Positions 1 to 64,000 of a stretch of 64,000 bases of DNA are shown here, one piece after another. Positions within the stretch are counted from its first letter, which is position 1, and each line of letters begins with the position of its first letter. The stretch lies in assembly GCF_000026545.1 (NCBI RefSeq), contig NC_011601.1. One strand, written 5' to 3'. Origin of the DNA: Escherichia coli O127:H6 str. E2348/69 (lineage in GTDB: Bacteria; Pseudomonadota; Gammaproteobacteria; Enterobacterales; Enterobacteriaceae). Made by a program: the position numbers and the translations under genes. The notes beneath the pieces are model-generated. The model did no database searches. It saw nothing but the letters and a program-made list of their open reading frames with translations, and had not been told where the DNA came from.

Positions 1-631
1 AAGCCACACCAGAAACAACAGACCCCACCATGCCCCCCATCCAGGTTAACAGGCCATGAATGGTTACTTTCTCGGAAAAATCAGCCAGAGGGGCAACCAC
101 ATCAAGACCACCCGGAGCGACAATTTTAATTTTCCTGGTATCAGGATTAAGCTCAAAATAGGTGCTGCCATCGTCACTACGCAACTGTGTGGCACTGGTA
201 TTAATACCGCTAATCTTCCTCGCCTGCGACTGGGGGCCTACAATACAAAACGCATCCGATAAATCATGCATTCTGTCATCGACCGGTTCCTGTATTCCGC
301 CGCTCTGCCACCAGAAATCAATACAACGATCGGCAAAAACGACAAGACACTCATCCCCGGCTTTAATCGGAAACGTTAGCGTACATCCTCCGCCACGTGG
401 GAATACCACTGGAACATCCACCAGCAATGGGTAATTTTTGGTAATGCGGTTGCCGTCATTATCCTTTTCAACCGAACGGATAGCAGGCTGCACAACCGCC
501 GTCACCGCATCAGGATCGAATGACTGAATAATGCCAGGCAAGGCGACTCGGATCTGATTCTTTGTTGTTTCCCGTTCAGATTTGAATGTTTCGGCAAGGT
601 CGCCGCTGCGGGTCTGGTCAGATACTGCCAT
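1..631 (-). CDS. Baseplate spike/assembly protein (gpV / Mu gp45-like), C-terminus runs off window start
   Basis: Minus-strand frame open from ATG at 631-629 (GGAG RBS upstream) to position 1; hand translation MAVSDQTRSGDLAETF...VAPGGLDVVAPLADFSEKVTIHGLL resembles baseplate V-type proteins; not in ORF track because no stop in window. Confidence 0.45.
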   Translation of the reverse strand, partial: MAVSDQTRSGDLAETFKSERETTKNQIRVALPGIIQSFDPDAVTAVVQPAIRSVEKDNDGNRITKNYPLLVDVPVVFPRGGGCTLTFPIKAGDECLVVFADRCIDFWWQSGGIQEPVDDRMHDLSDAFCIVGPQSQARKISGINTSATQLRSDDGSTYFELNPDTRKIKIVAPGGLDVVAPLADFSEKVTIHGLLTWMGGMVGSVVSGVA

Positions 632-650
632 TTGGTAGGCTCCAGAAAGC

Positions 651-679
651 AAAAAACCCGCCGAATGGCGGGTTTTGTT
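651..679 (-). terminator. Rho-independent terminator (symmetric hairpin) closing the two-gene cargo operon
   Basis: GC hairpin cccgccgaatggcggg flanked by A-run on one side and T-run on the other; lies directly after stop of 696..1091. Confidence 0.65.
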
Positions 680-695
680 AATTCACTGAATGAGT

Positions 696-1091
696 TTAAA
701 CAGCTTCATCAGTCTTCATTTTTTCCCACTGAGAAAAAATAGTCTTAACCTCTAAGAGAGATTGCTGTGCCATTGCTTTATCTATTGCACAGCTAGTGAG
801 GTCATAATCTGCTTCATTTCGAGCCAGTCTCTGTTGCTCAAGTTTGTAAGCCATGGATTTTAGGCTTAATGGATCATATGGCTCCAGTTTGTTTTCACTC
901 TTATTTTTAAGATAAGAGATAAGACTGGAATGATGATCCTTCGTATAAGCAGGAAGACTGGTCAGATTCTCTTTTATTTCATGGTAAAGCGCATAATATG
1001 CCCGCGAAATAGTATTACGATAACCAACTTCAGAATCCTCCGCAAAGCAACGCTCCGCTGAAGATAAAAACTCAGAGCTAGTTATAGGCAT
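696..1091 (-). CDS. Hypothetical 131-aa protein with R-x6-H motif (possible HEPN-like fold); distal gene of cargo operon
   Basis: ORF track; start overlaps end of upstream gene (1078..1091); motif RAYYALYH at aa 30-37; region looks AT-rich by eye. Confidence 0.6.
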   Translation of the reverse strand: MPITSSEFLSSAERCFAEDSEVGYRNTISRAYYALYHEIKENLTSLPAYTKDHHSSLISYLKNKSENKLEPYDPLSLKSMAYKLEQQRLARNEADYDLTSCAIDKAMAQQSLLEVKTIFSQWEKMKTDEAV

Positions 1092-1848
1092 ATTTACACC
1101 CTTTCAAGCTATTTCTTTCAACGGAAAAACGTGCAATAAGATTGCAATCATCAAGTAAATCGATTGAACAAATTTCATCTGCAAGTCGCATATTCATTGC
1201 AACCACCTGTTCAGGGGATGCATTAACTACCTCAACCAGATAAGTCCCACCAGATGCACCGTTGATGTCAGCACGATATTCAGTTGGAGGGAATTCAGCC
1301 ATGACTCTATGAACAGCAAGAGCAACTTGCATGTATTGTTCTGAAGAGCATCCTGACTTTTTGTATGCTTCATCCATATCGTGAATTACCTCCTGCAAGA
1401 AGGCTTCTGCGTCATCCCTATGTTCTTCTTGGGATAACATTTTGCAATGACGTCCAAAATATTCTACGCATTTTGATAGTTTCCCTACCAAATACGCAAC
1501 GCCACCAGCCCTATAAGTAAACCACTTGGTTGGATACTTATCAGCTAAAGAATAGATGTAGTAGTCCGATTTTTCGAGTAGAGAAAAACGCTCAAGCAGC
1601 TTACAAAAAATCCGCGCAAAGTTAACATCAGCATGTGGGAGGATAGCTTCAAGCATTTCAATCCCGACACTCACATCACCTTTAGCAATATGAGCCAAAG
1701 CTACAAGCGTGTCAGCAGGCGGAGTACGCTTAGAGCCATACTCCGAGACCACCTGTCGAAAGGTCCAAATATCAAGAGGTTGACCGCTATTGATTATCTT
1801 AACCAACTGGTCAAAACGCTCTTCCGCTTTCAGTTTTGGTCTTGCCAC
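1078..1848 (-). CDS. Hypothetical 256-aa protein, proximal gene of cargo operon
   Basis: ORF track; no recognisable family; coupled to downstream 131-aa gene; flanked by terminator-like hairpins. Confidence 0.6.
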   Translation of the reverse strand: MARPKLKAEERFDQLVKIINSGQPLDIWTFRQVVSEYGSKRTPPADTLVALAHIAKGDVSVGIEMLEAILPHADVNFARIFCKLLERFSLLEKSDYYIYSLADKYPTKWFTYRAGGVAYLVGKLSKCVEYFGRHCKMLSQEEHRDDAEAFLQEVIHDMDEAYKKSGCSSEQYMQVALAVHRVMAEFPPTEYRADINGASGGTYLVEVVNASPEQVVAMNMRLADEICSIDLLDDCNLIARFSVERNSLKGCKYAYN

Positions 1849-1936
1849 AGTACGCTCGCTACTTATCTTTTGGTTGAATTTTATGTTCGCGTATACAGTT
1901 TAGTCAATCCGAAGCTCGTGCTGTTGAGCCGTTTCG

Positions 1937-1963
1937 CACAAAATCATCCTTGCAAAAAGGATG
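1937..1963 (-). terminator. Putative rho-independent terminator after the signal-peptide gene
   Basis: Inverted repeat catcctt/aaggatg followed on minus strand by ATTTTGTG. Confidence 0.4.
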
Positions 1964-1968
1964 GGACT

Positions 1969-2310
1969 TCAACCATCAACCTTTTTACACGGGAAAGAGC
2001 CGATGATTTTCGGTGCATCCATGCTGTTCTGCAGAAGCTGGACGTTCAGGAAACGCGTTTCGGTGCCAGGGCGACGAATGTATTCAAAGCCGTAGTTGTT
2101 ACCGTCTTTGGCAGGCATAAGCCCCATATCAATCTTAATGCCATCAGCACCAAGATTTGTAATTTTCTGAGATGTGACGCGTTCACCGTTAATCATGTCC
2201 ATTTCCCCCAACCTTGCAGTGATGGTGTAAGGTCCACAATAAGCGGTGTAACCGCTTGCAGATGCCCCAAATGACATAAAGGCAACAATTAAAATGGCTA
2301 AGGCTTTCAC
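1969..2310 (-). CDS. Secreted/periplasmic hypothetical protein (signal peptide), GTG start
   Basis: ORF track; N-terminus MKALAILIVAFMSFGASA is a typical Sec signal peptide; start codon is GTG 2 nt after stop of 2313..3374. Confidence 0.55.
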   Translation of the reverse strand: MKALAILIVAFMSFGASASGYTAYCGPYTITARLGEMDMINGERVTSQKITNLGADGIKIDMGLMPAKDGNNYGFEYIRRPGTETRFLNVQLLQNSMDAPKIIGSFPCKKVDG

Positions 2311-2312
2311 AT

Positions 2313-3374
2313 TTACCCCCGGTTAAGCGAGTCCTGAGTGCGGAGATCCGCCGCGCCACGCGCTTCGCACATCATATCCATGTACCACGCCAGGCCCCTT
2401 GTATCGCCAGTGTACATAATCCCGCGCACAATATAAACGCCATCCGTTGCGATGCTGGCAGGCTGCGATGTGGTGCCGCTTAGCGTGATATTTCCATCCG
2501 TGTTCTGGTCGGTGATCTGACCACCAGCCATCGCAATATCGTTGTTCGACAAGGCGGTACGATACACGGAAGCCTGATCCAGCTGAATGAGTCCGTTAAC
2601 CCGGATGTTCGGATTAATAAGCGCGCGGACGTTTACGCCGTTACCGATAGTCTGCTGCGGCATGCCAATAAGCCCGGTAGCGCTGTTGAGCACAATCGCT
2701 TCATGAACATATTCGTTATTCGCCACCATCTGGCGTTGACCGTCCACGAATTGCCATGTTGCGCCACATTGTCCGGCCACGTTATCCATAAGATGCCGTG
2801 TCATGCCGAACAGCACCCGCCCTCGAGGGAATACGGTAGCAGGCATTTCAGGCGTCAGGCCTTCGGTCGCGCCTTTGGCTTCGAAGTCTTTCATCAGCGC
2901 ACGGTTCACATCAGCGACCGTGTAACCGGCAGCCAGCGTCTGTGAGGTTATACTGGTGGCAAAAGCCAGATCAGTATCTGCTGCCTGAATCAGGACGTAG
3001 GTATCAACCGGACTGTCTTTTCCTGTGACCGAGTAGCGAATTTCACCGCTGAAAATCAGTCCGTAGTTGCGGCCATCTCTCTGGCCCACGTCCGCCGCGT
3101 CAACTTCCCGCACGGTCCCTACGTCGCTTGCTGACACCTCTGGCGCGACACCGTCGTAACCGGCAATCAGACGCACTTTCGAAAATTCCTGCCCGGTGAT
3201 TCGGTTCACAGTATCTGCCGAGAGGTTATAAATTTTGATAGTCCCTACCCGGGACGCGCTGCTGATGTTGAACCAGTCGATCGTAAAGGTGACTTTGAAA
3301 TCACTTAGCTCAATTCCCTGACCGTTCCCGTCCACAAGCTGCAGCTCGAAATGTCTCATCCAGTTCTGTGACAT
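2313..3374 (-). CDS. Tail/baseplate protein (putative baseplate hub)
   Basis: ORF track; position between tape-measure-proximal genes and gpV-like gene in a Mu/SfV-like tail cluster. Confidence 0.45.
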   Translation of the reverse strand: MSQNWMRHFELQLVDGNGQGIELSDFKVTFTIDWFNISSASRVGTIKIYNLSADTVNRITGQEFSKVRLIAGYDGVAPEVSASDVGTVREVDAADVGQRDGRNYGLIFSGEIRYSVTGKDSPVDTYVLIQAADTDLAFATSITSQTLAAGYTVADVNRALMKDFEAKGATEGLTPEMPATVFPRGRVLFGMTRHLMDNVAGQCGATWQFVDGQRQMVANNEYVHEAIVLNSATGLIGMPQQTIGNGVNVRALINPNIRVNGLIQLDQASVYRTALSNNDIAMAGGQITDQNTDGNITLSGTTSQPASIATDGVYIVRGIMYTGDTRGLAWYMDMMCEARGAADLRTQDSLNRG

Positions 3375-3376
3375 GC

Positions 3377-3679
3377 TTACTCCGTTGATACCAGTAAATG
3401 ACTGAGGCCGCCCAGATCAGTTTTCGTGGGATAATCCTGTGTGTTGTCATCGCAGACCACCACCAGCTTAAAACCAAGTCCCATACAGGCGTACTGCGCC
3501 AGCAGATCAGCGCCAGTGACGAGAGGAATACCGGAGATTACCGGCTCCCCTCTGTCGTTCTGCAGGTCCATAATCCAGTAAGGATCGCGCCATATGATGC
3601 TAATCCGCCAGGTGACACCACCCAGGACGATGCTGAACTGCTGGTTGTCCGCTGTCAGCGGAATTTCCTGAATTGTCAT
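3377..3679 (-). CDS. Tail protein (hypothetical)
   Basis: ORF track; tightly packed in tail cluster. Confidence 0.4.
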   Translation of the reverse strand: MTIQEIPLTADNQQFSIVLGGVTWRISIIWRDPYWIMDLQNDRGEPVISGIPLVTGADLLAQYACMGLGFKLVVVCDDNTQDYPTKTDLGGLSHLLVSTE

Positions 3680-4266
3680 TAGCCGCCTCCCAGTAATGAC
3701 GCCACGTTACCAGTGATGCTTTTCAGCAGTGAAGTATCTGGAGGCTTTGTGGTTTTGTTGCCGCTGTTCTGTACCGCCGACGTGCTGGCCCCTTCCTTCA
3801 TGTTGGTTTTATCCGCGACGGTAATCTGCTGTGTCCGGGAGATAAGGACCTCCCTCAGGGTGAGGACGGCGGACAGGACGTTTTCGGTTGTCTTGTCCGT
3901 CGTCACTTCCAGCGCCCGGATCAACATGTTGCTGTACAGTCGTTTACCGGTTACCACATCGAAGGGGATACGGCTTTCCTGCAGATCCAGTAGCTCCTGA
4001 TACGTCTGCTGAGGACTCAGGCCGAGCAGGCTGGTAGCCGTCAGATTACTGGCAAAATCCAGCAATGCGCCGCCACCGGCGAAACCAACCTCCATCACCA
4101 CTTCTGACGGTTTTTTATAGGCATGATCAGCGACAGCGGCCCCGACCTCTACCGGATGCTCTGTTATTTCAAGCATATCTGTATGCTTCTCTGAAATAAC
4201 AACACTGGGAACAATCATTCCTATTTTTCTGCTCTGCTGATGAAAAAGTGTAGAGAGAATATCCAC
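3679..4266 (-). CDS. Tail protein (hypothetical; immediately after tape measure)
   Basis: ORF track; start overlaps tape measure stop. Confidence 0.45.
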   Translation of the reverse strand: MDILSTLFHQQSRKIGMIVPSVVISEKHTDMLEITEHPVEVGAAVADHAYKKPSEVVMEVGFAGGGALLDFASNLTATSLLGLSPQQTYQELLDLQESRIPFDVVTGKRLYSNMLIRALEVTTDKTTENVLSAVLTLREVLISRTQQITVADKTNMKEGASTSAVQNSGNKTTKPPDTSLLKSITGNVASLLGGG

Positions 4267-6254
4267 TAACCCACCCTCACCTGATTACTTCGCATGACCT
4301 GAGCATTTGCAGACTGTTGCCGACGTGCAACCTCATTACCGACAGCGTGCGGATCTCCGCCACCGTAAATGTGGTAAGTATTTTGCTGGTTAACCTCTGT
4401 CATTTTGCCACTAATTCCCGTCACGGCAGCCTTATTAATCAGCTCTCGAGAATAGATATTTCTTCCATTTTCATGCTGGATAATGCTGCTCATCAATGCT
4501 GACATGGTTTGCGGATCGCTCATATTCAGGGCAGCCCGGGGATCCACTCCCAGTCGTTGCGATACAGCCCTGATATACGCAGTTGTGTTGTTATTATCAG
4601 ACGCAGGTGCCCAGGTAGAGATAATTTTCTCCACGCTGTTTATTCCACGTCCGGCGTACAACATTAACTGACGAGCAAGAGCCCGTAATCCATCAAAAGC
4701 AGTTTCAAATCTGGCAAATCGCCCGCCCGGGCGTTCAAGAGAAGCCCCTGCCTGACCAGCAAAATTAAGGTTTCCCGGATTGTTATTCCGTTCTCCTCGT
4801 TTCGTAGCCTGTGCATATTGTTCCGGCTCATCATCACCAAACCAGCCGCGTACCGTCCGGCCCACACTGCGGGGATCGAATCCCCAGTGCTCTTTAATCC
4901 AGTCGGCAGTACTGTTAGCGCTGTCTGTAACCATCGGCATCGCTGACGGATTTTCGCTGCCCTGATTAAGTATCTGTTTGCCGATGCTGACGGCATCAGC
5001 CCAGCGGCCATCTTTGATAGCGTTGAGCAGGTCGGCGATCATGTTCAGCATTTTGCTGAATTCGCCCATCTGGTCGATGAAGTTGCTGAAATCCCACTTC
5101 AGGGACCATGATTTGGGGTCAATATTGAGCAGTTTCGCCAGCGCTTTCACCAGTTCATTAACAGACCCTTTCAGGTCACGAACCATCTTCAGCGCGGCAT
5201 CGACCTCCGGCTTCCACTTGCCCCAGTCAATCAGGCTGTCGCCGCCTTCCTTCCAGGTCTGATAGTCCTCCCACAGAAGGGCAATCCCCGCCGCCAGCGC
5301 GGTAATGAGGCCAATCGGCGACATCCAGAACGTACTGTTCAGAATGCGCAGCGCAATCGTCAGCGCGCCAAACAGCGAGATGAGCTCCCGCGTTTGCTTA
5401 TCCAGCGATTGCCACCAGGTGATAAGGCTGGATGTTCCCTCAATTAGCCTGAAGAACAGCCGCCCGATGATGTCTCCGAGCGCCAGAATGCCTTTTATGG
5501 CTTTCGTCAGGGTCTGCTCGATGCGCGGGAAGTTATCGAGGATGTGGCGGCGCAGTGTGTCCAGCGAACCCGCCAGACCACCAGCAAGATTAGAGCCGAT
5601 TTTGTCACGGGCCATGCCTGCCATCGCGCCGAACTCGCGCAGGGAGGTCATGAATTTGTTGGAGCTTCTGGCCGCCTCGTCAGTATTGAAGCCGATAGCT
5701 TTCGCCATTGCGCTGTACTGCCCGGAGAAATCACCCACACCCCGGCGCATCGCCATGAGGGTATTTTCGTCAATACCCAGCATCTGCGCATACTGGTTAG
5801 CCCGGTAATACGGCATGCTGCTGAGCTTCTGTCCGACACCCGTAAAAATAGCGGCCATGTCGCGCATGTTGCCGCTGGCGTCACGGGTCTGTACGCCCAG
5901 GCGATTCAGAAAGCCTTCTGCACCGGGATTGTTACGAATAAACCGGGAGAGGCTTTCCAGAGAAGATCGCGCAGCGTCCACGCTGCCGCCAACCTGCGAA
6001 ACCGCATAGCCAATAGACTGAATCCCCTGAACCGTCGCGCCGGTGCGCTGTGACGCCCAGTAGAGATTATCCAGACCGGAGGCGATCTTGGCCGTGAAGG
6101 CCACCACGGACAGCGCAGCTCCTTCAACAGCCAGCCCCATTTTGATGACATTTGCAGTTGTACCGGCGAGGACAGAACCGAATTTTTTCGCGCCTGCATC
6201 ATCCACACTGAAGCCAAGCGAGACAAGGAAATCTTTAATAGTTTCAGCGTTCAT
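4266..6254 (-). CDS. Tail tape measure protein
   Basis: Largest gene in tail cluster, Gly/Ala-rich with predicted helices; ORF track gives 4266..6275 from TTG, ATG with GGAGAG RBS at 6254 preferred. Confidence 0.65.
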   Translation of the reverse strand: MNAETIKDFLVSLGFSVDDAGAKKFGSVLAGTTANVIKMGLAVEGAALSVVAFTAKIASGLDNLYWASQRTGATVQGIQSIGYAVSQVGGSVDAARSSLESLSRFIRNNPGAEGFLNRLGVQTRDASGNMRDMAAIFTGVGQKLSSMPYYRANQYAQMLGIDENTLMAMRRGVGDFSGQYSAMAKAIGFNTDEAARSSNKFMTSLREFGAMAGMARDKIGSNLAGGLAGSLDTLRRHILDNFPRIEQTLTKAIKGILALGDIIGRLFFRLIEGTSSLITWWQSLDKQTRELISLFGALTIALRILNSTFWMSPIGLITALAAGIALLWEDYQTWKEGGDSLIDWGKWKPEVDAALKMVRDLKGSVNELVKALAKLLNIDPKSWSLKWDFSNFIDQMGEFSKMLNMIADLLNAIKDGRWADAVSIGKQILNQGSENPSAMPMVTDSANSTADWIKEHWGFDPRSVGRTVRGWFGDDEPEQYAQATKRGERNNNPGNLNFAGQAGASLERPGGRFARFETAFDGLRALARQLMLYAGRGINSVEKIISTWAPASDNNNTTAYIRAVSQRLGVDPRAALNMSDPQTMSALMSSIIQHENGRNIYSRELINKAAVTGISGKMTEVNQQNTYHIYGGGDPHAVGNEVARRQQSANAQVMRSNQVRVG

Positions 6255-6431
6255 TATCCTCTCTCCATTTCTCAATGCGCCGCTGGTTATCCGCTTTTAC
6301 CGCCAGATGGTCATTCAAGAGAGCAATGTCATACAAATCGACAGAGCCATCTTTAAGTGCTGTATAAGGAATTAACCCGGCGTCAACCGGATTGAGAAGG
6401 TAGGACAGCCCGTCCGGCAGGCTGTTAAACG

Positions 6432-6884
6432 TCAGCCCTGTTGCAGGCTCTGCGTCGTGCTGGTAAGGGGTGTAGGCAAAAAATTTCCCAGCGAATCGGC
6501 GACCACCCGCGCCACCAGCTGCAGCATGGTTAGCAGGTCGATATCATCGAACATCAGCTGACCGCTGTTGAATACCGGCGTCCATCCGTCCATGTGCTTA
6601 CGTGACACTACGGCCAGGCAAGGATGAATAATCGCGTTGGTATCTTCTTCAGTCAGGGAAGACAGTTCCTCAGCGATACGCGGGAGCATGGCTTCAAACA
6701 CCGGTTTTAACTGCTCGAATTTCACGGTGTCGATTTTGCCGTCGGCAGGCAAACGGGAGCGAATGCTCCCGAAATCTGACATCATTCCTGCCAGCACCGG
6801 CAGAAGTTTGCGGGTCACTTTCAGCTGATCAAAAACGCTGAGTTTTGCCGCGCGATATTTCACGCCTTTGATTTCGAATTCCAT
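6432..6884 (-). CDS. Tail assembly chaperone (putative)
   Basis: Position between tube gene and tape measure. Confidence 0.4.
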   Translation of the reverse strand: MEFEIKGVKYRAAKLSVFDQLKVTRKLLPVLAGMMSDFGSIRSRLPADGKIDTVKFEQLKPVFEAMLPRIAEELSSLTEEDTNAIIHPCLAVVSRKHMDGWTPVFNSGQLMFDDIDLLTMLQLVARVVADSLGNFLPTPLTSTTQSLQQG

Positions 6885-6887
6885 GTA

Positions 6888-7328
6888 TTAAAACTCCCCG
6901 AGAACCTGGTCAATCTTGCCGCAGTCAAACACCCACGGCATCGTATTACCGGCCTTAGCGTTGGCGTTATCCGGCTGTTTCTGGAACGCCACGCTGCGCG
7001 CCGTGATGATGTCTCCGCTCACCTTGTTTCGGATCACAATGACGTTGTTCCCCCAGGTGCCTGAGGACTGACTCTGCGCGTTGTACGCCAGCGACAGCTT
7101 TTTGTTTGTCGGCGAGGTTTTCAGCAGGTTGACGGTTACCGTGCCGCTTTTGTCCGCGTGCAGGCTGTGCATCACTTCGCCGTCAGCACCGATGGTCATG
7201 GTGTTTTTGGGACCGCCCATTGCAACAGTGATCCCCTCCTCTGAACTGGCGGAACCGTAGCCAAGATCAATCTCGCCGGTCGGGCCGGAGAGGGACGCCG
7301 TAACGTCCATAAAAGAATAAGTAGCCAT
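6888..7328 (-). CDS. Tail tube protein (putative)
   Basis: ORF track; small protein directly after sheath-sized gene. Confidence 0.5.
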   Translation of the reverse strand: MATYSFMDVTASLSGPTGEIDLGYGSASSEEGITVAMGGPKNTMTIGADGEVMHSLHADKSGTVTVNLLKTSPTNKKLSLAYNAQSQSSGTWGNNVIVIRNKVSGDIITARSVAFQKQPDNANAKAGNTMPWVFDCGKIDQVLGEF

Positions 7329-7339
7329 TCATGTTCTCC

Positions 7340-8485
7340 TTAGCGAACGACGTTGATCTGCACATCGGCATAATGAACTGCGCCAGCCAGCTTACAGGCC
7401 ACCTGAATTAACGGTGCTTTGCGAGCTTCTCGGTCGGCCTGCGCCTGTTCGGACAGAGGTTGCGCATACACGTAATAACCTTTGGTCAGCGTATCGCCGG
7501 AATTCAGCTGTCCGATAGGGCCACCATTCCACACGCCAGCCGCTACCAGACCGTTCGTGACGGACTGATCCATGGACTGTTCAACGTTGGAAAGCAGACG
7601 GGTCACACCGGCATCAGTCTGCGGAATTTTGGTGGTGCTGGTGTAAAGCAGGTTATAGAGGTTGGTCTGCACATAATTCTGTAACCAGTCCAGGCCGTGG
7701 CGTTCATCAAAGAAATCGCCGTTAGCCATCACTCCCTGCTGGAGGATAGCCGTATCATTCTGGTAGTACACGAACACATTGCAGTTTTTTGCGTCAAGTG
7801 CCGATGCCTGGCTGACTGTCAGTGTTTCATACCCGACACCCGGCTCCTGCTTAAACTTGAGCGTAATCGCGGTATTACTGCCATTGAAATTAACCGTGAA
7901 TGCCCGGCCAAATGCAGATAACGCAGCGTATTTATTACCCGATGAATACTGAATAAAACTGCGTGAATATCCGGCGGTTTTCAGTTTTGATGCCAAATCA
8001 TCTCTGGATGCAGTCTGCAGGCATTTCTCATCGCTTGTCGTAATCGCCAGAATACGGCTTACAGAAGAGGATTCGATCGCCGCAGCCACTTTCAGCCAGT
8101 CTGCATCCGGAATATCTGCATCGTCTGCAATCCCCAGCCCATACCATGAAGTATAATCAAGCATGGCATTCACAGCCTGCTCCAGCGTCTCAGGCGTGGC
8201 CTGTTCGCTGTCTCCCTTCGTTTTCACCCAACGACCAACAAAAACCTCCTGAGGTTTCGGTGATTGAGAGAAAAACACCTGCGCAGCCTTATATTCTGGT
8301 GATTCCACGCCAAAATCTTTTCCAATATCTTCCGCGGCAGAATAACGGCGAATGCGCTCACTTACCGGAATGATTGTGGACGGGCCGAGAATGAGTAATG
8401 CACCAAAATTTCGCCCTGATGCTGCACGCGGCGACATGATCACATCAACATTAACAACGTTTGATACAGGCAAGCCCTGTGCCAT
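7340..8485 (-). CDS. Contractile tail sheath protein (putative)
   Basis: ORF track; size and position typical of sheath in Mu/SfV-like myovirus tail modules. Confidence 0.5.
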
Positions 8486-8488
8486 AGC

Positions 8489-9055
8489 TTAATCTCCGAA
8501 AAAGATGACTGGTGCTTCCACCAGCGATTTAATACCGTACTCGCGCACAACCTTCCGGCGCAGACGCACCGTCATATCGTAGCGGCGGACCCATTGCTGA
8601 TTAATAAGTTCAGGGAAGGGAGTCAGACCTGTGTAATCGCCAAGAGACAGCCCCAGCGCATTCAGTGCTGCATTGTTCTGCGGCACAGATATACCGTCAC
8701 GAAACCGGGACGCATACACCATCCCCGCCGGTCCATAAAACGAAGCCATACACTCAATCGTTTCATGCCGCCAGAGCTGAGAGCCATTATCGGTCTGTCT
8801 GGTGAATGCCGGACTGTCATCACCTGACCATCCGATAACCCCAAACGCACACCAGTTCGTTTCAACCGGTAGCAGTGGCGGCTGCTCTTTCTGCCAGCGC
8901 GGGCGAACCATCCCGGCAGACAGGCCGGAAACGTTACGCATCCACTGGCTTAACAGCCTGTCGAGCGCTTCGTCATAATCCGGATCGCCACTGGTTGGTA
9001 TTAACCATCCGCGCTCTGTACTGGTGTTATTGCTCAATCGGAGTTCCCCCATCAA
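8489..9055 (-). CDS. Virion neck/tail completion protein (putative)
   Basis: ORF track; between head genes and sheath. Confidence 0.4.
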   Translation of the reverse strand: MMGELRLSNNTSTERGWLIPTSGDPDYDEALDRLLSQWMRNVSGLSAGMVRPRWQKEQPPLLPVETNWCAFGVIGWSGDDSPAFTRQTDNGSQLWRHETIECMASFYGPAGMVYASRFRDGISVPQNNAALNALGLSLGDYTGLTPFPELINQQWVRRYDMTVRLRRKVVREYGIKSLVEAPVIFFGD

Positions 9056-9416
9056 ACGGCATCAACTCACAATGCGCCTGAACGAATCCGGCCCCATAAG
9101 CTGTATACGGGTCGACGAAGGTCACACGATAATCACGACCCTGATACGTCACGATATCGGCATCACGGCCAGTCTGTCCCTGCGTCAGTCGCTCAGTCGT
9201 CACAATCAGAATTGCACCGCTGATTACCTGCCCTGCCTGCATACGGCGGTTTTCCAGAGAGCGATCAACAGTTACGACTCCGGCAAACTGCTTTTTAACT
9301 TCACTGTCGCTGCCGATCCCGTCCTCATCAACCGTTTGCACTCGGCGTGTTACCCACAAATTGAAGTCGCAAAAATCGGGGTCAAAAAGCACATCTGTTA
9401 CATCAAGAGTCGGCAT
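9027..9416 (-). CDS. Head-tail joining protein (putative)
   Basis: ORF track; synteny. Confidence 0.4.
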   Translation of the reverse strand: MPTLDVTDVLFDPDFCDFNLWVTRRVQTVDEDGIGSDSEVKKQFAGVVTVDRSLENRRMQAGQVISGAILIVTTERLTQGQTGRDADIVTYQGRDYRVTFVDPYTAYGAGFVQAHCELMPFDGGTPIEQ

Positions 9417-9957
9417 CTTTATCCCTCACTACATGGGTAATCGCTCTGCGATATTGCCCGGTGTCAATTAATGGTTTCGCCAGTTCGGTTCCCGGGGATT
9501 CGCCAGCAGCACGCCGGGTAAGTTCCAGTGTTGCCCCCTTGCGCCCCCGACGAGCCCGGGCTTCAACAGTACTGTCAGCAAGCGGCGTAAAGCCGGTAAT
9601 GGTCATGTAACGCCTGACGCCATTAGCGGCCAGCGTTCCGGCACGGTTGAGCGCTCTTTCCGCACCCGCCGCATTACCATCAAGCGCAGCCTGCGCCGCT
9701 GCTTTGAGCTGCGGCACTGTCTGTTCTTCTACCGATTTAACGCCGGGGACCAGGTGAGGTCGTGGCGGGATGTTTTGCGCCGGTGAGCCGTATTCGTTGA
9801 GGTAACCGATGCCCGCATTACCAAACGGAACATCATCCCGCTCGCTGTCTTCCGAAGGGATGCCGACCAGCACATCTTTTTTGGTTAACGACCTGAGCGC
9901 ATCCAGAATGGCCTGAGCGTTATCCACCCTCGTTGTTACACCGCTTTTGAAACTCAT
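9403..9957 (-). CDS. Head-tail connector/adaptor protein (putative)
   Basis: ORF track; synteny. Confidence 0.4.
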
Positions 9958-20196: not shown

Positions 20197-20709
20197 TTAA
20201 ACGGTATGATATTTAATTCTGGCGGCCTCAAAAGCCGCAGCGGCAAGTTCGGCAGTGTCATGGTATCCAAGGTTAATACACTTTCCAGACGCATTAATTC
20301 TTGCTCTCCATTTCCCGTACTTAGCATCCCAAGACACGCCACGGTATCCAGATTTATTATTCTTCTGAATTTTCCTGTTCTGCATATTTTCGGAATGAGT
20401 GACAAGACGAAGATTTGATATCCGGTTATCTGTTCTTACCCTGTTGATGTGATCAATAAAACCATCGGGCATGGTGCCATAAACAATCAACCATGCCAGT
20501 CTGTGAGCAGGGTATGCTTTACCATTAATCATAATCATTAAATACCCATCAGAATTTATTGATGAGCATTTCTTGAAAGCAAAACGAGAGTTCCATGTCA
20601 AAGTGGTCCTCTCTCTCCCCTGCCTCCATCTCCAGTGAAAGTCGCCTGATGATGGATTGTAATCAACAACAGAAAGCACCATTTCTGGCGTTAATTTTAT
20701 TTCTTTCAT
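20197..20709 (-). CDS. HNH homing endonuclease with AP2-type DNA-binding domain
   Basis: HNH-type His/Asn motif (HINRVRTDNRISNLRLVTHSEN) and AP2-like SGYRGVSWDAKYGKWRARI. Confidence 0.75.
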   Translation of the reverse strand: MKEIKLTPEMVLSVVDYNPSSGDFHWRWRQGRERTTLTWNSRFAFKKCSSINSDGYLMIMINGKAYPAHRLAWLIVYGTMPDGFIDHINRVRTDNRISNLRLVTHSENMQNRKIQKNNKSGYRGVSWDAKYGKWRARINASGKCINLGYHDTAELAAAAFEAARIKYHTV

Positions 20710-20830
20710 CGCTTTACCTTAGGGATAGAGCCTGTTCGCGTAGATATGACAGCCAAGAGCGGAGCGATGTTTCCACCACCATATCTCAGGCCCATATCAC
20801 TAAGACTCTTGTTTTGATTGCACGCGAATG

Positions 20831-20855
20831 CAAAAAAGCCCACAGGAGGTGGGCT
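20831..20855 (-). terminator. Putative tR' (terminator of the pR'-initiated leader downstream of Q)
   Basis: Hairpin gcccac-ctcct-gtgggc followed by T6 on minus strand, ~50 nt after Q stop. Confidence 0.5.
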
Positions 20856-20903
20856 TGTGATGGTTGCTGAATGCAAAAGCAGCAGCATATGTGAATATTA
20901 TGG

Positions 20904-21422
20904 CTAAATGGCTAATTGCATGTCAAGGCTTTTAACAGCAATATGCTTAACTTTCTCAACACGTTTACGCATTTTGAAAGCATTTTTCATTGGTTGGTAC
21001 AAAACAAATAATGACGCTTTCAGGATGTCGTCAATTTCGTTTCTACAGGTTGCCAGTGAAGGTTTTCTCCATCCCTCGCCACCACGTCCACACATCTTGC
21101 GTGGCTTTGCAGTCGCGTGATAGTAGGATGCAATTGCTCGCTTAGATGAACCATGAGCGTAGTAGCTGAGGAGGATGCCAAAGGCTTTCTTGTCAATGTA
21201 CATGACGGAATCGACGACCTGAGAAATCAACATTCCATCATCATCATTGCACATTGGCCTTGTCATAACTCTTCCCGGCTCTACGCTCTCCATGAACTTC
21301 GCTATTACGCTGCTCATGCGCTTTTCCAGACGACCTGAATAAACCCATGCGCCCCACAGTTCAAGCCAGCCATTCAGCCACTCATGCTGTTCTTTGGTGA
21401 GGTTTAGTTCTCTTATGCTCAT
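20904..21422 (-). CDS. Q: Late antiterminator Q-like protein
   Basis: Position after nin genes and before tR'/lysis genes; translation resembles lambdoid Q-family antiterminators. Confidence 0.65.
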   Translation of the reverse strand: MSIRELNLTKEQHEWLNGWLELWGAWVYSGRLEKRMSSVIAKFMESVEPGRVMTRPMCNDDDGMLISQVVDSVMYIDKKAFGILLSYYAHGSSKRAIASYYHATAKPRKMCGRGGEGWRKPSLATCRNEIDDILKASLFVLYQPMKNAFKMRKRVEKVKHIAVKSLDMQLAI

Positions 21423-21607
21423 CGTCTTCCTCTCTTGCCCTGTTTGACCATCAGGACGCCGTTAACTATTACGTGACGCTCGCCTTTGCTGTCTCGGTTG
21501 TACTTGAGCACTGTTCCTCTTGCGCAGGAAAGCATCCTCGCCACTTCGGTCTGATTGCCTCGTGTCTGGATAAGAAGCTCTGGTATCGTTTGAATTGTGG
21601 CGTTCAT
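21419..21607 (-). CDS. ninH: NinH-like protein
   Basis: Shares GNQTEVARxLxCxRGTVxKY motif with lambda NinH. Confidence 0.7.
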   Translation of the reverse strand: MNATIQTIPELLIQTRGNQTEVARMLSCARGTVLKYNRDSKGERHVIVNGVLMVKQGKRGRR

Positions 21608-21966
21608 GCGTTCTCCAGTTCGGTGATTTTTATTCCAAGCCTTCCGCCTGGTACTTTCACGCCACGAATTACGCGAATGTCATCGAATTGCTCGTCGTCT
21701 TCCGCAAATCCGGCGTGGATAAGGGAGTCGAGTAAACCCTTCAGGATGTTATCGAGGTCGCGGCGGCGGGAGTCTGGAACGTCTGCGATGACTTTGATGC
21801 GGAGTCGTGATTTGGTGAAAATGTCTAACTTGAGTTGGCGGATGATTTGCTGAACGTCTTTTCGGTATTTCTGGCCTTTATCGCTGATGTAGTATTGGCT
21901 TCCCCGTCTTCGCCAGTAGGTGTTCACCGACGGCGGGTATGGAAGCACAAACTGATATTCGTTCAT
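21604..21966 (-). CDS. rusA: Holliday junction resolvase RusA-like
   Basis: Conserved RusA motifs (PPSxNxYxR, DxRRRDLDN). Confidence 0.8.
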   Translation of the reverse strand: MNEYQFVLPYPPSVNTYWRRRGSQYYISDKGQKYRKDVQQIIRQLKLDIFTKSRLRIKVIADVPDSRRRDLDNILKGLLDSLIHAGFAEDDEQFDDIRVIRGVKVPGGRLGIKITELENA

Positions 21967-22253
21967 GACTTAATCTTCCCCTCCTTCAGCAGTATCGCCT
22001 GCGTCCTGATCACGCCTTCGAGGTGGTAAAGTCTGGCGTCTTTGTTGTCGAGAATCCGGGTGCGTCGGTCGATCTCCGCGTGGCAGTCACTACAAGCCCA
22101 TGCGCCGATCAGGTCGTCAGGCTTCATTCCCGTTCCGCAAATTCCAGCCATCCGGTAATGTGCCAGAACTGTAGTTTCAGGATTACCATTGCATATTCCG
22201 TAAATACGTACCTGGCATTCTCTGCCGCGTGCTTCTTTGCGTAGGTTAGCCAT
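21963..22253 (-). CDS. YbcO/DUF1364-like nin-region protein
   Basis: Cys/His-rich; similar to DLP12 YbcO-type proteins as recalled. Confidence 0.5.
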   Translation of the reverse strand: MANLRKEARGRECQVRIYGICNGNPETTVLAHYRMAGICGTGMKPDDLIGAWACSDCHAEIDRRTRILDNKDARLYHLEGVIRTQAILLKEGKIKS

Positions 22254-22522
22254 TATGGTTCACTCCAGTAATTCTCAATTGCAGCAGCCATTCTCTGCAT
22301 CCACTCAGCCAGCTTTAACGCGGCTTCTCTTTCAGAACCACATTTAGGGAAATCCTTCATTTCCATGCTGGCCTTATATGTTCTGAATGCCAGGTCTCCG
22401 GTAATAACCAACTCCTGATCAAGCACCGAGCGTTTATTCCGGTGTTGAACGTAATAGACAGATTCAGTCCGCATTTCTTCTCTGTCTTTTTTGAAGGAAA
22501 TAAGCTCAGAGAAATCACTCAT
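22253..22522 (-). CDS. Hypothetical nin-region protein (89 aa)
   Basis: ORF track; synteny. Confidence 0.4.
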   Translation of the reverse strand: MSDFSELISFKKDREEMRTESVYYVQHRNKRSVLDQELVITGDLAFRTYKASMEMKDFPKCGSEREAALKLAEWMQRMAAAIENYWSEP

Positions 22523-22691
22523 CGTCTTCTTCCTCGTACATTGAGCTATTCGGATCGCTCATCAGTTCTGCGCAGCAGTACTCACACACGTGAACTTCCA
22601 GCACATGCAGCTTCTGACCGCAGTTAGCGCACGTTAAAGCTCGCTCGACGCTTTCTTTCTGGTATTGAAGGGATTGGGATGGGCTAAGCAT
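22515..22691 (-). CDS. ninF: NinF-like protein
   Basis: Hand translation [40 protein letters not shown]... matches lambda NinF; below ORF-track length cutoff. Confidence 0.7.
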   Translation of the reverse strand: MLSPSQSLQYQKESVERALTCANCGQKLHVLEVHVCEYCCAELMSDPNSSMYEEEDDE

Positions 22692-23056
22692 TATTGGATT
22701 CTCTGCATCATGAGAAAGACAATCATGGCGGCGCGGAGGGGATTTTCATGTATAGCTCGCTTAGATTTACAGTAGGCCACACCGCGTGCACCCCACTCGT
22801 CTTCATCGAGATTGATAATGCTAATCCTGTATTTTTCAATAATCGGCCATGCGGCTGCTGGGTTTGCGCATGGGTTAAAGGATCCGCGCTCAACTTCTAC
22901 TTCAACTGCGTCTCCGTTTACAATGTCTCCCTCAAATGAGACAAACACCATATCGCCATTCTCACCTTCTTTGTAATCCGGTGATCCGTTATGAATGGCT
23001 TCGAATACCGCCACGTTAATTTCAAAATCACTTAACTGTGAATAATCCATTGTCAT
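22691..23056 (-). CDS. Hypothetical nin-region protein
   Basis: ORF track 22691..23092 trimmed to ATG at 23056 with GAGGAA RBS. Confidence 0.45.
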
Positions 23057-23229
23057 TTCCTCGCACGATTTCTTAGCCACCGGATATCCCACAGGTGAGC
23101 CGTGTAGTTGAAGGTTTTTACGTCAGATTCTTTCGGGATTGGCTTGCGTTTATTTCTGGAGCGTTTCGTTGGAAGGTATTTGCAGTTTTCGCAGATTATG
23201 TCGGTGATACTTCGTCGCTGTCGTCTCAT
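23053..23229 (-). CDS. ninE: NinE-like protein
   Basis: Internal-start product [23 protein letters not shown]... matches lambda NinE. Confidence 0.75.
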
Positions 23230-23753
23230 TCTGCCATCCTGACGCCCTGCCCGATCGCCATCAATGCCGCTTTGGATACGGTAGTAAACATCCGTCGAGG
23301 ACTGATGAACGGTCGCCAAATCAGCAGCATGGAGCCTTTGCTGTTTCCCTTCTTCTCCAGCCCTGTCGATGGTTCGATAAAATTAATCCGTCCATCAGTG
23401 ATAATACGAACTTCGTCGACACTCTCCAGAGCCTTGCTGAACCATCCGACTGACATATCCTCTGGCACAAGCATAACTACCGTCTGTCGCTGTTGTATGC
23501 ACTGCTCAGCGGCTTTTTCCACCCACGGCCTGATATTGCTATACGGTGGGTTATTCCAGATTGCACCGTGGCTTATCCACTCAGAATTTAGCGCGTCGTC
23601 GGCCTCAGTTAGCCAGTGAGCACACAGAGCATTTTTGTCGCTCGCTGCCGAATCCAGCCAGAATCCAAACTCAATATCCAGTGCATCAAAAAGCCAAAGC
23701 GGCGTTTGCCAGCAGTCCTTGTCGTGTGCTGGCGTATTTGATTTGATAGTCAT
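23226..23753 (-). CDS. Phage DNA N6-adenine methyltransferase (Dam-like, NPPY motif)
   Basis: NPPY catalytic motif; start trimmed to MTIKSNT at 23753, overlapping ninB stop. Confidence 0.75.
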
Positions 23754-24190
23754 GCAGCCCGATCTCCCCATCGCGCTTTCCATTCGAGAGCTAGTCGCGC
23801 TTCGTCTGACCACTTAACGCCACGCTCTGTACCGAATGCCTGTATAAGCTCTAATAGCTCCGCAAATTCGCCTACACGCATCCTGCTGGTTGACTGGCCT
23901 ATTACCACAAAGCCATTCCCGGCAAGGTTAGGAACAACATCCTGCTGCTTTAATGCTGCGGTAAACACACACTTCCAGCTTTCTGCATCCAGCCAGCGAC
24001 CATGCCATTCAACCTGACGAGAGACGTCACCTAAGCATGCCCATAGCTTCCTGTTTTGGTCTAAGCTGCGGTTGCGTTCCTGAATGGTTACTACGATTGG
24101 TTTGGTTGGGTCTGGAAGGATTTGCTGTACTGCGTGAATAGCGTTCTGCTGATGTGCCGGAGATCGAATTTCAAAGGTTAGTTTTTTCAT
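23750..24190 (-). CDS. ninB: NinB (Orf-family recombination mediator)
   Basis: Translation from MKKLTFEIRSPAHQQ... essentially identical to lambda NinB. Confidence 0.85.
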   Translation of the reverse strand: MKKLTFEIRSPAHQQNAIHAVQQILPDPTKPIVVTIQERNRSLDQNRKLWACLGDVSRQVEWHGRWLDAESWKCVFTAALKQQDVVPNLAGNGFVVIGQSTSRMRVGEFAELLELIQAFGTERGVKWSDEARLALEWKARWGDRAA

Positions 24191-24263
24191 GACTTCCCTC
24201 TCCCCCAAATAAAAAGGCCTGCGATTACCAGCAGGCCTGTTATTAGCTCAGTGATGTAGATGG

Positions 24264-25640
24264 TCATACGTCCGCCCCTTGTGCATATCGTCTGCCACGC
24301 GCAGCAGGTGCATTTGATGCTGTGCAAATCTGTCTGGCTTCATCCTGGTCACATGCAACAAAGTGTCCGTTGCAGAACCGCTGGTAAACCGTACCAAGCG
24401 AGCCAAAACGGTTTTTCGTCACGATGATTTCAGCAAATGGCGCGGCGCTACTGTTCTCGTCATATACCGCTTCCCGATAGAGCATGATGATTGAGTCTGC
24501 ATCCTGTTCAATGCTTCCTGAATCACGCAAATCTGCGTTTGTCGGGCGTTTGTTTGGTCGCTTCTCAACATCGCGCGAAAGCTGACTCAGGGAGATAACA
24601 GGCGTTTTCAGGTCTTTCGCCATCGCCTTCAGGCTTCCGGAGATGTGAGCAATTGCAAGGTCGTTGCGGTCTGCTTTCGGCTTCTCAATCAGGCCAAGAT
24701 AATCCGCCATGATGAGTGACAGGTTTGGATTTTCCTGTTTGTGCCGTTCTGCGATTGAGCGTATTTCTTCGACCGATAACCGCGAGGCATCGACTACCCA
24801 TACATCCAAATCTGCAAGCTGATTCATGCCGTTAGCAACGCGCGCCCAGCCTTCGTCATCCATCGATGCAGGATTTCGCAGCACGCTAACCGACATCCTC
24901 CCGGCGTTGGCAATGCTTCGCTCTGCAATCTGCAATGCGCTCATTTCCATTGAGAAAATCAATACCCCGCGCCTGACGTCAGAACCAGGAAGAACGCGGC
25001 TTGCAACGCCTTCGGCAATCTTTAGCGCCAGTTCGGTTTTCCCCATACCAGGACGAGCGGCGATTATCACCAGGTCTTCCGCGTTCATCCCTCCGGTGAT
25101 GGCGTCAAGTTCTTCGATTCCGGTCTTCAGGGTATCTGATTCCTCTCCGTTCCTCAGACGCCTGTCAAGCGTGTCAGTGTAGTCAGTAATGATTTCCCCT
25201 AACCGTACAGGTTTTACCTCGTCACGGGGCTTTCTGATGGCTGAGAGACGCTTTACAAGTTCATCCATCGCCTGACTCGATGCGTCGATGGTTCCGCTCT
25301 GAATTGGTTCACGCATTTCATCCATGATTTCCAGCACCAGACGGCGGTGATAGTTATCCGCGACCATTCCGGCATATCCCTTCAGGTTTGCGGCGCTCGG
25401 GCAGTTTTTGCTGGTCATCAGGATTGAGGTGAAATGCTCCTCTCCGCACGCCTCGGCAACCATCAGCGCGTCGATTAGGTTTCTGTTTCTCGCCTGCTTG
25501 CGGATAACCTCGAAGGCTTTCCGGTAGAGCGGAATTGAAAACGCTTCCGGCTCCAGTGTTGCCAGAACGTCGCTGGCGGTTGGAGTTAATCCACCAATCA
25601 GCAGGCCACCGATAACACTCGCTTCGATATCCTGTCTCAT
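24264..25640 (-). CDS. Replicative DNA helicase, DnaB-like (replaces lambda P)
   Basis: Walker A GMGKTE and DnaB-type C-terminal domain. Confidence 0.85.
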
Positions 25641-26584
25641 GCAATCCCCCTGTCTGCAAACTTCCCTTCCCGTACTCCCGTTAACGAATCTTCCCTCAGC
25701 AGGTAATCAAAATCTGCCGTCCAGCCAGTGTCGTTGTCTCCGAAGTAAAACGGCTTGGCCTGATGCACAAACGCCCTGACATACGCTCTGAAACCGTCCA
25801 CGTTTGGCGTTTTCAGTTGCGGGATGATTTTCTTCAGGCGGCGTTTGCGTTTCTCGTTGACCGCAACAGCGTGTGGCAGTCTGTCACCGACTTCGGTGTT
25901 GTAGGCGTTCAGGAAGGATTCGTAGTCGATTCGTTCTGCCTTGCGACGTTCAGGTTTAACCTGCCCATCGCCTCCCCCATTGGGGGGTAGGGGGGTATTA
26001 TTTATATTCTTGTTAATACCTTCTTGTTCATCATGTGCGGTTGTTTGTGCGGCTTCATGTGCGCTTTCATGTGCGGCATGTGCGCTGAAAGCCGCGCCAT
26101 TACTGGCTTCGTCATGTGCGGCATCATGTGCGGTTGTTTGTGCGGCTTCATGTGCGGGTAAATTGTCCATTTTTTGAGCATATTCATGGTAATTTGTGAT
26201 GGTGATCACACGACCTTTTTGCTTCTCTCCATCAATGGAGATCATCCCCTCTTTCACAAAAACCTGAAGCATCCGCTCAACCTGATCACGGCTTGCTGGC
26301 TTGCCATGTCTGTCGCATAACTGAAGACCTAAATCAGCTGCTGTCACAACCAGTTGACCGGGTTGCAGATGCCATTCATGACCTTTGAAATTCGCTTTGT
26401 ATGGCTTTCTGGCGGCATTCAGGAGAAGGTTTTCCCACAGGGTGCGAAGATAAACATCTTTCGCCCATGACTGTTTCAGAATGCTCCGGTACAACGGAAT
26501 GTAACCAGTTTTCTGGTTCTCCATCCTGTTGCTCCTGCGCTCGTGTGCGGCGCTGAAATCGTAGATTTTTGCTGTATTGCTCAT
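25637..26584 (-). CDS. O: Replication initiator O-like protein (iterons within coding sequence)
   Basis: N-terminus [10 protein letters not shown] similar to lambda O; internal repeated [11 protein letters not shown] peptides correspond to DNA iterons. Confidence 0.7.
26029..26158. repeat. Origin-like iteron array (two clusters of ~12-bp repeats, core catgtgcgg) with adjacent AT-rich tract
   Basis: Direct repeats tcatgtgcgg / ttgtttgtgcgg / cttcatgtgcgg seen inside the O gene; AT-rich stretch at ~25997-26027. Confidence 0.6.
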
Positions 26585-26586
26585 AA

Positions 26587-26859
26587 CTACCTGCCTTGAC
26601 GAAAGACCTTAAGAACATTGTTAAACTGACTTACGGATATGTCTTCTTTGAGCAGCTTTTCCAGAAATGCGTTTGGAATGAACGTATATCCCTCCTCTTT
26701 TGGTAGAGACGGAAGCAACGCCCTCGCCTCAGCCTTCAGAAGCTCAGTTCTGGCAACTTTCACAAAAGAGATTTGAGTTCTTTCATCAATGGAACGAAGG
26801 AAGCGCAAACGCTTAGCTTCTTTGTGTGTATCAGGTGGATTAAAGCCTTTGTTTCGCAT
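26587..26859 (-). CDS. Hypothetical protein between cII and O
   Basis: ORF track 26587..27024 trimmed to ATG at 26859 (GAGGT RBS) to avoid overlap with cII. Confidence 0.4.
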   Translation of the reverse strand: MRNKGFNPPDTHKEAKRLRFLRSIDERTQISFVKVARTELLKAEARALLPSLPKEEGYTFIPNAFLEKLLKEDISVSQFNNVLKVFRQGR

Positions 26860-26881
26860 ATAATTACCTCGCTGGATATTG

Positions 26882-27178
26882 TTAAAATTCCATCTGGGTT
26901 TGTTCAGAACGCTCGGTTGCCGCCGGGCGTTTTTTATTGGTGAGTCCATCAAGCGCATACTTAAAAGCCCTACTAATCGGACTGATGTCTGATGCCATTC
27001 CGAAAGCACACAAGACCGAAGCAATAAATCTCCAGTCCGTTCTGCTTATCTTCGATTCATGACAGCCAATCATCTTTGCCAGACCGCGCTGGGTAAGCGT
27101 TGACAGGTTGATGAGTAAATCTGTTTCTGCGCGATCAATTTCTCGCTGTGTTGGCTTGCTGTAACTTGCTTGTGTCAT
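26882..27178 (-). CDS. cII: cII-like transcriptional activator (mosaic: lambda-like C-terminus, divergent N-terminus)
   Basis: C-terminal LTNKKRPAATERSEQxQMEF matches lambda CII; N-terminal ~75 aa diverge. Confidence 0.7.
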   Translation of the reverse strand: MTQASYSKPTQREIDRAETDLLINLSTLTQRGLAKMIGCHESKISRTDWRFIASVLCAFGMASDISPISRAFKYALDGLTNKKRPAATERSEQTQMEF

Positions 27179-27316
27179 TTCTTAATATTTCCAATAGTGA
27201 ATAGTTAGTTGAAAGATATGCGTGGAAACGCATATGGCCTTAGTTGGTCAGATATATTGGGACTCGCTTTGTCAGCGACGTAGGACGAATGTCCATTGTG
27301 AAAATAGCGGTGTTAC

Positions 27317-27526
<210 letters not shown>

Positions 27527-27543
27527 TTAGTACATGCAACCAT

Positions 27544-27607
27544 TATCACCGCCAGAGGTAAAATAGTCAACACGCACGGTGTTAGATATTTATCCCTTGC
27601 GGTGATA
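27544..27607. promoter_or_regulatory. oR1-oR2-oR3 operators with overlapping pR/pRM (lambda-type)
   Basis: tatcaccgccagaggta, caacacgcacggtgtta, tatcccttgcggtgata read directly; match lambda oR sites. Confidence 0.85.
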
Positions 27608-27614
27608 GATTTAA

Positions 27615-28331
<717 letters not shown>

Positions 28332-28338
28332 CACGTAA

Positions 28339-28776
28339 ATGATTAAAGAACGTATTTCTTATATCATTCCGATTGCGATGGATGAAGGCAACCCAGTAAC
28401 TCCAGTTCTTATCTATGAAATGGATAAAGACTCCCATGAAGTGGATCTATCATTTGGCGCTTTTTTTATCGGCCTTAAGGCTACAAAAAAATATTCCATA
28501 GGCATTGAGGTTTTCAATGCTCAAGAAATACCGATACCAATTGACACAAAACTGTACTCCAACCATAAGTTTTTTACGGTAGCAGAAGCCAACGATGGAG
28601 AAACCATCGTATCAACTTCTATGAGAATTAACTTCCCAAGGGTGAAAATTATCAAGCCTGGGATATTCGAAGTTAGAGCATCACTGGTTAATCCTGATAA
28701 AGGCGAAGTAATTGATGTAAAAAGTTCGTTTTTTGACGTGAAGATAACAGGATCAGTTCGCGATGAGTTTAGATAA
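28339..28776 (+). CDS. Hypothetical 145-aa protein occupying the rexA position
   Basis: ORF track; starts 8 nt after cI stop; no recognisable family. Confidence 0.6.
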   Translation: MIKERISYIIPIAMDEGNPVTPVLIYEMDKDSHEVDLSFGAFFIGLKATKKYSIGIEVFNAQEIPIPIDTKLYSNHKFFTVAEANDGETIVSTSMRINFPRVKIIKPGIFEVRASLVNPDKGEVIDVKSSFFDVKITGSVRDEFR

Positions 28777-29134
28777 CAAGGTTGCTCAGCTTCGTCCAAA
28801 TCAAAACATATCTCGCCCAATTGGACACTATTCCACTGATGATGCATACTCACGGCATGGTGGAGGAAACGGCGGAGGTAACATGCTTGAGGCTAGAGTT
28901 GCAAAGCTAGAGTCTGATGTTGAATACATCAAGCGCGATCTCGCTGAAGTAAAGTCAGATATAAAATCTGTAGATTCTCGTCTGTCAGGTATTGAGACAA
29001 GCATTAGCTCAGCAAAAATCACCATCAAGGCATCTGCGGTCGTTGTCAGTTTCGTGTTCGCATTTTGCGCCTACATTTTTGGAAGTTATGTTTCCAAAAT
29101 CCTTGATGCCTTAAACGGACTCGTTCTTAAGTAA
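28763..29134 (+). CDS. Hypothetical 123-aa membrane-anchored coiled-coil protein occupying the rexB position
   Basis: Gly-rich linker GGGNGGGN, predicted coiled coil, C-terminal hydrophobic helix AVVVSFVFAFCAYIFGSYV; start overlaps upstream stop. Confidence 0.6.
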   Translation: MSLDNKVAQLRPNQNISRPIGHYSTDDAYSRHGGGNGGGNMLEARVAKLESDVEYIKRDLAEVKSDIKSVDSRLSGIETSISSAKITIKASAVVVSFVFAFCAYIFGSYVSKILDALNGLVLK

Positions 29135-29140
29135 CACACA

Positions 29141-29168
29141 ACCCGGCCTCAGCGCCGGGTTTTCTTTA
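29141..29168 (+). terminator. Rho-independent terminator (timm-like) ending the cI operon
   Basis: Hairpin cccggcctcagcgccggg followed by TTTTCTTT. Confidence 0.6.
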
Positions 29169-29324
29169 CCTCACGATCCCCTTCACCCAATAACACATAA
29201 CCAATTGTATTTATTTGAAAATTAATAGATACAACTCACTAAACATCGCAATTCAGATCTCTCGATCACCTCCCAAGCCACACACCCCTGCAAAAAAATA
29301 AATCTATATAAAAAACATACAGAT

Positions 29325-29390
29325 AACCATCTGCGGTGATAAATTATCTCTGGCGGTGTTGGCATAAATACCACTGGCGGTGATACTAAA
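29325..29390. promoter_or_regulatory. oL3-oL2-oL1 operators and pL promoter (lambda-type), firing toward N
   Basis: aaccatctgcggtgata, tatctctggcggtgttg, taccactggcggtgata; -35 ttggca and -10 gatact. Confidence 0.8.
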
Positions 29391-29635
29391 CACATCAGCA
29401 GGACGCACTACTCACCAGGGCGGTGAATATACAACGATTCAAGCAAGAATCTACGGCGCTGACAAAGCGCAATAACCAAAGTGAACTTTGGGGTGTGGTG
29501 AAGGGTTCATGGACGGGAATATGTCGCACGTAAAGCGGCGAGGCCTGCGGGACTATTGCCGAATTGAAGTAGGCCGAAACAGGTCGAAATGGGTCTCCCA
29601 CCTACCACACCACCAAAGTTCACCAGGAGGTCTAT

Positions 29636-30019
29636 ATGACACGCAGAACTCAGTTCAAAGGCAATTCACGTTCTCGTCGTCGTGAGCGTTTAAAGGCAAA
29701 GGCATTAGCTAACGGCGTACTGGCCCGCGAAGAAGCAATAAGTTCAGAAGTATTACACCGCCCTACTCTAAGCAGAGCGCAGATTCAGGCTAAAGGTACT
29801 CACGAAACGCCTGAGCGCATAGAAGACGCTAAGCCAATTAAGTTCATGGCACAGGACGTGATCTGGCAACAGAAAGAATACAGACGCAATCTGGAGCGAG
29901 CGGCCATTGTGTACGCGAATGAGTTTGGACATAAGCAACCAGAAACTGGTGTATGTCTTCCAAACGTAGCCATTTACGCGGCAGGATACCGGAAATCAAA
30001 ACAACTGACAGCAAGATGA
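29636..30019 (+). CDS. N: Antiterminator N-like protein (P22 gp24-type, Arg-rich motif)
   Basis: Arg-rich N-terminus NSRSRRRERLKAKA and C-terminus AIYAAGYRKSKQLTAR resemble P22 gene 24 product; first gene after pL. Confidence 0.6.
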   Translation: MTRRTQFKGNSRSRRRERLKAKALANGVLAREEAISSEVLHRPTLSRAQIQAKGTHETPERIEDAKPIKFMAQDVIWQQKEYRRNLERAAIVYANEFGHKQPETGVCLPNVAIYAAGYRKSKQLTAR

Positions 30020-30077
30020 CTTGTGTTGGTCGCCAGAAAATGAAATTAGGCAGCAAACCACTTATTTGAGGTGAGAT

Positions 30078-30548
30078 ATGACAAAATCATGGAGCGTACC
30101 TTTTCCTGAATCAGAAACTGAACATGAGGGAATGCCTGTTTTCTGGAGATTCCAGGCGACAGTTGAAGAAGATGGAATCAAAATATTCGCACTTCAATAT
30201 ATAGCTTTTCATCAGACAGAGCATTATGCATGGTTGGTTCCTGCGCATTGGATTGTTAATTTTAAACCAGCACCAAATCAGTGGTTACAGGAATGGAAAC
30301 AAAAGAGAAATAGATATGCAATTAAGAAAGTAGCAAAAAATGCAGAAAGATCTTTTGCATTCCCAACGAAGAAACTTGCCATTGAAAGTTTATTGCGCCG
30401 AAAGAAATACCATTTAATGAGAATCAAACAAGATTTGGCTGTTGTATCAACTCTTGTTGATGGGATGAAGAATATTGATACATCAACACCAGATATTGAA
30501 TATAACTTTGGACACAACCAAGAAACAGAAAATTGGGTATTCTACTAG
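30078..30548 (+). CDS. Hypothetical 156-aa protein in the ral/sieB slot
   Basis: ORF track; AT-rich by eye; followed by hairpin terminator. Confidence 0.5.
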   Translation: MTKSWSVPFPESETEHEGMPVFWRFQATVEEDGIKIFALQYIAFHQTEHYAWLVPAHWIVNFKPAPNQWLQEWKQKRNRYAIKKVAKNAERSFAFPTKKLAIESLLRRKKYHLMRIKQDLAVVSTLVDGMKNIDTSTPDIEYNFGHNQETENWVFY

Positions 30549-30573
30549 GCCGCATAGTCGGCCTTTATTTTTG
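30548..30573 (+). terminator. Putative rho-independent terminator
   Basis: Hairpin aggccgcatagtcggcct plus T-run. Confidence 0.45.
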
Positions 30574-30594
30574 GCATAAACAACAGAGGCTAAC

Positions 30595-30891
30595 ATGGGA
30601 TTTAAAGGTACTGAAGGTAAGTGGGAAATAATGATGGATGGGGATGAGATTAAAATCATCCAGGCAGACTCTCTTGAAAATGGCACAGGCTGGCGTTCGT
30701 ATATTGCAATCTGTGAGGAAGTTCAATGTATTGAAGATGCCAATCTAATAGCGGCAGCACCTGACCTTCTCGAAGCACTTCAGTTATTACTTAATCAATC
30801 CAAAAATAGAACAACGACAACATATCCAGAATGGTATGGAGCTGTTAATAAAGGTCTTGCAGCAATCAGAAAAGCTCTTGGGGATAAGTAA
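30595..30891 (+). CDS. Hypothetical 98-aa protein
   Basis: ORF track; AT-rich by eye. Confidence 0.45.
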   Translation: MGFKGTEGKWEIMMDGDEIKIIQADSLENGTGWRSYIAICEEVQCIEDANLIAAAPDLLEALQLLLNQSKNRTTTTYPEWYGAVNKGLAAIRKALGDK

Positions 30892-31079
30892 TGAAAGTAA
30901 AAATAACTGCTTCTAACACCAGTTTTATTAGTGTTGGTGATATTACAGAAGTAATAACAAACCATGATGGAACCCAAGTTATGTGGTCTGATCTTTGTAA
31001 AAGATATGAGCGAGTTAGTTGGTGTAAACTCGTATGGGGCGTCGAATACGAAGAAATACCTGAAATGCATGACGAATAA
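30891..31079 (+). CDS. Hypothetical 62-aa protein (ATGA-coupled to upstream gene)
   Basis: ORF track. Confidence 0.4.
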   Translation: MKVKITASNTSFISVGDITEVITNHDGTQVMWSDLCKRYERVSWCKLVWGVEYEEIPEMHDE

Positions 31080-31213
31080 GCACTGTGTATTCATTCCAAC
31101 GAGTGAATACACGGAGCAATGTCGCTCGTAACTAAACAGGAGCCGACTTGTTCTGATTATTGGAAATCTTCTTTGCCCTCCAATGTGAGGGCGATTTTTT
31201 TAACGGAGGATAT

Positions 31214-32182
31214 ATGAGTGAAGTAACAGATTTAGTTGTTATTGAAAAAGCAAATGCAATGACTGTATTTCAGTCTGCCGACCAGATTGAAGAAATCCTT
31301 CAAAAGGTTGAACGTGAAGTTATGTCCTTTGTGCCTGATATCACAACGGCAAAGGGCAGAAAGGAGATCGCTTCTCTGGCGTATAAAGTTGCGCAGACGA
31401 AAACATATCTCGATGGCCTTGGCAAAGACCTTGTTGCTGAACTGAAGGAAATTCCAAAGCTAATTGATGCCAACCGCAAGACAGTGCGCGATCGCCTTGA
31501 TGAGCTGAAAGCCAAGGCGCGCCAGCCTCTTACTGATTATGAGGAAGAACAGGCGCGGATTAAAGCCGAAGAAGAAGCTAAGGCAGCAGCTGAAGCTCTC
31601 GCAAAGCAAATTGAGTCTGACCATGAAATAGCGATTTTGATGGATCGCGAATTTGACCGCCAAAGAGAAGAGGCAAGACTCAAAGCGGAGCAGGAAAAGC
31701 GAGAGCATGAAGAACGCTTAAAAAGAGAAGCTGAAGAGAAAGCCAGAGCAGAAGCCGAAGCAAAGGCAAAAGCCGAAATTGAAGCAGCAGCAAGGCGAGA
31801 AGCAGAAGCTAAGGCCGCAGCGGAACGTGCAGAGCGTGAACGCATTGAAGCCGAGCAACGAGCACAGCGCGAAGCAAAAGAGGCAGCAGAACGAGCTGAA
31901 AGAGAAAAGCAGGCGGCAATTGAAGCAGAACGCCGAAAAGCACAGGAGGAGGCTGAACGAATCCGGCGCGAGGCTGAAGCAAAAGAGCAAGCCAGAATAG
32001 CAGAAGAAAAAAGAATCAAGGACGAAGAAGAGCGTAGAGCAAAGGATAAAGCTCACCGGAAAGAAGTAAATAACAAAATACTTGCTGACCTTATCAAGGT
32101 TGGTGCATCAGAAGATGTTGCTAAAAATATCATAACAGCCATCGCAAAAGGCGAAGTATTCGCAACAAAAATAACCTACTAA
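31214..32182 (+). CDS. Coiled-coil protein with long low-complexity E/K/R/A-rich region
   Basis: ORF track 31160..32182 trimmed to ATG 31214 (GGAGGA RBS). Confidence 0.5.
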   Translation: MSEVTDLVVIEKANAMTVFQSADQIEEILQKVEREVMSFVPDITTAKGRKEIASLAYKVAQTKTYLDGLGKDLVAELKEIPKLIDANRKTVRDRLDELKAKARQPLTDYEEEQARIKAEEEAKAAAEALAKQIESDHEIAILMDREFDRQREEARLKAEQEKREHEERLKREAEEKARAEAEAKAKAEIEAAARREAEAKAAAERAERERIEAEQRAQREAKEAAERAEREKQAAIEAERRKAQEEAERIRREAEAKEQARIAEEKRIKDEEERRAKDKAHRKEVNNKILADLIKVGASEDVAKNIITAIAKGEVFATKITY

Positions 32183-32205
32183 TAAACCAACATAAGGAAC
32201 CACCC

Positions 32206-32337
32206 ATGATTTACGCAATCGCGGGAGGCGCTCGCATGGGTGCCTTCCAACTAAATGAATCTTTACTTGAACGAATCACCCGTAAATTACGTGACGGATG
32301 GAAAAGAGTTGAGGTCTTATTATGCGCAATGAAATAG
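32206..32337 (+). CDS. cIII: cIII-like protein
   Basis: Hand translation MIYAIAGGARMGAFQLNESLLERITRKLRDGWKR... shares ESLLERITRKLRDGWKR with lambda CIII. Confidence 0.6.
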   Translation: MIYAIAGGARMGAFQLNESLLERITRKLRDGWKRVEVLLCAMK

Positions 32338-32474
32338 CCATCAATCACCAGATGCTTCGTGCTGCACAGAACAAAGCAGTAATAGCCAGATTTATTGGTG
32401 ATTCAAAAATGTGGCTTGAAGCAAATAAAGCGATGAAATCAGCTATCAACCTTCCGTGGTATCGCAGGAAATGA
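32322..32474 (+). CDS. kil: Kil-like small protein
   Basis: Hand translation MRNEIAINHQMLRAAQNKAVIARFIGDSKMWLEANKAMKSAINLPWYRRK resembles lambda Kil (FIGDEKMF region). Confidence 0.45.
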   Translation: MRNEIAINHQMLRAAQNKAVIARFIGDSKMWLEANKAMKSAINLPWYRRK

Positions 32475-32728
32475 GTTTTACAGATAACTGGTCAGACGAA
32501 GAATTCATTCGTCAGATGAAAGAATTAATCGGTAACGAAGGAGATATTCATGTCACTTGCAACCACAGTGAAGGAGAGCAAGTTACAGAGACGCATGTAC
32601 ACGCAGAAAGCTCTCTGGTATCGCCATAATGGTGACCGCGAAGGAATGCGGGTATGCCTTAATTTGTCCCGAGTCGAAGTATTAAATCAGCGTTATTTCC
32701 TTGGGCCGTGTCCATTCTGAGGTGAATT

Positions 32729-33436
32729 ATGGATTTGAACAAATTCGATGAGCCATTCAGCCCTGAAGATATAGAATGGAGAATACAGCAAAGCGGTAAA
32801 ACACGCGATGGCAAGGTGTGGGCTATGGTGCTGGCTTATGTCACGAACAGGGCAATCATGAAACGCCTTGACGATGTTTGCGGCAAAGCAGGATGGCGCA
32901 ATGAATACCGAGATATTCCCAACAACGGAGGCGTTGAATGCGGCATATCAATCAGGATTGATTCCGAATGGGTAACCAAATGGGATGCTGCTGAAAACAC
33001 GCAGGTAGAAGCCGTAAAAGGTGGTCGTTCCGGTGCAATGAAGCGCGCTGCCGTTCAGTGGGGAATCGGTCGGTATCTGTATAACCTTGAGGAAGGTTTC
33101 GCACAAACATCTCTCGATAAAAAGCAGGGATGGCACAGGGCAAAACTCAAGGATGGAACAGGATTTTACTGGCTCCCTCCATCGCTGCCGGGATGGGCAA
33201 TCCCAGCATCAGATAACAAACCATCACCAGAAAATACCAACCAGACATCTCCATCGGTTGACTGCGAACAAATCCTGAAAGACTTCAGCGATTATGCATC
33301 AACAGAAACTGACAAGAAAAAACTCATCGAGCGTTATCAGCGTGACTGGCAATTAATGGCTGGCAACGAGGAGGCACAGGCTAAATGCGTTCAGGTAATG
33401 AACATCAGAGTTAACGAACTAAAACAGGCGGCATAA
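32729..33436 (+). CDS. Single-strand annealing protein, Rad52/Sak-like
   Basis: Rad52-type core recognised; occupies bet/erf position. Confidence 0.65.
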   Translation: MDLNKFDEPFSPEDIEWRIQQSGKTRDGKVWAMVLAYVTNRAIMKRLDDVCGKAGWRNEYRDIPNNGGVECGISIRIDSEWVTKWDAAENTQVEAVKGGRSGAMKRAAVQWGIGRYLYNLEEGFAQTSLDKKQGWHRAKLKDGTGFYWLPPSLPGWAIPASDNKPSPENTNQTSPSVDCEQILKDFSDYASTETDKKKLIERYQRDWQLMAGNEEAQAKCVQVMNIRVNELKQAA

Positions 33437-33904
33437 ATGTCTCACTTGGACGGAATTATTAAAAGATTCGAGTCCAGCTACAAAGTTAATGAAACAACAG
33501 GTTGCTGGGAGTCTACCTATTCAAAAAACAAAGGAGGATACACAAAATTTGTAGCCTTTGGCGTAACAATGCTTTCTCATCGGGTTGCTTTTGAGCTTTA
33601 TCACTCCCCCATTCCATCTGGGAAGATGGTTTGCCACAAATGCGATAACCAATGCTGCGTTAATCCTGAACATCTCTTTTTAGGTAGCGCGCAAGAAAAC
33701 ATGGACGACAAGATAGCAAAAGGAAGGCATCGTGGAGCCAAGAAAGGTCATGCTCATCATGGTGCAAAATTAACAGAGTGGCAGGTTATAGAAATTAGGA
33801 AAAGACTCTCTGAAAAAGAGAGTCAGTACAAGATAGCAAAAGACATGGGTGTATCTCAATCAATTATAAGCAACATAAAAACTGGCAAGAGGTGGAGCAA
33901 ATGA
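33437..33904 (+). CDS. HNH homing endonuclease (free-standing, between annealase and ssb)
   Basis: HNH motif [26 protein letters not shown]. Confidence 0.75.
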
Positions 33905-34407
33905 GTTCTCGCGGGATAAATAAGGTGATTATCCTTGGTCGGGTAGGACAAGACCCGGAAGTTCGATACTCACCATCAGGAACAGCGTTCGCTAACCTGA
34001 CAATAGCCACGTCAGAACAATGGCGAGATAAAAATACTGGCGAGCAAAAGGAATTGACTGAATGGCATCGTGTTGCTGTATCCGGGAAACTGGCTGAGGT
34101 CGTGGGGCAGTATGTGAAAAAAGGTGATCAGATTTATTTCGAGGGAATGCTGAGAACCAGAAAGTGGAAAGACCAGTCAGGGCAAGACCGTTACACAACC
34201 GAGGTTCATGTCGGAATTAATGGCGTGATGCAAATGCTTGGCGGCATTGGCGACAGCAAACAACAAGCAGCCAGCAGGCAATCACAGAAGCCACAGCAGC
34301 AATCATCACCAGCACAACACAACGAACCTCCGATGGATTTTGACGACGATATACCCTTTGCACCAGTAACTCTCCCCTTCCCTCGTCACGCTATTCACGC
34401 AATTTAA
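33892..34407 (+). CDS. ssb: Single-stranded DNA-binding protein
   Basis: OB-fold SSB N-terminus, Gln/Pro-rich linker and acidic DDDIPF tail. Confidence 0.85.
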
Positions 34408-34420
34408 TCAGGAGAAAATC

Positions 34421-34714
34421 ATGCCAGCGCCTCTGTATGGTGCGGATGACCCGCGCCGCTGTTCCGGCAATTCCGTATCGGAGGTGCTGGATAAATTCAG
34501 AAAAAACTACGATCGAATAATGTCTCTACCGCAGGAAACGAAAGAGGAAAAGGAATTTCGCCACTGTATATGGCTTGCAGAGAAAGAAGAACGCGAGCGA
34601 ATTTACCAGACATCAATCCGACCATTCCGCAAAGCCACATATACCCACTTCCCTGAAATTGACCCGCGCCTGCGTAATTACCGCTCACGTTATGGCGCTA
34701 TCAGTAATGACTGA
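34421..34714 (+). CDS. Hypothetical protein
   Basis: ORF track. Confidence 0.4.
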
Positions 34715-34724
34715 GGAATTTACC

Positions 34725-34892
34725 ATGAGAGGACTTGCATACAATCCCGGCATTCTTCCGGCAGAAATGATTATTCGCCAACGCGTAAAGCCAATGCCAT
34801 CGAGAGAGGAATTGCTTAAGAGAAATTCTTCTCCGTCAGTGAATCAAAACAAATATCTGAATGCGATGTGGCGCAAAGGAGGCAACCAGTGA
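34725..34892 (+). CDS. Small hypothetical protein
   Basis: ORF track 34575..34892 trimmed to ATG 34725 with GAGGA RBS. Confidence 0.3.
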
Positions 34893-35158
34893 GTGAGTCA
34901 AAATGCCAAATTAATGGCAACAAGATAGAACCGTGCGCGGCGTTGGCAAAATCTCTCGAATATGGAAATCCAACATTCAAGAGTAAAGGCATATTTATCC
35001 CGGAGCGTGTGAACATAAACACCGGCGAGTCATGCATAGATATTGCTCAAATTCACTCGGGGAAATATATCGGTCGTGGCGTTGCAATGTGCTTTTGCCC
35101 GTTCTGTGGTGAAAGTTTGAAAACGTGGGAAGCGGAGGCAGCCAGTGAGCAAAATTGA
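34868..35158 (+). CDS. Hypothetical Cys-rich protein
   Basis: ORF track; CxxC pair near C-terminus. Confidence 0.35.
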
Positions 35159-35783
35159 CCATCAGGCACTGCGTGAGGCGGCAGAGCAGGCAATGCATGA
35201 CGACTGGGGATTTGACGCGGACCTTTTCCATGAGCTGGTAACACCATCGATTGTGCTGGAACTGCTGGATGAACAGGAAAGAAACCAGCAATACATCAAA
35301 CGCCGCGACCAGGAGAACGAGGAGATTGCGCTTACGGTTGGGAAGCTGCGTGTTGAGCTTGAAGCAGCAGAGAACAACCTTATTGATAGTGAATGCCATG
35401 TTGCTGAACTGGAAGAAGCTCTACGCGATAAGCAGGCGTTACTTGAAGCCTCAGAAAAGCGCAACGCAAAATTACAAAGCGAGAATGCATACATCCGCAA
35501 CCGGTACAAAGAACTGGACCTATTAATCGGGAAAAACATTCTGGTCATGCAGGCTGCCATTATCGAATGGCAGGCAACTGGCGACGCTAAGAGCGGACTA
35601 GCATGGATTTATAACACACTGTTTGGCCCTGGCGAATTACCGGACGAATCTGAGAAAGATGCTCAGGCCTACTTTAATCGCAAATATGCACCGATTGACG
35701 AAAAGCTTATGGCGCTTCACAAGTGGTTTTGGGAACAAAGTGAAGCCGAGCGCGCCGCTGGCATTCGCATCAAAGGAGAGTGA
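35145..35783 (+). CDS. Ea22-like early protein (coiled coil)
   Basis: Resembles lambdoid Ea22-family proteins as recalled. Confidence 0.5.
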   Translation: MSKIDHQALREAAEQAMHDDWGFDADLFHELVTPSIVLELLDEQERNQQYIKRRDQENEEIALTVGKLRVELEAAENNLIDSECHVAELEEALRDKQALLEASEKRNAKLQSENAYIRNRYKELDLLIGKNILVMQAAIIEWQATGDAKSGLAWIYNTLFGPGELPDESEKDAQAYFNRKYAPIDEKLMALHKWFWEQSEAERAAGIRIKGE

Positions 35784-35784
35784 G

Positions 35785-35976
35785 ATGAACGGACAAATCT
35801 CAATTGTTCGACCGGGAGCATGTGACGATTGCGAGATACGAATGATTATTCGTCTGGCGAGGGGGAAAACAATAACTGCTCTCATTACTCCAGAAAATCT
35901 CGCATTAGCATTAACCGGAAAGTCAGACCTGCCAGTAGAGCTAAAGCTGCGAAATGTTGAGATTAAGGTGAAATAG
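35785..35976 (+). CDS. Small hypothetical protein
   Basis: ORF track 35623..35976 trimmed to ATG 35785. Confidence 0.35.
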   Translation: MNGQISIVRPGACDDCEIRMIIRLARGKTITALITPENLALALTGKSDLPVELKLRNVEIKVK

Positions 35977-35978
35977 CT

Positions 35979-36374
35979 ATGACCACTATTACCAAAGAGC
36001 GACTGCTGACAATCAAGCAGTGGCGCGAAACATACGGACCGGGTAGCAACGTTGTACTGCCAGCAGAAGAAGCGGAAGAACTGGCACGAATTGCTCTGGC
36101 ATCGCTGGAAGTCGAGCCGATAGGTTTCCGTTGCAGGCGCAATGATAACCTTGGTGATTGGAGTTACGTATATCATCGAGAGCCAGATGATTTTGAGCGC
36201 AAACATTTAGTGATAGAGGGCATTTACGCCGCCCCTCCAGCGCAAGTAGTACCGAAAGAAAAACCAATGCCTAATCCTCTTAGCATGTACGCGGTTGATG
36301 CTGTTGCCGCTATTGCAGAGGTGAGAGGCTGGAACGCCTGCCGTGCCGCTATGCTTCAGGGGAAAGGAGACTGA
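35979..36374 (+). CDS. Hypothetical protein; N-terminus paralogous to 36584..37216
   Basis: Shared MTTITxE...ELARIALASLE segment with downstream DUF551-type protein. Confidence 0.45.
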   Translation: MTTITKERLLTIKQWRETYGPGSNVVLPAEEAEELARIALASLEVEPIGFRCRRNDNLGDWSYVYHREPDDFERKHLVIEGIYAAPPAQVVPKEKPMPNPLSMYAVDAVAAIAEVRGWNACRAAMLQGKGD

Positions 36375-36375
36375 T

Positions 36376-36573
36376 ATGGATAAAAACACCACTGCTTACT
36401 GGAATCTGTCACTTGATACCGAATGCCCAAAATGCGGTCACAATTTCGATCTGCTTTGTGACGCTGATTTCTGGGAGTTTTCTGGAGCTAAACAGGCATG
36501 TGAAGAAATAAAAGGTTACGAAACATGCTGTCCAGAATGTAACCATGAATTTAAAACAGATTTCGTGTATTGA
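36376..36573 (+). CDS. Small zinc-ribbon protein (two CxxC pairs)
   Basis: ORF track 36343..36573 trimmed to ATG 36376; CPKCGH...CCPECNH. Confidence 0.4.
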   Translation: MDKNTTAYWNLSLDTECPKCGHNFDLLCDADFWEFSGAKQACEEIKGYETCCPECNHEFKTDFVY

Positions 36574-36583
36574 GGCATAACAA

Positions 36584-37216
36584 ATGACCACTATTACCAG
36601 AGAACAGGCACAGAAAATTATTGAAGCAGCCGATGAGGTTATTAGTGCGCTTGCCGGAACTAACGAGGATGTTCACCCTGGTAGCGATAACATGCTACGC
36701 CTGTGGGATGACCTGAATGACCGTTACGCGCCCCCTGAAGTTGTGCGTGAGCTGGCACGAATTGCACTGGCATCACTGGAAGCAGAGCCTGTAAGCCAAA
36801 CTTACAACTTGCCAGAATTAATCGAAGGGATGGAAGTTTCCATTGATGTAAGCACTTGTGATGCTGATTTAGGTAATCGCTATTTCGGTACCGTCACCGA
36901 GGCGTTAGAACTTGATACAGCCAAGAATGGTTACATCCTCCTAGTTCAGGACGCAGAGCCAAACTTCGATGTAAATGGCAACTCTCCGGTAATTCCGGGC
37001 GGTTGGATAAGCTGTAGTGAGCGAATGCCGGATAGCAAAACAGCCGTTCTTGTTGCCAGGGAGTTTGACAGGAAAGGTGACTGGCGAATGAAATGGGCGA
37101 CTTACATCCCGGGGCATCCTGACGCTAATGATGGGTGGGTAATACCTGGTGCGTCGTGGATACCATCACACTGGATGCCGCTACCAGAACCGCCGCAGGA
37201 GGTTAACCATGGCTAA
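36584..37216 (+). CDS. DUF551-type protein
   Basis: C-terminal W-rich DUF551-like region (WISCSERMPDS...WMPLPEPP). Confidence 0.5.
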   Translation: MTTITREQAQKIIEAADEVISALAGTNEDVHPGSDNMLRLWDDLNDRYAPPEVVRELARIALASLEAEPVSQTYNLPELIEGMEVSIDVSTCDADLGNRYFGTVTEALELDTAKNGYILLVQDAEPNFDVNGNSPVIPGGWISCSERMPDSKTAVLVAREFDRKGDWRMKWATYIPGHPDANDGWVIPGASWIPSHWMPLPEPPQEVNHG

Positions 37217-37316
37217 CCTGCAACTTGCCGTCAAAGGTGAATAACAATCCTCGCACTCGCGGGGATTTCTTTTATCTGAACTCGCTACGGCGAGTTTTGT
37301 TTTATGGAGATGATAA

Positions 37317-37484
37317 ATGCACTTCCGAGTCACAGGTGAATGGAATGGAGAACCATTCAACAGAGTTATCGAAGCGGAGAACATCAACGACTGCTATGAC
37401 CACTGGATGCTGTGGGCGCAGATAGCACATGCAGACGTAACCAATATTCGAATTGAAGAACTGAAAGAACACCAAGCCGCCTGA
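37317..37484 (+). CDS. Small hypothetical protein (55 aa)
   Basis: Hand translation MHFRVTGEWNGEPF...; followed by hairpin plus T-run terminator. Confidence 0.4.
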   Translation: MHFRVTGEWNGEPFNRVIEAENINDCYDHWMLWAQIAHADVTNIRIEELKEHQAA

Positions 37485-37498
37485 TGGCGGTTTTTTAT
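37476..37498 (+). terminator. Putative rho-independent terminator
   Basis: Hairpin ccgcc-tgat-ggcgg followed by TTTTTTATT. Confidence 0.5.
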
Positions 37499-37541
37499 TA
37501 CCTGATTTGCAGGTTCGATTCCCTATTCGGAGATAGCACTC

Positions 37542-37742
37542 ATGCAACACGAATTACAGCCTGATTCACTGGTTGATTTGAAATTCATCATGGCCGATAC
37601 TGGCTTCGGTAAAACCTTCATCTATGACCGGATTAAGTCCGGCGACCTGCCAAAAGCCAAAGTTATCCACGGGCGAGCAAGATGGTTATATCGTGACCAT
37701 TGTGAATTCAAAAATAAGCTCTTAAGCCGCGCCAATGGGTAA
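37542..37742 (+). CDS. torI: Excisionase / recombination directionality factor TorI
   Basis: 66-aa translation matches the KplE1 TorI sequence as recalled; located at prophage right end next to attR. Confidence 0.75.
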   Translation: MQHELQPDSLVDLKFIMADTGFGKTFIYDRIKSGDLPKAKVIHGRARWLYRDHCEFKNKLLSRANG

Positions 37743-37816
37743 AATAGCGGGTAAAATATTTCTCACATCTAAAAAACTCCATTCCAATCAATCCCCTGCC
37801 GCTTCAAGTAGATGTC

Positions 37817-37830
37817 TGCAGGGGACACCA
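37817..37830. other. attR core: duplicated 3' end of tRNA-Arg argW
   Basis: ctgcaggggacacca matches the 3' acceptor end of argW as recalled; phage-type genes stop here. Confidence 0.5.
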
Positions 37831-38269
37831 GATACCCTTCAAACGATATCTACCTTCACCCCGTAAAAGATAAGTTTGGCAGCACATTTGCCCTATCTAC
37901 TCATTTTTCCTGCAACAGGTTGAAATCTCAACACGGTCAGAAAACGCTGATGACTAAACAGCCCTGGGCCGGGCGATGTAACCATCACACACAATCCTGA
38001 TCGCGAAATATGGCGTGACTTGATACTTCACTCCACAATGCTTTCCTTGATGAATTCGCAGGCCCGTGATACACGGGACAGGTCGCTGAATTACGACAAT
38101 GCCCTGGAAATCAGCGAGCCGTGTATCCAGAGTACATTTGAGCGACTGTACCAGAACATGAATGAGGCGTTTGGATTAGGCGATTATTAGCAGGGCTAAG
38201 CATTTTGGTATTATTATTTTCCGGTTGAGGGATATAGAGCTATCGACAACAACCGGAAAAAGTTTACGT

Positions 38270-39517
38270 TTATATTGCTGAAGGTACTGGCGTTTCCATC
38301 ACTATTTGCTCACGTTTTTTACTCAGGAAGAAAATGCCAAATAGCAACATCAGGCAGACAATACCCGAAATTGCGAAAAAAACCGTCTGGTAGCCTGCGT
38401 GGTCAAAGAGTATCCCAGTCGGCGTTGAAAGCAGCACAATCCCCAACGAACTGGCAATTTGAAAACCAATCAGAAAGATCGTCGACGACAGGCGCTTATC
38501 AAAATTTGCCACGCTGTATTTGAAGACGGATATGACACAAAGTGGAACCTCAATGGCATGTAACAGCTTCACTAATGAAATAATCCAGGGGTTAACGAAT
38601 AGCGCGCAGGAAAGGATACGCAACGCCATAATCACAACACCGATAAGTAATGCATTTTTTGGCCCTACCCGATTCACAAAGAAAGGAATAATCGCCATGC
38701 ACAGCGCTTCGAGTACCACCTGGAATGAGTTGAGATAACCATACAGGCGCGTTCCTACATCGTGTGATTCGAATAAACCTGCATAAAAGACAGGAAAGAG
38801 TTGTTGATCAAAAATGTTATAGAAAGACCACGTCCCCACAATAAATATGACGAAAACCCAGAAGTTTCGATCCTTGAAAACTGCGATAAAATCCTCTTTT
38901 TTTACCCCTCCCGCATCCGCCGCTATGCACTGGTGATCCTTATCTTTAAAACGCATGTTGATCATCATAAATACAGCGCCAAATAGCGAGACCAACCAGA
39001 AGTTGATATGGGGACTGATACTAAAAAATATACCGGCAAAGAACGCGCCAATAGCATAGCCAAAAGATCCCCAGGCGCGCGCTGTTCCATATTCGAAATG
39101 AAAATTTCGCGCCATTTTTTCGGTGAAGCTGTCAAGCAAACCGCATCCCGCCAGATACCCCAGGCCAAAAAAGAGCGCCCCCAGAATTAGACCTGCAGAA
39201 AAATTGCTTTGCAGTAACGGTTCATAAACGTAAATCATAAACGGTCCGGTCAAGACCAGAATGAAACTCATACACCAGATGAGCGGTTTCTTCAGACCGA
39301 GTTTATCCTGAACGATGCCGTAGAACATCATAAATAGAATGCTGGTAAACTGGTTGACCGAATAAAGTGTACCTAATTCCGTCCCTGTTAATCCTAGATG
39401 TCCTTTCAGCCAAATAGCGTATAATGACCACCACAGCGACCAGGAAATAAAAAAGAGAAATGAGTAACTGGATGCAAAACGATAGTACGCATTTCTGAAT
39501 GGAATATTCAGTGCCAT
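38270..39517 (-). CDS. cscB: Sucrose:H+ symporter CscB
   Basis: 12-TM MFS permease translation recognised as CscB. Confidence 0.9.
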   Translation of the reverse strand: MALNIPFRNAYYRFASSYSFLFFISWSLWWSLYAIWLKGHLGLTGTELGTLYSVNQFTSILFMMFYGIVQDKLGLKKPLIWCMSFILVLTGPFMIYVYEPLLQSNFSAGLILGALFFGLGYLAGCGLLDSFTEKMARNFHFEYGTARAWGSFGYAIGAFFAGIFFSISPHINFWLVSLFGAVFMMINMRFKDKDHQCIAADAGGVKKEDFIAVFKDRNFWVFVIFIVGTWSFYNIFDQQLFPVFYAGLFESHDVGTRLYGYLNSFQVVLEALCMAIIPFFVNRVGPKNALLIGVVIMALRILSCALFVNPWIISLVKLLHAIEVPLCVISVFKYSVANFDKRLSSTIFLIGFQIASSLGIVLLSTPTGILFDHAGYQTVFFAISGIVCLMLLFGIFFLSKKREQIVMETPVPSAI

Positions 39518-39578
39518 AATTACCTGCCTGTCGTTAAAAAATTCATGTCCTATTTAGAGATAAGAGCGGCCTCGCCGT

Positions 39579-48786: not shown

Positions 48787-51700
48787 ATGAAGTTTTTACC
48801 CTATATTTTTCTTCTCTGTTGTGGTCTTTGGTCGACCATAAGTTTCGCAGACGGAGATTACATCGAATATCGTGGCATCAGTAGTAACAACCGTGTCACA
48901 CTTGATCCACTACGTCTGAGCAACAAGGAATTACGTTGGCTAGCGAGCAAAAAAAATCTTGTGATTGCAGTACACAAGTCCCAAACAGCTACGTTGTTGC
49001 ATACCGATTCGCAGCAACGGATTCGTGGTATTAATGCTGATTATTTAAATCTTTTAAAAAGAGCGTTAAATATCAAATTAACACTCCGGGAATACGCAGA
49101 TCATCAAAAAGCAATGGACGCGCTGGAAGACGGTGAAGTTGATATAGTGTTATCACATTTAGTTGCTTCGCCGCCTCTTAATGATGACATTGCTGCAACT
49201 AATCCTCTGATAATTACCTTTCCGGCGCTGGTCACTACCCTTCACGATTCAATGCGACCGCTTACCTCATCAAAACCAGTAAATATTGCTCGAGTAGCAA
49301 ATTATCCCCCAGACGAGGTAATTCATCAATCATTTCCAAAAGCAACAATTATCTCTTTTACAAATTTATATCAGGCATTAGCATCCGTCTCAGCCGGACA
49401 GAATGATTACTTTATTGGTAGTAACATCATTACCAGCAGTATGATTTCCCGTTATTTTACTCACTCCTTAAATGTAGTGAAGTATTATAACTCACCGCGT
49501 CAATATAACTTTTTATTAACCAGAAAAGATTCAATCGTTCTTAATGAAGTACTCAATCGATTTGTTGATGCTTTAACAAATGAAGTTCGCTATGAAGTAT
49601 CACAAAATTGGCTTGATACAGGAAACCTGGCCTTTCTGAACAAACCATTAGAACTCACTGAACATGAAAAACAGTGGATTAAGCAGCATCCCGATTTAAA
49701 GGTGCTGGAAAATCCTTACTCGCCACCCTATTCTATGACAGATGAAACTGGCTCAGTTCGGGGCGTGATGGGTGATATTCTTAATATTATTACCTTGCAA
49801 ACAGGTTTAAATTTTTCTCCGATCACCGTTTCACATAATATTCATGCTGGGACACAGCTTAACCCCGGTGGATGGGATATATTGCCCGCCGCTATTTATA
49901 GTGAAGATCGAGAAAATAATGTTTCATTTTCTGAAGTCTTCATAACAACGCCTTACGTTTTTGTCATGCAAAAAGCGCCTGACAGTGAACAAACATTAAA
50001 AAAAGGAATGAAAGTTGCCATTCCATATTATTATGAGCTTCATTCGCAATTAAAAGAGATGTATCCGGAGGTAGAGTGGATAAAAGTCGATAACGCCAGC
50101 GCTGCATTTCACAAGGTCAAGGAAGGTGAACTTGATGCTCTGGTCGCGACACAGTTAAATTCGCGTTACATGATCGACCATTACTATCCTAATGAACTTT
50201 ATCATTTTCTTATTCCCGGCGTTCAGAATGCATCACTTTCGTTCGCTTTTCCTCGCGGAGAACCGGAACTTAAGGATATTATTAATAAAGCACTGAATGC
50301 AATTCCCCCAAGCGAAGTTCTGCGCCTGACCGAAAAATGGATTAAAATGCCCAATGTGACCATTGACACATGGGACCTCTATAGCGAGCAGTTTTATATT
50401 GTTACGACATTATCCGTTTTATTAGTTGGCAGTAGCCTTTTATGGGGATTCTACCTGTTACGCTCAGTTCGTCGTCGTAAAGTCATTCAGGGTGATTTAG
50501 AAAACCAAATATCATTCCGGAAAGCACTCTCGGACTCCTTACCGAATCCAACTTATGTTGTAAACTGGCAAGGTAATGTCATTAGTCATAATAGTGCATT
50601 TGAACATTATTTCACTGATGATTACTACAAAAATGCAATGTTGCCATTAGAAAACAGTGAATCCCCCTTTAAAGATGTTTTTTCTAATACGCATGAAGTC
50701 ACAGCAGAAACGAAAGAAAACCGAACAATATACACACAGGTATTTGAAATTGATAATGGCATCGAGAAAAGATGCATTAATCACTGGCATACCTTATGTA
50801 ATCTGCCAGCAAGCGAACATGCTGTTTATATTTGTGGTTGGCAAGATATTACCGAGACGCGTGATTTAATTCATGCACTCGAAGTAGAGAGAAATAAAGC
50901 GATCAATGCAACTGTCGCAAAAAGCCAGTTTCTGGCAACAATGAGTCACGAAATAAGAACACCAATAAGCTCCATTATGGGCTTCCTGGAACTACTGTCG
51001 GGTTCTGGTCTTAGCAAGGAACAACGGGTGGAGGCGATTTCACTTGCCTACGCCACCGGACAATCACTCCTCGGCTTAATTGGTGAAATCCTTGATGTCG
51101 ACAAAATTGAATCGGGTAACTATCAACTTCAACCACAATGGGTCGATATCCCTACTTTAGTCCAGAACACTTGTCACTCTTTCGCTGCGATTGCTGCAAG
51201 CAAATCGATCGCATTAAGTTGCAGCAGTACGCTTCCTGAACGCTACCTGGTTAAGATCGACCCTCAGGCGTTTAAGCAGGTCTTATCTAATTTACTGAGT
51301 AATGCTCTCAAATTTACTACCGAGGGGGCAGTAAAAATTACGACCTCCCTGGGTCACATTAATGACAACCACGCTGTTATCAAAATGACGATTATGGATT
51401 CTGGAAGTGGATTATCGCAGGAAGAACAACAACAACTGTTTAAACGCTATAGCCAAACAAGTGCAGGTCGTCAGCAAACAGGTTCTGGTTTAGGCTTAAT
51501 GATCTGCAAAGAATTAATTAAAAACATGCAGGGCGATTTGTCATTAGAAAGTCATCCAGGCATAGGAACGATATTTACGATCACAATCCCGGTAGAAATT
51601 ACCCAACAAGTGGCGGCTGTCGAGGCAAAAGCAGAACAACCTATCACACTACCTGAAAAGTTGAGCATATTAATCGCGGATGATCATCCGACCAACAGGC

Positions 51701-52380
51701 TATTACTCAAACGCCAGCTAAATCTATTAGGATATGATGTTGATGAAGCCACTGATGGTGTGCAAGCGCTACACAAAGTCAGTATGCAACATTATGATCT
51801 GCTTATTACTGACGTTAATATGCCGAATATGGATGGTTTTGAGTTGACTCGCAAACTCCGTGAGCAAAATTCTTCCTTACCCATCTGGGGGCTTACAGCC
51901 AACGCACAGGCTAACGAACGTGAAAAAGGGTTAAATTGCGGCATGAACTTATGTTTGTTCAAACCGTTGACTCTGGATGTACTGAAAACACATTTAAGTC
52001 AGTTACACCAGGTTGCGCATATTGCACCTCAGTATCGCCACCTTGATATCGAGGCCCTGAAGAATAATACGGCGAATGATCTACAACTGATGCAGGAGAT
52101 TCTCATGACTTTCCAGCATGAAACGCATAAAGATCTACCCGCCGCGTTTCATGCACTAGAAGCTGGCGATAACAGAACTTTCCATCAGTGTATTCATCGC
52201 ATCCACGGTGCGGCTAACATCCTGAATTTGCAAAAGTTGATTAATATTAGCCACCAGTTAGAAATAACACCTGTTTCAGATGACAGTAAGCCTGAAATTC
52301 TTCAGTTGCTGAACTCTGTAAAAGAACACATTGCAGAGCTGGACCAGGAGATTACTGCTTTCTGTCAGCAAAATGACTAA
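48787..52380 (+). CDS. evgS: Hybrid sensor histidine kinase EvgS
   Basis: 1197-aa protein with periplasmic domains, HisKA/HATPase, receiver and HPt. Confidence 0.9.
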   Translation: MKFLPYIFLLCCGLWSTISFADGDYIEYRGISSNNRVTLDPLRLSNKELRWLASKKNLVIAVHKSQTATLLHTDSQQRIRGINADYLNLLKRALNIKLTLREYADHQKAMDALEDGEVDIVLSHLVASPPLNDDIAATNPLIITFPALVTTLHDSMRPLTSSKPVNIARVANYPPDEVIHQSFPKATIISFTNLYQALASVSAGQNDYFIGSNIITSSMISRYFTHSLNVVKYYNSPRQYNFLLTRKDSIVLNEVLNRFVDALTNEVRYEVSQNWLDTGNLAFLNKPLELTEHEKQWIKQHPDLKVLENPYSPPYSMTDETGSVRGVMGDILNIITLQTGLNFSPITVSHNIHAGTQLNPGGWDILPAAIYSEDRENNVSFSEVFITTPYVFVMQKAPDSEQTLKKGMKVAIPYYYELHSQLKEMYPEVEWIKVDNASAAFHKVKEGELDALVATQLNSRYMIDHYYPNELYHFLIPGVQNASLSFAFPRGEPELKDIINKALNAIPPSEVLRLTEKWIKMPNVTIDTWDLYSEQFYIVTTLSVLLVGSSLLWGFYLLRSVRRRKVIQGDLENQISFRKALSDSLPNPTYVVNWQGNVISHNSAFEHYFTDDYYKNAMLPLENSESPFKDVFSNTHEVTAETKENRTIYTQVFEIDNGIEKRCINHWHTLCNLPASEHAVYICGWQDITETRDLIHALEVERNKAINATVAKSQFLATMSHEIRTPISSIMGFLELLSGSGLSKEQRVEAISLAYATGQSLLGLIGEILDVDKIESGNYQLQPQWVDIPTLVQNTCHSFAAIAASKSIALSCSSTLPERYLVKIDPQAFKQVLSNLLSNALKFTTEGAVKITTSLGHINDNHAVIKMTIMDSGSGLSQEEQQQLFKRYSQTSAGRQQTGSGLGLMICKELIKNMQGDLSLESHPGIGTIFTITIPVEITQQVAAVEAKAEQPITLPEKLSILIADDHPTNRLLLKRQLNLLGYDVDEATDGVQALHKVSMQHYDLLITDVNMPNMDGFELTRKLREQNSSLPIWGLTANAQANEREKGLNCGMNLCLFKPLTLDVLKTHLSQLHQVAHIAPQYRHLDIEALKNNTANDLQLMQEILMTFQHETHKDLPAAFHALEAGDNRTFHQCIHRIHGAANILNLQKLINISHQLEITPVSDDSKPEILQLLNSVKEHIAELDQEITAFCQQND

Positions 52381-52435
52381 ATAGCGGCTCCCACAATGTT
52401 CAAATGTGGGAGCTATTTACCAGCACATCTTACAT

Positions 52436-53581
52436 TTATGATGAGAACTCCTGGCGAATTTGTTCCCCATGCTGGTCGAGCGTTGCCGCTCCCGGCATAA
52501 CATGCGGGTCCGCGCAGCCGCTGATTTTTATCGGATTACCCGGCATCATTATTCCCCCGGCTTCAATCAACATATTTCTCGCCTGAGTTTGTGGTAAATT
52601 AATGGCCTCAGCCACACTTAATAACGGCGCGACGGGCACACCAACTTCATGTATTCTGGCTAACCAAACTTCAGCTGCCTGCGTTTTTAACGTTCGCTCA
52701 ATATATTGTTTAAGAATAGCCTGGTTTTGTACGCGTAAAATATTGCTGCTAAATCGGGGATCATTAACCAGTTCTGTAAGCTCCAGTGCCTGGCATAACA
52801 CAGAAAAAAGCTTGTCATTACCACAACAAATCGTAATCGGCTTATCCTGAGTATCAAAAACATCAAAAGGTGCCATGTAGGGGTGACGATTTCCCAGACG
52901 TTGTGGTGACTTCCCAGTCGCGATATATGCCATCAGTCCGTGCTCCAGAAAACTCAGAGTGGCATCAAACATCGCTATATCGACATGCGCCCCTCGTTGG
53001 CTCTTTTCGCGGCCATAAAGTGCACTCACTATTCCACTGAATAAATAGACACCGCCACATAAATCCGCAAGAGAGGTACCCACGCGCACTGGCGGAGCAT
53101 CAGGGTATCCCGTTTCCATCATTATCCCGCTCATTGCCTGAATGATGGTATCGTAGGCAGGAGCATCTTTTAGCGGGCCGGTATGTCCGAAACCTGACGA
53201 TGAAGCATAGATGAGGCGCGGGTTGATTTCTTGTAGCGTTTCCCATGAAAACCCGAGTTTTTCCATTGTACCTAGGCGAAAATTCTCAGCTAATACATCC
53301 GCTTGTTTAAGCATATTTATAAATATGCTTTTATCGTGATCATTCTTTAAATCAAGAACCACACTCTCTTTGCCATGATTAATAAAACTGTAATAGAGTG
53401 ACTGTCCATCCACATAGGGACCAAATGTGCGGGTATCATCACCATGACCCGGCGGCTCAACTTTAATTACCCTTGCACCCATATTACAAAGAAGTTGAGT
53501 TCCGAAAGGCCCATTAAGGACATGCGTCATATCGATAACTAATAAGCCTTCAAACGGCCCTTTGCATTCATTATTTGTCAT
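52436..53581 (-). CDS. yfdE: Acetyl-CoA:oxalate CoA-transferase YfdE
   Basis: Family III CoA-transferase; start taken at MTNNECKG. Confidence 0.85.
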   Translation of the reverse strand: MTNNECKGPFEGLLVIDMTHVLNGPFGTQLLCNMGARVIKVEPPGHGDDTRTFGPYVDGQSLYYSFINHGKESVVLDLKNDHDKSIFINMLKQADVLAENFRLGTMEKLGFSWETLQEINPRLIYASSSGFGHTGPLKDAPAYDTIIQAMSGIMMETGYPDAPPVRVGTSLADLCGGVYLFSGIVSALYGREKSQRGAHVDIAMFDATLSFLEHGLMAYIATGKSPQRLGNRHPYMAPFDVFDTQDKPITICCGNDKLFSVLCQALELTELVNDPRFSSNILRVQNQAILKQYIERTLKTQAAEVWLARIHEVGVPVAPLLSVAEAINLPQTQARNMLIEAGGIMMPGNPIKISGCADPHVMPGAATLDQHGEQIRQEFSS

Positions 53582-53654
53582 TTGCTTATGCCTTGAAAAA
53601 AGCCGAAGGTGAAAAGACACTTCGGCATTTATGTAAAATAAATAACATGATTAA

Positions 53655-54599
53655 TTATGAAACCAGTCGACTGACATAAATCCACAAAGGAGCCGTGACG
53701 ACAAAACCCAGTACGCTCACAGCCAATGACGCTGTACCAGTGCGGGTGTAGACATTAAACCGACTGGCAATAATGATTCCGGAGAATGCCGGCGGTAATG
53801 CGCCTGCCAGTACCATCATCTGCAGATGTTCGCTGTTCAAATGACATGCCATACCGACGAGAAGCAGCGCCAGTGGCATCAGAATCAGCTTCAGGAAAGT
53901 GTTATAAGCAATTTCGGCACTGAACTCGAATTTATGTGCAGCCAGAGTCAACCCCGCAGCAAATACCGCTACCCCTGAGTTAGCCTTCGCAATCAGATTA
54001 AAGGTTGGGTCCCATGCTGCCGGAATTTTTACCCCAACCAATACCAGGATCGTTGCCAGAACAGGTGCCCATACTACTGGCTCCTTTGCCGCAGAAATTA
54101 ATGCGCTCAGATTACTATTCTTCTTACCATCCGCTCCTGAGGAAGGATTCAGCAAATACAGACCAATAGGAATAGTAATTGCGTTAACAATAATAGAAAT
54201 AATTGCTACCACTAAACCTGTTGATACGGAATCACCATAAATAGGATCGAGAACTGCAAATCCCAGGAATCCGATGGTAGGTGAACCTGCAATTAATGCA
54301 CATACTGCTGCTTCTGCATGGGTACGTTTAAAAAATTTGTAGCAACCAAACCAGGAGAAAAAGAAACATCCGACAATAACCACAAGTGATACAAGGGTCA
54401 GACGAGTGTCCGCAAAAATCATTTCCCTGTTTGCCCGGGTAATAGAAACAAATAGGGCCGCAGGAAGAGCGTAGTTTAATACCAGTTTATTAAATGCCCG
54501 GGCTTGATCTTCTGAAAAAGTTTCTCGTCTGCCGCTAAAATAACCCAACAGCATGATTACGATAATAGGCAATAAATCGCCAATAAAAAATGTTAGCAT
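53655..54599 (-). CDS. yfdV: Putative transporter YfdV (AEC family)
   Basis: Polytopic membrane protein; synteny. Confidence 0.85.
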
Positions 54600-54668
54600 A
54601 ATAGTATTTCCGATAAGGGTCCCCTCACCATCGCATAATGAGTTGGCAAGAGGAGACGATGTCAGTAT

Positions 54669-56363
54669 TTAATTACCAGCGACTTGTTTTGGGTTAAGTT
54701 TGGTAATATGGCCACTTTCAGTTCCTGCTGCAGGGTCGATGACCACATTAATAATGGTCGGTTTGCGCGACTGAATACCGGTGGTTAAAGCATGACGAAG
54801 TTCATCTGTCGTGGTGACGTTATAGCCAACGCCACGAAACGCATCCATTAATTTGTCATACCTTGCATGGTGCAGCAGATCCGTTGGTGATGGTGCACCA
54901 GCGCCACTGAGATCAACACCGTCTCCTCTGTAGATGCCGCCATTATTAAAAATAACGATCGTCACCGGCAGGTTATATCGACAAATCGTTTCAATCTCCA
55001 TCCCACTGAAACCAAAAGCACTATCACCTTCAATGGCGACAACCGGAGAACCAGAGGTCACGCTAGCACCGATGGCATAGCCCATACCGATGCCCATGAC
55101 ACCCCAGGTGCCACAATCCAGACGACGACGTGGTTTATACATATCAATAATATTTCGTGCATTATCCAGGGTATTTGCCCCTTCATTAACTAAATAAATA
55201 TCCTGGTTCTCGCGCAAAACATCGCGCACAGCACTCAATGCATTAAAGTAATTTAATGGTTGGGTATCTGTACTTAACTTTTCATGCATTTTTTGTGCAT
55301 TTTGCTGCTTGTGGATATTTAAAATATCGCGCCACACCAGTGGAGTCGTGAATGTGTTTTGTTTCAATTCTGCCAGCATACCTTGCATACTGGATGCAAT
55401 ATCGCCAACGACTGGAACAGCAATGGGGCGGTTGCTGTCAATTTCCTGCGGTTCAATATCCAGTTGAATAAACTGTGTATCTGCCGCCCATCCTTTTTTA
55501 CCGTGTGCCAGTAACCAATTCAGTCGTGCACCGACAAGCATGACAACGTCAGCATTTGCCAGGGCAAACGAACGCGCAGCTGCCGCAGAAAGTGGATGCG
55601 TATCTTCGAGGATCCCTTTCGCCATAGACATTGGCAGGAATGGAATCTGGGCACTTTCAATAAATTCACGAAGCTGTTCATCAGATTGTGAATACGCCGC
55701 GCCTTTGCCAAGGATAACTAATGGTCGTTCAGCTTTTGCTAAAAGCGAAATTGCGCTAGCGACTGACTTTGGGCATGGCAATAATGCTGGCGACGGATTT
55801 TCAACTTTAACAATCGTGGTTAACGCTTCGTCTTTTTCCATCGTCGCGGCCAGGACATTTGCTGGCAAATCAAGATAAACACCGCCAGGACGACCCGATA
55901 CTGAGACCCGGATAGCGCGTGCCAATGCAATGCCAAGATCCTGCGGCTGATTAACGCGAAATGCTGCTTTGGCATACGGTTTTGCCGCATTCATTTGGTC
56001 CAGCTCTTCATAATCACCTTGCTGGAGATCGACGATCGCGCGGTCGCTGGAGCCGCTAATCATGATCATCGGAAAACCATTTACCGTTGCATTGGCCAAT
56101 GCAGTCAAACCGTTGAGGAATCCTGGCGCAGACACTGTCAGGCAGATCCCTGGTTTTTGGGTAAGAAAACCGCTTGCTGCAGCGGCATAGCCTGCCGACT
56201 GCTCATGACGAAAACCAATATAACGAATGCCTTCCGCCTGGGCATGGCGCGCCATATCCGTCACAGGAATACCTACAACACCATAAATAGTGTCAATATT
56301 ATTCTGTTTTAATGCTTCAACGATGATATGCATACCATCTGTCATTTGAAGTTGATCTGACAT
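54669..56363 (-). CDS. oxc: Oxalyl-CoA decarboxylase
   Basis: ThDP-dependent enzyme translation; synteny with frc. Confidence 0.9.
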   Translation of the reverse strand: MSDQLQMTDGMHIIVEALKQNNIDTIYGVVGIPVTDMARHAQAEGIRYIGFRHEQSAGYAAAASGFLTQKPGICLTVSAPGFLNGLTALANATVNGFPMIMISGSSDRAIVDLQQGDYEELDQMNAAKPYAKAAFRVNQPQDLGIALARAIRVSVSGRPGGVYLDLPANVLAATMEKDEALTTIVKVENPSPALLPCPKSVASAISLLAKAERPLVILGKGAAYSQSDEQLREFIESAQIPFLPMSMAKGILEDTHPLSAAAARSFALANADVVMLVGARLNWLLAHGKKGWAADTQFIQLDIEPQEIDSNRPIAVPVVGDIASSMQGMLAELKQNTFTTPLVWRDILNIHKQQNAQKMHEKLSTDTQPLNYFNALSAVRDVLRENQDIYLVNEGANTLDNARNIIDMYKPRRRLDCGTWGVMGIGMGYAIGASVTSGSPVVAIEGDSAFGFSGMEIETICRYNLPVTIVIFNNGGIYRGDGVDLSGAGAPSPTDLLHHARYDKLMDAFRGVGYNVTTTDELRHALTTGIQSRKPTIINVVIDPAAGTESGHITKLNPKQVAGN

Positions 56364-56416
56364 GATTAATAACCTCGAAATTTTTATAAATTGGGAGCCA
56401 GAAGCCCCCGTTAATA

Positions 56417-57667
56417 TCAGATGGCGTGGTTTTGCTTCATTGCAGCAATTTCATCGTCGCTATAACCCAGCTCCTGCAATACAGCAGCGGTATGTTCACC
56501 TAATAGCGGAGCAGCTTTAATATCCGGCGTAAAGGCAGAGAACTTCATTGGACAACCAACTGTCAGATATTTTCCACGCAACGGTTGTTCCACTTCGACA
56601 ACACTGCCACTTTGGCGCAACGAGGGATCAAGTGAAATTTCTTTCATACTTAAAACCGGTGCACAAGGAATATCAAACTGAGTCAAATAGGCCACAGCTT
56701 CATGTTTATCAATAGTGACAGTGTATTTTTCGATTTCAGCAAAAATATCGAAAATATGTGGCTGTCGGGCATGGGCTGTACTGTATGCCGGATCGGTAAT
56801 CCATTCTGGTTTGCCGATGGCTTTACAGGTGTTTTCCCAGTTTTGCTCCTGAATAGTGAAATAAATATAGGCGTTAGGATCGGTTTCCCAGCCTTTACAT
56901 TTCAGGATCCAGCCAGGCTGACCGCCCCCACCTGCATTACCACCGCGGGGAACTGCATCACCAAATGTGCCATTCGGATACTGCGGGTATTCTTCCAGAT
57001 ACCCCAACTTATCGAGACGCTGCTGGTCGCGTAATTTCACGCGGCAAAGGTTCAACACGGCATCCTGCATTGACATGGTGACTCGTTGCCCACGCCCCGT
57101 TTTTTCGCGATGCAGCAAAGCAGCAAGTAAACCGATCAGCAAATGCATTCCGGTGTTGCTGTCACCCAACGCTGCAGCGCTTACCAGCGGCGGACCGTCC
57201 CAAAAACCTGTAGTAGATGCCGCGCCACCCGCTGCCTGAGCAACGTTTTCATAGGCTTTTACATTCACATAAGGCGAACACTCATCAAACCCTTTGATCG
57301 AACCAAAAATCAGACGTGGATTGATTTCTTGAATATGCTCCCAGGTGAAGCCCATATGATCAATGGCCCCTGGATGAAAGTTCTCGACTAAGATATCAGC
57401 TTCGCGGATCAGCTTTTCCATTACCTCTTTGCCTTCCGCTGTTTTGGTATTTAATTCAATAGAACGTTTGTTACTGTTAAGCATGGTGAAGTAAAGCGCA
57501 TCGATATCGGGAATATCTCGCAGCTGGTGACGCGTTACGTCACCAACGCCGGGACGTTCAATTTTAATGACGTCAGCGCCAAACCAGGCCAGCATCTGAG
57601 TACAAGATGGGCCAGATTGCACACCGGTGAAATCGAGAACTTTAATTCCTTGAAGTGGAGTTGACAT
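56417..57667 (-). CDS. frc: Formyl-CoA:oxalate CoA-transferase
   Basis: Family III CoA-transferase translation; synteny. Confidence 0.9.
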
Positions 57668-58178
57668 AGCAATACCTATTAGTTAATTAAATATGTGTTA
57701 ATTTAGCGTTTATTTAAGGCATAACGCCTCTATAAATAATCTGCAAAATATCGTCGTAGCTGCACTCGATATTTTTAAATTCCTGTATCAAGTGCTGAAA
57801 ATCATTTCATCGCCACTTCCAATTCCTTTCTGCATGGTAAGTAGTGAGGACGAAAAGAAGAATATAATAAATATTGGTTCGCGGTAATCAGAGAGAGCCG
57901 TGACATTTGTGATGTTATTCTTACAACTGTAAGAAGTGTCAGTGATTTACAAGTAAGGTTATGATTACACTATTTAAAGCGTACCATAAAATATAACATA
58001 ATAAATGATTTGTGATAACATGGGATTATTGCGGTTTACTTTGAGGAAGATAAAGTGCGAGTTTATAGAACCGCGAGCGCCAAATAATTTTATGACCACA
58101 ACCTGTCGTATTGTGGTCATAAAAAATTGTCGGCTGGAGGGAGTTAAATCCTTTACCTCAATATATTGCCTGTCAGGT

Positions 58179-58811
58179 TTAGTTCACAAACAGTGCTTCG
58201 CTATCGACGATGATTCCATCTTCCGCACCTTTAAGCGCCAGGTTTGCCTCGTAGTATTGCTTTTTATCAAGCAGTTTCTGTGCATCAGCAAGTGCATTAC
58301 GAGTCTGTTTAAGCGGCATCAAATATTGGTTTTCCATTACACCAACACCGGCCAGGCGAAGCTCTTCCATTGCACCCTTTTTATCCCCTTTCGCCATTTT
58401 TTCGTTGGCAATTTTTATCGCGGCTTCTTTTTCGGGGGTTGCTACATAACTCTCAGAAATTCCGACAGATGCATTAATGACAATATATTGGTCATCATTG
58501 ACGTTGGTCTTTTTACCTGGTTTAGCGAACTTTGCCCATTCGGTACTATCATCTGACAGCAAAGCGGAAGCTTCATTGGTCAGTTCTTTTGCCTTTTCCG
58601 GATCGCCATGAAACAGAGCCAGGCGCGCTACCTGCACGTCACGCATCGCATATAAACCTTGTTCAGAGATACGCTCTGCTGCTGCCGTTTTCTGGGTTTG
58701 CTTAACTTGCTGAGTTTGCTGTTGTGCCGCTACCGGTGCATTATCAGTAGCCCATACAGTTGAAGATGCCAGAATTGCTGTGACCATCGTAGCCATAATT
58801 AAACGTTTCAT
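58179..58811 (-). CDS. yfdX: Periplasmic protein YfdX
   Basis: Signal peptide then YfdX-type sequence; synteny. Confidence 0.85.
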
Positions 58812-59105
58812 ACTTACCTCATTCTTTAACAGTTTTAGAAAACGCCGCCATCATATTGGGTGAGCATGAAATGAGAAATCAGAGAGCAACGGTCATTTTG
58901 AAAGGGTTATCTTACAACTGTAGTTATTATCGCAAAGCCGCTTTTAGTCTTACAGTTGTAGGAATCTGCTTCCTGTCGCAGAGAACTATTCTTATATACC
59001 ACAAAGATATGTCATTTATTATATCGATGTAAATACTGATTAATTAAATATAAATACAGCCATAACATCGTAGGTTTTCAGTGAACCATTTTCAGGATAT
59101 TTTCT

Positions 59106-59381
59106 ATGAAAGTAAACTTAATGCTTTTTAGCTTATTTTTATTTGTCTCTATTATGGCATGCAATGTTTTTGCATTTTCTATTTCTGGTGGTGGTAGTGA
59201 GGCGAGCTATAAAGAGACAGAAAAAACGTCAGTGATGACGACAACGCATTCTACAAAACTTCAGCCATCACAGGCGATTTTGTTTAAGATGAGAGAAGAT
59301 GCACCACCATTAAACCTCACAGAAGACATCACGCCTACTTATCCGACAAAGGCGAATTATCTCATTCATCCTTTGCGATAG
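59106..59381 (+). CDS. ypdI: Lipoprotein YpdI
   Basis: Signal peptide with lipobox MAC; synteny. Confidence 0.8.
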   Translation: MKVNLMLFSLFLFVSIMACNVFAFSISGGGSEASYKETEKTSVMTTTHSTKLQPSQAILFKMREDAPPLNLTEDITPTYPTKANYLIHPLR

Positions 59382-59457
59382 CGTCTGTCACCTGGCAGGT
59401 GAACAATCATGTCTGATGCTGATGTGAACACCTGCCCAAATGAGCCATCCTGACCCA

Positions 59458-59700
59458 CTATCGCCTGCCATACCCCACCATAAAGCGAATCATCAAGCCA
59501 CAAGCCGGGGCAAGAAACATAAATATCCCCGTCACCAGTTCATTACCGCCAGTTAACCACATGGTGAAGTAATAAATGAGTGCAGCGAGGATCACCATGC
59601 CGAAGAAAGAAGAGATCGCCGATACCATGTTCAGTACCTGACCGATGTATCCGCTTACGCAGACAATACACAGGGCGAGAAACATCCATAAATAAATCAT
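59458..59700 (-). CDS. yfdY: Small membrane protein YfdY
   Basis: 80-aa two-TM protein; synteny. Confidence 0.8.
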   Translation of the reverse strand: MIYLWMFLALCIVCVSGYIGQVLNMVSAISSFFGMVILAALIYYFTMWLTGGNELVTGIFMFLAPACGLMIRFMVGYGRR

Positions 59701-60052
59701 AGCTCAACCTCCTGCCGCGCTAAAAAACCTGTAACTTCAGTCACTTTAATAGTAAGACAATCCTTAACCTCTGGCAATTTTTGCTAAGCATCAATGAAAA
59801 CAGCATGTTAAATGCAAGACTGTTGTGTACGGAAAAATATTTACTTTGCACGATTAATAATCAGTAGCTGAAAGCAGTCAGCGAGTGATAAAGTACAGAT
59901 ACCGCATTCATGCTCCTCGTGGTTATGTCCTGACTAGTCTTTACACTCTTTACAGGAACCATTGTCGTACATGATGGCCTAATCAATTGAGTGTACCGCT
60001 GTCGACATGGAATCTTCTGCGATACAACAATTCGTATCTACAGAAGGTAACT

Positions 60053-60973
60053 ATGTTTCCAAAATGCAAATTTTCCCGCGAGTTTCTGCATCCTCGCTAC
60101 TGGCTCACGTGGTTTGGGCTTGGTGTACTCTGGCTTTGGGTACAGCTTCCTTATCCTGTTCTCTGCTTTCTCGGCACGCGTATCGGCACAATGGCGCGAC
60201 CATTCCTGAAACGTCGTGAATCTATCGCCCGTAAAAACCTGGAACTTTGTTTCCCGCAGCATTCTGCGAAAGAGCGCGAGAAGATGATTGCCGAAAACTT
60301 TCGTTCACTCGGCATGGCGCTGGTAGAAACCGGCATGGCGTGGTTCTGGCCCGACAGTCGCGTACGTAAATGGTTTGATGTTGAAGGGCTGGATAACCTC
60401 AAACGCGCACAACTGCAAAATCGTGGCGTGATGGTTGTCGGCGTCCATTTTATGTCGCTGGAACTGGGCGGCCGCGTGATGGGACTGTGCCAACCAATGA
60501 TGGCTACCTATCGTCCACATAATAATCAGCTGATGGAATGGGTGCAGACCCGTGGGCGCATGCGCTCTAACAAAGCGATGATCGGCAGAAATAATCTGCG
60601 CGGCATTGTCGGTGCACTGAAGAAAGGTGAAGCGGTTTGGTTTGCTCCCGATCAGGATTATGGTCGTAAAGGCAGCTCCTTCGCGCCGTTCTTTGCGGTA
60701 GAAAATGTCGCCACAACCAATGGCACCTATGTCCTCTCCCGTCTCTCTGGCGCAGCCATGTTGACCGTAACGATGGTAAGAAAAGCGGATTACAGCGGAT
60801 ATCGTTTGTTCATCACCCCAGAAATGGAAGGCTACCCGGCAGATGAAAATCAAGCCGCTGCCTATATGAACAAGATTATCGAGAAAGAGATCATGCGCGC
60901 GCCGGAGCAGTACCTATGGATCCACCGTCGCTTTAAAACGCGCCCGGTGGGAGAATCGTCGCTATACATTTAA
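60053..60973 (+). CDS. lpxP: Lipid A palmitoleoyltransferase LpxP
   Basis: LpxL/LpxM-family acyltransferase; start at MFPKCKF (ORF-track upstream extension rejected). Confidence 0.9.
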   Translation: MFPKCKFSREFLHPRYWLTWFGLGVLWLWVQLPYPVLCFLGTRIGTMARPFLKRRESIARKNLELCFPQHSAKEREKMIAENFRSLGMALVETGMAWFWPDSRVRKWFDVEGLDNLKRAQLQNRGVMVVGVHFMSLELGGRVMGLCQPMMATYRPHNNQLMEWVQTRGRMRSNKAMIGRNNLRGIVGALKKGEAVWFAPDQDYGRKGSSFAPFFAVENVATTNGTYVLSRLSGAAMLTVTMVRKADYSGYRLFITPEMEGYPADENQAAAYMNKIIEKEIMRAPEQYLWIHRRFKTRPVGESSLYI

Positions 60974-61328
60974 CAAACTGCTCTTACTCTTTCCCTCCTC
61001 AAATCAGCCATAATAACCTCATGGTTTTTATGGCTTTTTTCTTAAGGTTTTTTCCTTCGCTGAATCTCTAATTATTACCGTCAGAAATTAAACTGTCGCC
61101 GATATGAGACACCTGTAAGTTACTAAAAGTAAATAAGAAAATGCCTCTTGTCTCGTTTCAGTTTTAGGCGTACATTAGCGCCGTCTCGAGCAGTTTAGCT
61201 CAGAATTCTGGGGTGATGCCCACGGTAAAATACAGGGCTTTTAAGGTCGTTTTGCCCGGTGTCAACTCACTGTATCAGGTGTAATGAAGTCATTCAGGCG
61301 TAACAGTAATTACGCGGAGAGATGTAAA

Positions 61329-64000: not shown

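Follow-up and report, generated by a model that had tools for sequence, protein, structure and literature searches.

A mosaic lambdoid prophage with a contractile-tail virion module at argW of Escherichia coli E2348/69

Element boundaries and integration module

In E2348/69, the enteropathogenic E. coli reference strain, positions 1-37830 of the window (the whole 64,000-nucleotide stretch that was analysed) cover the right-hand part, 87%, of a single 43.3-kb prophage, which is flanked by an exact repeat, 15 bp long, of the 3' end of argW. The right-hand copy, the attR core (CTGCAGGGGACACCA), occupies 37816-37830, and the prophage stops exactly at 37830. The sole other copy of CTGCAGGGGACACCA is the 3' end of argW (window -5498..-5484; L001 9502-9516), which is attL; by this count of core copies, the element has one att pair only. 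Within the right-end segment (37542..37830, +), torI (37542-37742, +) encodes an excisionase, or recombination directionality factor, 100% identical to TorI of K-12 and Sf6. A sequence-only reading of this DNA had recognized a single prophage ending in an attR at argW, and both points hold. Its left end, placed at position 1, is the window edge only, and the prophage extends a further 5.5 kb to the left, beyond the window. There, PGAP annotates attL/argW, intS, tail-fibre genes, the rest of the wedge genes and a Gin-type invertase remnant; this remnant, beside the tail-fibre genes, represents some decay at the left end. The whole window is 100% identical to three E2348/69 assemblies.

The genes are arranged in the order int, tail, head, terminase, lysis, Q, nin, P, O, cII, cro, cI, N, cIII, recombination, ea and xis. 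The early-accessory ('ea') region (34725..37484, +) encodes DUF2737, ead/Ea22-like and DUF551 proteins and small ORFs (PGAP), and matches lambda, P22 and Sf6 in part. Integration of the phage genome in the 3' end of the tRNA-Arg gene argW would proceed by IntS/TorI-type site-specific recombination. IntS is 99% identical to that of Sf6, with which the attP core is also common, and HK620 is grouped with Sf6 among the argW-integrating P22-like phages. The recombination module has already been documented as common to Sf6, HK620, CUS-3 and many argW prophages (PMC2951348, PMC3509656).

Virion module

Module origins were assessed by tblastn and blastn against lambda, HK97, P22, SfV, Mu, SEN34, 611R5, KplE1 and Sf6. 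A 17-kb virion module is collinear with those of the Salmonella phage SEN34 (Brunovirus) and vB_EcoM-611R5 from terminase to baseplate, with amino acid identities of 66-97% and 74-100% respectively; 689R2 and 683R1 resemble it likewise. At its left lies a baseplate spike gene (1..631, -; PGAP) with its 3' end off the window start, 98% identical in amino acids to vB_EcoM-611R5 and 67% to SEN34. The baseplate hub (phrog_196), plug and Dit-like proteins, tape measure protein (phrog_2276) and DUF6889 follow (1969..6408, -; 83-99% amino acid identity to SEN34/611R5), and then a tail assembly chaperone, tail tube (DUF3277; phrog_280) and tail sheath (Pfam DUF3383; phrog_205) at 6432..8485 (-). Neck and head-completion proteins, the major capsid protein (DUF2184), cement, a DUF2213 scaffold/protease-like protein and a head morphogenesis protein with a Mu-F domain are encoded at 8489..13896 (-; phrog_264, phrog_1961, phrog_324; 77-99% to SEN34/611R5). 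The portal (DUF1073) and the large and small terminases complete the module (13934..17555, -; phrog_146, phrog_2, phrog_51); TerL shows 100% identity to its 611R5 counterpart and 96% to that of SEN34.

SEN34 has been isolated as a temperate phage inducible by mitomycin; its tail is contractile and its early genes are lambda-like (PMC5261728). However, it differs from the E2348/69 prophage in its repressor and cro, lambda-type P, RecT/exo recombination, integrase and Q, while 611R5 joins the same virion module to a DNA polymerase-type early region. Since only about 15-16 kb of 38 kb aligns with SEN34/611R5, whole-genome identity does not place the prophage in one species or genus with these phages.

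The earlier reading had described the virion as Mu/SfV-like and the element as an intact relative of the defective K-12 prophage KplE1 (CPS-53). A myovirus-type virion with a sheath, a tube and a Mu-F domain is indeed encoded (Pfam Phage_Mu_F, E=1.3e-17, in the head morphogenesis protein), and baseplate J is 26% identical to Mu gp47. In the PHROG comparison, however, no head or tail-tube/sheath family is in common with Mu or SfV beyond the generic Mu-F domain: sheath, tube, capsid and portal belong here to phrog_205, 280, 264 and 146, against phrog_165, 185, 371 and 113 in Mu and phrog_165, 185, 10 and 12 in SfV. By blastn there was no nucleotide match to Mu, and SfV matched the Rz/R segment only. 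At the level of sequence families, the PHROG and Pfam assignments thus refute a Mu/SfV-like virion; the families are of the SEN34/611R5 type.

As for KplE1, it occupies the same argW attachment site and likewise has intS and torI at its left and right ends, both proteins being 100% identical. Yet KplE1 is a 10.2-kb remnant, whose gtr, yfdP-T and methyltransferase region matches SfV rather than the E2348/69 prophage, and which lacks repressor, replication, lysis and head genes (see also PMC2951348). KplE1 and SfV have 5.2 kb in common at 82-97%, whereas what KplE1 has in common with the E2348/69 prophage amounts to no more than 1.4 kb at intS, 339 bp around torI/attR and a 69-bp stretch of a fibre gene, so that the similarity is confined to the integration module. 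A chimera with a Mu/SfV-like virion that is the intact counterpart of KplE1 is therefore very unlikely, even with the SfV-like spanins described below counted in its favour.

Immunity, antitermination and the pL operon

The lambda immunity region (27317..28331, mixed strands) consists of cro (27317-27517, -), OR1-OR3 (27544-27607) and cI (27618-28331, +), with OL3-OL1 at 29325-29385. By sequence comparison, each of the six operators OR1-3 and OL1-3 exactly matches that of lambda, and cI, cro, OR and OL show 98% nucleotide identity to lambda over 1025 bp. Cro is 100% identical to lambda Cro and 98% to that of HK97; cI differs from lambda cI at two of 237 residues (T3A and K71N) and from HK97 cI at none, and has the self-cleavage site and the catalytic Ser/Lys. 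The lambda-type immunity proposed earlier is thus borne out. A cI of this lambda/HK97 type would bind lambda OL and OR and keep the prophage silent, its RecA-stimulated cleavage would derepress pL and pR, and the lysogen would be expected to be immune to lambda and HK97.

OL, the nutL boxB core (29458-29468) and N (29636-30019; phrog_271) make up a segment at 29325..30019 (+). The boxB core is of the P22 type: GCTGACAAAGC occurs exactly twice in the window, once downstream of pL and once downstream of pR, where the nutR core lies at 27266..27276 (-; P22/HK97 type in comparison with lambda, HK97 and P22). The two nut sequences are nearly identical to those of HK97. Similarly, N is 98% identical to HK97 N, with its likeness to P22 gp24 limited to the arginine-rich motif and 22% at the C-terminus. 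The earlier assignment of a P22-type N is therefore correct for boxB at both nut sites and only partly so for the protein, an HK97-type N that would work on P22-type boxB nut sites.

Downstream of nutR, a 90-aa protein with no assigned role and an HK97-type cII (phrog_191; 90% identical to HK97, 43% to lambda) are encoded at 26587..27178 (-). The pL operon (30078..34714, +) encodes an HK97 gp45-like protein, two small ORFs, an Sf6 gp33-like protein, cIII, kil, an Erf/Rad52-type recombinase, an HNH endonuclease, ssb and abc2. The lysis-lysogeny decision would involve cII and cIII.

Replication, late control and lysis

The replication genes (24264..26524, -; phrog_345) encode a DnaB-type helicase (24264-25640) and an O-like initiator (25637-26524), and both were found by tblastn, in agreement with the earlier reading. 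The helicase is 99% identical to that of HK97 and 90% to that of P22, and the C-terminus of O is 94% identical to HK97. Repeats with a 12-bp period lie at 26027-26169 inside the O-like gene. As neither the N-terminal half of O nor these repeats matched any comparator, ori function is assumed. Replication would depend on the O initiator and the phage-encoded helicase.

The nin region (21419..24190, -; PGAP names) contains ninH, rusA, DUF1364, ninF, ninX, ninE, an N6-adenine methyltransferase gene and ninB, most of them at 97-100% amino acid identity to HK97. It is followed by the Q segment (20836..21422, -), in which a phage-21/Sf6-type antiterminator gene (20904-21422; phrog_943; 98% amino acid identity to Sf6 gp59) precedes a pR'-like promoter (11/12) and a tR'-like terminator. 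This Q would switch on the late operon from pR'. Genes for tRNA-Thr(TGT) and tRNA-Asn(GTT) lie at 19987..20142 (-; ARAGORN, Rfam), as in Sf6 and phage 21.

The lysis cassette (18422..19744, -) encodes holin S, endolysin R, Rz and Rz1. S has one substitution relative to lambda S (99%) and is 100% identical to that of Sf6; R matches that of lambda at 91% identity and that of SfV at 94%, and Rz and Rz1 match their SfV counterparts at 83% and 72%. The lambda-type S and R reported earlier are thus correct. Products of the late operon would include the lambda-type holin and endolysin, SfV-like spanins and the SEN34/vB_EcoM-611R5-type head and contractile tail.

Accessory genes

The earlier reading had counted at least five accessory insertions at module boundaries, and the existence of variable cargo segments is borne out: none of seven comparator genomes matched 10.7 kb of the 37.8 kb at the nucleotide level, and this portion is of lower GC. 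Within the baseplate block, a variable two-gene cassette (256 aa and an overlapping 131 aa; 696..1848, -; GC 0.41) is not found in SEN34 or 611R5. Its proteins belong to phrog_17809 and phrog_5176, both families without assigned function, and a weak HEPN-like signature with a RAYYALYH motif is seen in the 131-aa protein. A Rosenbergiella prophage has the same 256/131-aa pair at the corresponding position. A 182-aa accessory gene (17575..18123, +), oriented against the late operon, encodes a protein with a predicted ADP-ribosyltransferase-like fold.

Two HNH endonuclease genes are inserted relative to Sf6. One (20197-20709; phrog_99 HNH; PADLOC homing-endonuclease model) lies in a clean 704-bp insertion (20193..20896, -) with contiguous Sf6 alignment on both sides, and the second (33437-33904, +), in the pL operon, likewise interrupts contiguous Sf6 sequence. 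Directly downstream of cI, in the rexAB position, is a two-gene cassette (28339..29134, +) with no match to lambda or HK97. Its 145-aa product is predicted to be a beta-sandwich of generic Ig-like fold, and its 123-aa product has a coiled coil and a C-terminal membrane helix (hydrophobic segment, residues 92-110). In epsilon34, the same 145/123-aa pair lies downstream of a different repressor.

Relationship to known phages and status of the prophage

In essence the early region is of the HK97 kind, and parts of it are shared with Sf6. HK97 aligns over 8.7 kb at 92-98% nucleotide identity, and its ninB, methyltransferase, ninE, rusA, ninH, kil and abc2 products are 96-100% identical. However, the head and tail genes of HK97, a siphovirus, are its own, its int/xis and attB are of the lambda type and its Q is another one; the genes downstream of cI (gp48/gp49) and the N-terminal half of O also differ. 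Sf6 shares Q followed by tRNA-Asn and tRNA-Thr, S, and gp33, cIII, kil and Erf (99-100%), but it is a podovirus with 434-like operators and another N. With lambda, the likeness extends to S and R (94% nucleotide identity), ninB (100% in amino acids) and the small orf beside xis (98%); lambda has its own N and boxB, rexAB, P loader, Q, int/xis/attB, exo/bet/gam and siphovirus virion. The prophage is indeed a mosaic, as had been proposed, but its immunity, N, cII and helicase set is the known HK97 arrangement (97-98% nucleotide identity) and therefore not a new chimera. Taken together, the virion, KplE1, HK97 and recombination-module comparisons indicate mosaicism that is real but typical of lambdoid phages.

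A junction of two adjacent or nested elements, for instance a myovirus tail/head cluster or tailocin beside a separate lambdoid remnant, would fit the GC content (about 0.54 in the virion module, about 0.42-0.50 in the early region). It would also fit the presence of the virion module in 149 complete E. coli genomes as against three, all E2348/69, for the whole combination, and its linkage in 611R5 to a quite different early region. However, the att core occurs only twice, the element has a single integrase and a single excisionase, one at each end, the canonical lambdoid order is continuous, and the late operon runs from Q/pR' through lysis and terminase to head and tail. The total of 43.3 kb suits one capsid (SEN34, 40.7 kb), and lambdoid phages routinely exchange modules in this way. 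Two elements are thus extremely improbable, and positions 1-37830 very probably represent most of a single temperate lambdoid contractile-tail phage genome at argW, apparently a complete and ordinary patchwork of HK97/lambda-type control, SEN34-type virion and Sf6/KplE1-type integration.

Such a complete-looking prophage may nevertheless be cryptic, fixed in the chromosome and kept for cargo or immunity rather than as a viable virus. PGAP marks four partial genes in the element, including the invertase remnant; the prophage is 100% identical across three laboratory lineages of the strain; and no report of experimental induction of the E2348/69 argW prophage was found in the literature searched. 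However, two of these 'partial' calls are annotation artefacts, namely the N gene and a tail-fibre ORF of 342 uninterrupted codons that can be aligned with the SEN34 fibre from one end to the other, and the other two (the remnant and an ea-region ORF) are non-essential. Inactivating lesions in essential genes were looked for and none is visible in the sequence: structural, lysis, replication and regulatory genes are all of full length against isolated, sequenced phages, and the operators are intact, as are the nut sites and att cores. A non-inducible prophage is thus a less likely reading that keeps some weight, and missense or regulatory defects may be present. The strain identity, element boundaries, module origins, exact operators, matched N and nut sites and full-length frames are features of the DNA itself; judged from them, the single lambdoid prophage is probably inducible and would form myovirus particles, with packaging probably of the headful type.

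Extent and integration module

The argW prophage of Escherichia coli O127:H6 E2348/69 is a lambdoid prophage of ordinary mosaic make-up, and the genome that carries it is a published reference. A sequence-only reading had described it as a chimeric element, and that observation was largely right, with one module mis-assigned and the novelty overstated. Its modules are 90-100% identical to those of HK97, lambda, Sf6, SfV and SEN34-type phages (66-100% for the virion proteins), and the recombination module has already been characterised in KplE1 (CPS-53), the 10.2-kb cryptic prophage at argW in K-12.

RefSeq annotation was taken for the region and for the 15 kb on its left (locus L001, numbered as the window plus 15,000). 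The window corresponds to 2551214-2615213 in NZ_LT827011.1, where the whole prophage spans about 2545715-2589043, and in a megablast search of complete E. coli genomes its segments 1-20000 and 18000-41000 were 100% identical over their full length to three E2348/69 assemblies. The attR core, the 15-bp CTGCAGGGGACACCA at window 37816-37830, is an exact copy of the last 15 bases of the tRNA-Arg gene argW. In argW, the core occupies L001 9502-9516, at a distance of 5.5 kb to the left of the window. The core, given as CTGCAGGGGACACCA(T) and duplicated from the argW 3' end, is exact at both prophage ends, and no third copy was present in the window or L001 with two mismatches permitted. Since there are only two copies, the element is a single prophage of 43,329 bp with a GC content of 0.49. 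Of the span 1-37830 first assigned to it, the end coordinate is the exact end of the attR core, while the start is merely the edge of the window. Left of the window, the prophage carries intS, the C-terminal remnant of a Gin-type invertase, genes for tail-fibre assembly and for a tail fibre, and three genes of the baseplate wedge.

By tblastn, both IntS and TorI match their K-12 counterparts at 100% identity. The integrase lies at attL and the RDF at attR, the layout of the KplE1-type recombination module, and the prophage belongs with the KplE1/HK620/Sf6-type argW elements, and the proposed KplE1-type integration end is thereby confirmed. This module is common to HK620, Sf6, CUS-3 and many argW prophages (PMC2951348, PMC3509656). 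The further claim that the element is an intact relative of KplE1 did not hold. The intS/torI ends are alike in the two elements, but beyond them only 69 bp are common to both, and the remaining KplE1 sequence is SfV-like, with 5.2 kb common to SfV. Thus, the prophage is not 'an intact KplE1', and KplE1 as a degraded form of it was rejected.

Virion module

DNA was compared by blastn, and each annotated product by tblastn, with lambda, P22, SfV, Mu, HK97, the Salmonella phage SEN34, the Escherichia phage vB_EcoM-611R5, Sf6 and the K-12 KplE1 locus. The alignment of window 1-17190 to SEN34 (Brunovirus) covers 15.3 kb at 79-85% nucleotide identity, and that to vB_EcoM-611R5 covers 16 kb at 93-98%. 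The virion proteins are collinear with those of SEN34 and 66-97% identical to them (66-100% over SEN34 and 611R5 together). SEN34 itself is a mitomycin-induced isolate with a contractile tail, and it was placed in a new lambda-like cluster; a 'temperate 26' cluster of SEN34-like lambdoid myoviruses is cited in the same report (PMC5261728). The precomputed Pfam names for a related tail module in Rosenbergiella point to a contractile tail of the PhiTE, E217 and Pam3 type.

The virion genes had been read as Mu/SfV-like, of Mu-F/sheath/tube myovirus type. A Mu F-like head morphogenesis domain is indeed present (PF04233, E=1.3e-17). The Mu-F domain is widespread among unrelated phages and has no diagnostic value; the protein that carries it falls in phrog_324, as against phrog_220 for Mu gp30. 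No nucleotide match to Mu was found by blastn, and the sole match to SfV was the Rz/R segment. At E<=1e-3, no virion protein gave a tblastn match to Mu or SfV except baseplate J (26% to Mu gp47), and the sheath, tube, capsid and portal proteins showed no homology to Mu L, M, T and gp29 or to SfV orf11, 12, 5 and 3. For the same four proteins, the PHROG families are 205, 280, 264 and 146 in the prophage, 165, 185, 371 and 113 in Mu, and 165, 185, 10 and 12 in SfV; the prophage sheath belongs to Pfam DUF3383. Mu and SfV were thus rejected as the source of the virion genes. The SEN34-type collinearity, the contractile tail of SEN34 and the distinct PHROG families support a predicted myovirus and leave the Mu/SfV-like assignment unsupported.

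Genera are delimited in ICTV practice at about 70% nucleotide similarity over the whole genome. The prophage falls short of such genome-wide similarity to SEN34; only the virion half aligns, and the early region gave no nucleotide match to SEN34 by blastn.

Immunity, antitermination and replication

The annotated genes follow the canonical lambdoid order, which leads from the recombination genes to the virion genes by way of immunity, replication, nin, Q and lysis. Divergent cI and cro are accompanied by tripartite operators, OR1-3 at 27544-27607 and OL1-3 at 29325-29385, and all six operators are exact copies of those of lambda. Cro is 100% identical to lambda Cro. The repressor cI is identical to that of HK97 and differs from lambda cI at two of 237 residues (T3A and K71N), with the self-cleavage site and the catalytic Ser and Lys retained. 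From the exact operators, the identical Cro and the near-identical cI with its cleavage site, the lambda immunity specificity predicted in the sequence-only reading is well supported, and E2348/69 would be expected to be immune to lambda-immunity phages.

The N gene is a 127-codon ORF at 29636-30019, whose product belongs to the N-like family phrog_271 and is 98% identical to HK97 N over its full length. It had been called P22-type, which is apt for its specificity class and not for its sequence. Overall similarity to P22 gp24 is lacking, with 69% identity over the C-terminal 22% only, in addition to a likeness in the arginine-rich motif (GNSRSRRRERLK, against GNAKTRRHERRRK in P22). This motif is matched by a boxB hairpin of P22 type, GCGCUGACAAAGCGC, in nutL (GGCGCTGACAAAGCGCA) and nutR (GTCGCTGACAAAGCGAG). 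The boxB core GCTGACAAAGC occurs exactly twice in the 64 kb, against a chance expectation of 0.05, and the two copies lie one 3' of pL and one 3' of pR, each correctly oriented. The N family and the paired boxB sites therefore show that N and its RNA targets are matched.

The junctions between lambda-like and P22-like sequence lie just past the pL start and just past the cro stop, and HK97 has the same junctions. Identity to the HK97 proteins is 90% for cII and 99% for the DnaB-type helicase, and the nin genes are mostly HK97-like (tblastn). The individual module calls behind the proposed combination of lambda immunity, P22-type N and DnaB-type replication were sound, and the combination itself, given the shared junctions and the HK97-like cII, helicase and nin genes, is the already known HK97 configuration rather than a new one.

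The cII gene (26882-27178, minus strand) encodes a protein only 43% identical to lambda cII overall, with a C-terminal tail, TNKKRPAATERSEQ.QMEF, that matches the tail of lambda cII; it is a minor case of intragenic mosaicism. Within the O gene, 12-bp periodic repeats of the TCATGTGCGG type lie at 26027-26169, in the position of the lambda ori iterons, and none of the comparator phages matched the N-terminal half of O.

Late control and lysis

Q belongs to phrog_943 and is of the phage-21 type, with 98% identity to the Q of Sf6. A near-consensus promoter and a terminator come next; beyond them lie tRNA-Asn and tRNA-Thr, as in Sf6, and an Rfam search returned no RNA besides these two tRNAs. The prophage thus has the lambdoid arrangement of N with nutL and nutR and of Q with pR' and tR' before the late operon. 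The lysis genes S and R are of lambda type, as first read, with one substitution in S and 91% identity in R relative to lambda, and Rz and Rz1 are SfV-like.

Accessory genes

Of the 37.8 kb of prophage inside the window, 10.7 kb had no nucleotide match in lambda, HK97, P22, SfV, KplE1, SEN34 or 611R5; Sf6, compared later, covers parts of this, namely Q, gp33 and an Erf-like gene. The unmatched sequence forms about 14 segments with a GC content of 0.39-0.54, chiefly at gene-block junctions. Two free-standing HNH endonuclease genes, at 20193-20896 (between tR' and tRNA-Asn) and at 33440-33916 (between the Erf-like recombinase gene and ssb), are clean insertions relative to the contiguous Sf6 sequence, a pattern typical of homing endonucleases. 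The earlier figure of five or more accessory insertions is therefore reasonable as a tally of variable slots, although insertion is demonstrable for the two HNH genes alone.

All remaining cargo cassettes belong to existing PHROG families. PADLOC assigned the two HNH genes to homing-endonuclease models and otherwise gave only noise-level matches (E~0.01) for the cargo, and NCBIfam returned no match; known defence systems were rejected on these results. Pfam and PDB sequence searches with the 182-aa, 145-aa, 256-aa and 131-aa proteins gave nothing significant.

The 182-aa gene (17575-18123) lies next to terS, on the opposite strand to the late operon. Its product was modelled with confidence (pLDDT 90.9) and may have an ADP-ribosyltransferase-like fold. 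R94, G95, W110, S151 and E156 are conserved without exception in 32 homologues; the catalytic triad of ADP-ribosyltransferases is R-S-E or H-Y-E, and R94, S151 and E156 are candidates for the former. Pantoea prophages with different head genes have homologues in the corresponding slot. Directly 3' of cI, where rexAB lies in lambda, a pair of genes encoding 145-aa and 123-aa proteins (28339-29134, plus strand) is likely to be co-transcribed with cI. A fold search with the 145-aa protein gave only a generic, uninformative beta-sandwich of Ig-like or carbohydrate-binding type, and the 123-aa protein has a coiled coil and a C-terminal hydrophobic (membrane) helix. In Salmonella phage epsilon34, whose repressor is a different one, the pair (gp45/gp44) is again found behind it. 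Overlapping genes for 256-aa and 131-aa proteins (696-1848, minus strand) lie between baseplate genes; they are missing from SEN34 and 611R5 and are present in the same slot of the Rosenbergiella prophage tail module at 43% identity. The 131-aa protein has a RAYYALYH motif and weak HEPN/UPF0332 matches. It is possible, if rather doubtful, that at least one of these three loci represents a new superinfection-exclusion, abortive-infection or host-modifying system, and it would be reasonable to include the uncharacterised cargo genes in screens for defence or lysogenic conversion.

Intactness

The structural, lysis, regulatory and replication genes are all full length in comparison with isolated, sequenced phages. 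PGAP flagged four genes as partial. One of these, a 'partial regulator', is the last 23 codons of the N gene, which is otherwise uncalled in RefSeq. Another, the tail-fibre gene (L001 11622-12650), is an open ORF of 342 codons that abuts the assembly gene, and its residues 1-339 align with the SEN34 fibre; a truncated tail fibre was rejected because the ORF is open and the alignment is full length. The RefSeq calls for N and the tail fibre thus look like annotation artefacts. The other two partial genes are dispensable: one is the invertase remnant, the other an ORF in the ea region. The former (L001 11066-11263) retains the C-terminal part of a Gin/Mu-type DNA invertase, with 60% identity to Mu Gin; it adjoins the tail-fibre genes and suggests the loss of an invertible host-range segment such as that in vB_EcoM-611R5.

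No inactivating lesion was found in the prophage genes, but a literature search found no published report of its induction; from the state of its genes, we infer that the prophage is probably viable. A SEN34-type myovirus may be released on SOS induction, which matters for work on phages and horizontal transfer with E2348/69.

Distribution and the flanking region

A comparison with 5,426 complete E. coli genomes gave at least 80% coverage of the virion module (1-20000) in 149, whereas the early region with the junction (18000-41000) reached this coverage only in the three E2348/69 assemblies. An exact combination confined to E2348/69, with a virion module that is more widespread, is what modular exchange predicts. 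The argW prophage of this reference EPEC strain is best described as a complete-looking lambdoid myovirus with lambda/HK97 immunity, neither Mu/SfV-like nor KplE1-like, and the result has little import beyond annotation.

To the right of attR, window 37984-44819 contains a 68-codon DUF4942 fragment followed by the csc sucrose-utilisation genes cscB, cscK, cscA and cscR. Together these stand in place of dsdC and the 5' end of dsdX, and are followed by a frameshifted dsdA and then by emrYK and evgAS. This region is the variable argW-dsdCXA island.

Follow-up and report, generated by a model that had tools for sequence, protein, structure and literature searches.

A two-gene cassette in the tail cluster of the argW prophage

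The window analysed here is a 64,000-nucleotide stretch of Escherichia coli O127:H6 strain E2348/69 (EPEC; contig NC_011601.1), and all the features described below lie on its minus strand. Two overlapping genes are found within the tail cluster of the argW prophage. Gene A (1078–1848) starts at a GTG and encodes a 256-amino acid partner protein (WP_000113597.1). Gene B (696–1091) starts at an ATG and encodes a 131-amino acid protein (WP_001123212.1), which we assign below as a probable HEPN-T (PF05168/UPF0332-like) protein. The gene B ATG lies 14 nt within gene A. RefSeq annotates the same two ORFs as coding sequences, in agreement with the first-pass annotation, which was made from the letters of the window. 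A Shine–Dalgarno-like sequence, GAAAGGGTG (1097–1105), can be read inside gene A, 5 nt ahead of the gene B ATG, and the two genes may be translationally coupled through this site. Across most members of the A–B family, the genes overlap by 1–20 nt or abut exactly.

On the upstream side, the pair is flanked by a gene for a 113-amino acid signal-peptide protein (1969–2310) and by the baseplate hub gene (2313–3374), and on the downstream side by a gpV-like membrane-puncturing spike gene, the 5′ part of which occupies 1–631. The hub gene is identified by the ‘baseplate hub’ annotation in SEN34 and YP3 and by PF22759 (E217_GP41) in orthologs from related loci; the spike gene is identified by its RefSeq annotation and by PF18352 in orthologs. 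The spike gene starts at 631 and continues past the window edge. With these flanks, the pair interrupts the tail cluster, as had been proposed. The hub gene is the conserved upstream frame, and the spike gene the conserved downstream frame, of the hotspot described in the next section. The 113-amino acid gene, an ORF matching phrog_3443 (function unknown), borders this hotspot on its upstream side as a semi-variable gene and is outside the A–B pair. It has 73.6% identity to the vB_EcoM-689R2 allele, whereas the flanks are 94–98% identical; it is missing from OkiPb01690 and a 153-amino acid gene takes its place in Salmonella.

The prophage had been described as SfV-like. Its integrase is IntS and its site is argW, a combination that we take to correspond to the SfV-type integration site, but the tail is of the SEN34-like (SEN34/E217-like) type instead.

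A sigma-70-like promoter (1878–1907; −35 TTGACT, 18-nt spacer, −10 TAAAAT; 10/12 matches in a pattern scan) is predicted 30 nt upstream of the gene A GTG. The same scan gave no excess of such sites in the region, with four found against 5.5 expected. The Salmonella cassette retains both hexamers, and in that of Yersinia the −10 can be recognised.

Hairpin terminators had been suggested on both sides of the pair, but only the downstream structure withstood analysis. This intrinsic terminator (645–676), located by pattern scan and folding, has a 10-bp GC-rich stem, an ATTC loop and a T-tract; the folded element (676–653 plus the T-tract) has an energy of −16.8 kcal/mol (z = −4.7), a value equalled by none of 200 shuffles. 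The stem is kept, with a varying loop, in seven of the eight aligned cargo variants of the junction, YP3 having a different GC hairpin. The downstream terminator is the shared border, or frame, of the hotspot and is not specific to the cassette. The upstream hairpin (1945–1963), which lies 3′ of the 113-amino acid gene, is a weak hairpin that matches a simple pattern scan. It folds no better than shuffled sequence (z = −0.5; 51 of 200 shuffles were as good), and the Salmonella cassette does not retain it; with a folding energy at the level of the shuffles, its assignment as a terminator is unsupported.

The pair is AT-rich relative to the flanking tail genes, as first noted, with 41.2% GC at 696–1848 versus 53.3% at 2313–8485. 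This contrast is local and not extreme, since at least the same AT content is reached by ∼9.5% of all stretches of this size in the window. The segment from ∼677 to 1968 appears to be a self-contained accessory cassette, with a predicted promoter and two putatively coupled genes.

Interchangeable cargo at the hub/spike junction

The junction between the hub and spike genes is a hotspot for cargo, with interchangeable inserts. Among complete E. coli genomes, 319 of 5,426 (∼6%) have these tail genes and only nine of the 319 have the cassette. The cassette is missing from the other 310, and also from SEN34, YP3 and vB_EcoM-689R2. Phages with flanks that are 94–98% identical carry unrelated cargo at this junction, and homology breaks off at ∼676 on one side and, according to the relative compared, at ∼1978 or 2344 on the other. 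Different cargo was found in 689R2, SEN34, YP3, STEC1587, M-17, LR-46 and OkiPb01690, and the alternative inserts include a YafO-family toxin pair, DUF2335, an HMG-box protein, DUF4282, a STY1065-family protein and other unknowns. The first-pass annotation had classed the pair as a moron-type autonomous insert and had asked whether related prophages lack it at the same junction; most do, and the unrelated cargo between near-identical flanks accords with that classification. We conclude that the pair is almost certainly a mobile accessory cassette.

No description of a hub/spike hotspot in SEN34-type prophages was found in the literature. The same was true of the A–B pair itself (searched by accession, by locus tag, by HEPN + TPR + prophage, by PF05168 and by SEN34), and no paper on WP_000113597.1 or WP_001123212.1 was found.

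Distribution, linkage and selection of the pair

The pair occupies the same hub/spike junction in Salmonella, Yersinia and Rosenbergiella prophages. Among 80 IMG/VR loci, 44 are at this junction and 36 are elsewhere. Elsewhere in phages, it lies close to the tape-measure gene in the tail clusters of siphoviruses, separates lysis from terminase genes, follows GemA/Mor in a Mu-like phage or stands at the end of a lambdoid prophage. The pair is also carried by a 10-kb MOBQ Acinetobacter plasmid. A minimal pair (110 and 130 amino acids) is found in a chromosome with no phage genes within 4 kb; it is flanked by genes for flavorubredoxin and its reductase, and by MFS-transporter and glycosyl-hydrolase genes. 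There were no recognisable defence genes among the called neighbours of this locus, the single chromosomal one seen.

The linkage between A and B is strict, the co-directional, overlapping genes being co-inherited as in generic type II toxin–antitoxin modules. An upstream partner matching the A profile was found at 75 of the 80 viral loci, mostly with an overlap of 1–20 nt or exact abutment; the missing partner call at the other five is probably due to an over-extended start of the HEPN ORF. The pairing also holds in remote family members. Both genes are under strong purifying selection, with dN/dS values against the Salmonella ortholog of 0.08 for gene A and 0.05 for gene B. Within gene A, the N-terminal half evolves faster than the C-terminal half (dN of 0.078 versus 0.046).

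Gene B encodes a probable HEPN-T homolog

Gene B matches phrog_5176 (PHROGs), and profile similarity makes it very probable that its product is a homolog of the HEPN-T proteins (PF05168/UPF0332, AF0298-like). Membership by profile is reached transitively, through relatives: the gene B query falls below the HEPN significance threshold in Pfam, and NCBIfam gave no match for either gene. Of 14 divergent family members, five match PF05168 at E ≤ 1e-3 (best 1.9e-5) and eight at E ≤ 0.1. A precomputed PF05168 match is present in nine of the 98 relatives listed, and several relatives are named HEPN/UPF0332 by NCBI or JGI. The family profile also matched structures in the PDB, namely 2hsb (AF0298 HEPN; E = 0.023), 9xbd (E = 0.12) and 9xbc, the last two being named ‘HEPN domain-containing protein’. 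With PADLOC-DB v2.0 (2023), HEPN_IX was the only match and was marginal (E = 0.009, 14 bits).

The AF2 model of gene B (pLDDT 75) has five helices, comprising four core helices and an insert helix. A Foldseek search of the PDB with this model returned the HEPN structures 2q00, 2hsb, 1wty and 7bxo, but the matches were weak (E = 0.15–2; TM 0.33–0.49), and other helical bundles, FliS for example, were ranked among them. The HEPN character that had been put forward for checking by profile and structure is backed by the profiles of the relatives.

That original proposal was built on an R-x6-H motif, RAYYALYH (residues 30–37; 981–1004), of the kind found in HEPN RNases. The motif is present, and in what is very probably a HEPN-family protein, but it lies within helix 2 (residues 21–44 of the model) and not at the catalytic site. 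It aligns to STAYYAMFH in 2hsb and to SRAYYAMFY in 9xbd, with R30 and H37 invariant in the family. Although R30 and H37 form the only R-x4-6-H in gene B, 28% of gene B shuffles contain such a motif by chance, and the R-x6-H pattern alone is therefore without evidential weight. In view of its position in helix 2 and of the chance expectation, we reject it as the catalytic motif. On the alignment, R30-x6-H37 instead corresponds to ‘SRAYYAxxH’, a signature that HEPN-T/UPF0332 proteins carry in helix 2.

The canonical position for the Rx4-6H motif is the end of helix 3 (residues 74–94 of the model). There is no histidine at this site in gene B, which reads R91-N-E-A-D95-Y96 (residues 91–96; 804–821) with aspartate in place of histidine. 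R91, D95 and Y96 are invariant, and the site aligns to REESDY in 2hsb and RNRSDY in 9xbd. The missing histidine is compatible with HEPN-T membership because a ‘D replaces conserved H’ variant is documented for that clade (Table 1 of PMC3710099). The same study described an alternative histidine in AF0298-like HEPN-T proteins. The candidate for this residue in gene B, from alignment and conservation, is His53-His54 (930–935) in the insert between helices 2 and 3; H54 is invariant in the 14 divergent members and aligns to a histidine of 9xbd, while H53 aligns to a histidine of 2hsb.

Ten residues of gene B, mostly polar or charged, are invariant (E21, R25, R30, Y32, Y33, H37, H54, R91, D95 and Y96), and they persist down to ∼25–30% identity. 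Gene B belongs to a distinct subfamily (phrog_5176), found for the most part in enterobacteria and on phages. That Asp-variant HEPN-T proteins are RNases was predicted in 2013, and no demonstration of this was found in the literature.

Gene A has a TPR-like domain and a conserved C-terminal core

Gene A matches phrog_17809 (PHROGs; function unknown) and no family in Pfam, NCBIfam or PADLOC. A set of 1.84 billion proteins yielded 62 representatives of its own family. The AF2 model (pLDDT 86) contains a TPR-like helical-repeat domain of eight helices at residues 7–137 (1438–1830). A C-terminal core, at residues ∼158–245 (1114–1377), consists of a helix followed by a beta-beta-alpha-beta arrangement. 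This core is the only part of gene A that is conserved family-wide, and it also stands alone in versions of 101–113 amino acids. Only Asn219 is near-invariant within it, and the domain is thus without a catalytic signature.

A PDB profile search with 39 diverse sequences of the C-terminal domain gave no credible match. Matches to designed helical repeats had low E-values but were spurious, arising from summed repeats. The sole PDB profile match of the whole gene A family, to a kinesin-light-chain TPR, was likewise a spurious repeat match.

The cassette of LR-46, at the same junction, encodes a homologous HEPN protein (hhalign probability 98.3%) together with the same C-terminal domain and a different N-terminal part. 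By these comparisons, the C-terminal domain of gene A and the HEPN protein are the conserved core of the module.

No recognisable antitoxin domain was found in gene A. Pfam gave no DNA-binding antitoxin domain (HTH, RHH or AbrB), a MazE-like match at E = 0.47 being not significant. Identity as an MNT protein was rejected, as neither gene A nor 14 family members contain PF01909 and there is no G-S...D-x-D pattern.

Comparison with known systems

Gene B shares with the HEPN-T proteins (AF0298, PDB 2hsb; Anantharaman et al. [quoted passage not shown] It differs in belonging to a distinct phage-borne subfamily, with a query below the Pfam threshold, and in having a partner that is not an MNT protein.

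HEPN/MNT modules are divided into class I (HepT/MntA; DUF86 + PF01909; type VII) and class II (PF05168 + PF01909) (Yao et al. 2020, PMC7641770). As in these modules, there are two genes and the small HEPN protein is the predicted toxin. The class I RX4HXY toxin motif is not present in gene B, where the canonical site has aspartate; class II HEPN proteins are also without RX4HXY (PMC7641770). Gene A, in contrast to MNT partners, has no nucleotidyltransferase fold, GSX10DXD motif or PF01909, and has TPR-like and alpha/beta domains instead. Neutralisation by AMPylation would therefore not be expected.

AbiV is an abortive-infection HEPN RNase of Lactococcus with an RNA antitoxin (bioRxiv 10.1101/2024.05.05.592566). 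Its alternative histidine is at the same position as in HEPN-T proteins, and a relationship has been suggested (PMC3710099). Here, however, the partner is a 256-amino acid protein. Operons that combine HEPN and repeat proteins, LA2681 with TPR and AbiU2 with Sel1, are computational predictions only (PMC3710099, Table 1). They share with our pair a HEPN effector gene adjoining a gene for a helical-repeat protein, but retain the canonical Rx4-6H and belong to other Pfam families, to which there was no match.

HepS of Gifsy-1 and Tha of S. aureus are constitutively expressed prophage cargo in which the HEPN nuclease is inactive until triggered by a phage structural protein (PMC13043305). Gene B is likewise prophage cargo, and encodes a putative HEPN nuclease. 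HepS differs in being a solo protein with a canonical R100-x4-H105 and no partner, and no sequence relationship of gene B to HepS or Tha was detected. Membership of AbiV, HepS, LA2681 or AbiU2 was rejected, there being no profile match to any of them; for AbiV, HEPN_IX was the only PADLOC model to reach E ≤ 1.

The junction itself resembles the hotspots of P2 and P4 (PMC9122126), where swappable cargo of deviant base composition likewise sits at a fixed junction between conserved genes. It differs in being the hub/spike junction of a SEN34/E217-like myovirus tail. In the manner of a moron, the present cargo comes with a promoter-like site of its own, and the junction ends in a terminator.

Proposed function

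HEPN toxins occur in toxin–antitoxin and abortive-infection systems, and HEPN families share operons with TPR or Sel1 proteins (PMC3710099). Given that the cassette is swappable and pairs a HEPN-type protein with a repeat-protein partner, it most likely represents an undescribed type of toxin/neutraliser or anti-phage module. Among the defence systems catalogued in PADLOC-DB v2.0 (2023), there was no match for gene A and, for gene B, only the marginal HEPN_IX; both accessions are absent from the DefensePredictor supplement entries listed.

It seems to us an evenly balanced proposition that the module combines a HEPN toxin with a sensor-neutraliser and either serves abortive infection or works as a toxin–antitoxin pair. 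In such a scheme, gene B would be an RNase toxin with a non-canonical active site made up of Arg91/Asp95 and His54 and, as with other HEPN enzymes, would probably be a dimer. The C-terminal domain of gene A, of ∼100 amino acids, would bind and silence the HEPN protein, and the TPR-like N-terminal domain would sense a trigger, for instance a protein of an infecting phage or the loss of the labile partner. Once released, the RNase would arrest translation, producing an abortive infection that shields the lysogen population, and stabilisation of the carrying element would be a side effect. The individual parts of this scheme differ in strength. We moderately favour a toxin/neutraliser pair, in which gene B would be toxic and gene A would neutralise it. 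That anti-phage abortive infection is the function under selection falls a little short of an even chance. RNase activity of gene B and sensing by the TPR-like domain of gene A are both inferred.

The main alternative within the same framework is a plain addiction module, with a HEPN toxin and a labile partner that only stabilise the prophage, plasmid or island by post-segregational killing and have no part in phage defence. The overlapping two-gene layout with the putative toxin downstream would suit such a module, as would the pair on a small mobilisable plasmid, the minimal two-gene version in a chromosome and the YafO-family toxin pair that is another cargo of the same junction. It is hard to explain, however, why an addiction module should have a variable, faster-evolving TPR-like N-terminal extension. 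There is also a strong bias of the pair to temperate-phage moron positions, including 183 IMG/VR contigs, like that of known prophage defence cargo. An addiction role is in any case compatible with defence, the two not being mutually exclusive, and we regard addiction alone as unlikely. Alternatively, the HEPN-T protein might not be a nuclease, and the pair might have a non-toxic accessory function, such as that of an adaptor for nucleotides or RNA on a TPR scaffold, and modulate host physiology, lysogeny or virulence or counter a host defence. E2348/69 is a pathogen with many accessory genes on its prophages, which counts towards such a role, as do the lack of a match to any defence-system model and the missing canonical Rx4-6H histidine; some HEPN domains are non-catalytic binding modules (PMC3710099). 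Yet several of the ten invariant, mostly polar or charged residues of gene B are where the active-site residues of AF0298-like proteins have been placed (PMC3710099), and strict two-gene linkage with putative translational coupling is typical of toxin/neutraliser pairs. A non-nuclease accessory is accordingly judged improbable.

The location inside a tail operon, on the same strand and at a position shared by prophages from several genera, could also suggest that the two proteins are conserved structural or assembly components of the tail or baseplate. This is contradicted by the patchy presence of the pair, with 310 of the 319 E. coli genomes that share the tail genes lacking it, as do SEN34, YP3 and vB_EcoM-689R2, and by its occurrence outside tail modules, at unrelated positions in siphoviruses, Mu-like phages, a plasmid and a chromosome. 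The cassette also has its own predicted promoter and a different base composition. The PHROG families of both proteins are of unknown function, with tail-family matches that are non-significant (E = 0.13–0.19), in keeping with the earlier statement that neither protein resembles a virion component. We give a structural role almost no credence.

Returning to the toxin and sensor-neutraliser, a more specific version can be put forward tentatively, as a possibility that we rate well short of probable. The pair may represent an undescribed class of HEPN immune or toxin module, in which a HEPN-T RNase with a non-canonical site (Arg/Asp and a distant histidine, no Rx4-6H) is held in check by a new alpha/beta domain of ∼100 amino acids and not by an MNT protein or an RNA, the phage versions of this domain being fused to a TPR-like receptor for a protein of a competing phage. 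Gene A would then serve as sensor and antitoxin at once, and SEN34-like prophages would have at their hub/spike junction a new defence hotspot like those of P2 and P4.

Should the pair be only an addiction module, or inactive, it would be one more prophage moron. If the proposal is correct, the HEPN toxin would have a new type of partner, a protein neutraliser that is neither MNT nor RNA. The pair would offer a genetically tractable E. coli example for the predicted RNase activity of Asp-variant HEPN-T proteins, its host E2348/69 being a standard laboratory pathogen. Prophages of this type occur in ∼6% of complete E. coli genomes, and their hotspot could be mined for further accessory or defence genes.

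Two overlapping genes in the tail cluster of an EPEC prophage

The sequence of the window matches the chromosome of EPEC E2348/69 at 100% identity; the host element there is a prophage beside a tRNA-Arg gene (integrase IntS). Its early region is lambdoid and its contractile tail SEN34/E217-like, the tail being assigned from Pfam families. The two overlapping genes described in the first-pass annotation, of 256 and then 131 aa, were recovered as open reading frames on the minus strand: gene A (1848–1078, GTG start; WP_000113597.1, CAS10042.1, UniProt B7UG12) and gene B (1091–696, ATG start; WP_001123212.1). These overlap by 14 nt, with a Shine-Dalgarno-like GAAAGGGTG within gene A, 5 nt ahead of the gene B ATG, and, judged from sequence, they are translationally coupled. 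On one side the pair is flanked by a 113-aa signal-peptide gene (1969–2310, minus strand) and the baseplate hub gene (2313–3374), and on the other by a gpV-like spike gene, which begins at 631 and continues past the window end. As had been noted, the pair is AT-rich relative to the flanking tail genes, with a GC content of 41.2% versus 53.3% for the tail genes at 2313–8485; of stretches of the same size in the 64-kb window, about 9.5% are equally AT-rich.

A promoter-like site, TTGACT-18-TAAAAT (10 of 12 matches), lies at 1907–1878. Its −35 and −10 hexamers are both kept in the Salmonella cassette, and the −10 and the GTG start are still recognisable in that of Yersinia. Terminator-like hairpins had been proposed on both sides of the pair. 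Downstream, the hairpin and T-tract at 676–653 (−16.8 kcal/mol; z = −4.7 versus shuffles) form a strong predicted intrinsic terminator. The upstream hairpin at 1963–1945 folds no differently from shuffled sequence (z = −0.5), and the original observation thus stands except for this upstream terminator. The cassette proper is the promoter and the two genes.

Immediately outside the window, beyond its left end, the annotation lists the prophage tail-fibre gene and the helix-turn-helix gene that follows it as truncated pseudogenes (L107:43439–45023, in E2348/69); the prophage may therefore be defective in virion production, with its cargo cassette intact. Between the Q antiterminator/HNH and lysis genes of the same prophage are tRNA-Thr(UGU) and tRNA-Asn(GUU) genes (19987–20142, minus strand). 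The effect of anticodon nucleases can be offset by phage tRNA genes; any connection of these genes to the cassette is speculation. When window 1–4300 was compared with a Salmonella prophage (L004, CP053294.1), the hub, plug and Dit genes were ∼97.6% identical, versus just ∼87% for the cassette and spike gene. This mosaic similarity indicates recent cross-genus recombination inside the tail module.

A cargo hotspot at the hub/spike junction

The flanking tail DNA is present in 319 of 5426 complete E. coli genomes, only nine of which carry the cassette. Window ∼631–2344 was set against other loci (L001–L003 and L019–L022). In the phages and prophages compared, the flanks are 94–98% identical yet unrelated genes occupy the junction, bearing out the suggestion of a moron-type insert. 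Three related phages, vB_EcoM-689R2, SEN34 and YP3, lack the pair and have instead a 170-aa, a 138-aa and a 266-aa gene, respectively. Across the 319 genomes with these tail genes, the cargo of E. coli prophages comprises a YafO-family toxin pair, DUF2335, an HMG-box protein, DUF4282, an STY1065/STY2022-family protein and several uncharacterised genes. None of the nine cargo proteins tested from the junction matched a PADLOC system. The pair is a promoter-plus-two-gene cassette in a hotspot, the hub/spike junction of SEN34-like prophages.

Homology to the other phages breaks at about 676 on one side (against vB_EcoM-689R2) and, on the other, at about 1978 (SEN34, YP3) or about 2344 (689R2). 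The GC stem of the terminator (645–676) is kept in seven of the eight aligned cargo variants (alignment A6), the exception being YP3, with a GC hairpin of different sequence. Because the stem is conserved while the 3–4-nt loop (ATTC, ACCC, TTC, AAGT or GGAT) and all sequence 5′ of the stem vary, the terminator is the common border of the hotspot. The 5′ side of the stem is precisely where homology stops, which suggests that cassettes may be exchanged at or beside the hairpin.

The protein encoded just upstream of the cassette by the 113-aa gene has an N-terminal signal peptide (MKALAILIVAFMSFGASASG...) and belongs to phrog_3443, a family without an assigned function. It is 73.6% identical to the vB_EcoM-689R2 allele, versus 94–98% for the flanks; the gene is absent from OkiPb01690, and in Salmonella a 153-aa gene takes its place. 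This looks like a second, semi-variable accessory gene of the hotspot, with a putatively secreted or periplasmic product.

Gene B encodes a HEPN protein with a non-canonical conserved site

Gene B alone falls below Pfam significance, and PADLOC HEPN_IX matches it with E = 0.009. Its family profile matches the PDB entry 2hsb (AF0298, HEPN/UPF0332; E = 0.023), as well as 9xbd/9xbc ('HEPN domain-containing protein'), and five of 14 divergent family members hit Pfam HEPN (PF05168) at E ≤ 1e-3 (best 1.9e-5). Several relatives have precomputed PF05168 matches and HEPN/UPF0332 names. An AF2 model (pLDDT 75) has helices at 5–18, 21–44, 53–65, 74–94 and 105–127, and its best Foldseek matches include HEPN structures, weakly. 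It is very probable that gene B is a HEPN-T homolog.

The first-pass annotation had pointed to R30-x6-H37 as a motif of the HEPN RNase kind. [quoted passage not shown] 2013, PMC3710099). R30-x6-H37 sits in helix 2, where it forms the family signature SRAYYAxxH (STAYYAMFH in 2hsb, SRAYYAMFY in 9xbd), and an R-x4-6-H match arises by chance in 28% of gene B shuffles. Thus the HEPN call was right and the motif argument wrong. Ten residues are invariant among members to about 25–30% identity: E21, R25, R30, Y32, Y33, H37, H54, R91, D95 and Y96. The end of helix 74–94 (R91-NEA-D95-Y96) and the beginning of the insert helix (His54) agree with the published layout, and the alignments point clearly to HEPN-T homology with a conserved non-canonical site. 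The small protein belongs in the HEPN-T/PF05168 clade, as an AF0298-like variant.

Gene A encodes an obligate partner with a constant C-terminal domain

No family in Pfam, NCBIfam or PADLOC corresponds to gene A. An exhaustive HMMER search of 1.84 billion proteins gave only 62 representatives, nearly all of them 250–270 aa long. Full-length structural relatives from many Gammaproteobacteria are present in AFDB50, where they either bear the name 'tetratricopeptide repeat protein' or are uncharacterised. In an alignment of divergent members, universal conservation is confined to the C-terminal ∼100 aa, beginning near aa 158, and this domain by itself constitutes stand-alone versions of 101–113 aa. 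At the hub/spike junction of E. coli LR-46 (L021:696–1855) there is a distantly related pair of 243 and 142 aa; its small protein is remotely homologous to the HEPN-T protein (hhalign probability 98.3%), and the large protein has only the C-terminal domain in common with gene A, its N-terminal part being different. dN is also higher in the N-terminal half of gene A (0.078 versus 0.046 in the C-terminal half). Asn219 is the only near-invariant residue of the C-terminal domain, in which we found no nucleotidyltransferase motif, PF01909 match or credible PDB sequence relative; it looks like a binding domain rather than an enzyme. Gene A is an obligate partner in which a variable, TPR-like N-terminal domain is joined to a constant C-terminal one.

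The pair is mobile and tightly linked

Orthologous 256 + 131-aa pairs, with the 14-nt overlap kept, occupy the hub/spike junction in Salmonella, Yersinia and Rosenbergiella prophages, with large-protein identity down to 43%. A profile scan of IMG/VR gave 183 viral contigs, and linkage and position were counted in the 80 loci kept from it. An upstream gene of ∼250–270 aa matching the large-protein profile was present in 75 of the 80; the match was near full length in nearly all, and most overlapped the HEPN gene by 1–20 nt or abutted it exactly. The five loci where no partner was called are probably due to an over-extended HEPN ORF start.

The pair lay at the hub/spike junction in 44 of these loci and elsewhere in 36: in siphovirus tail clusters near the tape-measure gene (beside tail-chaperone or major-tail genes, often with anti-repressor genes), in the interval separating lysis from terminase genes, downstream of GemA/Mor in a Mu-like phage, and at one end of a lambdoid prophage, next to a fragment of an isocitrate-dehydrogenase gene. 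One viral contig (IMG/VR 2599185261_000001) has two divergent paralogous pairs (L106:1171–2368 and L106:5222–6405), 2.9 kb apart upstream of the tape-measure gene, with an anti-repressor gene in between. Among GenBank phage records, Klebsiella phage ST405-OXA48phi1.3 (MK416008.1, L113:∼4750–5150) alone has a homolog of gene A (30% identity); its HEPN ORF is intact in one frame, and the two small hypothetical ORFs shown there are probably a mis-annotation.

The pair also occurs on the 10-kb mobilisable MOBQ plasmid p5AsACE of Acinetobacter schindleri (NZ_CP015620.1, L112:4228–5384), as a 258-aa 'tetratricopeptide repeat protein' and a 125-aa HEPN-T homolog adjoining chromate-resistance genes. 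A minimal chromosomal module on a JGI metagenome contig (L025:4001–4706) encodes a 110-aa C-terminal-domain-only protein and a 130-aa HEPN-T protein. It is bordered by the genes for flavorubredoxin and its reductase and, at the opposite end, by MFS-transporter and glycosyl-hydrolase genes; the surrounding 4 kb contain no phage genes. Horizontal mobility of the pair is wide. Comparison with the Salmonella ortholog gives a dN/dS of 0.08 for gene A and 0.05 for gene B, showing strong purifying selection on both.

The mobility, strict linkage and positions outside the tail junction exclude a structural role in the tail and, with the purifying selection, establish what is almost certainly an autonomous accessory module. 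The view that neither protein resembles a virion component was upheld: the pair is also found away from tail genes and is rare among genomes with the same tail genes.

Predicted function of the module

As precedents, HEPN toxins operate in both toxin-antitoxin and abortive-infection systems, and there are HEPN families encoded beside TPR or Sel1 proteins (PMC3710099). Class II HEPN/MNT modules have a PF05168 HEPN without RX4HXY (PMC7641770). In HepS and Tha, which are prophage HEPN defences, phage tail proteins act as the trigger (PMC13043305). We consider a toxin and its neutraliser the somewhat favoured reading of the pair, and an anti-phage function a tentative one. The HEPN protein would be an RNase toxin, bound and silenced by the C-terminal domain of its partner. 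The TPR-like domain would detect a trigger, either an incoming-phage protein or a failure to replenish the partner, and release of the RNase would lead to abortive infection, with stabilisation of the element as a by-product.

That stabilisation is the whole purpose, the pair being a pure addiction module, would fit the plasmid and minimal chromosomal copies and the YafO pair at the same hub/spike site; the variable TPR extension and the bias towards phage morons favour sensing, and we regard pure addiction as unlikely. A non-catalytic HEPN protein with some other accessory role is kept in view because the canonical histidine is absent, and is quite improbable given that ten residues are invariant, several of them at positions where active-site residues are expected.

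The pair fits none of the known systems compared. Unlike HEPN/MNT it has no MNT partner; AbiV, whose antitoxin is an RNA, gave no profile match; HepS, a solo protein, and Tha have no homology to it; and none of the PADLOC v2 systems fits. No paper naming these proteins, their pairing or the hotspot was found in literature mostly outside subscription journals, and the partner type is therefore rated as new. The finding is real and the general idea of the first-pass annotation reasonable, giving a plausible, testable candidate that holds no surprise for the field. The pair is best described as a two-gene module of the HEPN toxin type, of predicted function and with a partner of a new type, carried in a prophage cargo hotspot delineated here.

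Follow-up and report, generated by a model that had tools for sequence, protein, structure and literature searches.

The dam gene in the nin region of the argW prophage of Escherichia coli E2348/69 very probably encodes an active, minimal AdoMet-dependent GATC N6-adenine methyltransferase, an orphan enzyme which would belong to the delayed-early genes of the PR operon and would top up the GATC methylation of the phage DNA. It is an already known gene of a known family and is correctly annotated in the public records. The window analysed here is the whole stretch of 64,000 nucleotides. Family, motifs, predicted fold, orphan context and operon position were established in this analysis, while the GATC specificity and the expression linked to induction are taken from the literature on orthologues and homologues.

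The dam gene and its neighbours

The open reading frame of dam covers 528 nt on the minus strand (23226..23753) and codes for 175 amino acids, with the start codon ATG at 23753..23751 and the stop codon TGA at 23228..23226. The original prediction gave these coordinates, the NPPY motif and the neighbours ninB and ninE correctly; the strand, left out there, is the minus strand. An identical 528-nt CDS, named phage N-6-adenine-methyltransferase, is present in the RefSeq annotation of E2348/69. An alternative reading frame starting with GTG (23226..23813) comprises 195 amino acids, and its 20 extra residues are all located outside the Pfam match, which starts at residue 4 in the form of 175 amino acids and at residue 24 in the form of 195. 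The features of this region are as follows.

23226..23753, minus strand: dam, phage N-6-adenine-methyltransferase (PF05869 / TIGR01712), putative orthologue of M.EcoVT2Dam (family profiles, RefSeq, orthologue alignment)
23541..23552, minus strand: codons of the catalytic motif IV, N68-P69-P70-Y71 (family alignment)
23750..24190, minus strand: ninB, Orf-family recombination mediator, upstream neighbour of dam (PF05772, E 2e-54)
23053..23229, minus strand: ninE, downstream neighbour of dam (PF05322, E 1e-42)
23750..23753, minus strand: ATGA overlap of the ninB stop TGA (23752..23750) with the dam start ATG (23753..23751)
23226..23229, minus strand: ATGA overlap of the dam stop TGA (23228..23226) with the ninE start ATG (23229..23227)

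The NPPY codons at 23541..23552 read ATACGGTGGGTT on the plus strand, the reverse complement being AACCCACCGTAT. The ATGA overlaps at the ninB/dam and dam/ninE junctions suggest translational coupling of the three genes. Junctions of this type and a tight packing of genes are typical of nin regions (PMC8022706).

Family membership and conserved residues

The dam protein matches the Pfam family PF05869, "DNA N-6-adenine-methyltransferase (Dam)", over the profile positions 1-167 of 169 (E 8e-65, 218 bits, cut-off 28.1) and the NCBIfam equivalog TIGR01712 over its positions 1-165 of 165 (E 3e-79, 264 bits, cut-off 97). In addition, it is matched by phrog_111, 'DNA methyltransferase' (E 8e-88). 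Chance can be dismissed as a source of the PF05869 and TIGR01712 scores. PF05869 is the sole Pfam family reported at E <= 0.01, the classical Dam family PF02086 giving no match, and both the MT-A70 Pfam domain and the DPPW motif are absent, the motif of this protein being NPPY. NPPY occupies residues 68-71, and the earlier description of the gene product as a solitary and intact N6-adenine methyltransferase is supported.

The conservation of single residues was judged in an alignment of 59 diverse family members which are 30-79% identical to the dam query. Six residues are invariant in this alignment (T17, D34, N68, P70, R122 and F125) and eight are near-invariant, that is, kept in at least 90% of the 59 sequences (P18, A37, W59, P69, Y71, L95, W104 and N137), with P69 and Y71 reaching at least 95%. 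The dam protein contains all of them. A disruption of the catalytic motifs, named beforehand as the finding that would speak against an enzyme, is not seen in the alignment of the 59 sequences.

Prophage setting and orphan status

A mosaic prophage at argW (tRNA-Arg), whose ends are marked by intS and torI, is contained for the most part in the window (positions 1 to about 38200) and extends past the window start; the window also holds the adjacent host genes csc, dsdA, emrKY and evgAS. The prophage mixes a lambda/P22-like early region with genes for a contractile tail and baseplate (sheath initiator, baseplate J, spike).

From intS to torI, the annotated genes of the prophage include no restriction endonuclease, a statement at the level of annotation which leaves room for an unrecognised nuclease. 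The only nucleases annotated are RusA and the products of two HNH genes, and the latter are read as homing-type. The genes next to dam encode NinB, NinE, NinX and NinF, so that the absence of a partner restriction gene, as originally claimed, agrees with the annotation.

Some further features of the window may be mentioned. A tRNA-Thr (TGT), a tRNA-Asn (GTT) and an HNH endonuclease gene (20197-20709) are located at 19987-20709 between the Q antiterminator and the lysis genes; in Stx phages, tRNAs and toxin genes occupy the position between Q and the lysis genes. Beside the prophage, dsdA (about 43622-44946) is frameshifted according to RefSeq, and the neighbouring gene for a permease of the GntP/DsdX family is truncated. 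The csc region (38257-43100) contains the sucrose-utilisation genes, namely cscA and genes for a LacI-family regulator, a sugar kinase and an MFS transporter.

Characterised relatives

The product of orf32 of the Stx2 phage VT2-Sakai, which like the dam protein consists of 175 amino acids, is identical to it in 172 of 174 positions (differences I60V and M173R), and the gene occupies the same slot between ninB and ninE. As orf32 is the sole methyltransferase annotated in the VT2-Sakai record, we infer that it corresponds to M.EcoVT2Dam. This enzyme was cloned by Radlinska and Bujnicki in 2001 and, according to the papers which cite that work, is reported to be GATC-specific (cited in PMC6602927, PMC7556043). 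The same gene is found in 933W-like phages, Phi24B and Min27. In contrast to the Stx phage VT2-Sakai, the carrier in E2348/69 is a non-Stx argW prophage of EPEC, whose early region resembles those of P22 and lambda and which possesses genes for a contractile tail. As a 99%-identical copy was, according to reports, already cloned in 2001 and found to be specific for GATC, the discovery value of the gene itself is small.

Two further phage enzymes, T1 Dam (M.EcoT1Dam) and the orf13 product of HP1 (HP1 Dam, M.HinHP1Dam), are members of PF05869 like the dam protein and have NPPY, D34 and R122/F125 in common with it. Both are orphan enzymes too, but they are only 34-36% identical to the dam protein. 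T1 Dam, which belongs to a virulent phage, possesses an N-terminal extension of 45 residues and an internal insertion, both missing in the dam protein; HP1 is a P2-like phage whose methylase gene ends the early operon. As Auer and Schweiger reportedly described in 1984, T1 methylates its own DNA in dam-negative hosts. The HP1 enzyme is listed among the phage Dam enzymes (PMC7556043).

A member from a different host is PamA of the mosaic prophage phi11 of Staphylococcus aureus (141 aa, PF05869 with E 6e-30, 34% identical to the dam protein). Its NPPY is located at residues 64-67, its gene follows replication genes, and GATC is the methylated sequence. PamA renders genomic DNA sensitive to DpnI when supplied on a single-copy vector, and point mutations in NPPY abolish this effect (PMC12435837).

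Outside the family, the alpha-class enzymes E. coli Dam, T4 Dam and DpnM (PF02086) show no sequence-family match to the dam protein, and the structural overlap comprises 105-108 core residues. They consist of about 240-280 amino acids, their motifs are arranged in another order, and they contain an insertion for DNA recognition, a domain of its own. The GATC specificity common to both Dam groups is said to have been regarded as convergent by Bujnicki and co-workers in 2001. Two groups of candidates were rejected. The non-specific adenine methylases Hia5/Hin1523 are not counted as relatives, as they have been described as akin to the E. coli/T4 Dam group (PMC3299994). M.EcoPA8orf6770P / M.EcoGV is not the same gene either: it is an MT-A70 enzyme with DPPW which depends on a partner protein, and in Stx phages its gene is located close to the int end.

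Operon position and expression

On the minus strand, a PR-like promoter is followed by cro, cII, a small hypothetical gene, the replication protein gene, the gene for a DnaB-like helicase and a terminator-like hairpin. The second part of the order consists of ninB-dam-ninE-ninX-ninF, a small hypothetical gene, a DUF1364 gene and rusA-ninH-Q. The two regulatory elements are as follows.

27542..27570, minus strand: PR-like promoter (TTGACT, 17 nt, GATAAT) upstream of cro, likely source of the dam transcript (consensus scan; function deduced from position)
24215..24238, minus strand: tR2-like intrinsic terminator (8-bp stem, 6 GC pairs, T run) between the helicase gene and ninB (consensus scan; function by analogy to lambda tR2)

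At 26027-26169, inside the gene for the replication protein (25637-26584, minus strand), a CATCATGTGCGG-like repeat with a period of roughly 12 bp occurs in four copies and encodes a repeated peptide. These copies look like origin iterons within an O-like gene, as in lambda.

A promoter of its own was not detected for dam, since the consensus scan gave no match between the helicase gene and dam. The only two matches in 9 of 12 positions are located inside dam and just downstream of it, and the seven promoter-like hits in the dam region are fewer than the 9.7 +/- 3.1 found in shuffled sequence. From the position behind the tR2-like terminator in the PR operon and the lack of an own promoter, it follows that the dam product would most likely be made during lytic growth and not in the lysogen. 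In the Stx phage Phi24B, the same 528-bp dam gene changed significantly on induction with norfloxacin, and four of the five genes identified by CMAT and followed by qPCR showed a lytic pattern, the exception being lom (PMC3342100).

The opposite reading, that lysogens produce the methylase and that it controls host or prophage genes epigenetically in the manner of PamA, is improbable. It draws on the fact that PamA, a member of the same Pfam family, alters host gene expression and virulence by its methylase activity (PMC12435837, PMC13076061), and on the detection of the Phi24B Dam protein in lysogen cultures by an antibody-based screen, on which the authors speculated about a part in lysogeny maintenance but left the role in lysogeny open (PMC3342100). 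Such expression is difficult to reconcile with a gene that is located behind a terminator in a CI-repressed PR operon and has no promoter match directly upstream. Furthermore, S. aureus is not known to have a host Dam, so that the mark set by PamA is new to that host. In E. coli, GATC is methylated in any case, and a change in host expression is not to be expected in a dam+ strain. The Phi24B gene changed on induction and is not among the three genes called lysogen-expressed (PMC3342100). In STEC strains with identical copies of dam, no extra motif is attributable to this gene; apart from GATC and CTGCAG, the sole motif found was assigned to another enzyme (PMC6602927). In view of the repressed PR operon, the tR2-like terminator, the lack of a promoter and the induction data of Phi24B, the suggestion of the original prediction that such methylases can alter host gene expression in lysogens is unlikely to hold for dam.

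Predicted fold and target recognition

The AlphaFold2 model of the dam protein, calculated on the alignment of 59 sequences (pLDDT 95.4, pTM 0.91), is a compact alpha/beta core with the class I Rossmann-like fold of AdoMet methyltransferases, in which D34 ends strand 1 and NPPY directly follows strand 4 (residues 64-67). According to this model the protein is a bare Rossmann catalytic core without a separate target-recognition domain. A search of the PDB with the dam sequence and the 59-sequence profile revealed no family member among the solved structures. Hits to SdiA and Med31 are due to chance, and Med31 happens to carry 'WCNPPYS'.

The top fold match of the model is PCIF1/CAPAM, the cap-specific m6Am RNA methyltransferase (11.3, 144 residues aligned). 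It is followed by Erm38 (10.0), M.BseCI (9.7), MmeI and M.TaqI (9.6 each), CamA (9.1), HsdM subunits of type I systems (about 9) and E. coli Dam (8.5, 107 residues aligned). METTL3-METTL14 appears only at rank 50 of the Foldseek ranking, with a probability of 0.20. PCIF1 probably stands at the top only because PF05869 has no solved structure. PCIF1/CAPAM and the gamma-class DNA enzymes M.TaqI and M.EcoKI show 13-17% identity to the dam protein. They differ from it in their size of 380-750 amino acids and in extra helical or target-recognition domains, and the substrate of PCIF1 are RNA caps. In a published grouping, PCIF1 and the methylase domains of DIRS1 are placed together with M.TaqI and M.EcoKI ('group 2', Iyer et al., PMC4738411), which fits the list of fold matches, and the DIRS1 methylase domains are picked up by the PF05869 profile (PMC3783388). 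The DNA would likely be contacted by the conserved segment with R122, F125, N137 and K139 and by the N-terminal segment with W15, T17 and P18.

A bare core raises the idea of a different or relaxed specificity at native levels, directed to non-GATC DNA, single-stranded DNA or RNA, with GATC methylation as an artefact of over-expression. This idea is highly improbable. Apart from the predicted lack of a target-recognition domain, it is favoured by the nearest solved structure being that of an RNA cap m6Am methyltransferase, PCIF1/CAPAM; M.TaqI, M.BseCI, MmeI and CamA, all of them DNA enzymes, score almost as well, however. An MT-A70 prophage enzyme described as 'GATC Dam-like' turned out to methylate 16S rRNA when paired with its partner protein PNB-2. 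Results with cloned enzymes come from over-expression, which can lead to off-target methylation, a caveat which was raised for another prophage methylase (PMC10810198). The rRNA methylase, though, belongs to a different family with DPPW, whereas dam belongs to PF05869 and carries NPPY. GATC methylation has moreover been reported for members of PF05869 from several hosts (VT2, PamA, T1 and HP1), and the result for PamA was obtained with a single-copy vector and active-site mutants as controls (PMC12435837).

Similarly, there is only a very slight chance that the enzyme acts on single-stranded intermediates, RNA or relaxed sites, or that a low expression in the lysogen tunes prophage induction. 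The latter idea is modelled on an unrelated MT-A70 prophage methylase which tunes prophage induction. This analysis gave no positive pointer to a substrate other than GATC duplex DNA or to such tuning.

Distribution

The dam gene is present in 1565 of 5426 complete E. coli genomes (about 29%), in up to five places per genome. Almost all of the 1565 carriers have it with at least 95% identity, and near-full-length copies exist in 1539. In the E2348/69 chromosome NZ_CP059840.2, the methylase gene is matched at two places. Among phage records, 244 encode a protein with at least 95% identity to the dam protein and 2129 give any match. In a library of 1.8 billion proteins the relatives form 8743 clusters at 50% identity.

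That dam is an inactive relic, carried passively in the mosaic of the nin region, where genes are non-essential (PMC8022706), is suggested also by the many truncated or fused versions of the protein in the databases but is hardly credible in view of the full-length frame, the intact invariant residues, the confident model, both overlaps being kept and the near-full-length copies in 1539 genomes.

Six proteins of 500-690 amino acids (P0139, P0140, P0143, P0148, P0157 and P0242) carry the PF05869 domain at the C-terminus, with about 320-530 unexplained residues ahead of it. They may be natural fusions of the minimal methylase, in which the other domain possibly provides DNA recognition or another activity.

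GATC sites and methylomes

The prophage part of the window (1-38193) contains 100 GATC sites, or 2.6 per kb, and is thus depleted in comparison to the 149 (mononucleotide) or 194 (Markov) expected sites. The adjacent host DNA (38194-64000) is not depleted; its 113 sites (4.4 per kb) compare with 99 (mononucleotide) and 115 (Markov) expected ones. In the stretch 3226-38200, GATC is the second most under-represented palindrome of 4 bp after CTAG. Counter-selection against GATC has been reported for enterobacterial phages, in line with this depletion. In the present prophage, the depletion coexists with a gene for a phage GATC methylase, and it leaves fewer sites at stake for this enzyme. Clusters of at least four GATC sites per 150 bp, as a possible methylation-controlled pac site or origin, were not found in the prophage.

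The predicted target of the dam enzyme, GATC, is also that of host Dam. For this reason, the lack of an additional methylated motif in the lysogen, which the original prediction had put forward as counter-evidence, cannot refute an activity of dam. As the motif is expected to be the same as that of host Dam and the enzyme is probably made only on induction, it would be invisible in the methylomes of lysogens.

Proposed function

The reading which we prefer is that of a GATC methylase active in the lytic phase. On induction or infection PR would be derepressed, and antitermination by N would carry the transcript past the tR2-like terminator into ninB-dam-ninE and onward to Q. The dam reading frame would be translated in coupling with ninB and ninE by way of the ATGA overlaps. 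In the enzyme, the adenine of GATC would be flipped into the NPPY pocket and would receive the methyl group from AdoMet. The most likely role of the methylase would then be to complete the GATC methylation of fast-replicating phage DNA, in which methylation by host Dam stays incomplete, so that the progeny would be fully methylated. Such a top-up role is proposed because the virion DNA of lambda and P22 is under-methylated by host Dam, possibly as replication outruns modification (PMC8022706).

E. coli already has Dam, and what the phage would gain from another GATC methylase is put forward here as a proposal. Fully methylated progeny DNA could resist methylation-sensitive restriction enzymes which cleave GATC in the next host. 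Full methylation could also avoid nicking of unmethylated GATC by MutH as well as binding of SeqA to hemimethylated DNA. All three advantages are plausible for the phage. The questions of interest concern the whole family: how an enzyme of 175 residues without a recognition domain reads GATC, and why a phage of a dam+ host carries a second GATC methylase.

Follow-up and report, generated by a model that had tools for sequence, protein, structure and literature searches.

A predicted replication origin built of short direct repeats within the O-like initiator gene of a lambdoid prophage in Escherichia coli E2348/69

The replication module and its repeat region

The window, i.e. the whole stretch of 64 kb from Escherichia coli O127:H6 str. 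E2348/69 that was analysed, contains a lambdoid prophage with two adjoining replication genes:

25637-26584, minus strand: O-like replication initiator gene, an ORF of 315 aa
Its product: N-domain at ~aa 20-135, linker encoding the putative origin at ~aa 140-205, P22/HK97-type C-domain from ~aa 197
24264-25640, minus strand: gene for a DnaB-family replicative helicase of the P22 gene 12 type (Pfam DnaB_C 7.9e-78, DnaB 4.6e-13)

The initiator product matched Pfam Phage_rep_O (3.2e-15, 56.9 bits, residues 20-132) and PHROG 345 'replication initiation O-like' (1e-99). PGAP places the start of the gene at Met21 (26524) and the CUS-3 annotation gives 315 aa; the longer N-terminus is kept among relatives. 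A lambda P gene is absent from the module. The gene after the O-like gene, whose start overlaps the O-like stop codon, encodes the DnaB-like helicase that had been announced in the original prediction and that is 90% identical to P22 gp12 and 99% identical to the HK97 helicase.

The repeats correspond to codons ~143-186 of the O-like protein and are followed by an AT-rich tract and a palindromic arm:

26110-26157, minus strand: iteron cluster L, four 12-bp direct repeats CCGCACATGAAG CCGCACAAACAA CCGCACATGATG CCGCACATGACG
26077-26109, minus strand: 33-bp spacer between the clusters
26090-26106, minus strand: central GC-rich box CCAGTAATGGCGCGGCT, inside the 33-bp spacer
26077-26085, minus strand: extra core copy GCGCACATG in the spacer, out of phase and polymorphic
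26029-26076, minus strand: iteron cluster R, four 12-bp direct repeats CCGCACATGAAA GCGCACATGAAG CCGCACAAACAA CCGCACATGATG
25996-26028, minus strand: AT-rich, purine-biased tract AACAAGAAGGTATTAACAAGAATATAAATAATA, 33 bp, GC 0.30, the presumed DNA unwinding element
25974-25995, minus strand: GC-rich right arm CCCCCCTACCCCCCAATGGGGG, a palindrome with a C5-C6/G5 inverted repeat, just beyond the range of the original prediction

Tandem Repeats Finder reported two period-12 arrays, one of 3.9 copies at 26031-26077 and one of 3.8 copies at 26112-26157, and a second repeat search agreed; two clusters of ~12-bp direct repeats inside the O-like coding sequence had been predicted at this place (25995-26160), as had the 11-residue peptide that the repeats encode twice. 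In gene orientation the unit of cluster L is CCGCACAnnnnn, present four times. The predicted core, catgtgcgg, is exact for some plus-strand copies (CATGTGCGG), whereas others read TTTGTGCGG or CATGTGCGC; on the gene strand the repeat core is CCGCACA, and the part common to all copies is CGCACA. Nine of the 12 CGCACAWR sites in the 64-kb window (both strands) are packed into 125 bp, all on one strand, with a Poisson probability of ~4e-29 when calculated from the rate outside the cluster and ~1e-25 from base composition, values that are inflated since repeat copies related by duplication are not independent. The extra copy is absent from many close relatives and from Klebsiella phage Mulock. Of 80 related loci, only some have position 501, which is part of this copy, and diversity reaches 0.42 at the A/T position of the copy.

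No inverted repeat of 4 bp or more was found in cluster L or R, whereas the iteron regions of lambda, HK97 and P22 give arms of 7-8 bp; in this the iterons differ from those of lambda, as expected. Between 25974 and 26160 there is no GATC, no DnaA box (up to one mismatch) and no IHF consensus, the nearest GATC being at 26204. The AT tract, also foreseen next to the repeats, has the lowest duplex stability of any 31-bp segment between 23 and 29 kb, and in the window as a whole it ranks at the 99.9th percentile; its sense strand has purines at 26 of 37 positions. In P22, HK97, ENT1 and a Pantoea relative, too, the AT tract is followed by this right arm. Where relatives have a lambda-type C-domain, the lambda arm TCAGAGAATTCT...CCTCTGA stands in its place.

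Ancestry of the two halves of the module

The closest relatives of the N-domain are the O proteins of Klebsiella phage Mulock (82%) and Yersinia phage vB_YenM_210.17 (75%), and the O genes of both phages bear the same kind of iterons. The description of the O N-terminus as lambda-like is valid only for the first ~8 residues; the DNA-binding domain is only 32% identical to that of lambda O over 69 residues (BLASTP, E = 0.005) and constitutes a separate subfamily. A search by sequence for a relative of the N-domain with solved structure found none. The predicted model of the domain (pLDDT 74.8) gave winged-helix DNA-binding matches exclusively, all of them weak (best Foldseek E = 0.008). Most homologous proteins found for the N-domain are truncated or frameshifted and end within the repeat region. 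The C-terminal half of the protein has 58% identity to P22 gp18 (126 aa, E = 5e-51) and ~96% identity to HK97 and relatives at the DNA level; N-terminal similarity to P22 gp18 was not significant.

The HK97-type match stops and the Mulock-type match starts at the AT tract. The N-domain and iterons derive from a lineage that is found elsewhere in company of a lambda-type O C-domain and lambda P, and the C-domain and helicase are of the P22/HK97 type. The same N-domain and iterons were found with three different C-domains, together with either lambda P or a DnaB-type helicase, and among relatives the C-domain switch always lies inside the AT tract; in locus L085, for example, a phage L-type C-domain is joined to the E2348/69-type N-domain. 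Judged from these comparisons, the module is a true hybrid of different lineages, in line with the original prediction, and the AT tract appears to be the recombination joint between its halves, with co-inheritance of iterons and N-domain on one side of it and of right arm and P22/HK97-type C-domain on the other. Since the iterons travel with their own N-domain, as they do in Mulock and vB_YenM_210.17, they are not mismatched to a lambda-type N-domain. The predicted origin would thus consist of two independently exchangeable halves, N-domain plus iterons and right arm plus C-domain plus helicase, with the AT tract as the common crossover point.

After the DNA-binding domain, the order of iterons, AT tract and GC-rich/palindromic arm is the same as in ori-lambda and in the annotated P22 origin. 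Like ori-lambda, the predicted origin lies inside the gene of a Phage_rep_O initiator, between the DNA-binding N-domain and the C-domain, and its AT-rich tract is purine-biased. In contrast, ori-lambda has four 18-bp iterons with internal dyad symmetry and no GC-rich central box, while the E2348/69 prophage has eight 12-bp direct repeats in two clusters, without dyad, around such a box. Lambdoid iterons as O-dimer sites are ~18-19 bp long and dyad-symmetric, and the repeats described here are not. The lambda N-domain is only marginally similar, and the C-domain and right arm are of P22 type. Lambda uses P and host DnaB, whereas this prophage encodes its own helicase, although relatives that share its N-domain do have P. 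With the gene 18-gene 12 module of P22 and HK97 it has in common the gp18-type C-domain, the gp12-type helicase, the AT tract and the CCCCC...GGGGG arm, and the P22 record annotates a rep_origin at the place homologous to the repeats. However, P22 and HK97 have lambda-like N-domains and ~20-bp dyad-symmetric iterons, both of which are replaced in E2348/69.

These findings would locate the origin of the E2348/69 prophage and explain how its replication module was assembled, which is relevant for the typing of replication modules in lambdoid phages, Stx phages among them. By the Eru scheme, a 273-aa HK97-type O together with this helicase (458 aa) constitutes the Stx-phage replication type Eru2, which is classed as non-lambdoid (PMC8044961); the authors of the scheme state that knowledge of the proteins replicating Eru phages is still entirely lacking. 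The Eru2 type resembles the E2348/69 module, whose O is a different protein, of 315 aa. The HK97-type O and the E2348/69 O both belong to the Pfam family of lambda O, and the E2348/69 O carries a predicted origin on the lambda plan.

The central GC-rich box

The box CCAGTAATGGCGCGGCT occurs once in the 64-kb window when up to 3 mismatches are allowed. It is present in all O relatives with the iteron-box-iteron architecture, including gp18 of Salmonella phage L (ST64T group). Gene 18 of phage L contains short direct repeats (TGTCCAACGGA, 11 bp) in two clusters of three, with a nearly identical central box, CCAGTAATGACGCGGCT, and beyond them an AT tract and a palindrome, in this order; it precedes a gene for a DnaB-like helicase, as in the E2348/69 prophage. 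The two differ in period (11 vs 12 bp), iteron sequence and C-domain type, and their O proteins are 22.5% identical. The phage L record annotates the gene 18 repeats as putative origin. In its relevant passages, the phage L genome paper proposes the same on the basis of sequence and old genetics, describing 'six imprecise repeats' and not mentioning the central box (PMC8022706). A bipartite pattern of two clusters of 3-4 direct 11-12 bp repeats, a CCAGTnnTG(G/A)CGCGGCT box and an AT tract is found in E2348/69 and equally in phage L, Mulock, Yen210, Hafnia, L089, Pantoea and ENT1.

Among O-like genes, the box occurs in those of enterobacterial phages and in those of two phages with possible Firmicutes hosts; the low-GC (39%) locus, the one of these two that was compared with known phages, has as its sole database similarities weak ones to Firmicutes phages. 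The box is also present, flanked by unrelated iterons, near genes of at least nine replicase families; the box-adjacent families include Rep_3, D5_N, AAA_25, DUF927, Zn-ribbon primase-helicase, Toprim, Prim-Pol and VapE. Its polarity towards the AT-rich region is usually constant.

In P1 oriR, the G+C-rich stretch GCCAGACGTGGCGCGGCC, which separates the incC iterons from the GATC heptamers, is identical to the E2348/69 box at 15 of 17 positions, counting the two variable ones, and its polarity is the same, with the iterons on the CCAG side and the AT-rich opening region on the GGC side. Brendler, Abeles and Austin reportedly assigned this stretch to the essential origin core in 1991. Otherwise the two origins differ: P1 uses a RepA initiator (Rep_3/RepA type) instead of Phage_rep_O and has 19-bp iterons on one side only, its origin is intergenic rather than intragenic, and it contains Dam-methylated GATC heptamers and DnaA boxes, none of which occur at 25974-26160.

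We put forward, as a tentative possibility, that the 17-20 bp box (A)nnCCAGTnnTGGCGCGGCTT could be a sequence-specific origin element common to iteron origins with unrelated initiators. Its breadth together with its usually constant polarity suggests either that the box is bound by a conserved host factor or that many origins share a specific DNA structure. If true, a sequence common to P1 and to many phage, satellite and plasmid origins would give direct experimental access to the 30-year-old question of which function the G+C-rich core of P1 oriR has. No prior recognition of the box as a family-wide motif was found in the literature.

A passive role is a serious alternative, which we regard with similar reserve: the box may be a GC-rich stiff spacer acting as a torsional barrier, or it may reflect the conserved peptide SNGAA, with a wide occurrence due to descent or chance. 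Several box positions are polymorphic in 68 close relatives (diversity up to 0.29), and the CUS-3 box reads TAG where others have TGG. The exact pattern also yields many chance matches, including chance coding matches in the conserved motif ..KPRHDW.., which we take to be terminase. A 2016 review, which calls the role of G+C-rich segments flanking AT-rich origin regions unclear, notes that they might do no more than ease local opening (PMC5043065). On the other hand, it is the same 15-17 specified bases, and not mere GC content, that stand beside unrelated iterons and so many replicase families, and in some loci the box is covered by nothing longer than short ORFs of 50-66 aa. Of 90 non-redundant box contexts, 29 have a 7-mer that occurs at least twice on each side, as compared with 1 of 102 reversed-pattern controls (p = 3e-10). 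Conservation extends to two bases not covered by the search pattern, namely an A located three bases upstream and the T that follows GGCT. Compared by eye with known consensus sites, the box did not fit sigma-54 (-24/-12; the GC at -12 is absent), IHF, Fis, the DnaA box, LexA, XerC/D, the gyrase cleavage preference, Chi or a CRISPR repeat. A hairpin in the box region, with short arms such as AAGCC/GGCTT and CCA/TGG, shows no compensatory changes across instances, and the idea was therefore dropped.

In a genome-wide scan, chance matches in GC-rich genomes dominate among the matches listed, so that the scan says little on taxonomic range. Two box matches adjoin a tRNA 3' fragment, where ARAGORN calls no tRNA gene. 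Some others are flanked by TGCAT repeats adjacent to a portal gene, near what is presumably the cos site of P2/186-like phages.

The putative origin and the constraint on its DNA

Very probably, 25974-26157 is the replication origin of the prophage, situated in the inter-domain linker of its own initiator gene. Such an origin belongs to an ordinary, known kind of element. No published description of these iterons was found in the literature, and literature searches by iteron, peptide and box sequence returned unrelated matches only. The anatomy, the DNA-level constraint, the patterns of co-inheritance and the identity of the partner proteins are observed; iteron binding, melting and helicase recruitment are modelled on ori-lambda and P22. 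By this analogy, the winged-helix N-domain of O would bind the eight CCGCACA repeats at 12-bp phase, which flank the GC-rich central box in two sets of four, and the resulting nucleoprotein complex would put strain on the DNA. The adjoining 33-bp AT-rich, purine-biased tract, bracketed by GC-rich elements, would then melt, and the C-terminal domain of O (P22 gp18/HK97 type) would recruit the phage's own DnaB-type helicase. Lambda P and loading of host DnaB would be dispensable because the O C-domain brings the phage-encoded helicase. As the repeats lack dyad symmetry, the lambda model of O dimers on palindromic iterons is not simply transferable. The comparison indicates at least two recognition modes among O-like initiators, one with dyad iterons and one with short direct repeats that surround a GC box.

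The repeats might instead be O-binding sites for autoregulation, copy control or incompatibility, like P1 incA, or mainly a recombination joint, with initiation elsewhere. This we consider improbable, even though module joints do fall at the repeat/AT region, deletions and fusions end here (L085 with one cluster; fused proteins P0004 and P0009) and the P1 iterons also have control functions according to the annotation of the P1 record. The full set of iterons, GC box, AT tract at the local stability minimum and GC arm is conserved as a unit, the P22 and lambda origins are at the homologous place, and no other comparable repeat cluster with a CGCACA-type core was found in the 64-kb window. Moreover, roles in initiation and in control or recombination are not mutually exclusive.

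Several results bear on whether the DNA or only the encoded peptide is conserved. When the same peptide was resampled with synonymous codons, on average 1.0 CGCACA was obtained, with a maximum of 6 in 20,000 trials, as compared with 9 observed. At identical residues, third-codon conservation was 81-91% in the origin linker vs 52-62% in the N-domain across four relatives (Fisher p between 3e-5 and 3e-3). The peptide is altered in Yersinia phage 210.17 (AHNTALKPAH), yet CCGCAC is kept at the 12-bp phase, and in locus L089 GCG replaces GCA for the same alanine in every copy, changing the core to CCGCGCA. Among 68 distinct related sequences the cores are almost invariant (mean diversity 0.007 vs 0.039 at non-core positions; permutation p = 0.0005) and the diversity of the AT tract is zero, values that inform on population diversity and not on divergence, the related-loci search having returned near-identical E. 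coli loci only. Cores and AT tract are the least variable sites in these 68 near-identical genes, with variation at the positions between the cores. Unequal crossing-over could make repeats uniform by concerted evolution even in the absence of selection, but would not keep the cores uniform while the flanks differ. Altogether, it is the DNA that is under constraint, beyond the peptide alone, which agrees with the original reading of the repeats as origin iterons, with binding by O as the presumed function.

A low-complexity Ala/His-rich protein linker generated by codon-level slippage, with DNA that has no function itself, is accordingly a most unlikely and largely refuted explanation: the region does encode a repetitive, probably disordered linker, which varies more among close relatives than any other part of the protein (80 loci give 57 distinct proteins), but its synonymous sites are conserved above the level of the neighbouring domain, the peptide predicts about one core copy instead of nine, phase and core outlast peptide changes or are switched synonymously in all copies, and the iteron-box-iteron layout also exists next to other replicases where only short ORFs cover the box.

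The iterons, as putative binding sites of O, also follow the divergence of the initiator. Where N-domains are 47-48% identical, the iteron cores are GTCGAA/GACGAG and CCGATGAAC. Core sequence changes along with the N-domain while the architecture stays. Like the phage L repeats, the iterons of Lactobacillus phage phiAT3 (CAATCAAGTGT) recur at 11 bp.

Anatomy of the repeat region and the level at which it is selected

The linker of the O-like gene carries two sets of four 12-bp iterons (core CCGCACA), a GC-rich central box of 17 bp between them and an AT-rich tract.

Elements of the repeat region
26110-26157, minus strand (gene sense): four repeat units, CCGCACAnnnnn
26077-26109, minus strand (gene sense): 33-bp spacer with one extra, out-of-phase core inside
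26090-26106, in the spacer between the clusters: central box, CCAGTAATGGCGCGGCT
26029-26076, minus strand (gene sense): four further repeat units
25996-26028, minus strand (gene sense): AT-rich tract, 33 bp
25974-25995, minus strand (gene sense): element CCCCCCTACCCCCCAATGGGGG

Both clusters of ~12-bp direct repeats named in the original prediction were recovered by Tandem Repeats Finder as period-12 arrays (26031-26077 and 26112-26157). The AT-rich tract adjacent to them is a local minimum of duplex stability: no 31-bp duplex from 23 to 29 kb is less stable, and within the whole window it ranks at the 99.9th percentile. Of 12 CGCACAWR motifs on both strands of the 64-kb window, nine fall into a 125-bp stretch here, all on the same strand, a clustering with a chance probability of about 1e-25 or less. 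The conserved set consists of the eight phased copies; the extra ninth core is polymorphic. As by-products, the repeats also give rise to open reading frames in other frames across the iterons (26002-26187, minus strand, 61 aa; 25941-26177, plus strand, 78 aa). Several database proteins (P0018, P0040, P0045 and others) are products of frameshifted O genes, which enter the 61-aa frame past the A-run CAAAAAATGG.

The repeats could be a protein linker rather than a DNA signal, and the predicted 11-residue peptide is encoded twice. When the same peptide was resampled with synonymous codons according to the phage's own codon usage, a mean of 1.0 and a maximum of 6 CGCACA copies were obtained in 20,000 trials, whereas nine are observed. 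In four relatives with 71-82% identical N-domains, third-codon positions at identical residues were conserved to 81-91% in the origin linker versus 52-62% in the N-domain (Fisher p from 3e-5 to 3e-3). The linker of Yersinia phage vB_YenM_210.17 encodes another peptide (AHNTALKPAH), but CCGCAC is kept at the 12-bp phase. At the related locus L089 every copy has the alanine codon GCG instead of GCA, giving the core CCGCGCA and the same protein. Among 68 distinct IMG/VR genes, otherwise ~99% identical, mean diversity was 0.007 at the six core bases versus 0.039 at between-core bases (permutation p = 0.0005). These five independent lines point to a repeat that acts at the DNA level. Diversity of the AT tract was zero across the same 68 genes.

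We regard it as very likely that the stretch is a replication origin and the repeats are initiator sites. By analogy with ori-lambda and P22, O N-domains would occupy the eight 12-bp sites, presumably as monomers side by side because dyad symmetry is missing and the period is short. The O-iteron complex would stress the DNA, the adjoining purine-biased AT tract would open, and the P22-type C-domain would then recruit the phage's own DnaB-type helicase. Lambda-type origins in addition depend on pR transcription running across them, and P22 gp12 works together with host primase.

Two halves of the probable origin and their joint

Iterons and N-domain are inherited together. Two clusters of 12-bp or 11-bp period followed by an AT tract were also found 3' of homologous N-domains, with different cores: GTCGAA/GACGAG in Enterobacter phage ENT1 (N-domain 47% identical), CCGATGAAC in a Pantoea contig (48% identical), TGTCCAACGGA in Salmonella phage L and, as one array only, CAATCAAGTGT in Lactobacillus phage phiAT3. 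In lambda, HK97 and P22, whose N-domains are mutually similar, the iterons are dyad-symmetric and ~18-20 bp long; unlike these, the 12-bp direct repeats at 26029-26157 contain no inverted repeat at all, in line with the predicted difference from lambda ori. The N-domain matches Pfam Phage_rep_O (56.9 bits), and its structural model (pLDDT 74.8) gave weak matches, all to winged-helix DNA-binding domains. The predicted lambda-like N-terminus was not borne out: the similarity of this domain to lambda O itself is marginal (32% over 69 residues, E = 0.005).

The predicted hybrid replication module was borne out, as the gene splits into an HK97/P22-type and a Mulock/Yersinia-type part. Positions 25637-26011 share ~96% DNA identity with HK97, HK446, mEp213 and related phages and 67% with P22 gene 18, and positions 26001-26576 share 75-80% with Klebsiella phage Mulock and the Yersinia phage. 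About ten bases within the AT tract are common to both matches. The O C-terminal domain is 58% identical to P22 gp18; for the helicase, DnaB-like as predicted, identity is 90% with P22 gp12 and 99% with its HK97 counterpart. In Mulock and the Yersinia phage, this kind of N-domain and iterons is combined with a lambda-type O C-domain, the lambda right-arm palindrome and lambda P. Locus L085 has a third C-domain, of phage L type, attached at this same position, and one iteron cluster and the central box are lost. The two origin halves are therefore inherited separately: the iterons on the left accompany the N-domain, the GC arm on the right goes with the C-domain and helicase or loader, and crossover takes place in the AT tract common to both.

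Other rearrangements end inside the origin: of two O-gene relatives among database proteins, P0004 runs past the AT tract into a fused protein with Pfam PF05766, and P0009 runs past the first iteron cluster into a fused, unrelated one (PF21247). Many O-protein entries in the database are labelled 'partial' and break off within the repeats, suggestive of assembly breaks or recombination at this point.

The object is a lambdoid origin inside its initiator gene, of the textbook kind. It belongs with the bipartite, direct-repeat phage L type; two features that define ori-lambda proper, iterons with dyad symmetry and delivery of the helicase through P, are absent. Sequenced phages with exactly this O are common (CUS-3, HF4s, ~48 Stx2a phages), and 491 stretches in an IMG/VR scan encode an N-domain relative. 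No description of these particular iterons was found; what comes closest in print is the proposal, made from sequence, that 11-bp repeats in gene 18 of phage L form an origin (PMC8022706).

Conservation and spread of the central box

Across diverged relatives the central box is better conserved than the iterons, being kept in phages with 47% identical N-domains and in phage L (O 22.5% identical). Several of its positions are polymorphic in the 68 close relatives (diversity up to 0.29) and CUS-3 has a variant box, so by sequence it is not strictly required at every base. The box was absent from the lambda, P22 and HK97 origins examined. A G+C-rich stretch of the P1 plasmid origin, GCCAGACGTGGCGCGGCC, which has the incC iterons on one side and the GATC heptamers on the other, matches it in the same polarity; the role of such stretches 'has remained unclear' (2016 review, PMC5043065). 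Comparison with known consensus sites did not identify what might bind the box.

An exact-pattern scan of IMG/VR (CCAGTNNTGRCGCGGCT) gave at least 120 matches, and many exact-pattern matches are chance or coding matches. Among those listed, the box is flanked by many unrelated repeat families and adjoins, besides O-like genes, genes for D5_N/Pox_D5, AAA_25, DUF927, Zn-ribbon primase-helicase, Toprim_3, Prim-Pol/PriCT_2, VapE-like and Rep_3 initiator proteins; where it adjoins the Rep_3 gene, the sequence matches an origin region known from ~110-kb non-mobilizable E. coli plasmids. Under a strict definition of flanking repeats, by which one 7-mer must have two or more copies in the 100 bp on either side of the box, 29 of 90 non-redundant contexts among the matches listed qualified versus 1 of 102 for a reversed-pattern control (p = 3e-10), and two positions beyond the searched pattern are also conserved. 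At several of the listed loci the box is probably untranslated, since only short ORFs of 50-66 aa cover it. The central box ties lambdoid, P1-type and primase-helicase origins together through one short common sequence.

At four IMG/VR loci (L099, L109, L191, L203) the box lies ~60 bp from GGCGTGGCGGGGAGAGCAT, which we take to be the cohesive-end (cos) site of P2/186-like phages, with TGCAT repeats on both sides and an adjoining portal gene; the setting may be that of a packaging site, not an origin. A Polaromonas sp. OV174 contig (L412) has three ~55-bp units at three sites within about 2.6 kb, each with the box and, ~20 bp on, a DnaA-box match (consensus TTATCCACA in two, TTATCAACA in the third), and in L103 a similar box is followed by TTATCCAC. 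In IMG/VR locus L098, beside a VapE-like gene, two inverted copies of the box lie ~170 bp apart, each with GGTTGGACG repeats around it.

Prophage setting

In enteropathogenic E. coli O127:H6 E2348/69 the locus is part of a prophage region, and 8 kb around it are 100% identical to three records of the strain or serotype. Minus-strand gene order is that of a lambdoid early-right operon.

Genes at the locus
27618-28331, opposite direction to the operon: lambda-type cI
27317-27517, minus strand: cro
26882-27178, minus strand: cII
26587-26859, minus strand: 90-aa conserved ORF between cII and O
25637-26584, minus strand: O-like gene, 315 aa
24264-25640, minus strand: DnaB-family helicase
after the helicase, minus strand: ninB and further nin genes

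The O start is placed at Met21 in RefSeq (PGAP; 26524, 295 aa) and at 26584 in the CUS-3 annotation (315 aa). The longer form is probably correct, because the extra 20 residues are conserved in relatives and similar to the lambda O N-terminus. The 90-aa ORF, whose stop is two bases ahead of the O start codon, belongs over its full length to PHROG 2519 (E = 6.6e-57; function not assigned in PHROG) and is hypothetical in PGAP and left unannotated in CUS-3; searches of Pfam, NCBIfam and PADLOC gave no match.

Two small plus-strand genes follow cI (28339-28776 and 28763-29134), where rexA and rexB are located in lambda. Neither has an above-threshold Pfam or PADLOC family, and the second product shows a weak XhlA-like coiled-coil/membrane match under the family cut-off (E = 0.0013); the pair could be a prophage exclusion or defence cassette. 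The prophage also contains adjacent tRNA-Thr(TGT) and tRNA-Asn(GTT) genes (19987-20142, minus strand) and, in the nin region between ninB and ninE, a phage N6-adenine methyltransferase gene (23226-23813, minus strand; Pfam Dam, E = 1.2e-64).

Follow-up and report, generated by a model that had tools for sequence, protein, structure and literature searches.

The cII gene of the lambdoid prophage analysed here, from EPEC strain E2348/69, is a hybrid allele, in which a body of the phage 21/HK97 type is followed by a lambda-type tail. The joint between these two parts is most probably (with a probability of about 0.85) a standard lambdoid module boundary at the overlap of cII and oop, which the E2348/69 prophage has inherited. 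The cII/oop joint is indeed already known, as a boundary long associated with the swapping of immunity and replication modules. It is an old, recurrent and population-wide crossover site, and a poor marker for the assembly of this particular prophage.

The Prophage and Its Gene Order

The window, i.e., the whole 64-kb stretch of DNA that was analysed, matches the chromosome of EPEC E2348/69 at 100% and carries a lambdoid prophage in reversed orientation with respect to the lambda map. The features discussed below are collected in Table 1; the left and right edges of the lambda-like segment are named according to the lambda map. The 90-aa open reading frame lying between cII and the O-like gene belongs to PHROG 2519 (unknown function, E = 7e-57), with no match in a Pfam search. 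It shares 93% identity with its TL-2011a counterpart, cannot be aligned to lambda or HK97, and is the opening gene of the TL-2011a/Stx-type replication module found downstream. CIII, the FtsH inhibitor, is also encoded by the prophage, according to the annotation.

Several other features were observed along the prophage. Short direct repeats of CATGTGCGG-type units, with a period of about 12 nt, form two blocks 69 nt apart inside the O-like gene (26027-26169). They resemble origin iterons within a replication-initiator gene, as in lambda O, and give rise to an unusual His/Ala-rich repeat in the O-like protein. Directly downstream of cI, two plus-strand open reading frames of unknown function, 28339..28776 (PHROG 5893) and 28763..29134 (PHROG 6136, with weak hemolysin-like or coiled-coil matches), hold the position of lambda rexA/rexB, which makes them candidate accessory or exclusion genes expressed in the lysogen. 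In the E2348/69 annotation (locus L161), the early-left end of the prophage leads into torI and a fragment of DUF4942, beside csc and dsdA, and no integrase is annotated within the stretch viewed. The same annotation places tRNA-Asn, tRNA-Thr and an HNH endonuclease between Q and the lysis genes, and a second HNH endonuclease between ssb and a Rad52-family recombinase.

Table 1. Coordinates of the prophage features around the cII/oop joint (positions in the window).
Feature	Position	Strand	Remarks
Non-lambda N gene	29636..30019		PHROG 271
cI	27618..28331	plus	
Lambda-type immunity block (cI, oR, cro)	27303..28327		Corresponds to lambda 37231..38255
cro	27317..27517	minus	
Non-lambda cro-cII spacer with nutR	27179..27302	minus	Identity: lambda 44%, HK97 96%, TL-2011a 97.6%
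boxB at nutR	27265-27277	minus	CGCTGACAAAGCG
pRE-type CII box	27156-27169	plus	TTGC-N6-TTGC, TTGCTGTAACTTGC; overlaps cII at its 5' end, 6 nt before the start codon
cII	26882..27178	minus	98 aa; RefSeq WP_012578960.1, "CII family transcriptional regulator"
cII body, codons 1-78	26945..27178	minus	Phage 21/HK97 type; DNA alignment to lambda fails
59-bp island	26886..26944	both	Minus: cII codons 79-98; plus: 3' part of oop and terminator
oop-type intrinsic terminator (tO)	26906..26938	plus	12-bp G+C-rich hairpin followed by TTTTTTATT (terminator scan)
Putative oop-like antisense RNA unit	26859..26938	plus	-10 TATAAT at 26859-26864, predicted start at about 26871, end at the T-run
Alternative linker from cII to the next gene	26857..26885		TAACAATATCCAGCGAGGTAATTATATG; in place of the 33-bp oop/pO block common to most lambdoid phages
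90-aa small ORF between cII and O-like gene	26587..26859	minus	RefSeq CDS
O-like replication gene	25637..26584	minus	DnaB-type helicase further left

A Lambda-Like Island with Two Edges

Pairwise blastn against lambda (NC_001416) yielded only two matches in this neighbourhood, at 28327..27303 and 26944..26886, with no alignment over 27302..26945 or leftward of 26886. The shorter match corresponds to lambda 38591..38649, with 57 of its 59 nucleotides identical (E = 5e-23). At the protein level, the last 20 residues of CII share 19 with lambda CII, and the island opens with 15 codons that are those of lambda, synonymous positions included. From a codon-aware alignment, the maximum chi-square method places the changepoint at 26945/26944 (lambda 38590/38591), between codons 78 and 79. 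To the left of this point 94/249 positions (37.8%) are identical, and to its right 57/60 (95%) (Fisher p = 3.5e-17), and the observed statistic was reached by none of 2000 column permutations. The preliminary description of this DNA had read the frame as a CII with about 20 lambda-like terminal residues and an abrupt breakpoint inside the gene. This reading is borne out by both the pairwise alignment and the changepoint, which exclude a uniform divergence.

The notion of a single recombination joint holds only in part. The break is sharp, and the lambda-type tail is carried by two mutually unalignable bodies, as expected from recombination. However, lambda homology ends at the cII stop codon (26886/26885) as well as at codon 79, so that the lambda-like piece, flanked by non-homology on both sides, is a 59-bp island with two edges rather than one side of a single joint. 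A further boundary is found after cro, where lambda homology ends 14 nt past the stop codon (27303/27302), and the nutR spacer is thus also of non-lambda type. The sharp break inside cII is nevertheless best explained by past recombination.

The adjoining immunity block is close to lambda, at 98.05% identity over 28327..27303 (20 mismatches in 1025 nt). It had been described as lambda-identical throughout cro, oR and cI, which is correct for the intergenic region between cI and cro containing oR (100 of 100 nt) and for the Cro protein, but not for CI, which differs from its lambda counterpart by two substitutions, T3A and K71N.

The cII Body and Its Surroundings

The cII open reading frame is a real gene. 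The full-length protein matches Pfam PF05269 (Phage_CII) over residues 1-92 (E = 5.9e-36, 123 bits for a cut-off of 21.3), PHROG 191 (CII-like activator, E = 2e-37) and, by phmmer, the lambda CII structures 1xwr, 1zpq and 8igr of the PDB (E = 2e-9). Column identity over the body is only 41% with lambda, for 97.9% with HK97 and 96.2% with TL-2011a; the body is of the phage 21/HK97 type. Pairwise BLASTP between the window and lambda bodies, taken without their tails, gave no alignment. This blank result, by itself, would back the initial statement that the N-terminal 75 residues or so are unrelated to lambda CII. It is overturned by the profile search, in which both bodies match PF05269 over their full length, with E = 1.1e-27 (96.5 bits) for the window body alone and E = 3e-40 for the lambda body alone. 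The two bodies are diverged alleles of one family. A terminator-like site within cII (27038..27013, minus strand) was taken as a chance match.

The boxB-like hairpin found at nutR recurs with the same sequence at nutL (29457-29469, plus strand), upstream of the non-lambda N gene. The segment comprising nutR and the cII body thus travels with the N/nut specificity and not with the immunity cassette, which is itself flanked by nut sites of another specificity type. Between nutR and cII lies a perfect 8-bp palindromic hairpin, 27216-27235 (ATATGCGT GGAA ACGCATAT), immediately downstream of which (27210) the homology with phage 21/DE3 starts. This hairpin could be a tR1-region or RNA-processing structure, as well as a further module edge.

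A pRE-type CII box is present at the 5' end of cII, oriented toward cro and cI, with a candidate -10 element (TAATAT, 27183-27188) 13 nt downstream. The TTGC-N6-TTGC motif has five matches in the window, about the number expected by chance, so that its position, and not its presence, counts as evidence. The spacing agrees with that of lambda pRE. The box near cII is consistent with a working CII/pRE pair, as far as can be judged from the motif and its location.

Nearest Relatives among Named Phages

HK97 is collinear with the window over cI-cro-nutR-cII (28331..26886), at 97.7% identity. HK97, mEp234 and HK106 are wild phages that combine lambda-type cI and cro with a non-lambda cII (gp52 in HK97), and in all three the order cI-oR-cro-nutR-cII body is collinear with the window (28331..26955) at about 97-98%. 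HK97 departs from the window from 26954 onward, where it has its own tail/oop segment, only 71% identical (42/59 over the island). It also has a lambda-like oop 5'/pO linker, another small open reading frame downstream and a different O gene. HK97 is thus ruled out as the complete parent of cII, in view of this divergence.

On the other side, TL-2011a and many Stx2a-converting phages are collinear with the window from the end of cro to the DnaB helicase, by way of cII, the small open reading frame and the O-like gene (27324..25022, 97.4%). These phages have the same hybrid cII with a lambda-type tail (56/59 with TL-2011a over the island) and the same alternative linker. They differ from the window by their immunity regions, their cI and cro being unrelated to those of lambda. 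Informative sites group the window with HK97 over about the first 57-60 nt of cII (27175..27122), where TL-2011a has specific substitutions, and with TL-2011a from 26954 onward; the 167-nt stretch in between is devoid of such sites. The joints that are informative with respect to the nearest relatives are therefore located at the end of cro (27324..27303), where the immunity type changes, and between 27122 and 26954, where the affinity switches from HK97 to TL-2011a.

The third relevant relative is lambda DE3, a laboratory lambda imm21 hybrid. It has the same type of cII body as the window, with 93.6% identity over 328 columns covering body and island (27210..26886), and from lambda 38591 on, i.e., from the very nucleotide that forms the island edge at 26944, it is 99.6% identical to lambda. 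The right boundary of imm21 in DE3 thus falls at the same position as the joint of the window, in the cII/oop overlap (PMC3349717). The tail of phage 21 itself differs, as the island has changes of its own there in its first half (KKKRPVCKTERSEQ, including a 3-nt insertion in the terminator loop). DE3 differs from the window by its nutR and immunity regions, and also downstream, where it has lambda O and P instead of the small open reading frame, the other O-like gene and the DnaB-type helicase.

Distribution of the Joint and Reassortment around It

The sequence across the joint, taken as a query of 125 nt, has a match over its full length in 666 of 5,426 complete E. coli genomes, as well as in 94 phage records. 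The joint, which also occurs in DE3, had been put forward as a good marker for reconstructing how this phage was assembled, a proposal that does not survive such a distribution. One of the matches is peculiar: a 2.7-kb record named "Staphylococcus phage SA 1298 Kay" (OR850084.1) matches the enterobacterial cII/oop island at 94%, and is probably mislabelled or contaminated.

A scan of IMG/VR with the exact 36-nt core of the island retrieved at least 120 contigs, of which 107 have full flanks, the window and the references included. Among the matches listed, the 234 nt upstream of the island in these 107 contigs correspond to a lambda-type body in 57, to a 21/HK97-type body in 46 and to four singletons. 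The 300 nt downstream fall into 10 types, and both major bodies occur with all 10 of them (107 contigs among the matches listed). Since many of these viral contigs are near-identical prophages of sequenced isolates, and thus not independent, and since the counts come from the matches listed, they exaggerate how many separate exchanges took place. The two edges behave differently. The left one lies at the same nucleotide, immediately before CTCACCAAT, in all contigs among the matches listed, including the 46 with a 21/HK97-type body. The right one is variable, and most phages, among the matches listed, extend the shared block by about 47 nt, up to and including the start codon of the following gene.

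A parallel scan with the core of the HK97-type tail found the 21/HK97-type body in 34 of 34 usable contigs. The HK97-type tail is thus exclusive to this body and the lambda-type tail common to both bodies, which rules out the latter as the native tail of the 21/HK97-type body.

Breakpoints elsewhere in cII do occur, but rarely. Two IMG/VR contigs, L004 and L085, have other N-terminal halves joined to the lambda-type C-terminal half of cII (…LLAVLEWGVVDDDMARLARQV…). The 5' part of cII is disrupted in L092, and an internal duplication of the helix-turn-helix segment is observed in L117.

The oop Strand and the Alternative Linker

In lambda, the short antisense RNA oop covers the end of cII with its 3' 52 nt and leads to RNase III-dependent decay of the cII mRNA (PMC5869508, PMC3349717). 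Part of oop, together with its promoter pO, forms a block conserved among 23 lambdoid phages, which goes back to "sequence 5" of the HK620 paper (as given in PMC3349717). This 33-bp oop/pO block (ACTGGATCaATCcACAGGAGTaATTATGaCAAA) and the island of the window have in common their locus, as short conserved stretches between cII and the replication genes, and the fact that they are shared by phages otherwise unlike. The block is located just downstream of the cII stop codon, whereas in the window only the sequence upstream of this codon is shared. Indeed, the block is absent from the window even when 3 mismatches are allowed. The alternative linker that takes its place explains why the lambda match ends at the cII stop codon; this linker is found in 16 of the 107 island-bearing contigs among the matches listed, with both types of cII body.

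The fold of the terminator is identical to that of the 3' hairpin of lambda oop, while the 5' third of the putative oop-like unit is unlike lambda oop. The predicted fold of the whole unit consists of a weak 5' hairpin and the conserved terminator (z = -3.2). The sigma-70 consensus promoter scan did not call any pO, because the -35 element of the candidate, read by eye, has only 3 of 6 consensus positions, despite a perfect TATAAT. A scan of 25500-30500 against Rfam (E<=1), which apparently has no oop or nut family, gave nothing relevant, with one chance miRNA match. An oop-like RNA, antisense to the 3' end of cII and ending at the terminator, may be made from this unit in the E2348/69 prophage, with the absence of the 33-bp block and the weak -35 element counting against its expression. 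A more tentative possibility, rather doubtful at this stage, is that the alternative linker defines a second, undescribed oop variant, with its own promoter (the TATAAT overlying the start codon of the small open reading frame) and a shorter, different 5' domain. Such a variant would be about 66 nt long, compared with 77 nt for lambda oop, and its stability or its targeting of the cII mRNA could differ.

On the cII strand, the C-terminal tail of CII marks the protein for rapid proteolysis by FtsH (HflB), a role described for lambda CII only (PMC5869508, citing Kobiler 2002). By similarity, the tail encoded by the island would presumably act as an FtsH degradation tag in the E2348/69 prophage.

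How the Joint May Have Arisen and Spread

A two-step history is proposed, which starts from direct observations: the edges are sharp, the joint coincides with the imm21 boundary, the modules on either side reassort, the terminator is conserved and the body belongs to the CII family. In an old founding event, a 21/HK97-type body would have acquired a lambda-type tail/oop segment where its folded domain ends, and the fusion would then have spread widely. Since the bodies that adjoin the island at its left edge share no homology, an ordinary homologous crossover inside the island cannot account for this first fusion. It may have been non-homologous (illegitimate or based on micro-homology), or homeologous within an ancestral tail of about 71% identity. 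Since a short segment near-identical in many otherwise unalignable phages allows homologous recombination to cross over within it, co-resident lambdoid phages would thereafter have exchanged modules time and again by homologous crossover in the shared segment of 59-106 bp, probably as the main mechanism. A crossover in the island would re-pair any left module, made of immunity, nutR and cII body, with any right replication module, and neither would be damaged. The body (codons 1-78) comes with its own pRE-like CII box and adjoins a nutR matching the non-lambda N of the prophage. The tail segment would provide, on the cII strand, the flexible C-terminal tail that marks CII for FtsH and, on the other strand, the 3' two-thirds of oop with its terminator. 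A direct example of the repeated-crossover step is the imm21 hybrid made in the laboratory.

A simpler history had been implied at the outset, in which lambda and an unknown donor recombined once, and recently, to give this chimeric prophage, with its breakpoint inside cII. The abrupt break with respect to lambda and the adjoining cI-oR-cro block, 98% lambda-like, are in its favour. It appears nevertheless extremely improbable, because the collinearity with HK97 over cI-cro-nutR-cII body leaves no need for a lambda parent, the segment from nutR to the DnaB helicase being accounted for in the same way by TL-2011a and the Stx phages. Lambda is not a parent of this prophage. The presence of the same joint in 666 E. 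coli genomes, in 94 phage records and in the phage 21-derived DE3, as well as the two-edged island and the additional edge after cro, also argue against it. The joint could conversely owe nothing to recombination, if the cII types had diverged long ago while the overlapping constraints of coding, antisense RNA and terminator froze the tail/oop segment. The island indeed has overlapping functions on both strands (PMC5869508), which would slow its divergence. This stasis looks very unlikely, however, since HK97 fulfils the same functions at 71% identity, its tO hairpin being kept through two compensatory pairs, and phage 21 tolerates the 3-nt insertion in the hairpin loop. Moreover, among the homologues with the same body, mostly at 76-97% identity over the body, there is a wide variety of tails (lambda-type, HK97-type, short …FEA/…LDA and others), and the lambda tail sequence is thus not forced by function. 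The occurrence of the HK97-type tail on one body and of the lambda-type tail on both is a pattern of transfer, and not of parallel stasis.

Illegitimate recombination might also take place at random everywhere, selection then retaining the joints that fall at functional boundaries, with the island as a by-product instead of a crossover substrate. The position of the left edge, exactly at a codon boundary where the folded CII body ends and the tail starts, fits well with such a filter, as do the other mid-cII joints of the singleton contigs L004 and L085, and the founding fusion could not be homologous in any case. As a general explanation it is very unlikely, because random joints would hardly coincide at the same nucleotide in lambda imm21 and in all 46 contigs that combine the 21/HK97-type body with the lambda-type tail among the matches listed. 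The laboratory cross between lambda and phage 21 gave a hybrid that switches within the island, and every combination of body and downstream type, among the matches listed, has an identical island core, as predicted by repeated homologous crossover. An inherited module boundary at the cII/oop overlap, reused as a crossover site, is therefore the preferred reading.

Significance

The EPEC prophage follows the textbook modular plan, which in itself is of little importance beyond bookkeeping. A lambda-specificity immunity cassette, inserted between nut sites of the HK97/H-19B type, is followed by a 21/HK97-type cII body, the tail/oop segment and an Stx-type replication module. Since the cII/oop joint is recurrent and prone to homoplasy, it is unfit as a lineage marker for reconstructing prophage ancestry. 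More generally, these data provide a clean quantitative example of module reassortment around a shared segment of about 60-100 bp that is functional on both strands.

What the first reader, a model, noticed from the sequence alone, without database searches (positions are those of the whole stretch)
28339..29134. Two-gene cassette exactly replacing rexA-rexB in a lambda-immunity prophage: candidate Rex-like exclusion system
cI, cro, oR1-3 and oL/pL are lambda-type, but between the cI stop (28331) and the timm-like terminator (29141-29168), where lambda carries rexA-rexB, there are instead two unrelated, visibly AT-rich genes. The first is a 145-aa soluble-looking protein. The second is a 123-aa protein with a Gly-rich linker, a coiled coil and a single C-terminal transmembrane helix. 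They are translationally coupled and, like rexAB, would be co-transcribed with cI from pRM in the lysogen. The cI-to-pL slot is a known home for prophage exclusion functions, and the soluble-sensor plus small-membrane-effector layout parallels RexA/RexB without sequence similarity. I do not recognise either protein as a described defence family.
Basis: partly seen in the sequence, partly recalled or inferred. Interest (0 to 1): 0.85.

Follow-up and report, generated by a model that had tools for sequence, protein, structure and literature searches.

The report
Uncharacterised two-gene cassette behind prophage repressor
In this E. coli prophage the lambda rexA-rexB genes are cleanly replaced by an unrelated, uncharacterised pair (a small all-beta soluble protein plus a single-pass membrane protein) that sits just behind the repressor gene in many enterobacterial prophages, so it is a good but untested candidate for a phage-exclusion system.

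Summary
The window is a prophage of EPEC E2348/69. Homology to lambda stops 4 nt before the cI stop codon and resumes at the first base of the t_imm hairpin. An 812-bp insert replaces the 1404-bp rexAB segment.

The insert holds two overlapping genes. A (145 aa) is a confidently predicted Ig-like beta-sandwich. B (123 aa) has a disordered N-terminus, a GGGNGGG hinge, about six heptads of coiled coil and one C-terminal transmembrane helix. Neither resembles RexA or RexB. Neither matches a PADLOC defence model at a meaningful level: A has no hit and B only weak coiled-coil hits. Both belong to PHROGs of unknown function.

The pair is not a one-off. All 67 related loci that could be assessed keep the A-then-B order, even at about 20% A identity. 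Nearly all place it just after a prophage repressor, of at least 10 different types. A co-varies with B's N-terminal peptide, while B's coiled-coil and membrane tail is shuffled independently.

The positional analogy to rexAB was already noted in 2008 for the epsilon34 homologues (genes 45 and 44). RexAB, BstA and HigBAC occupy the same slot.

Function is untested. My best guess (0.4) is a lysogen-expressed exclusion or abortive-infection module. Interest is moderate.

The parts
27618..28331 (+). Lambda-type cI repressor (237 aa). This is the upstream gene of the operon. The cassette starts 7 nt after its stop codon.
   Evidence: ORF list. 98% nucleotide identity to lambda cro-cI. Annotated as a LexA family protein, WP_001274760.1.
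28328..29139 (+). Non-lambda insert of 812 bp that replaces the lambda rexA-rexB segment (1404 bp).
   Evidence: Homology to lambda ends at 28327 and resumes at 29140.
28339..28776 (+). Gene A: a 145-aa soluble all-beta (Ig-like sandwich) protein, WP_000588958.1, in phrog_5893 (unknown function).
28763..28776 (+). 14-nt overlap of the A stop codon with the B start codon, consistent with translational coupling.
   Evidence: The same or a similar overlap (8-17 nt, or abutting) occurs in related loci.
28763..29134 (+). Gene B: a 123-aa tail-anchored membrane protein, WP_000050903.1, in phrog_6136 (unknown function). It has a disordered N-terminal peptide (residues 1-32), a GGGNGGG hinge (33-39), a heptad coiled coil (about 41-88) and a single TM helix (about 92-110). 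It is weakly XhlA-like.
   Evidence: Of 134 family representatives, 132 have one C-terminal TM and 118 have the Gly-run plus coiled-coil start motif.
29140..29168 (+). Intrinsic terminator homologous to lambda t_imm. It marks the end of the cI-A-B transcription unit.
   Evidence: Terminator scan: 8-bp stem with 6 GC pairs, followed by a T run. Lambda homology starts here.
29326..29387 (+). Lambda-type oL3-oL1 operators and pL. This is the downstream boundary of the variable slot.
   Evidence: Operator-like TATCACCGC-type repeats are readable in the sequence. A promoter-like site lies at 29359-29387. 88.5% identity to lambda 35826-35550.

Best explanation
The cassette is a lysogen-expressed two-gene module read through from the repressor promoter. 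Its most likely role is to protect the lysogen against other phages, by exclusion or abortive infection.

A is a cytoplasmic Ig-like binding module that acts as sensor or regulator. B is a tail-anchored, coiled-coil, XhlA-like membrane protein that acts as effector.

Proposed mechanism (inferred, not shown):
1. A holds B inactive by binding B's disordered, A-specific N-terminal peptide.
2. A phage-derived trigger that engages A releases B.
3. The coiled coil of B drives its C-terminal helices to oligomerise in the inner membrane. This dissipates membrane potential and aborts the infection.

Shown here: the gene structure, the protein architectures, the conserved pairing, the linkage to repressor genes, and the modular evolution.

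Inferred: expression in the lysogen, the A-B interaction, membrane damage, and any anti-phage effect.
For: 1. Position. A starts 7 nt after the cI stop. A scan found no terminator before 29140, and only two weak promoter-like matches inside gene B, no more than shuffled sequence gives. The insert sits exactly where lambda has rexAB.

2. The same slot holds experimentally shown defence systems: RexAB, BstA (PMC8585504) and HigBAC (10.1101/2024.02.24.581848).

3. The pair is conserved as a unit.
- All 49 IMG/VR loci that could be assessed have a B ORF at the end of A. 48 of them have a repressor-like ORF just upstream, falling into 10 repressor clusters.
- Each of six B-led look-ups shows a small ORF just upstream of B. 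Each of three distant-A look-ups shows a B-type partner just downstream. Each of three distant-B look-ups shows an A-family ORF upstream, at HMM E 3e-31 to 8e-11.
- All but two contexts, both in tail-gene clusters, are repressor-linked.

4. The same A/B pair occurs behind different repressors. It therefore behaves as a mobile moron rather than as part of the immunity switch.

5. Modular evolution. A identity tracks identity of the B N-terminal peptide (Spearman 0.95) but not of the B C-terminal part (0.20). 19 of 54 pairs with A at least 90% identical have B tails below 40% identical. At least 6 tail types are joined at the conserved Gly hinge.

6. Effector plausibility. B has a single C-terminal TM after a 6-heptad coiled coil. 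It has a weak but recurrent match to Pfam XhlA: 7 of 31 members at E<=0.001, best 1e-5. XhlA is a putative holin reported as essential for PBSX lysis (PMC6834076).

7. The prophage has its own lambda S/R/Rz lysis cassette elsewhere, so B is not the phage's lysis accessory.
Against: - There is no functional datum of any kind.
- A has no PADLOC hit. B has only weak hits over its coiled coil (CorA-like E 0.004, LmuB E 0.03).
- The XhlA match is marginal (E 0.002 for the window protein) and lies largely over coiled coil.
- A fused A-linker-B AF2 model gave no confident A-B interface. The B N-terminus had pLDDT below 50.
- The co-variation of A with the B N-terminus could simply reflect physical linkage next to a recombination joint.
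- Genes behind repressors can have non-defence roles. RexA itself tunes the lysis-lysogeny switch (PMC11077077), and 434 Hex blocks repressor cleavage (PMC3564112).
- Most other occupants of this slot are also unknown to PADLOC, so guilt by location rests on only three validated systems.
Confidence: 0.4

Rival explanations
1. The module is a superinfection-exclusion device that blocks genome entry or another early step at the inner membrane, rather than killing the cell. B is a membrane anchor that positions the Ig-like A at the cytoplasmic face, where it interferes with an injection or entry component.
For: B is membrane-anchored, and A has a generic protein- or ligand-binding fold. Prophage-encoded small membrane proteins that block entry are well known, for example P22 SieA (PMC10461980). 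Expression from the repressor operon fits this role.
Against: Almost all of B and all of A are predicted to be cytoplasmic: there is no signal peptide, and the TM lies at the extreme C-terminus with a tail of about 10 aa. Little is therefore exposed where entry occurs. Free shuffling of B's TM tail argues against a specific membrane-protein target.
Confidence: 0.15
2. The module is a regulator of the prophage's own life cycle. It could tune induction, the lysis-lysogeny switch or lysis timing, as RexA does for the lambda switch and Hex does for 434 repressor cleavage. It could also be a lysis accessory related to the XepA-XhlA pair of Bacillus PBSX.
For: The module is tightly linked to repressor genes of many types. 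RexA and Hex are precedents for switch modulators in this slot (PMC11077077, PMC3564112). In PBSX a beta-sandwich protein (XepA) is encoded together with xhlA in the lysis cassette (PMC6834076). That parallels the order of an Ig-like A followed by an XhlA-like B.
Against: Neither protein has a recognisable DNA-binding domain. The same pair works behind unrelated repressors, which is hard to reconcile with a repressor-specific partner. The cassette is separated from the late lysis genes, which are complete. A shows no sequence similarity to XepA or YomS in the PDB, and its fold match is generic.
Confidence: 0.15
3. The module is a toxin-antitoxin-like addiction cassette. B is a membrane toxin and A its protein antidote. 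It stabilises the prophage, or simply persists selfishly, with no role in phage defence.
For: The pair consists of two small overlapping genes, with a soluble protein ahead of a potentially membrane-damaging one. TA-type cassettes (HicA/DUF1902 and HigBAC) occupy the same slot in other lambda-immunity prophages (10.1101/2024.02.24.581848).
Against: Toxicity of B is unproven. A resembles no known antitoxin and lacks a DNA-binding or degron-like module. Many TA systems in this slot in fact act as defence (10.1101/2024.02.24.581848), so this rival overlaps with the main explanation.
Confidence: 0.1
4. The module is a host-fitness or virulence moron unrelated to phages, for example one that modifies envelope stress tolerance or host-interaction traits of the lysogen.
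For: The genes are annotated by NCBI as 'hemolysin XhlA'. The host is a pathogen. Morons such as lambda lom and bor serve the host (PMC7067206).
Against: The 'hemolysin' name comes from a marginal Pfam match. Neither protein has a secretion signal. The family is spread across commensal and environmental Enterobacterales prophages. Only 15 of 5426 complete E. coli genomes carry this variant.
Confidence: 0.1

Closest known systems
Lambda RexA/RexB exclusion system
   Same: It occupies the identical genomic slot, between the cI stop and t_imm/oL. It is presumably transcribed with cI. It has two genes, with a soluble protein first and a small inner-membrane protein second.
   Different: There is no sequence similarity. 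RexA is a 31-kDa two-domain, RdgC-like DNA-binding dimer and RexB is a four-TM protein (PMC11077077). Here A is a 145-aa single-domain beta-sandwich, and B has one C-terminal TM preceded by a coiled coil. Exclusion activity has not been tested.
Salmonella phage epsilon34 genes 45 and 44 (also g341c and NM-3)
   Same: These are true homologues. A is 74% identical. B is homologous through the Gly hinge, with 61% identity over residues 1-67. They lie directly after the phage repressor and before OL/PL. [quoted passage not shown]
   Different: The repressor and immunity type are different. B carries a different coiled-coil and TM tail, for a total of 103 aa.
Bacillus subtilis PBSX XhlA (Pfam PF10779) and the xepA-xhlA-xhlB-xlyA lysis cassette
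   Same: B shares the XhlA architecture: a short protein with a coiled coil and then one C-terminal TM. It gives weak Pfam XhlA hits. In PBSX the beta-sandwich protein XepA is encoded in the same lysis cassette as xhlA (PMC6834076), which echoes the order of an Ig-like A followed by B.
   Different: The Pfam match is marginal. A shows no sequence similarity to XepA or YomS. The cassette lies in the immunity region, not next to a holin or endolysin, and the prophage has its own S/R/Rz genes. The host is Gram-negative.
BstA and HigBAC, other validated occupants of the slot downstream of cI
   Same: They share the position and the presumed repressor-promoter expression. They recur behind many different repressors (PMC8585504; 10.1101/2024.02.24.581848).
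   Different: The proteins and mechanisms are unrelated. BstA is a single large DNA-associated protein with an aba self-immunity element. HigBAC is a toxin-antitoxin-chaperone system. A gave no PADLOC hit and B only weak coiled-coil hits.
Actinobacteriophage Rex-like pairs (Sbash gp30/31, CarolAnn, Butters)
   Same: They are prophage-expressed pairs of a cytoplasmic and a membrane protein, placed near the immunity repressor, that exclude heterotypic phages (summarised in PMC11077077).
   Different: They are RexA/RexB homologues or analogues with multi-pass membrane partners. I did not compare them directly with A or B. A and B show no similarity to lambda RexA or RexB.

Membership tests
RexAB (lambda exclusion system) | RexA-type protein: about 279 aa, a two-domain DNA-binding dimer | tested here: not met
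   BLASTP of A against lambda RexA gives E=10. A is a 145-aa single beta-sandwich. The RexA description is from PMC11077077.
RexAB (lambda exclusion system) | RexB-type protein: about 144 aa with four transmembrane helices | tested here: not met
   BLASTP of B against RexB aligns only 49 residues at 27% identity, E 0.004 for the single comparison. B has one hydrophobic segment.
RexAB (lambda exclusion system) | Located between cI and t_imm/oL, on the cI strand | tested here: met
RexAB (lambda exclusion system) | Excludes T4 rII and other phages, with loss of membrane potential | not testable with these tools
   This requires infection assays.
XhlA family (Pfam PF10779) | Significant match to the family profile | tested here: inconclusive
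   The window protein gives E 0.002 and 18.7 bits. Of 31 B-family members, 7 reach E<=0.001 and 15 reach E<=0.1, with a best value of 1.2e-5. No NCBIfam model reaches its cut-off.
XhlA family (Pfam PF10779) | Short protein with a coiled coil followed by a single C-terminal TM | tested here: met
XhlA family (Pfam PF10779) | Encoded in a lysis cassette next to a holin and an endolysin | tested here: not met
   The cassette is in the immunity region. The lambda-type S, R and Rz genes are at 18585-19744 on the other strand.
XepA/YomS (PBSX and SPbeta beta-sandwich lysis-cassette proteins) | Sequence or specific fold similarity of A to XepA or YomS | tested here: not met
Known anti-phage defence systems (PADLOC-DB v2.0.0) | Match to any defence-protein model | tested here: not met
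   A gives 0 hits. B gives only CorA-like at E 0.004 and LmuB at E 0.03, both over the coiled coil.
A/B repressor-linked module (family defined here; epsilon34 gp45/gp44 type) | An Ig-like A of about 130-160 aa followed immediately by a B with the order N-peptide, Gly run, coiled coil and single C-terminal TM | tested here: met
A/B repressor-linked module (family defined here; epsilon34 gp45/gp44 type) | Sits directly 3' of a prophage repressor gene, on the same strand | tested here: met
   In the window the gap is 7 nt. 48 of 49 assessable IMG/VR loci show this arrangement, as do the genomic contexts.

The most novel reading that the evidence does not exclude
The A/B pair is a previously unrecognised and widespread family of abortive-infection systems in Enterobacterales prophages. 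An Ig-like cytoplasmic sensor is tethered to the N-terminal peptide of an XhlA-type tail-anchored protein. On sensing a phage it licenses coiled-coil-driven assembly of a pinholin-like membrane lesion. The interchangeable membrane tails and the hypervariable sensor would be products of an arms race. The module may be a domesticated relative of the Gram-positive XepA-XhlA lysis pair.
Probability: 0.25. Interest if true: 0.75.

Novelty: new variant of a known kind. Interest (0 to 1): 0.55.

Why it matters
If the pair does exclude phages, it would add a non-homologous and structurally much simpler analogue of RexAB, the oldest and still mechanistically unclear abortive-infection system. It has a single-domain sensor and a single-pass effector. 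It also offers natural chimeras, with the same sensor joined to different tails and the reverse, that make sensing and killing separable in experiments.

It would give a function to two PHROG families and to hundreds of genes annotated as 'hemolysin XhlA' or 'hypothetical' in enterobacterial genomes.

It would also strengthen the case that the slot downstream of the repressor is a general defence hotspot whose other occupants deserve screening. If it turns out instead to regulate the prophage, it would still explain why so many unrelated repressors carry the same passengers.

Tried and rejected
1. Diverged rexA/rexB. Rejected: there is no similarity, and the folds and topology differ.

2. Known defence family. 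PADLOC gives nothing for A and only weak coiled-coil hits for B. NCBIfam shows only noise. Pfam shows nothing for A and a marginal XhlA match for B.

3. Solved or annotated structural relatives of A.
- Foldseek against AFDB50 and BFVD finds only uncharacterised proteins of about 135-145 aa in enterobacteria, Firmicutes and phages.
- PDB sequence searches are empty.

4. A-B docking. An AF2 model of an A-(GGGGS)6-B fusion with a paired alignment of 16 sequences folded A. It left the B N-terminus disordered and gave no confident interface (mean pLDDT 62.6). This is inconclusive, not negative.

5. A related-loci scan with the wide A alignment failed because no block was conserved enough. The narrow alignment worked.

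6. The two ST64B genes downstream of cI, reported as highly expressed under peroxide and nitric-oxide shock in D23580 (PMC7067206), might have been homologues. They are not: no A-like or B-like ORF lies downstream of ST64B cI.

7. Guilt by association through other slot occupants. Of 7 proteins from 5 alternative cassettes, only one pair hits a PADLOC candidate model, PDC-M24. The location argument therefore rests on RexAB, BstA and HigBAC from the literature.

8. Literature searches for the protein accessions, the PHROG ids, XhlA together with anti-phage, and screens of lambdoid prophage accessory genes found nothing on this pair.

9. Degnan et al. 2007 (Mol Microbiol 64:232), the key survey of wild lambda-immunity phages, is not held. 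I know it only through citing papers.

Full report
**Source and coordinates.** The window is 100% identical to the chromosome of enteropathogenic E. coli E2348/69 (O127:H6) and covers a lambdoid prophage. cI (237 aa) is at 27618-28331. Gene A (145 aa) follows at 28339-28776 and gene B (123 aa) at 28763-29134. A and B overlap by 14 nt. A G+C-rich hairpin with a T run lies at 29140-29168, and a pL-like promoter among lambda-type operators lies at 29326-29387.

**Replacement of rexAB.** BLASTN against lambda shows 98% identity from cro to 4 nt before the cI stop (window 27303-28327). Homology resumes at 88.5% exactly at the rexB stop and t_imm (29140-29426). An 812-bp insert therefore replaces lambda's 1404-bp rexAB segment. 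Homology ends again before nutL. The N gene is of the H-19B/933W/epsilon34 type; I recognised this from the sequence, and it agrees with the epsilon34 annotation. A is AT-rich (37-39% GC against 45-48% for cI), while B is only slightly so.

B belongs to phrog_6136, also of unknown function. Its parts are:
- a low-complexity N-terminal peptide, residues 1-32;
- a GGGNGGG run, residues 33-39;
- a stretch with perfect 4-3 hydrophobic spacing from L42 to I88, read directly from the sequence;
- a single hydrophobic segment at about residues 92-110, followed by 13 residues.

AF2 models residues from about 41 to the end as one long helix and leaves the N-terminus disordered. The Pfam XhlA match is marginal: E 0.002 for the window protein, 7 of 31 family members at E<=0.001, best 1.2e-5. 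This match is the source of NCBI's 'hemolysin XhlA' label. Neither protein resembles RexA or RexB. RexA is a 31-kDa two-domain DNA-binding dimer and RexB a four-TM protein (PMC11077077).

**The pair is a family, not a singleton.** The identical cassette is in 15 of 5426 complete E. coli genomes. 14 of them carry cI, cassette and oL together. Salmonella phages epsilon34, g341c and NM-3 carry homologues; in epsilon34 these are gp45 and gp44, and A is 74% identical. There too the pair sits directly after a different repressor and before OL/PL/N.

- A scan of IMG/VR returned 51 loci. In all 49 that could be assessed a B ORF starts at the end of A. 48 of them have a repressor-like ORF immediately upstream, falling into 10 sequence clusters: lambda cI, several S24/LexA-type repressors and RacR-like HTH proteins.
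- Look-ups led by B homologues in Enterobacter, Salmonella and Serratia gave the same picture.
- Distant A relatives at only 19-25% identity are still followed by a partner with the Gly run, the 'ML.RV..LE' coiled-coil start and a C-terminal TM.
- Distant B relatives are still preceded by an A-family protein, at HMM E 3e-31 to 8e-11.
- The same A/B pair occurs behind different repressors.
- There are two exceptions. In Providencia (L013) and in another contig (L073) the pair lies among tail genes, once next to an Arc-type repressor.

A profile search found 383 B-family clusters at 90% identity, and this is a truncated search. The exhaustive profile search with the narrow A alignment (A1) found only 19 representatives, so A diverges much faster than B's core. 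Of 134 B representatives, 118 have the Gly-run plus coiled-coil start motif, 132 have a single C-terminal TM and none has a second TM.

**Modular evolution.** I compared 27 distinct A/B pairs.

| Comparison | Result |
|---|---|
| A identity against identity of the B N-terminal peptide | Spearman 0.95 |
| A identity against identity of B after the Gly hinge | Spearman 0.20 |
| Pairs with A at least 90% identical whose B tails are below 40% identical | 19 of 54 |
| Pairs with A below 35% identical whose B tails are at least 75% identical | 8 of 120 |

At least six different coiled-coil and TM tails are joined at the Gly run. This explains why nucleotide homology to epsilon34 stops at base 549 of the cassette. 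The unit made of A plus the B N-peptide, and the B tail, are therefore separately exchangeable modules. This fits an A-binding peptide attached to a generic membrane effector. It can also be explained by plain linkage next to a recombination joint.

**The slot.** About 617 complete E. coli genomes have a full-length lambda-type cI. Only 99 carry rexAB and 15 carry this cassette. Other occupants between the same flanks include an SDH Clp-fold protease, PIN plus NYN, DUF1902 plus HicA, DUF1828 plus a hypothetical protein, and further hypotheticals. Nearly all of these are unknown to PADLOC. The literature already calls this a mosaic or defence locus. Degnan et al. 2007 made this point, as cited in PMC8585504 and PMC7067206. 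BstA (PMC8585504) and HigBAC (10.1101/2024.02.24.581848) have been validated there in addition to RexAB. Villafane et al. [quoted passage not shown] The positional analogy is therefore prior art. I found no functional study.

**Mechanism.** The following is shown:
- two real, coupled genes placed to be read with the repressor;
- a cytoplasmic Ig-like protein and a tail-anchored coiled-coil membrane protein;
- obligatory pairing and linkage to repressor genes;
- independence from repressor type;
- a complete lambda-type S/R/Rz lysis cassette elsewhere in the prophage.

I infer, with confidence of about 0.4, that this is a lysogen-expressed exclusion or abortive-infection module. In this model A senses a phage cue and controls B through B's N-terminal peptide, and B oligomerises through its coiled coil to damage the membrane. 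XhlA is described as a putative holin essential for PBSX lysis. The same cassette also encodes a beta-sandwich protein, XepA (PMC6834076). I treat this architectural parallel as a lead only, because A shows no sequence similarity to XepA or YomS. The AF2 fusion model gave no confident interface.

The rivals are an entry block (0.15), a regulator of the prophage's own switch or lysis (0.15), a TA-like addiction cassette (0.10) and a host-fitness moron (0.10).

**Verdict.** This is a genuine, well-delimited and widespread but uncharacterised cassette. It is analogous to RexAB in position and layout and unrelated to it in sequence and fold. It is a worthwhile experimental candidate in a known hotspot, not yet a discovery. 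I score interest at 0.55 and classify novelty as a new variant of a known kind.

Noticed in passing
window 17575-18123 (+): An ORF of about 180 aa lies on the strand opposite to the surrounding late genes, wedged between Rz/Rz1 and the small terminase subunit. It belongs to phrog_30882 (unknown function) and has no PADLOC hit. It looks like a reverse-oriented moron.
   Followed up: partly
window 29426-30019: Homology to lambda ends at 29426, just past pL and before nutL. The N gene at 29636-30019 is of the H-19B/933W/epsilon34 type rather than lambda N (I recognised this from the sequence; compare the epsilon34 gp43 note). A second mosaic joint therefore lies immediately downstream of the cassette.
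   Followed up: partly
L075, L076, L077, L078, L079 (other E. coli lambda-immunity prophages): The same slot between cI and oL holds at least five other cassettes: an 88-aa plus 216-aa pair, an SDH Clp-fold serine protease, PIN (pseudogene) plus NYN, a 129-aa hypothetical protein, and a 185-aa protein plus DUF1828. Only the last pair hits a PADLOC candidate model, PDC-M24. The slot is a pool of untested candidates.
   Followed up: partly
L013 3023-3869 and L073 3001-3751: In two contexts the A/B pair is not behind the immunity repressor. It is embedded among myovirus-type baseplate and tail genes, in Providencia next to an Arc-family repressor. This suggests a second moron site for the same module.
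   Followed up: no
window 30078-32182 (+): Three early-left genes downstream of N all fall in PHROGs of unknown function and have no meaningful PADLOC hit. They are a 156-aa protein, a 98-aa protein and a 340-aa Glu/Ala/Lys-rich coiled-coil protein.
   Followed up: partly
window 19987-20142 (-): tRNA-Thr(TGT) and tRNA-Asn(GTT) genes sit inside the prophage, between the Q antiterminator region and the holin gene.
   Followed up: no
AFDB50 and BFVD hits to the A model: Many uncharacterised proteins of 130-145 aa share the A fold at Foldseek E 1e-9 to 1e-6. They come from Streptococcus, Lactobacillus, Listeria, Paenibacillus and Clostridium, and from Anoxybacillus phage A403. I could not check whether they sit next to XhlA-like genes or repressors in Gram-positive prophages.
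   Followed up: no
NZ_CP059840.2 (E2348/69), second match to the cI query: The cI query finds two places in the E2348/69 chromosome. This suggests a second prophage in the same strain with a related repressor or repressor fragment.
   Followed up: no

Follow-up and report, generated by a model that had tools for sequence, protein, structure and literature searches.

The locus studied here lies in a prophage of E. coli E2348/69 (EPEC O127:H6), to whose chromosomes the sequence is 100% identical by megablast. The window, i.e. the whole 64,000-nucleotide (64 kb) stretch of DNA that was analyzed, is reversed relative to the conventional lambda map. Read in this direction, cII and cro precede cI, which is followed by two ORFs at the rexAB position, a terminator, the operators oL3, oL2 and oL1, and pL; a leader of about 242-245 nt then leads to N (Table 1).

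Table 1. Features of the immunity and early control region of the prophage, with positions in the window.
Feature	Position	Strand	Description
cII	26882-27178	minus	
nutR	27264-27309	minus	3′ of cro
nutR boxB	27264-27278	minus	UCGCUGACAAAGCGA; exact core match, pR-transcribed strand
nutR spacer hairpin	27283-27294	minus	GGAC-AUUC-GUCC; predicted fold
nutR boxA-like sequence	27301-27309	minus	CGCTATTTT; 2/9 mismatches to CGCTCTTTA
Right crossover interval	27303-27324	minus	at the stop codon of cro; change from lambda cro to H-19B-type nutR and cII
cro	27317-27517	minus	lambda Cro
cI	27618-28331	plus	lambda CI
Two ORFs at the rexA/rexB position	28339-29134	plus	overlapping; between cI and the immunity terminator
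Immunity terminator	29140-29161		
oL3	29325-29341	plus	lambda CI/Cro operator
oL2	29345-29361	plus	lambda CI/Cro operator
oL1	29369-29385	plus	lambda CI/Cro operator
pL	29359-29387	plus	-35 TTGGCA (29359-29364), 17-nt spacer, -10 GATACT (29382-29387); promoter scan
Leader	29391-29635	plus	
Left crossover interval	29392-29409	plus	CATCAGCAGGACGCACT; 18 bp, -2 to +16
Start of the pL transcript (+1)	29394	plus	
Small 5′ hairpin	29412-29426	plus	TCACC-AGGGC-GGTGA; +19 to +33; predicted
nutL spacer hairpin	29436-29451	plus	GATTC-AAGCAA-GAATC; predicted fold
nutL spacer loop	29441-29446	plus	AAGCAA
nutL boxB	29456-29470	plus	GCGCTGACAAAGCGC; 5-bp stem, GACAA pentaloop
Long N-leader hairpin	29481-29623	plus	143 nt; predicted, MFE -62 kcal/mol, z -4.5
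Shine-Dalgarno sequence	29625-29630	plus	AGGAGG
N	29636-30019	plus	127 aa; ATG at 29636
Relic ORF	30017-30070	plus	MTCVGRQKMKLGSKPLI*; in frame, overlapping the N stop codon (ATGA)
Intrinsic-terminator-like site	30547-30572	plus	pL operon, 3′ of the first post-N ORF; terminator scan
Second intrinsic-terminator-like site	31173-31202	plus	pL operon; terminator scan

The cro and cI genes, oR, oL and pL are 98% identical to lambda (27303-28327, and from 29140 to about 29409-29426). A preliminary description of this DNA had considered pL and its operators to be of the lambda type, and this proved correct: the three oL operators are letter-identical to those of lambda, and the mEp234 record (EF120460) has them annotated at the corresponding positions, while pL is that of lambda save for a few bases. 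Its -35 hexamer is one base off the TTGACA found in lambda, HK97 and mEp234, the change lying just outside oL2, and two further changes relative to lambda pL directly follow the -10 hexamer. Judging from its sequence, TTGGCA moves away from the consensus and could make pL weaker. The position of +1 was deduced from the alignment to lambda, HK97 and mEp234 and from the mEp234 annotation.

The two ORFs located between cI and the immunity terminator belong to predicted families of unknown function. The first (145 aa) is a member of phrog_5893 and the second (123 aa) a member of phrog_6136. The latter also gives weak, sub-threshold XhlA/FlaC-like matches in Pfam and a weak CorA-like match in PADLOC (E 0.004). 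Searches of both ORFs against Pfam, PHROGs and PADLOC returned nothing beyond families of unknown function. They are unrelated to rexAB of lambda, to gp48/gp49 of HK97 and to hicAB (plus one ORF) of mEp234. These cargo ORFs may be lysogen-expressed moron or exclusion genes.

The nut sites of the pL and pR operons

Folding of the leader RNA revealed a stable predicted hairpin (-8.5 kcal/mol, z -3.3) that constitutes a perfect boxB (RNA GCGCUGACAAAGCGC). Aligned to the nutL regions of P22 and phage 21, the leader carries the boxB of P22 (15/15 identities to nutL boxB as annotated in NC_002371), and its likeness to phage 21 ends after 13 nt. The same boxB is found in the nutL sites of H-19B, HK97, mEp234 and 933W-like phages, and the mEp234 record (EF120460) annotates a "putative nutL boxB" at the homologous position. 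Its core, GCTGACAAAGC, occurs exactly twice in the 64 kb, once at nutL and once at nutR, each time on the transcribed strand (GCGCUGACAAAGCGC in nutL and (U)CGCUGACAAAGCG(A) in nutR).

The preliminary description had seen no lambda boxA or boxB in the leader and had concluded that nutL was not recognizable as lambda-type despite the lambda pL and oL. The pattern searches support the first statement. With up to three mismatches allowed, the lambda boxB GCCCTGAARAAGGGC has a single match in the leader, which is the boxB described above, with three mismatches and of another type; such matches number five in the whole window versus 3.0 expected by chance. The lambda pattern GCCCUGAA(G/A)AAGGGC with a GAAGA or GAAAA pentaloop was not found in the leader, its only candidate having a GACAA loop. 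Searches allowing one mismatch found neither boxA CGCTCTTWA in 29391-29635 or in the cro-cII spacer, nor the lambda boxA CGCTCTTA(A) in the leader 5′ of boxB, and the best boxA-like 9-mer 5′ of nutL boxB has 4/9 mismatches to CGCTCTTTA. The second statement holds for a lambda-type site, but "not recognizable" is too strong, since the leader does contain a perfect boxB, only of a different specificity.

Two other searches bear on the recognition of these sites. The sequence CGCACTACT (29404-29412, plus strand), annotated as "putative nutL boxA" in mEp234 and HK106, was rejected as a boxA: it matches CGCTCTTTA at only 5/9 positions, and its first six bases belong to the +1 to +16 segment common with lambda, where they are not boxA. 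A permissive Rfam scan of 26500-30500 (E ≤10) returned three chance miRNA-like matches and none for nut or boxB.

The leader resembles that of lambda in the order of its elements (small hairpin, nut site, long hairpin, Shine-Dalgarno sequence, N). It differs by the lack of boxA, by the stem and loop of boxB, by the presence of a hairpin in the spacer and by an N protein that is unrelated outside its arginine-rich motif (ARM). The site could be regarded as a degenerate lambda-type nut site on which a lambda-like N activity still acts, as both the small 5′ hairpin and the initial 16 nt of the transcript are lambda-like and as boxB equals that of lambda in stem length and loop size. However, boxB differs from that of lambda at 3 of its 15 positions, loop included (GACAA versus GAAGA or GAAAA), boxA is lacking and no lambda-type N is encoded here. 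This reading is already contradicted by the sequence and has next to no probability. The position and stem of the small 5′ hairpin are conserved, in predicted folds, in lambda (CACC-ATGAA-GGTG) and in Salmonella relatives.

Phage 21, whose nutL was obtained via tblastn with its N protein, carries a boxA GCTCTTTA and a 20-nt boxB stem-loop TCTCAACCTAACCGTTGAGA, neither of which is present in the leader of the window. Its other likenesses to the window are the initial 13 nt of the pL transcript and a relic of about 54 nt, of the phage 21 N type, located after N.

Within the nut module, the predicted spacer hairpin keeps an identical stem in related phages but has a different loop (AGAGAT in mEp234, GAATAT in HK97, H-19B and 933W-like phages). 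We equate this hairpin with the "dyad symmetry in the spacer" reported in the nut sites of H-19B. Such a symmetry 5′ of boxB is found at both nut sites of the prophage in predicted folds.

A scan of IMG/VR for the spacer hairpin with any loop retrieved 120 loci; because the search pattern required the spacer stem, stem conservation among these loci is built in. The loop is hypervariable among otherwise near-identical leaders, with 13 variants in the 120 loci: GAATAT occurs 45 times and AGTGAT 37 times, whereas the AAGCAA of the window occurs just three times. It is a long shot that this loop acts as a second specificity determinant, e.g. by tuning NusA binding or by recruiting a partner that would replace the boxA/NusB-NusE contact. 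In that case, closely related prophages would differ in cross-talk or in the efficiency of antitermination even with N and boxB in common.

The cro-cII intergenic region contains a matching GACAA boxB, located 39 nt 3′ of the cro stop codon, and the mEp234 record (EF120460) annotates nutR boxB and a putative nutR boxA at the homologous places. Four probe oligonucleotides designed on nutR of H-19B (Muteeb et al., PMC3526286) match the window exactly over 27238-27321. Among them, RS664, "antisense to nutR boxB of H-19B", covers 27264-27278 exactly, RS663 (spacer) matches at 27279-27300 and RS662 (boxA) at 27298-27321. The nutR of the window is that of H-19B through the boxA-like sequence, the spacer hairpin, boxB and about 40 nt further. 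The action of H-19B N with NusA/NusG on this nutR sequence is experimentally documented (PMC3526286, PMC4499122; R. Sen laboratory); the H-19B nutR forms two hairpins, and its boxA is devoid of protection by N/NusA/NusG (PMC3526286).

The N protein and its pairing with boxB

The N protein of the prophage is 97.6% identical to N of H-19B (124/127) and 98.4% identical to N of HK97 and of mEp234 (125/127). It matches the Pfam family PF25694 (N_peptide; 57.5 bits versus a cut-off of 27.9, E 2.1e-15) and belongs to phrog_271, "anti-termination protein N-like". Its arginine-rich motif spans residues ~9-26 (GNSRSRRRERLKAKALAN). N shows 24% global identity to lambda N, whose ARM MDAQTRRRERRAEKQAQW is not matched.

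The preliminary description had called N P22 gp24-like. This is appropriate for the ARM and the C-terminal ~17 residues, where the likeness is concentrated, but not for the whole protein, since global identity to gp24 is 29% versus the 97.6-98.4% found with H-19B and HK97. The likeness raises the question of a genuine P22-type nut region, with N and nutL orthologous to gene 24 and nutL of P22, and with a boxA and a dependence on NusB/NusE. Besides the identical nutL boxB, P22 has in common with the window a similar ARM (GNSRSRRRERLK in N, GNAKTRRHERRRK in gp24), the C-terminal 17 residues of N and membership in PF25694, and the P22-like Salmonella phages SPN9CC and g341c have the nut-module scaffold at 81-87% identity. 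However, N is 27 residues longer than gp24. Furthermore, P22 has a canonical boxA (CGCTCTTTA) about 10 nt 5′ of boxB and no hairpin in its spacer, and the window is the opposite on both points. The nut module (from +1 to 5 nt after boxB) is only 64% identical to that of P22 versus 95% for H-19B, and the nutR boxB of P22, CCGCCGACAACGCGG, is unlike that of the window. We therefore consider a P22-type region unlikely, the donor being of the H-19B/HK97 type rather than P22 itself, with boxB sequence, ARM pattern and N C-terminus common to both.

Among the IMG/VR loci retrieved with the spacer hairpin, the class of boxB and the class of N ARM co-occur without exception where both are assignable. 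Three pairs were found: boxB GCGCUGACAAAGCGC (GACAA) with ARM GNSRSRRRERLK (57 loci), boxB NGGCUGAAAAGCCN (GAAA) with ARM GSAAGRRRERRA (40 loci) and boxB GCUCCGUCAACGAGC (CGUCAAC) with ARM GTSRARRRERLK (4 loci); since the loci were picked by their spacer stem and include many near-identical prophages, these figures count sequences and not independent events. Most loci of the GACAA class with enough flanking sequence (49/51) have a second GACAA boxB no more than 6 kb away on the other strand, i.e. at nutR. In the GAAA class, the closing pair of the boxB stem changes in a compensatory manner (C-G, A-U, U-A). In the prophage studied here, the RNA-binding peptide has been inherited together with its two RNA targets.

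At the DNA level, the relic ORF that overlaps the stop codon of N is near-identical to a piece of phage 21 made up of the terminal ~51 nt of N and the ribosome-binding region behind it. From its sequence, it qualifies as a recombination scar that marks the distal end of the N module. It is also present in HK97, whose match extends to position 30060 of the window.

The long hairpin of the N leader

The 3′ part of the leader is predicted to fold into a long hairpin that ends 2 nt before AGGAGG. Its basal stem pairs 29481-29499 with 29604-29623, and the sequences of this stem, CTTTGGGGTGTG (CUUUGGGGUGUG) and CACACCACCAAAG, are common to the window and lambda. We take this hairpin to be the counterpart of the RNase III-processed structure of the lambda N leader; it would then modulate N translation and the repression that N exerts from NutL. 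By analogy with lambda, it may also be processed by RNase III; its interior is not homologous to that of lambda. A two-arm alignment of 35 distinct sequences, with lambda, phi80 and Louie among them, revealed that 98.3% of cells are paired in the basal stem and that 11 of its 19 pairs have changes on both sides, versus 39-44% of cells paired in controls with slid partners. These compensatory changes argue for selection on the stem. In lambda, cleavage by RNase III with an effect on N translation, N autoregulation via NutL and a "highly structured" leader have been reported (PMC5725501, citing Wilson et al. 1997 and 2002).

The preservation of this stem bears on whether the region is still functional. 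In a decayed prophage remnant, nutL would be non-functional or absent and the leader would be divergent spacer DNA left by recombination. The fact that the nut site was not recognized in the preliminary description, the lack of boxA, the off-consensus -35 of pL and the relic gene fragment directly after N would all be expected from such decay. However, N is an intact ORF that is nearly the same as in the viable phages HK97, mEp234 and 933W, the leader is 97-98% identical to theirs, and both nut sites have a perfect boxB. Moreover, the compensatory evolution of the long stem argues for selection, and the post-N relic is not particular to this prophage since HK97 has it too. Decay is thus a highly improbable explanation.

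The interior of the long hairpin is 90-94% identical to those of phi80, PA2 and Louie, and unlike the interiors of H-19B and lambda. This type of interior is located behind a lambda nutL in Louie and is associated with unrelated N or nut regions in phi80 and PA2. Another type is found in H-19B, BP-4795 and Oslo, and further types occur in lambda and in P22/S135. H-19B has nutL and N of the same kind as the window, yet a different interior. Judging from these sequences, the interior of the hairpin behaves as an independently exchangeable module.

In GenBank, N of BP-4795 (CDS 842-1291, 149 aa) starts 22 codons 5′ of the conserved MTRRT, inside the long leader hairpin; this start codon is probably mis-annotated.

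Mosaic junctions, related phages and proposed function

A 250-nt query covering the leader is 97-98% identical to the leaders of HK97, mEp234, HK106, PhiR5_2 and dozens of Stx1 and Stx2 phages including 933W. The identity of the nut module is 95% with H-19B and 94% with HK97, versus 64% with lambda and 55% with phage 21, and its differences from H-19B and HK97 are confined to the spacer loop or to a 1-nt indel. In H-19B, a Stx1 phage whose N/nut system was described by Neely and Friedman (1998, 2000), nutL is the same as in the window save for four bases of the spacer loop. In contrast, cI, cro and the operators of H-19B are unrelated to the lambda ones of the window, and its hairpin interior is of the H-19B/BP-4795 type whereas that of the window is of the phi80/HK97/933W-like type.

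Relative to the start of the pL transcript, sequence identity to lambda is unbroken up to +16, and identity to H-19B-type phages extends from -2 onward. The overlap (Table 1) is common to lambda and to H-19B-type phages, and therefore delimits the interval in which the crossover occurred. The left junction is thus located 5′ of nutL and not between nutL and N. ATCAGCAGGACGC, the 13 nt with which the pL transcript opens, is also present in P22 and phage 21, and is therefore a general linker for module exchange. On the other side, homology to lambda (27303-28327) and homology to H-19B (26886-27324) overlap at the cro stop codon. These two flanking junctions indicate that N was exchanged along with both of its nut sites, on either side of an immunity core of the lambda type.

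These results clarify what had been proposed in the preliminary description. A swap of antitermination specificity relative to the immunity region had been suggested, and this is what we observed: immunity is 98% lambda, whereas the N protein and both nut sites belong to the H-19B/HK97/933W type. A breakpoint had been placed between pL and N; the junction does exist, and its position can now be refined to the immediate vicinity of pL. That interpretation was therefore essentially right, nutL being an ordinary nut site of the H-19B/HK97/933W type.

Taken as a whole, these data lead us to regard the leader, with a probability of about 0.9, as the pL-proximal control region of an N module of the H-19B/HK97/933W type placed on a lambda immunity core. 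RNA polymerase would start at the lambda-type pL under the control of lambda CI and Cro, and would transcribe the nut site at +43 to +77, first the spacer hairpin and then the GACAA boxB. The ARM of the resident N would bind the boxB of nutL, and the complex of N and nut RNA with NusA (and NusG) would remain tethered to the elongating polymerase, which would allow read-through of the tL terminators. The two intrinsic-terminator-like sites of the pL operon would be such terminators; the HK97 record annotates a putative terminator at the place that matches the first one, which is presumed to be a target of N antitermination. The resident N would also act on the matching nutR. For N binding, terminator read-through and Nus factor usage in this prophage, we infer this scheme from the sequence.

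Under this scheme, nutL would function without a usable boxA, unlike nutL of lambda and P22. Neely and Friedman reportedly found in 2000 that N of H-19B depends on NusA, whereas NusB and S10 are not required and BOXA is dispensable. The lack of a usable boxA also fits the "reduced requirement for host factors" published for the N protein of H-19B (PMID 11123680).

The prophage of E2348/69 thus carries a coherent H-19B-type set of N, nutL and nutR under the control of a lambda repressor. It follows that the prophage should be immune to lambda-immunity phages and should not be served by lambda N. It provides a textbook case of modular exchange at short conserved linkers, here the start of the pL transcript (13-16 nt) and the stop codon of cro. 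The mosaic of lambda immunity and H-19B-type N is already known from HK97 (AF069529), mEp234 (EF120460, in which nutL is annotated) and HK106 (EF120461), where the lambda cro-cI-oL/pL region is joined at the same point to nutL, the long hairpin and N. The window is 97% identical to this arrangement over 29144-30556 and 26886-28331, and differs from it in the cargo between cI and the terminator, in the spacer loop and in the -35 hexamer of pL. The main value of this analysis is therefore correct annotation, with little surprise for specialists.

Among 5426 complete E. coli genomes, 96 match a query that spans the left junction (29250-29640) with at least 80% coverage, and 934 match it partially. 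An additional patch of lambda sequence lies at the end of cII: its last ~59 nt (26886-26944, minus strand) are 97% identical to lambda cII (…NKKRPAATERSEQ.QMEF), the rest of the gene being mostly of the H-19B/HK97 type, and this 3′ end looks like a further short conserved linker or junction.
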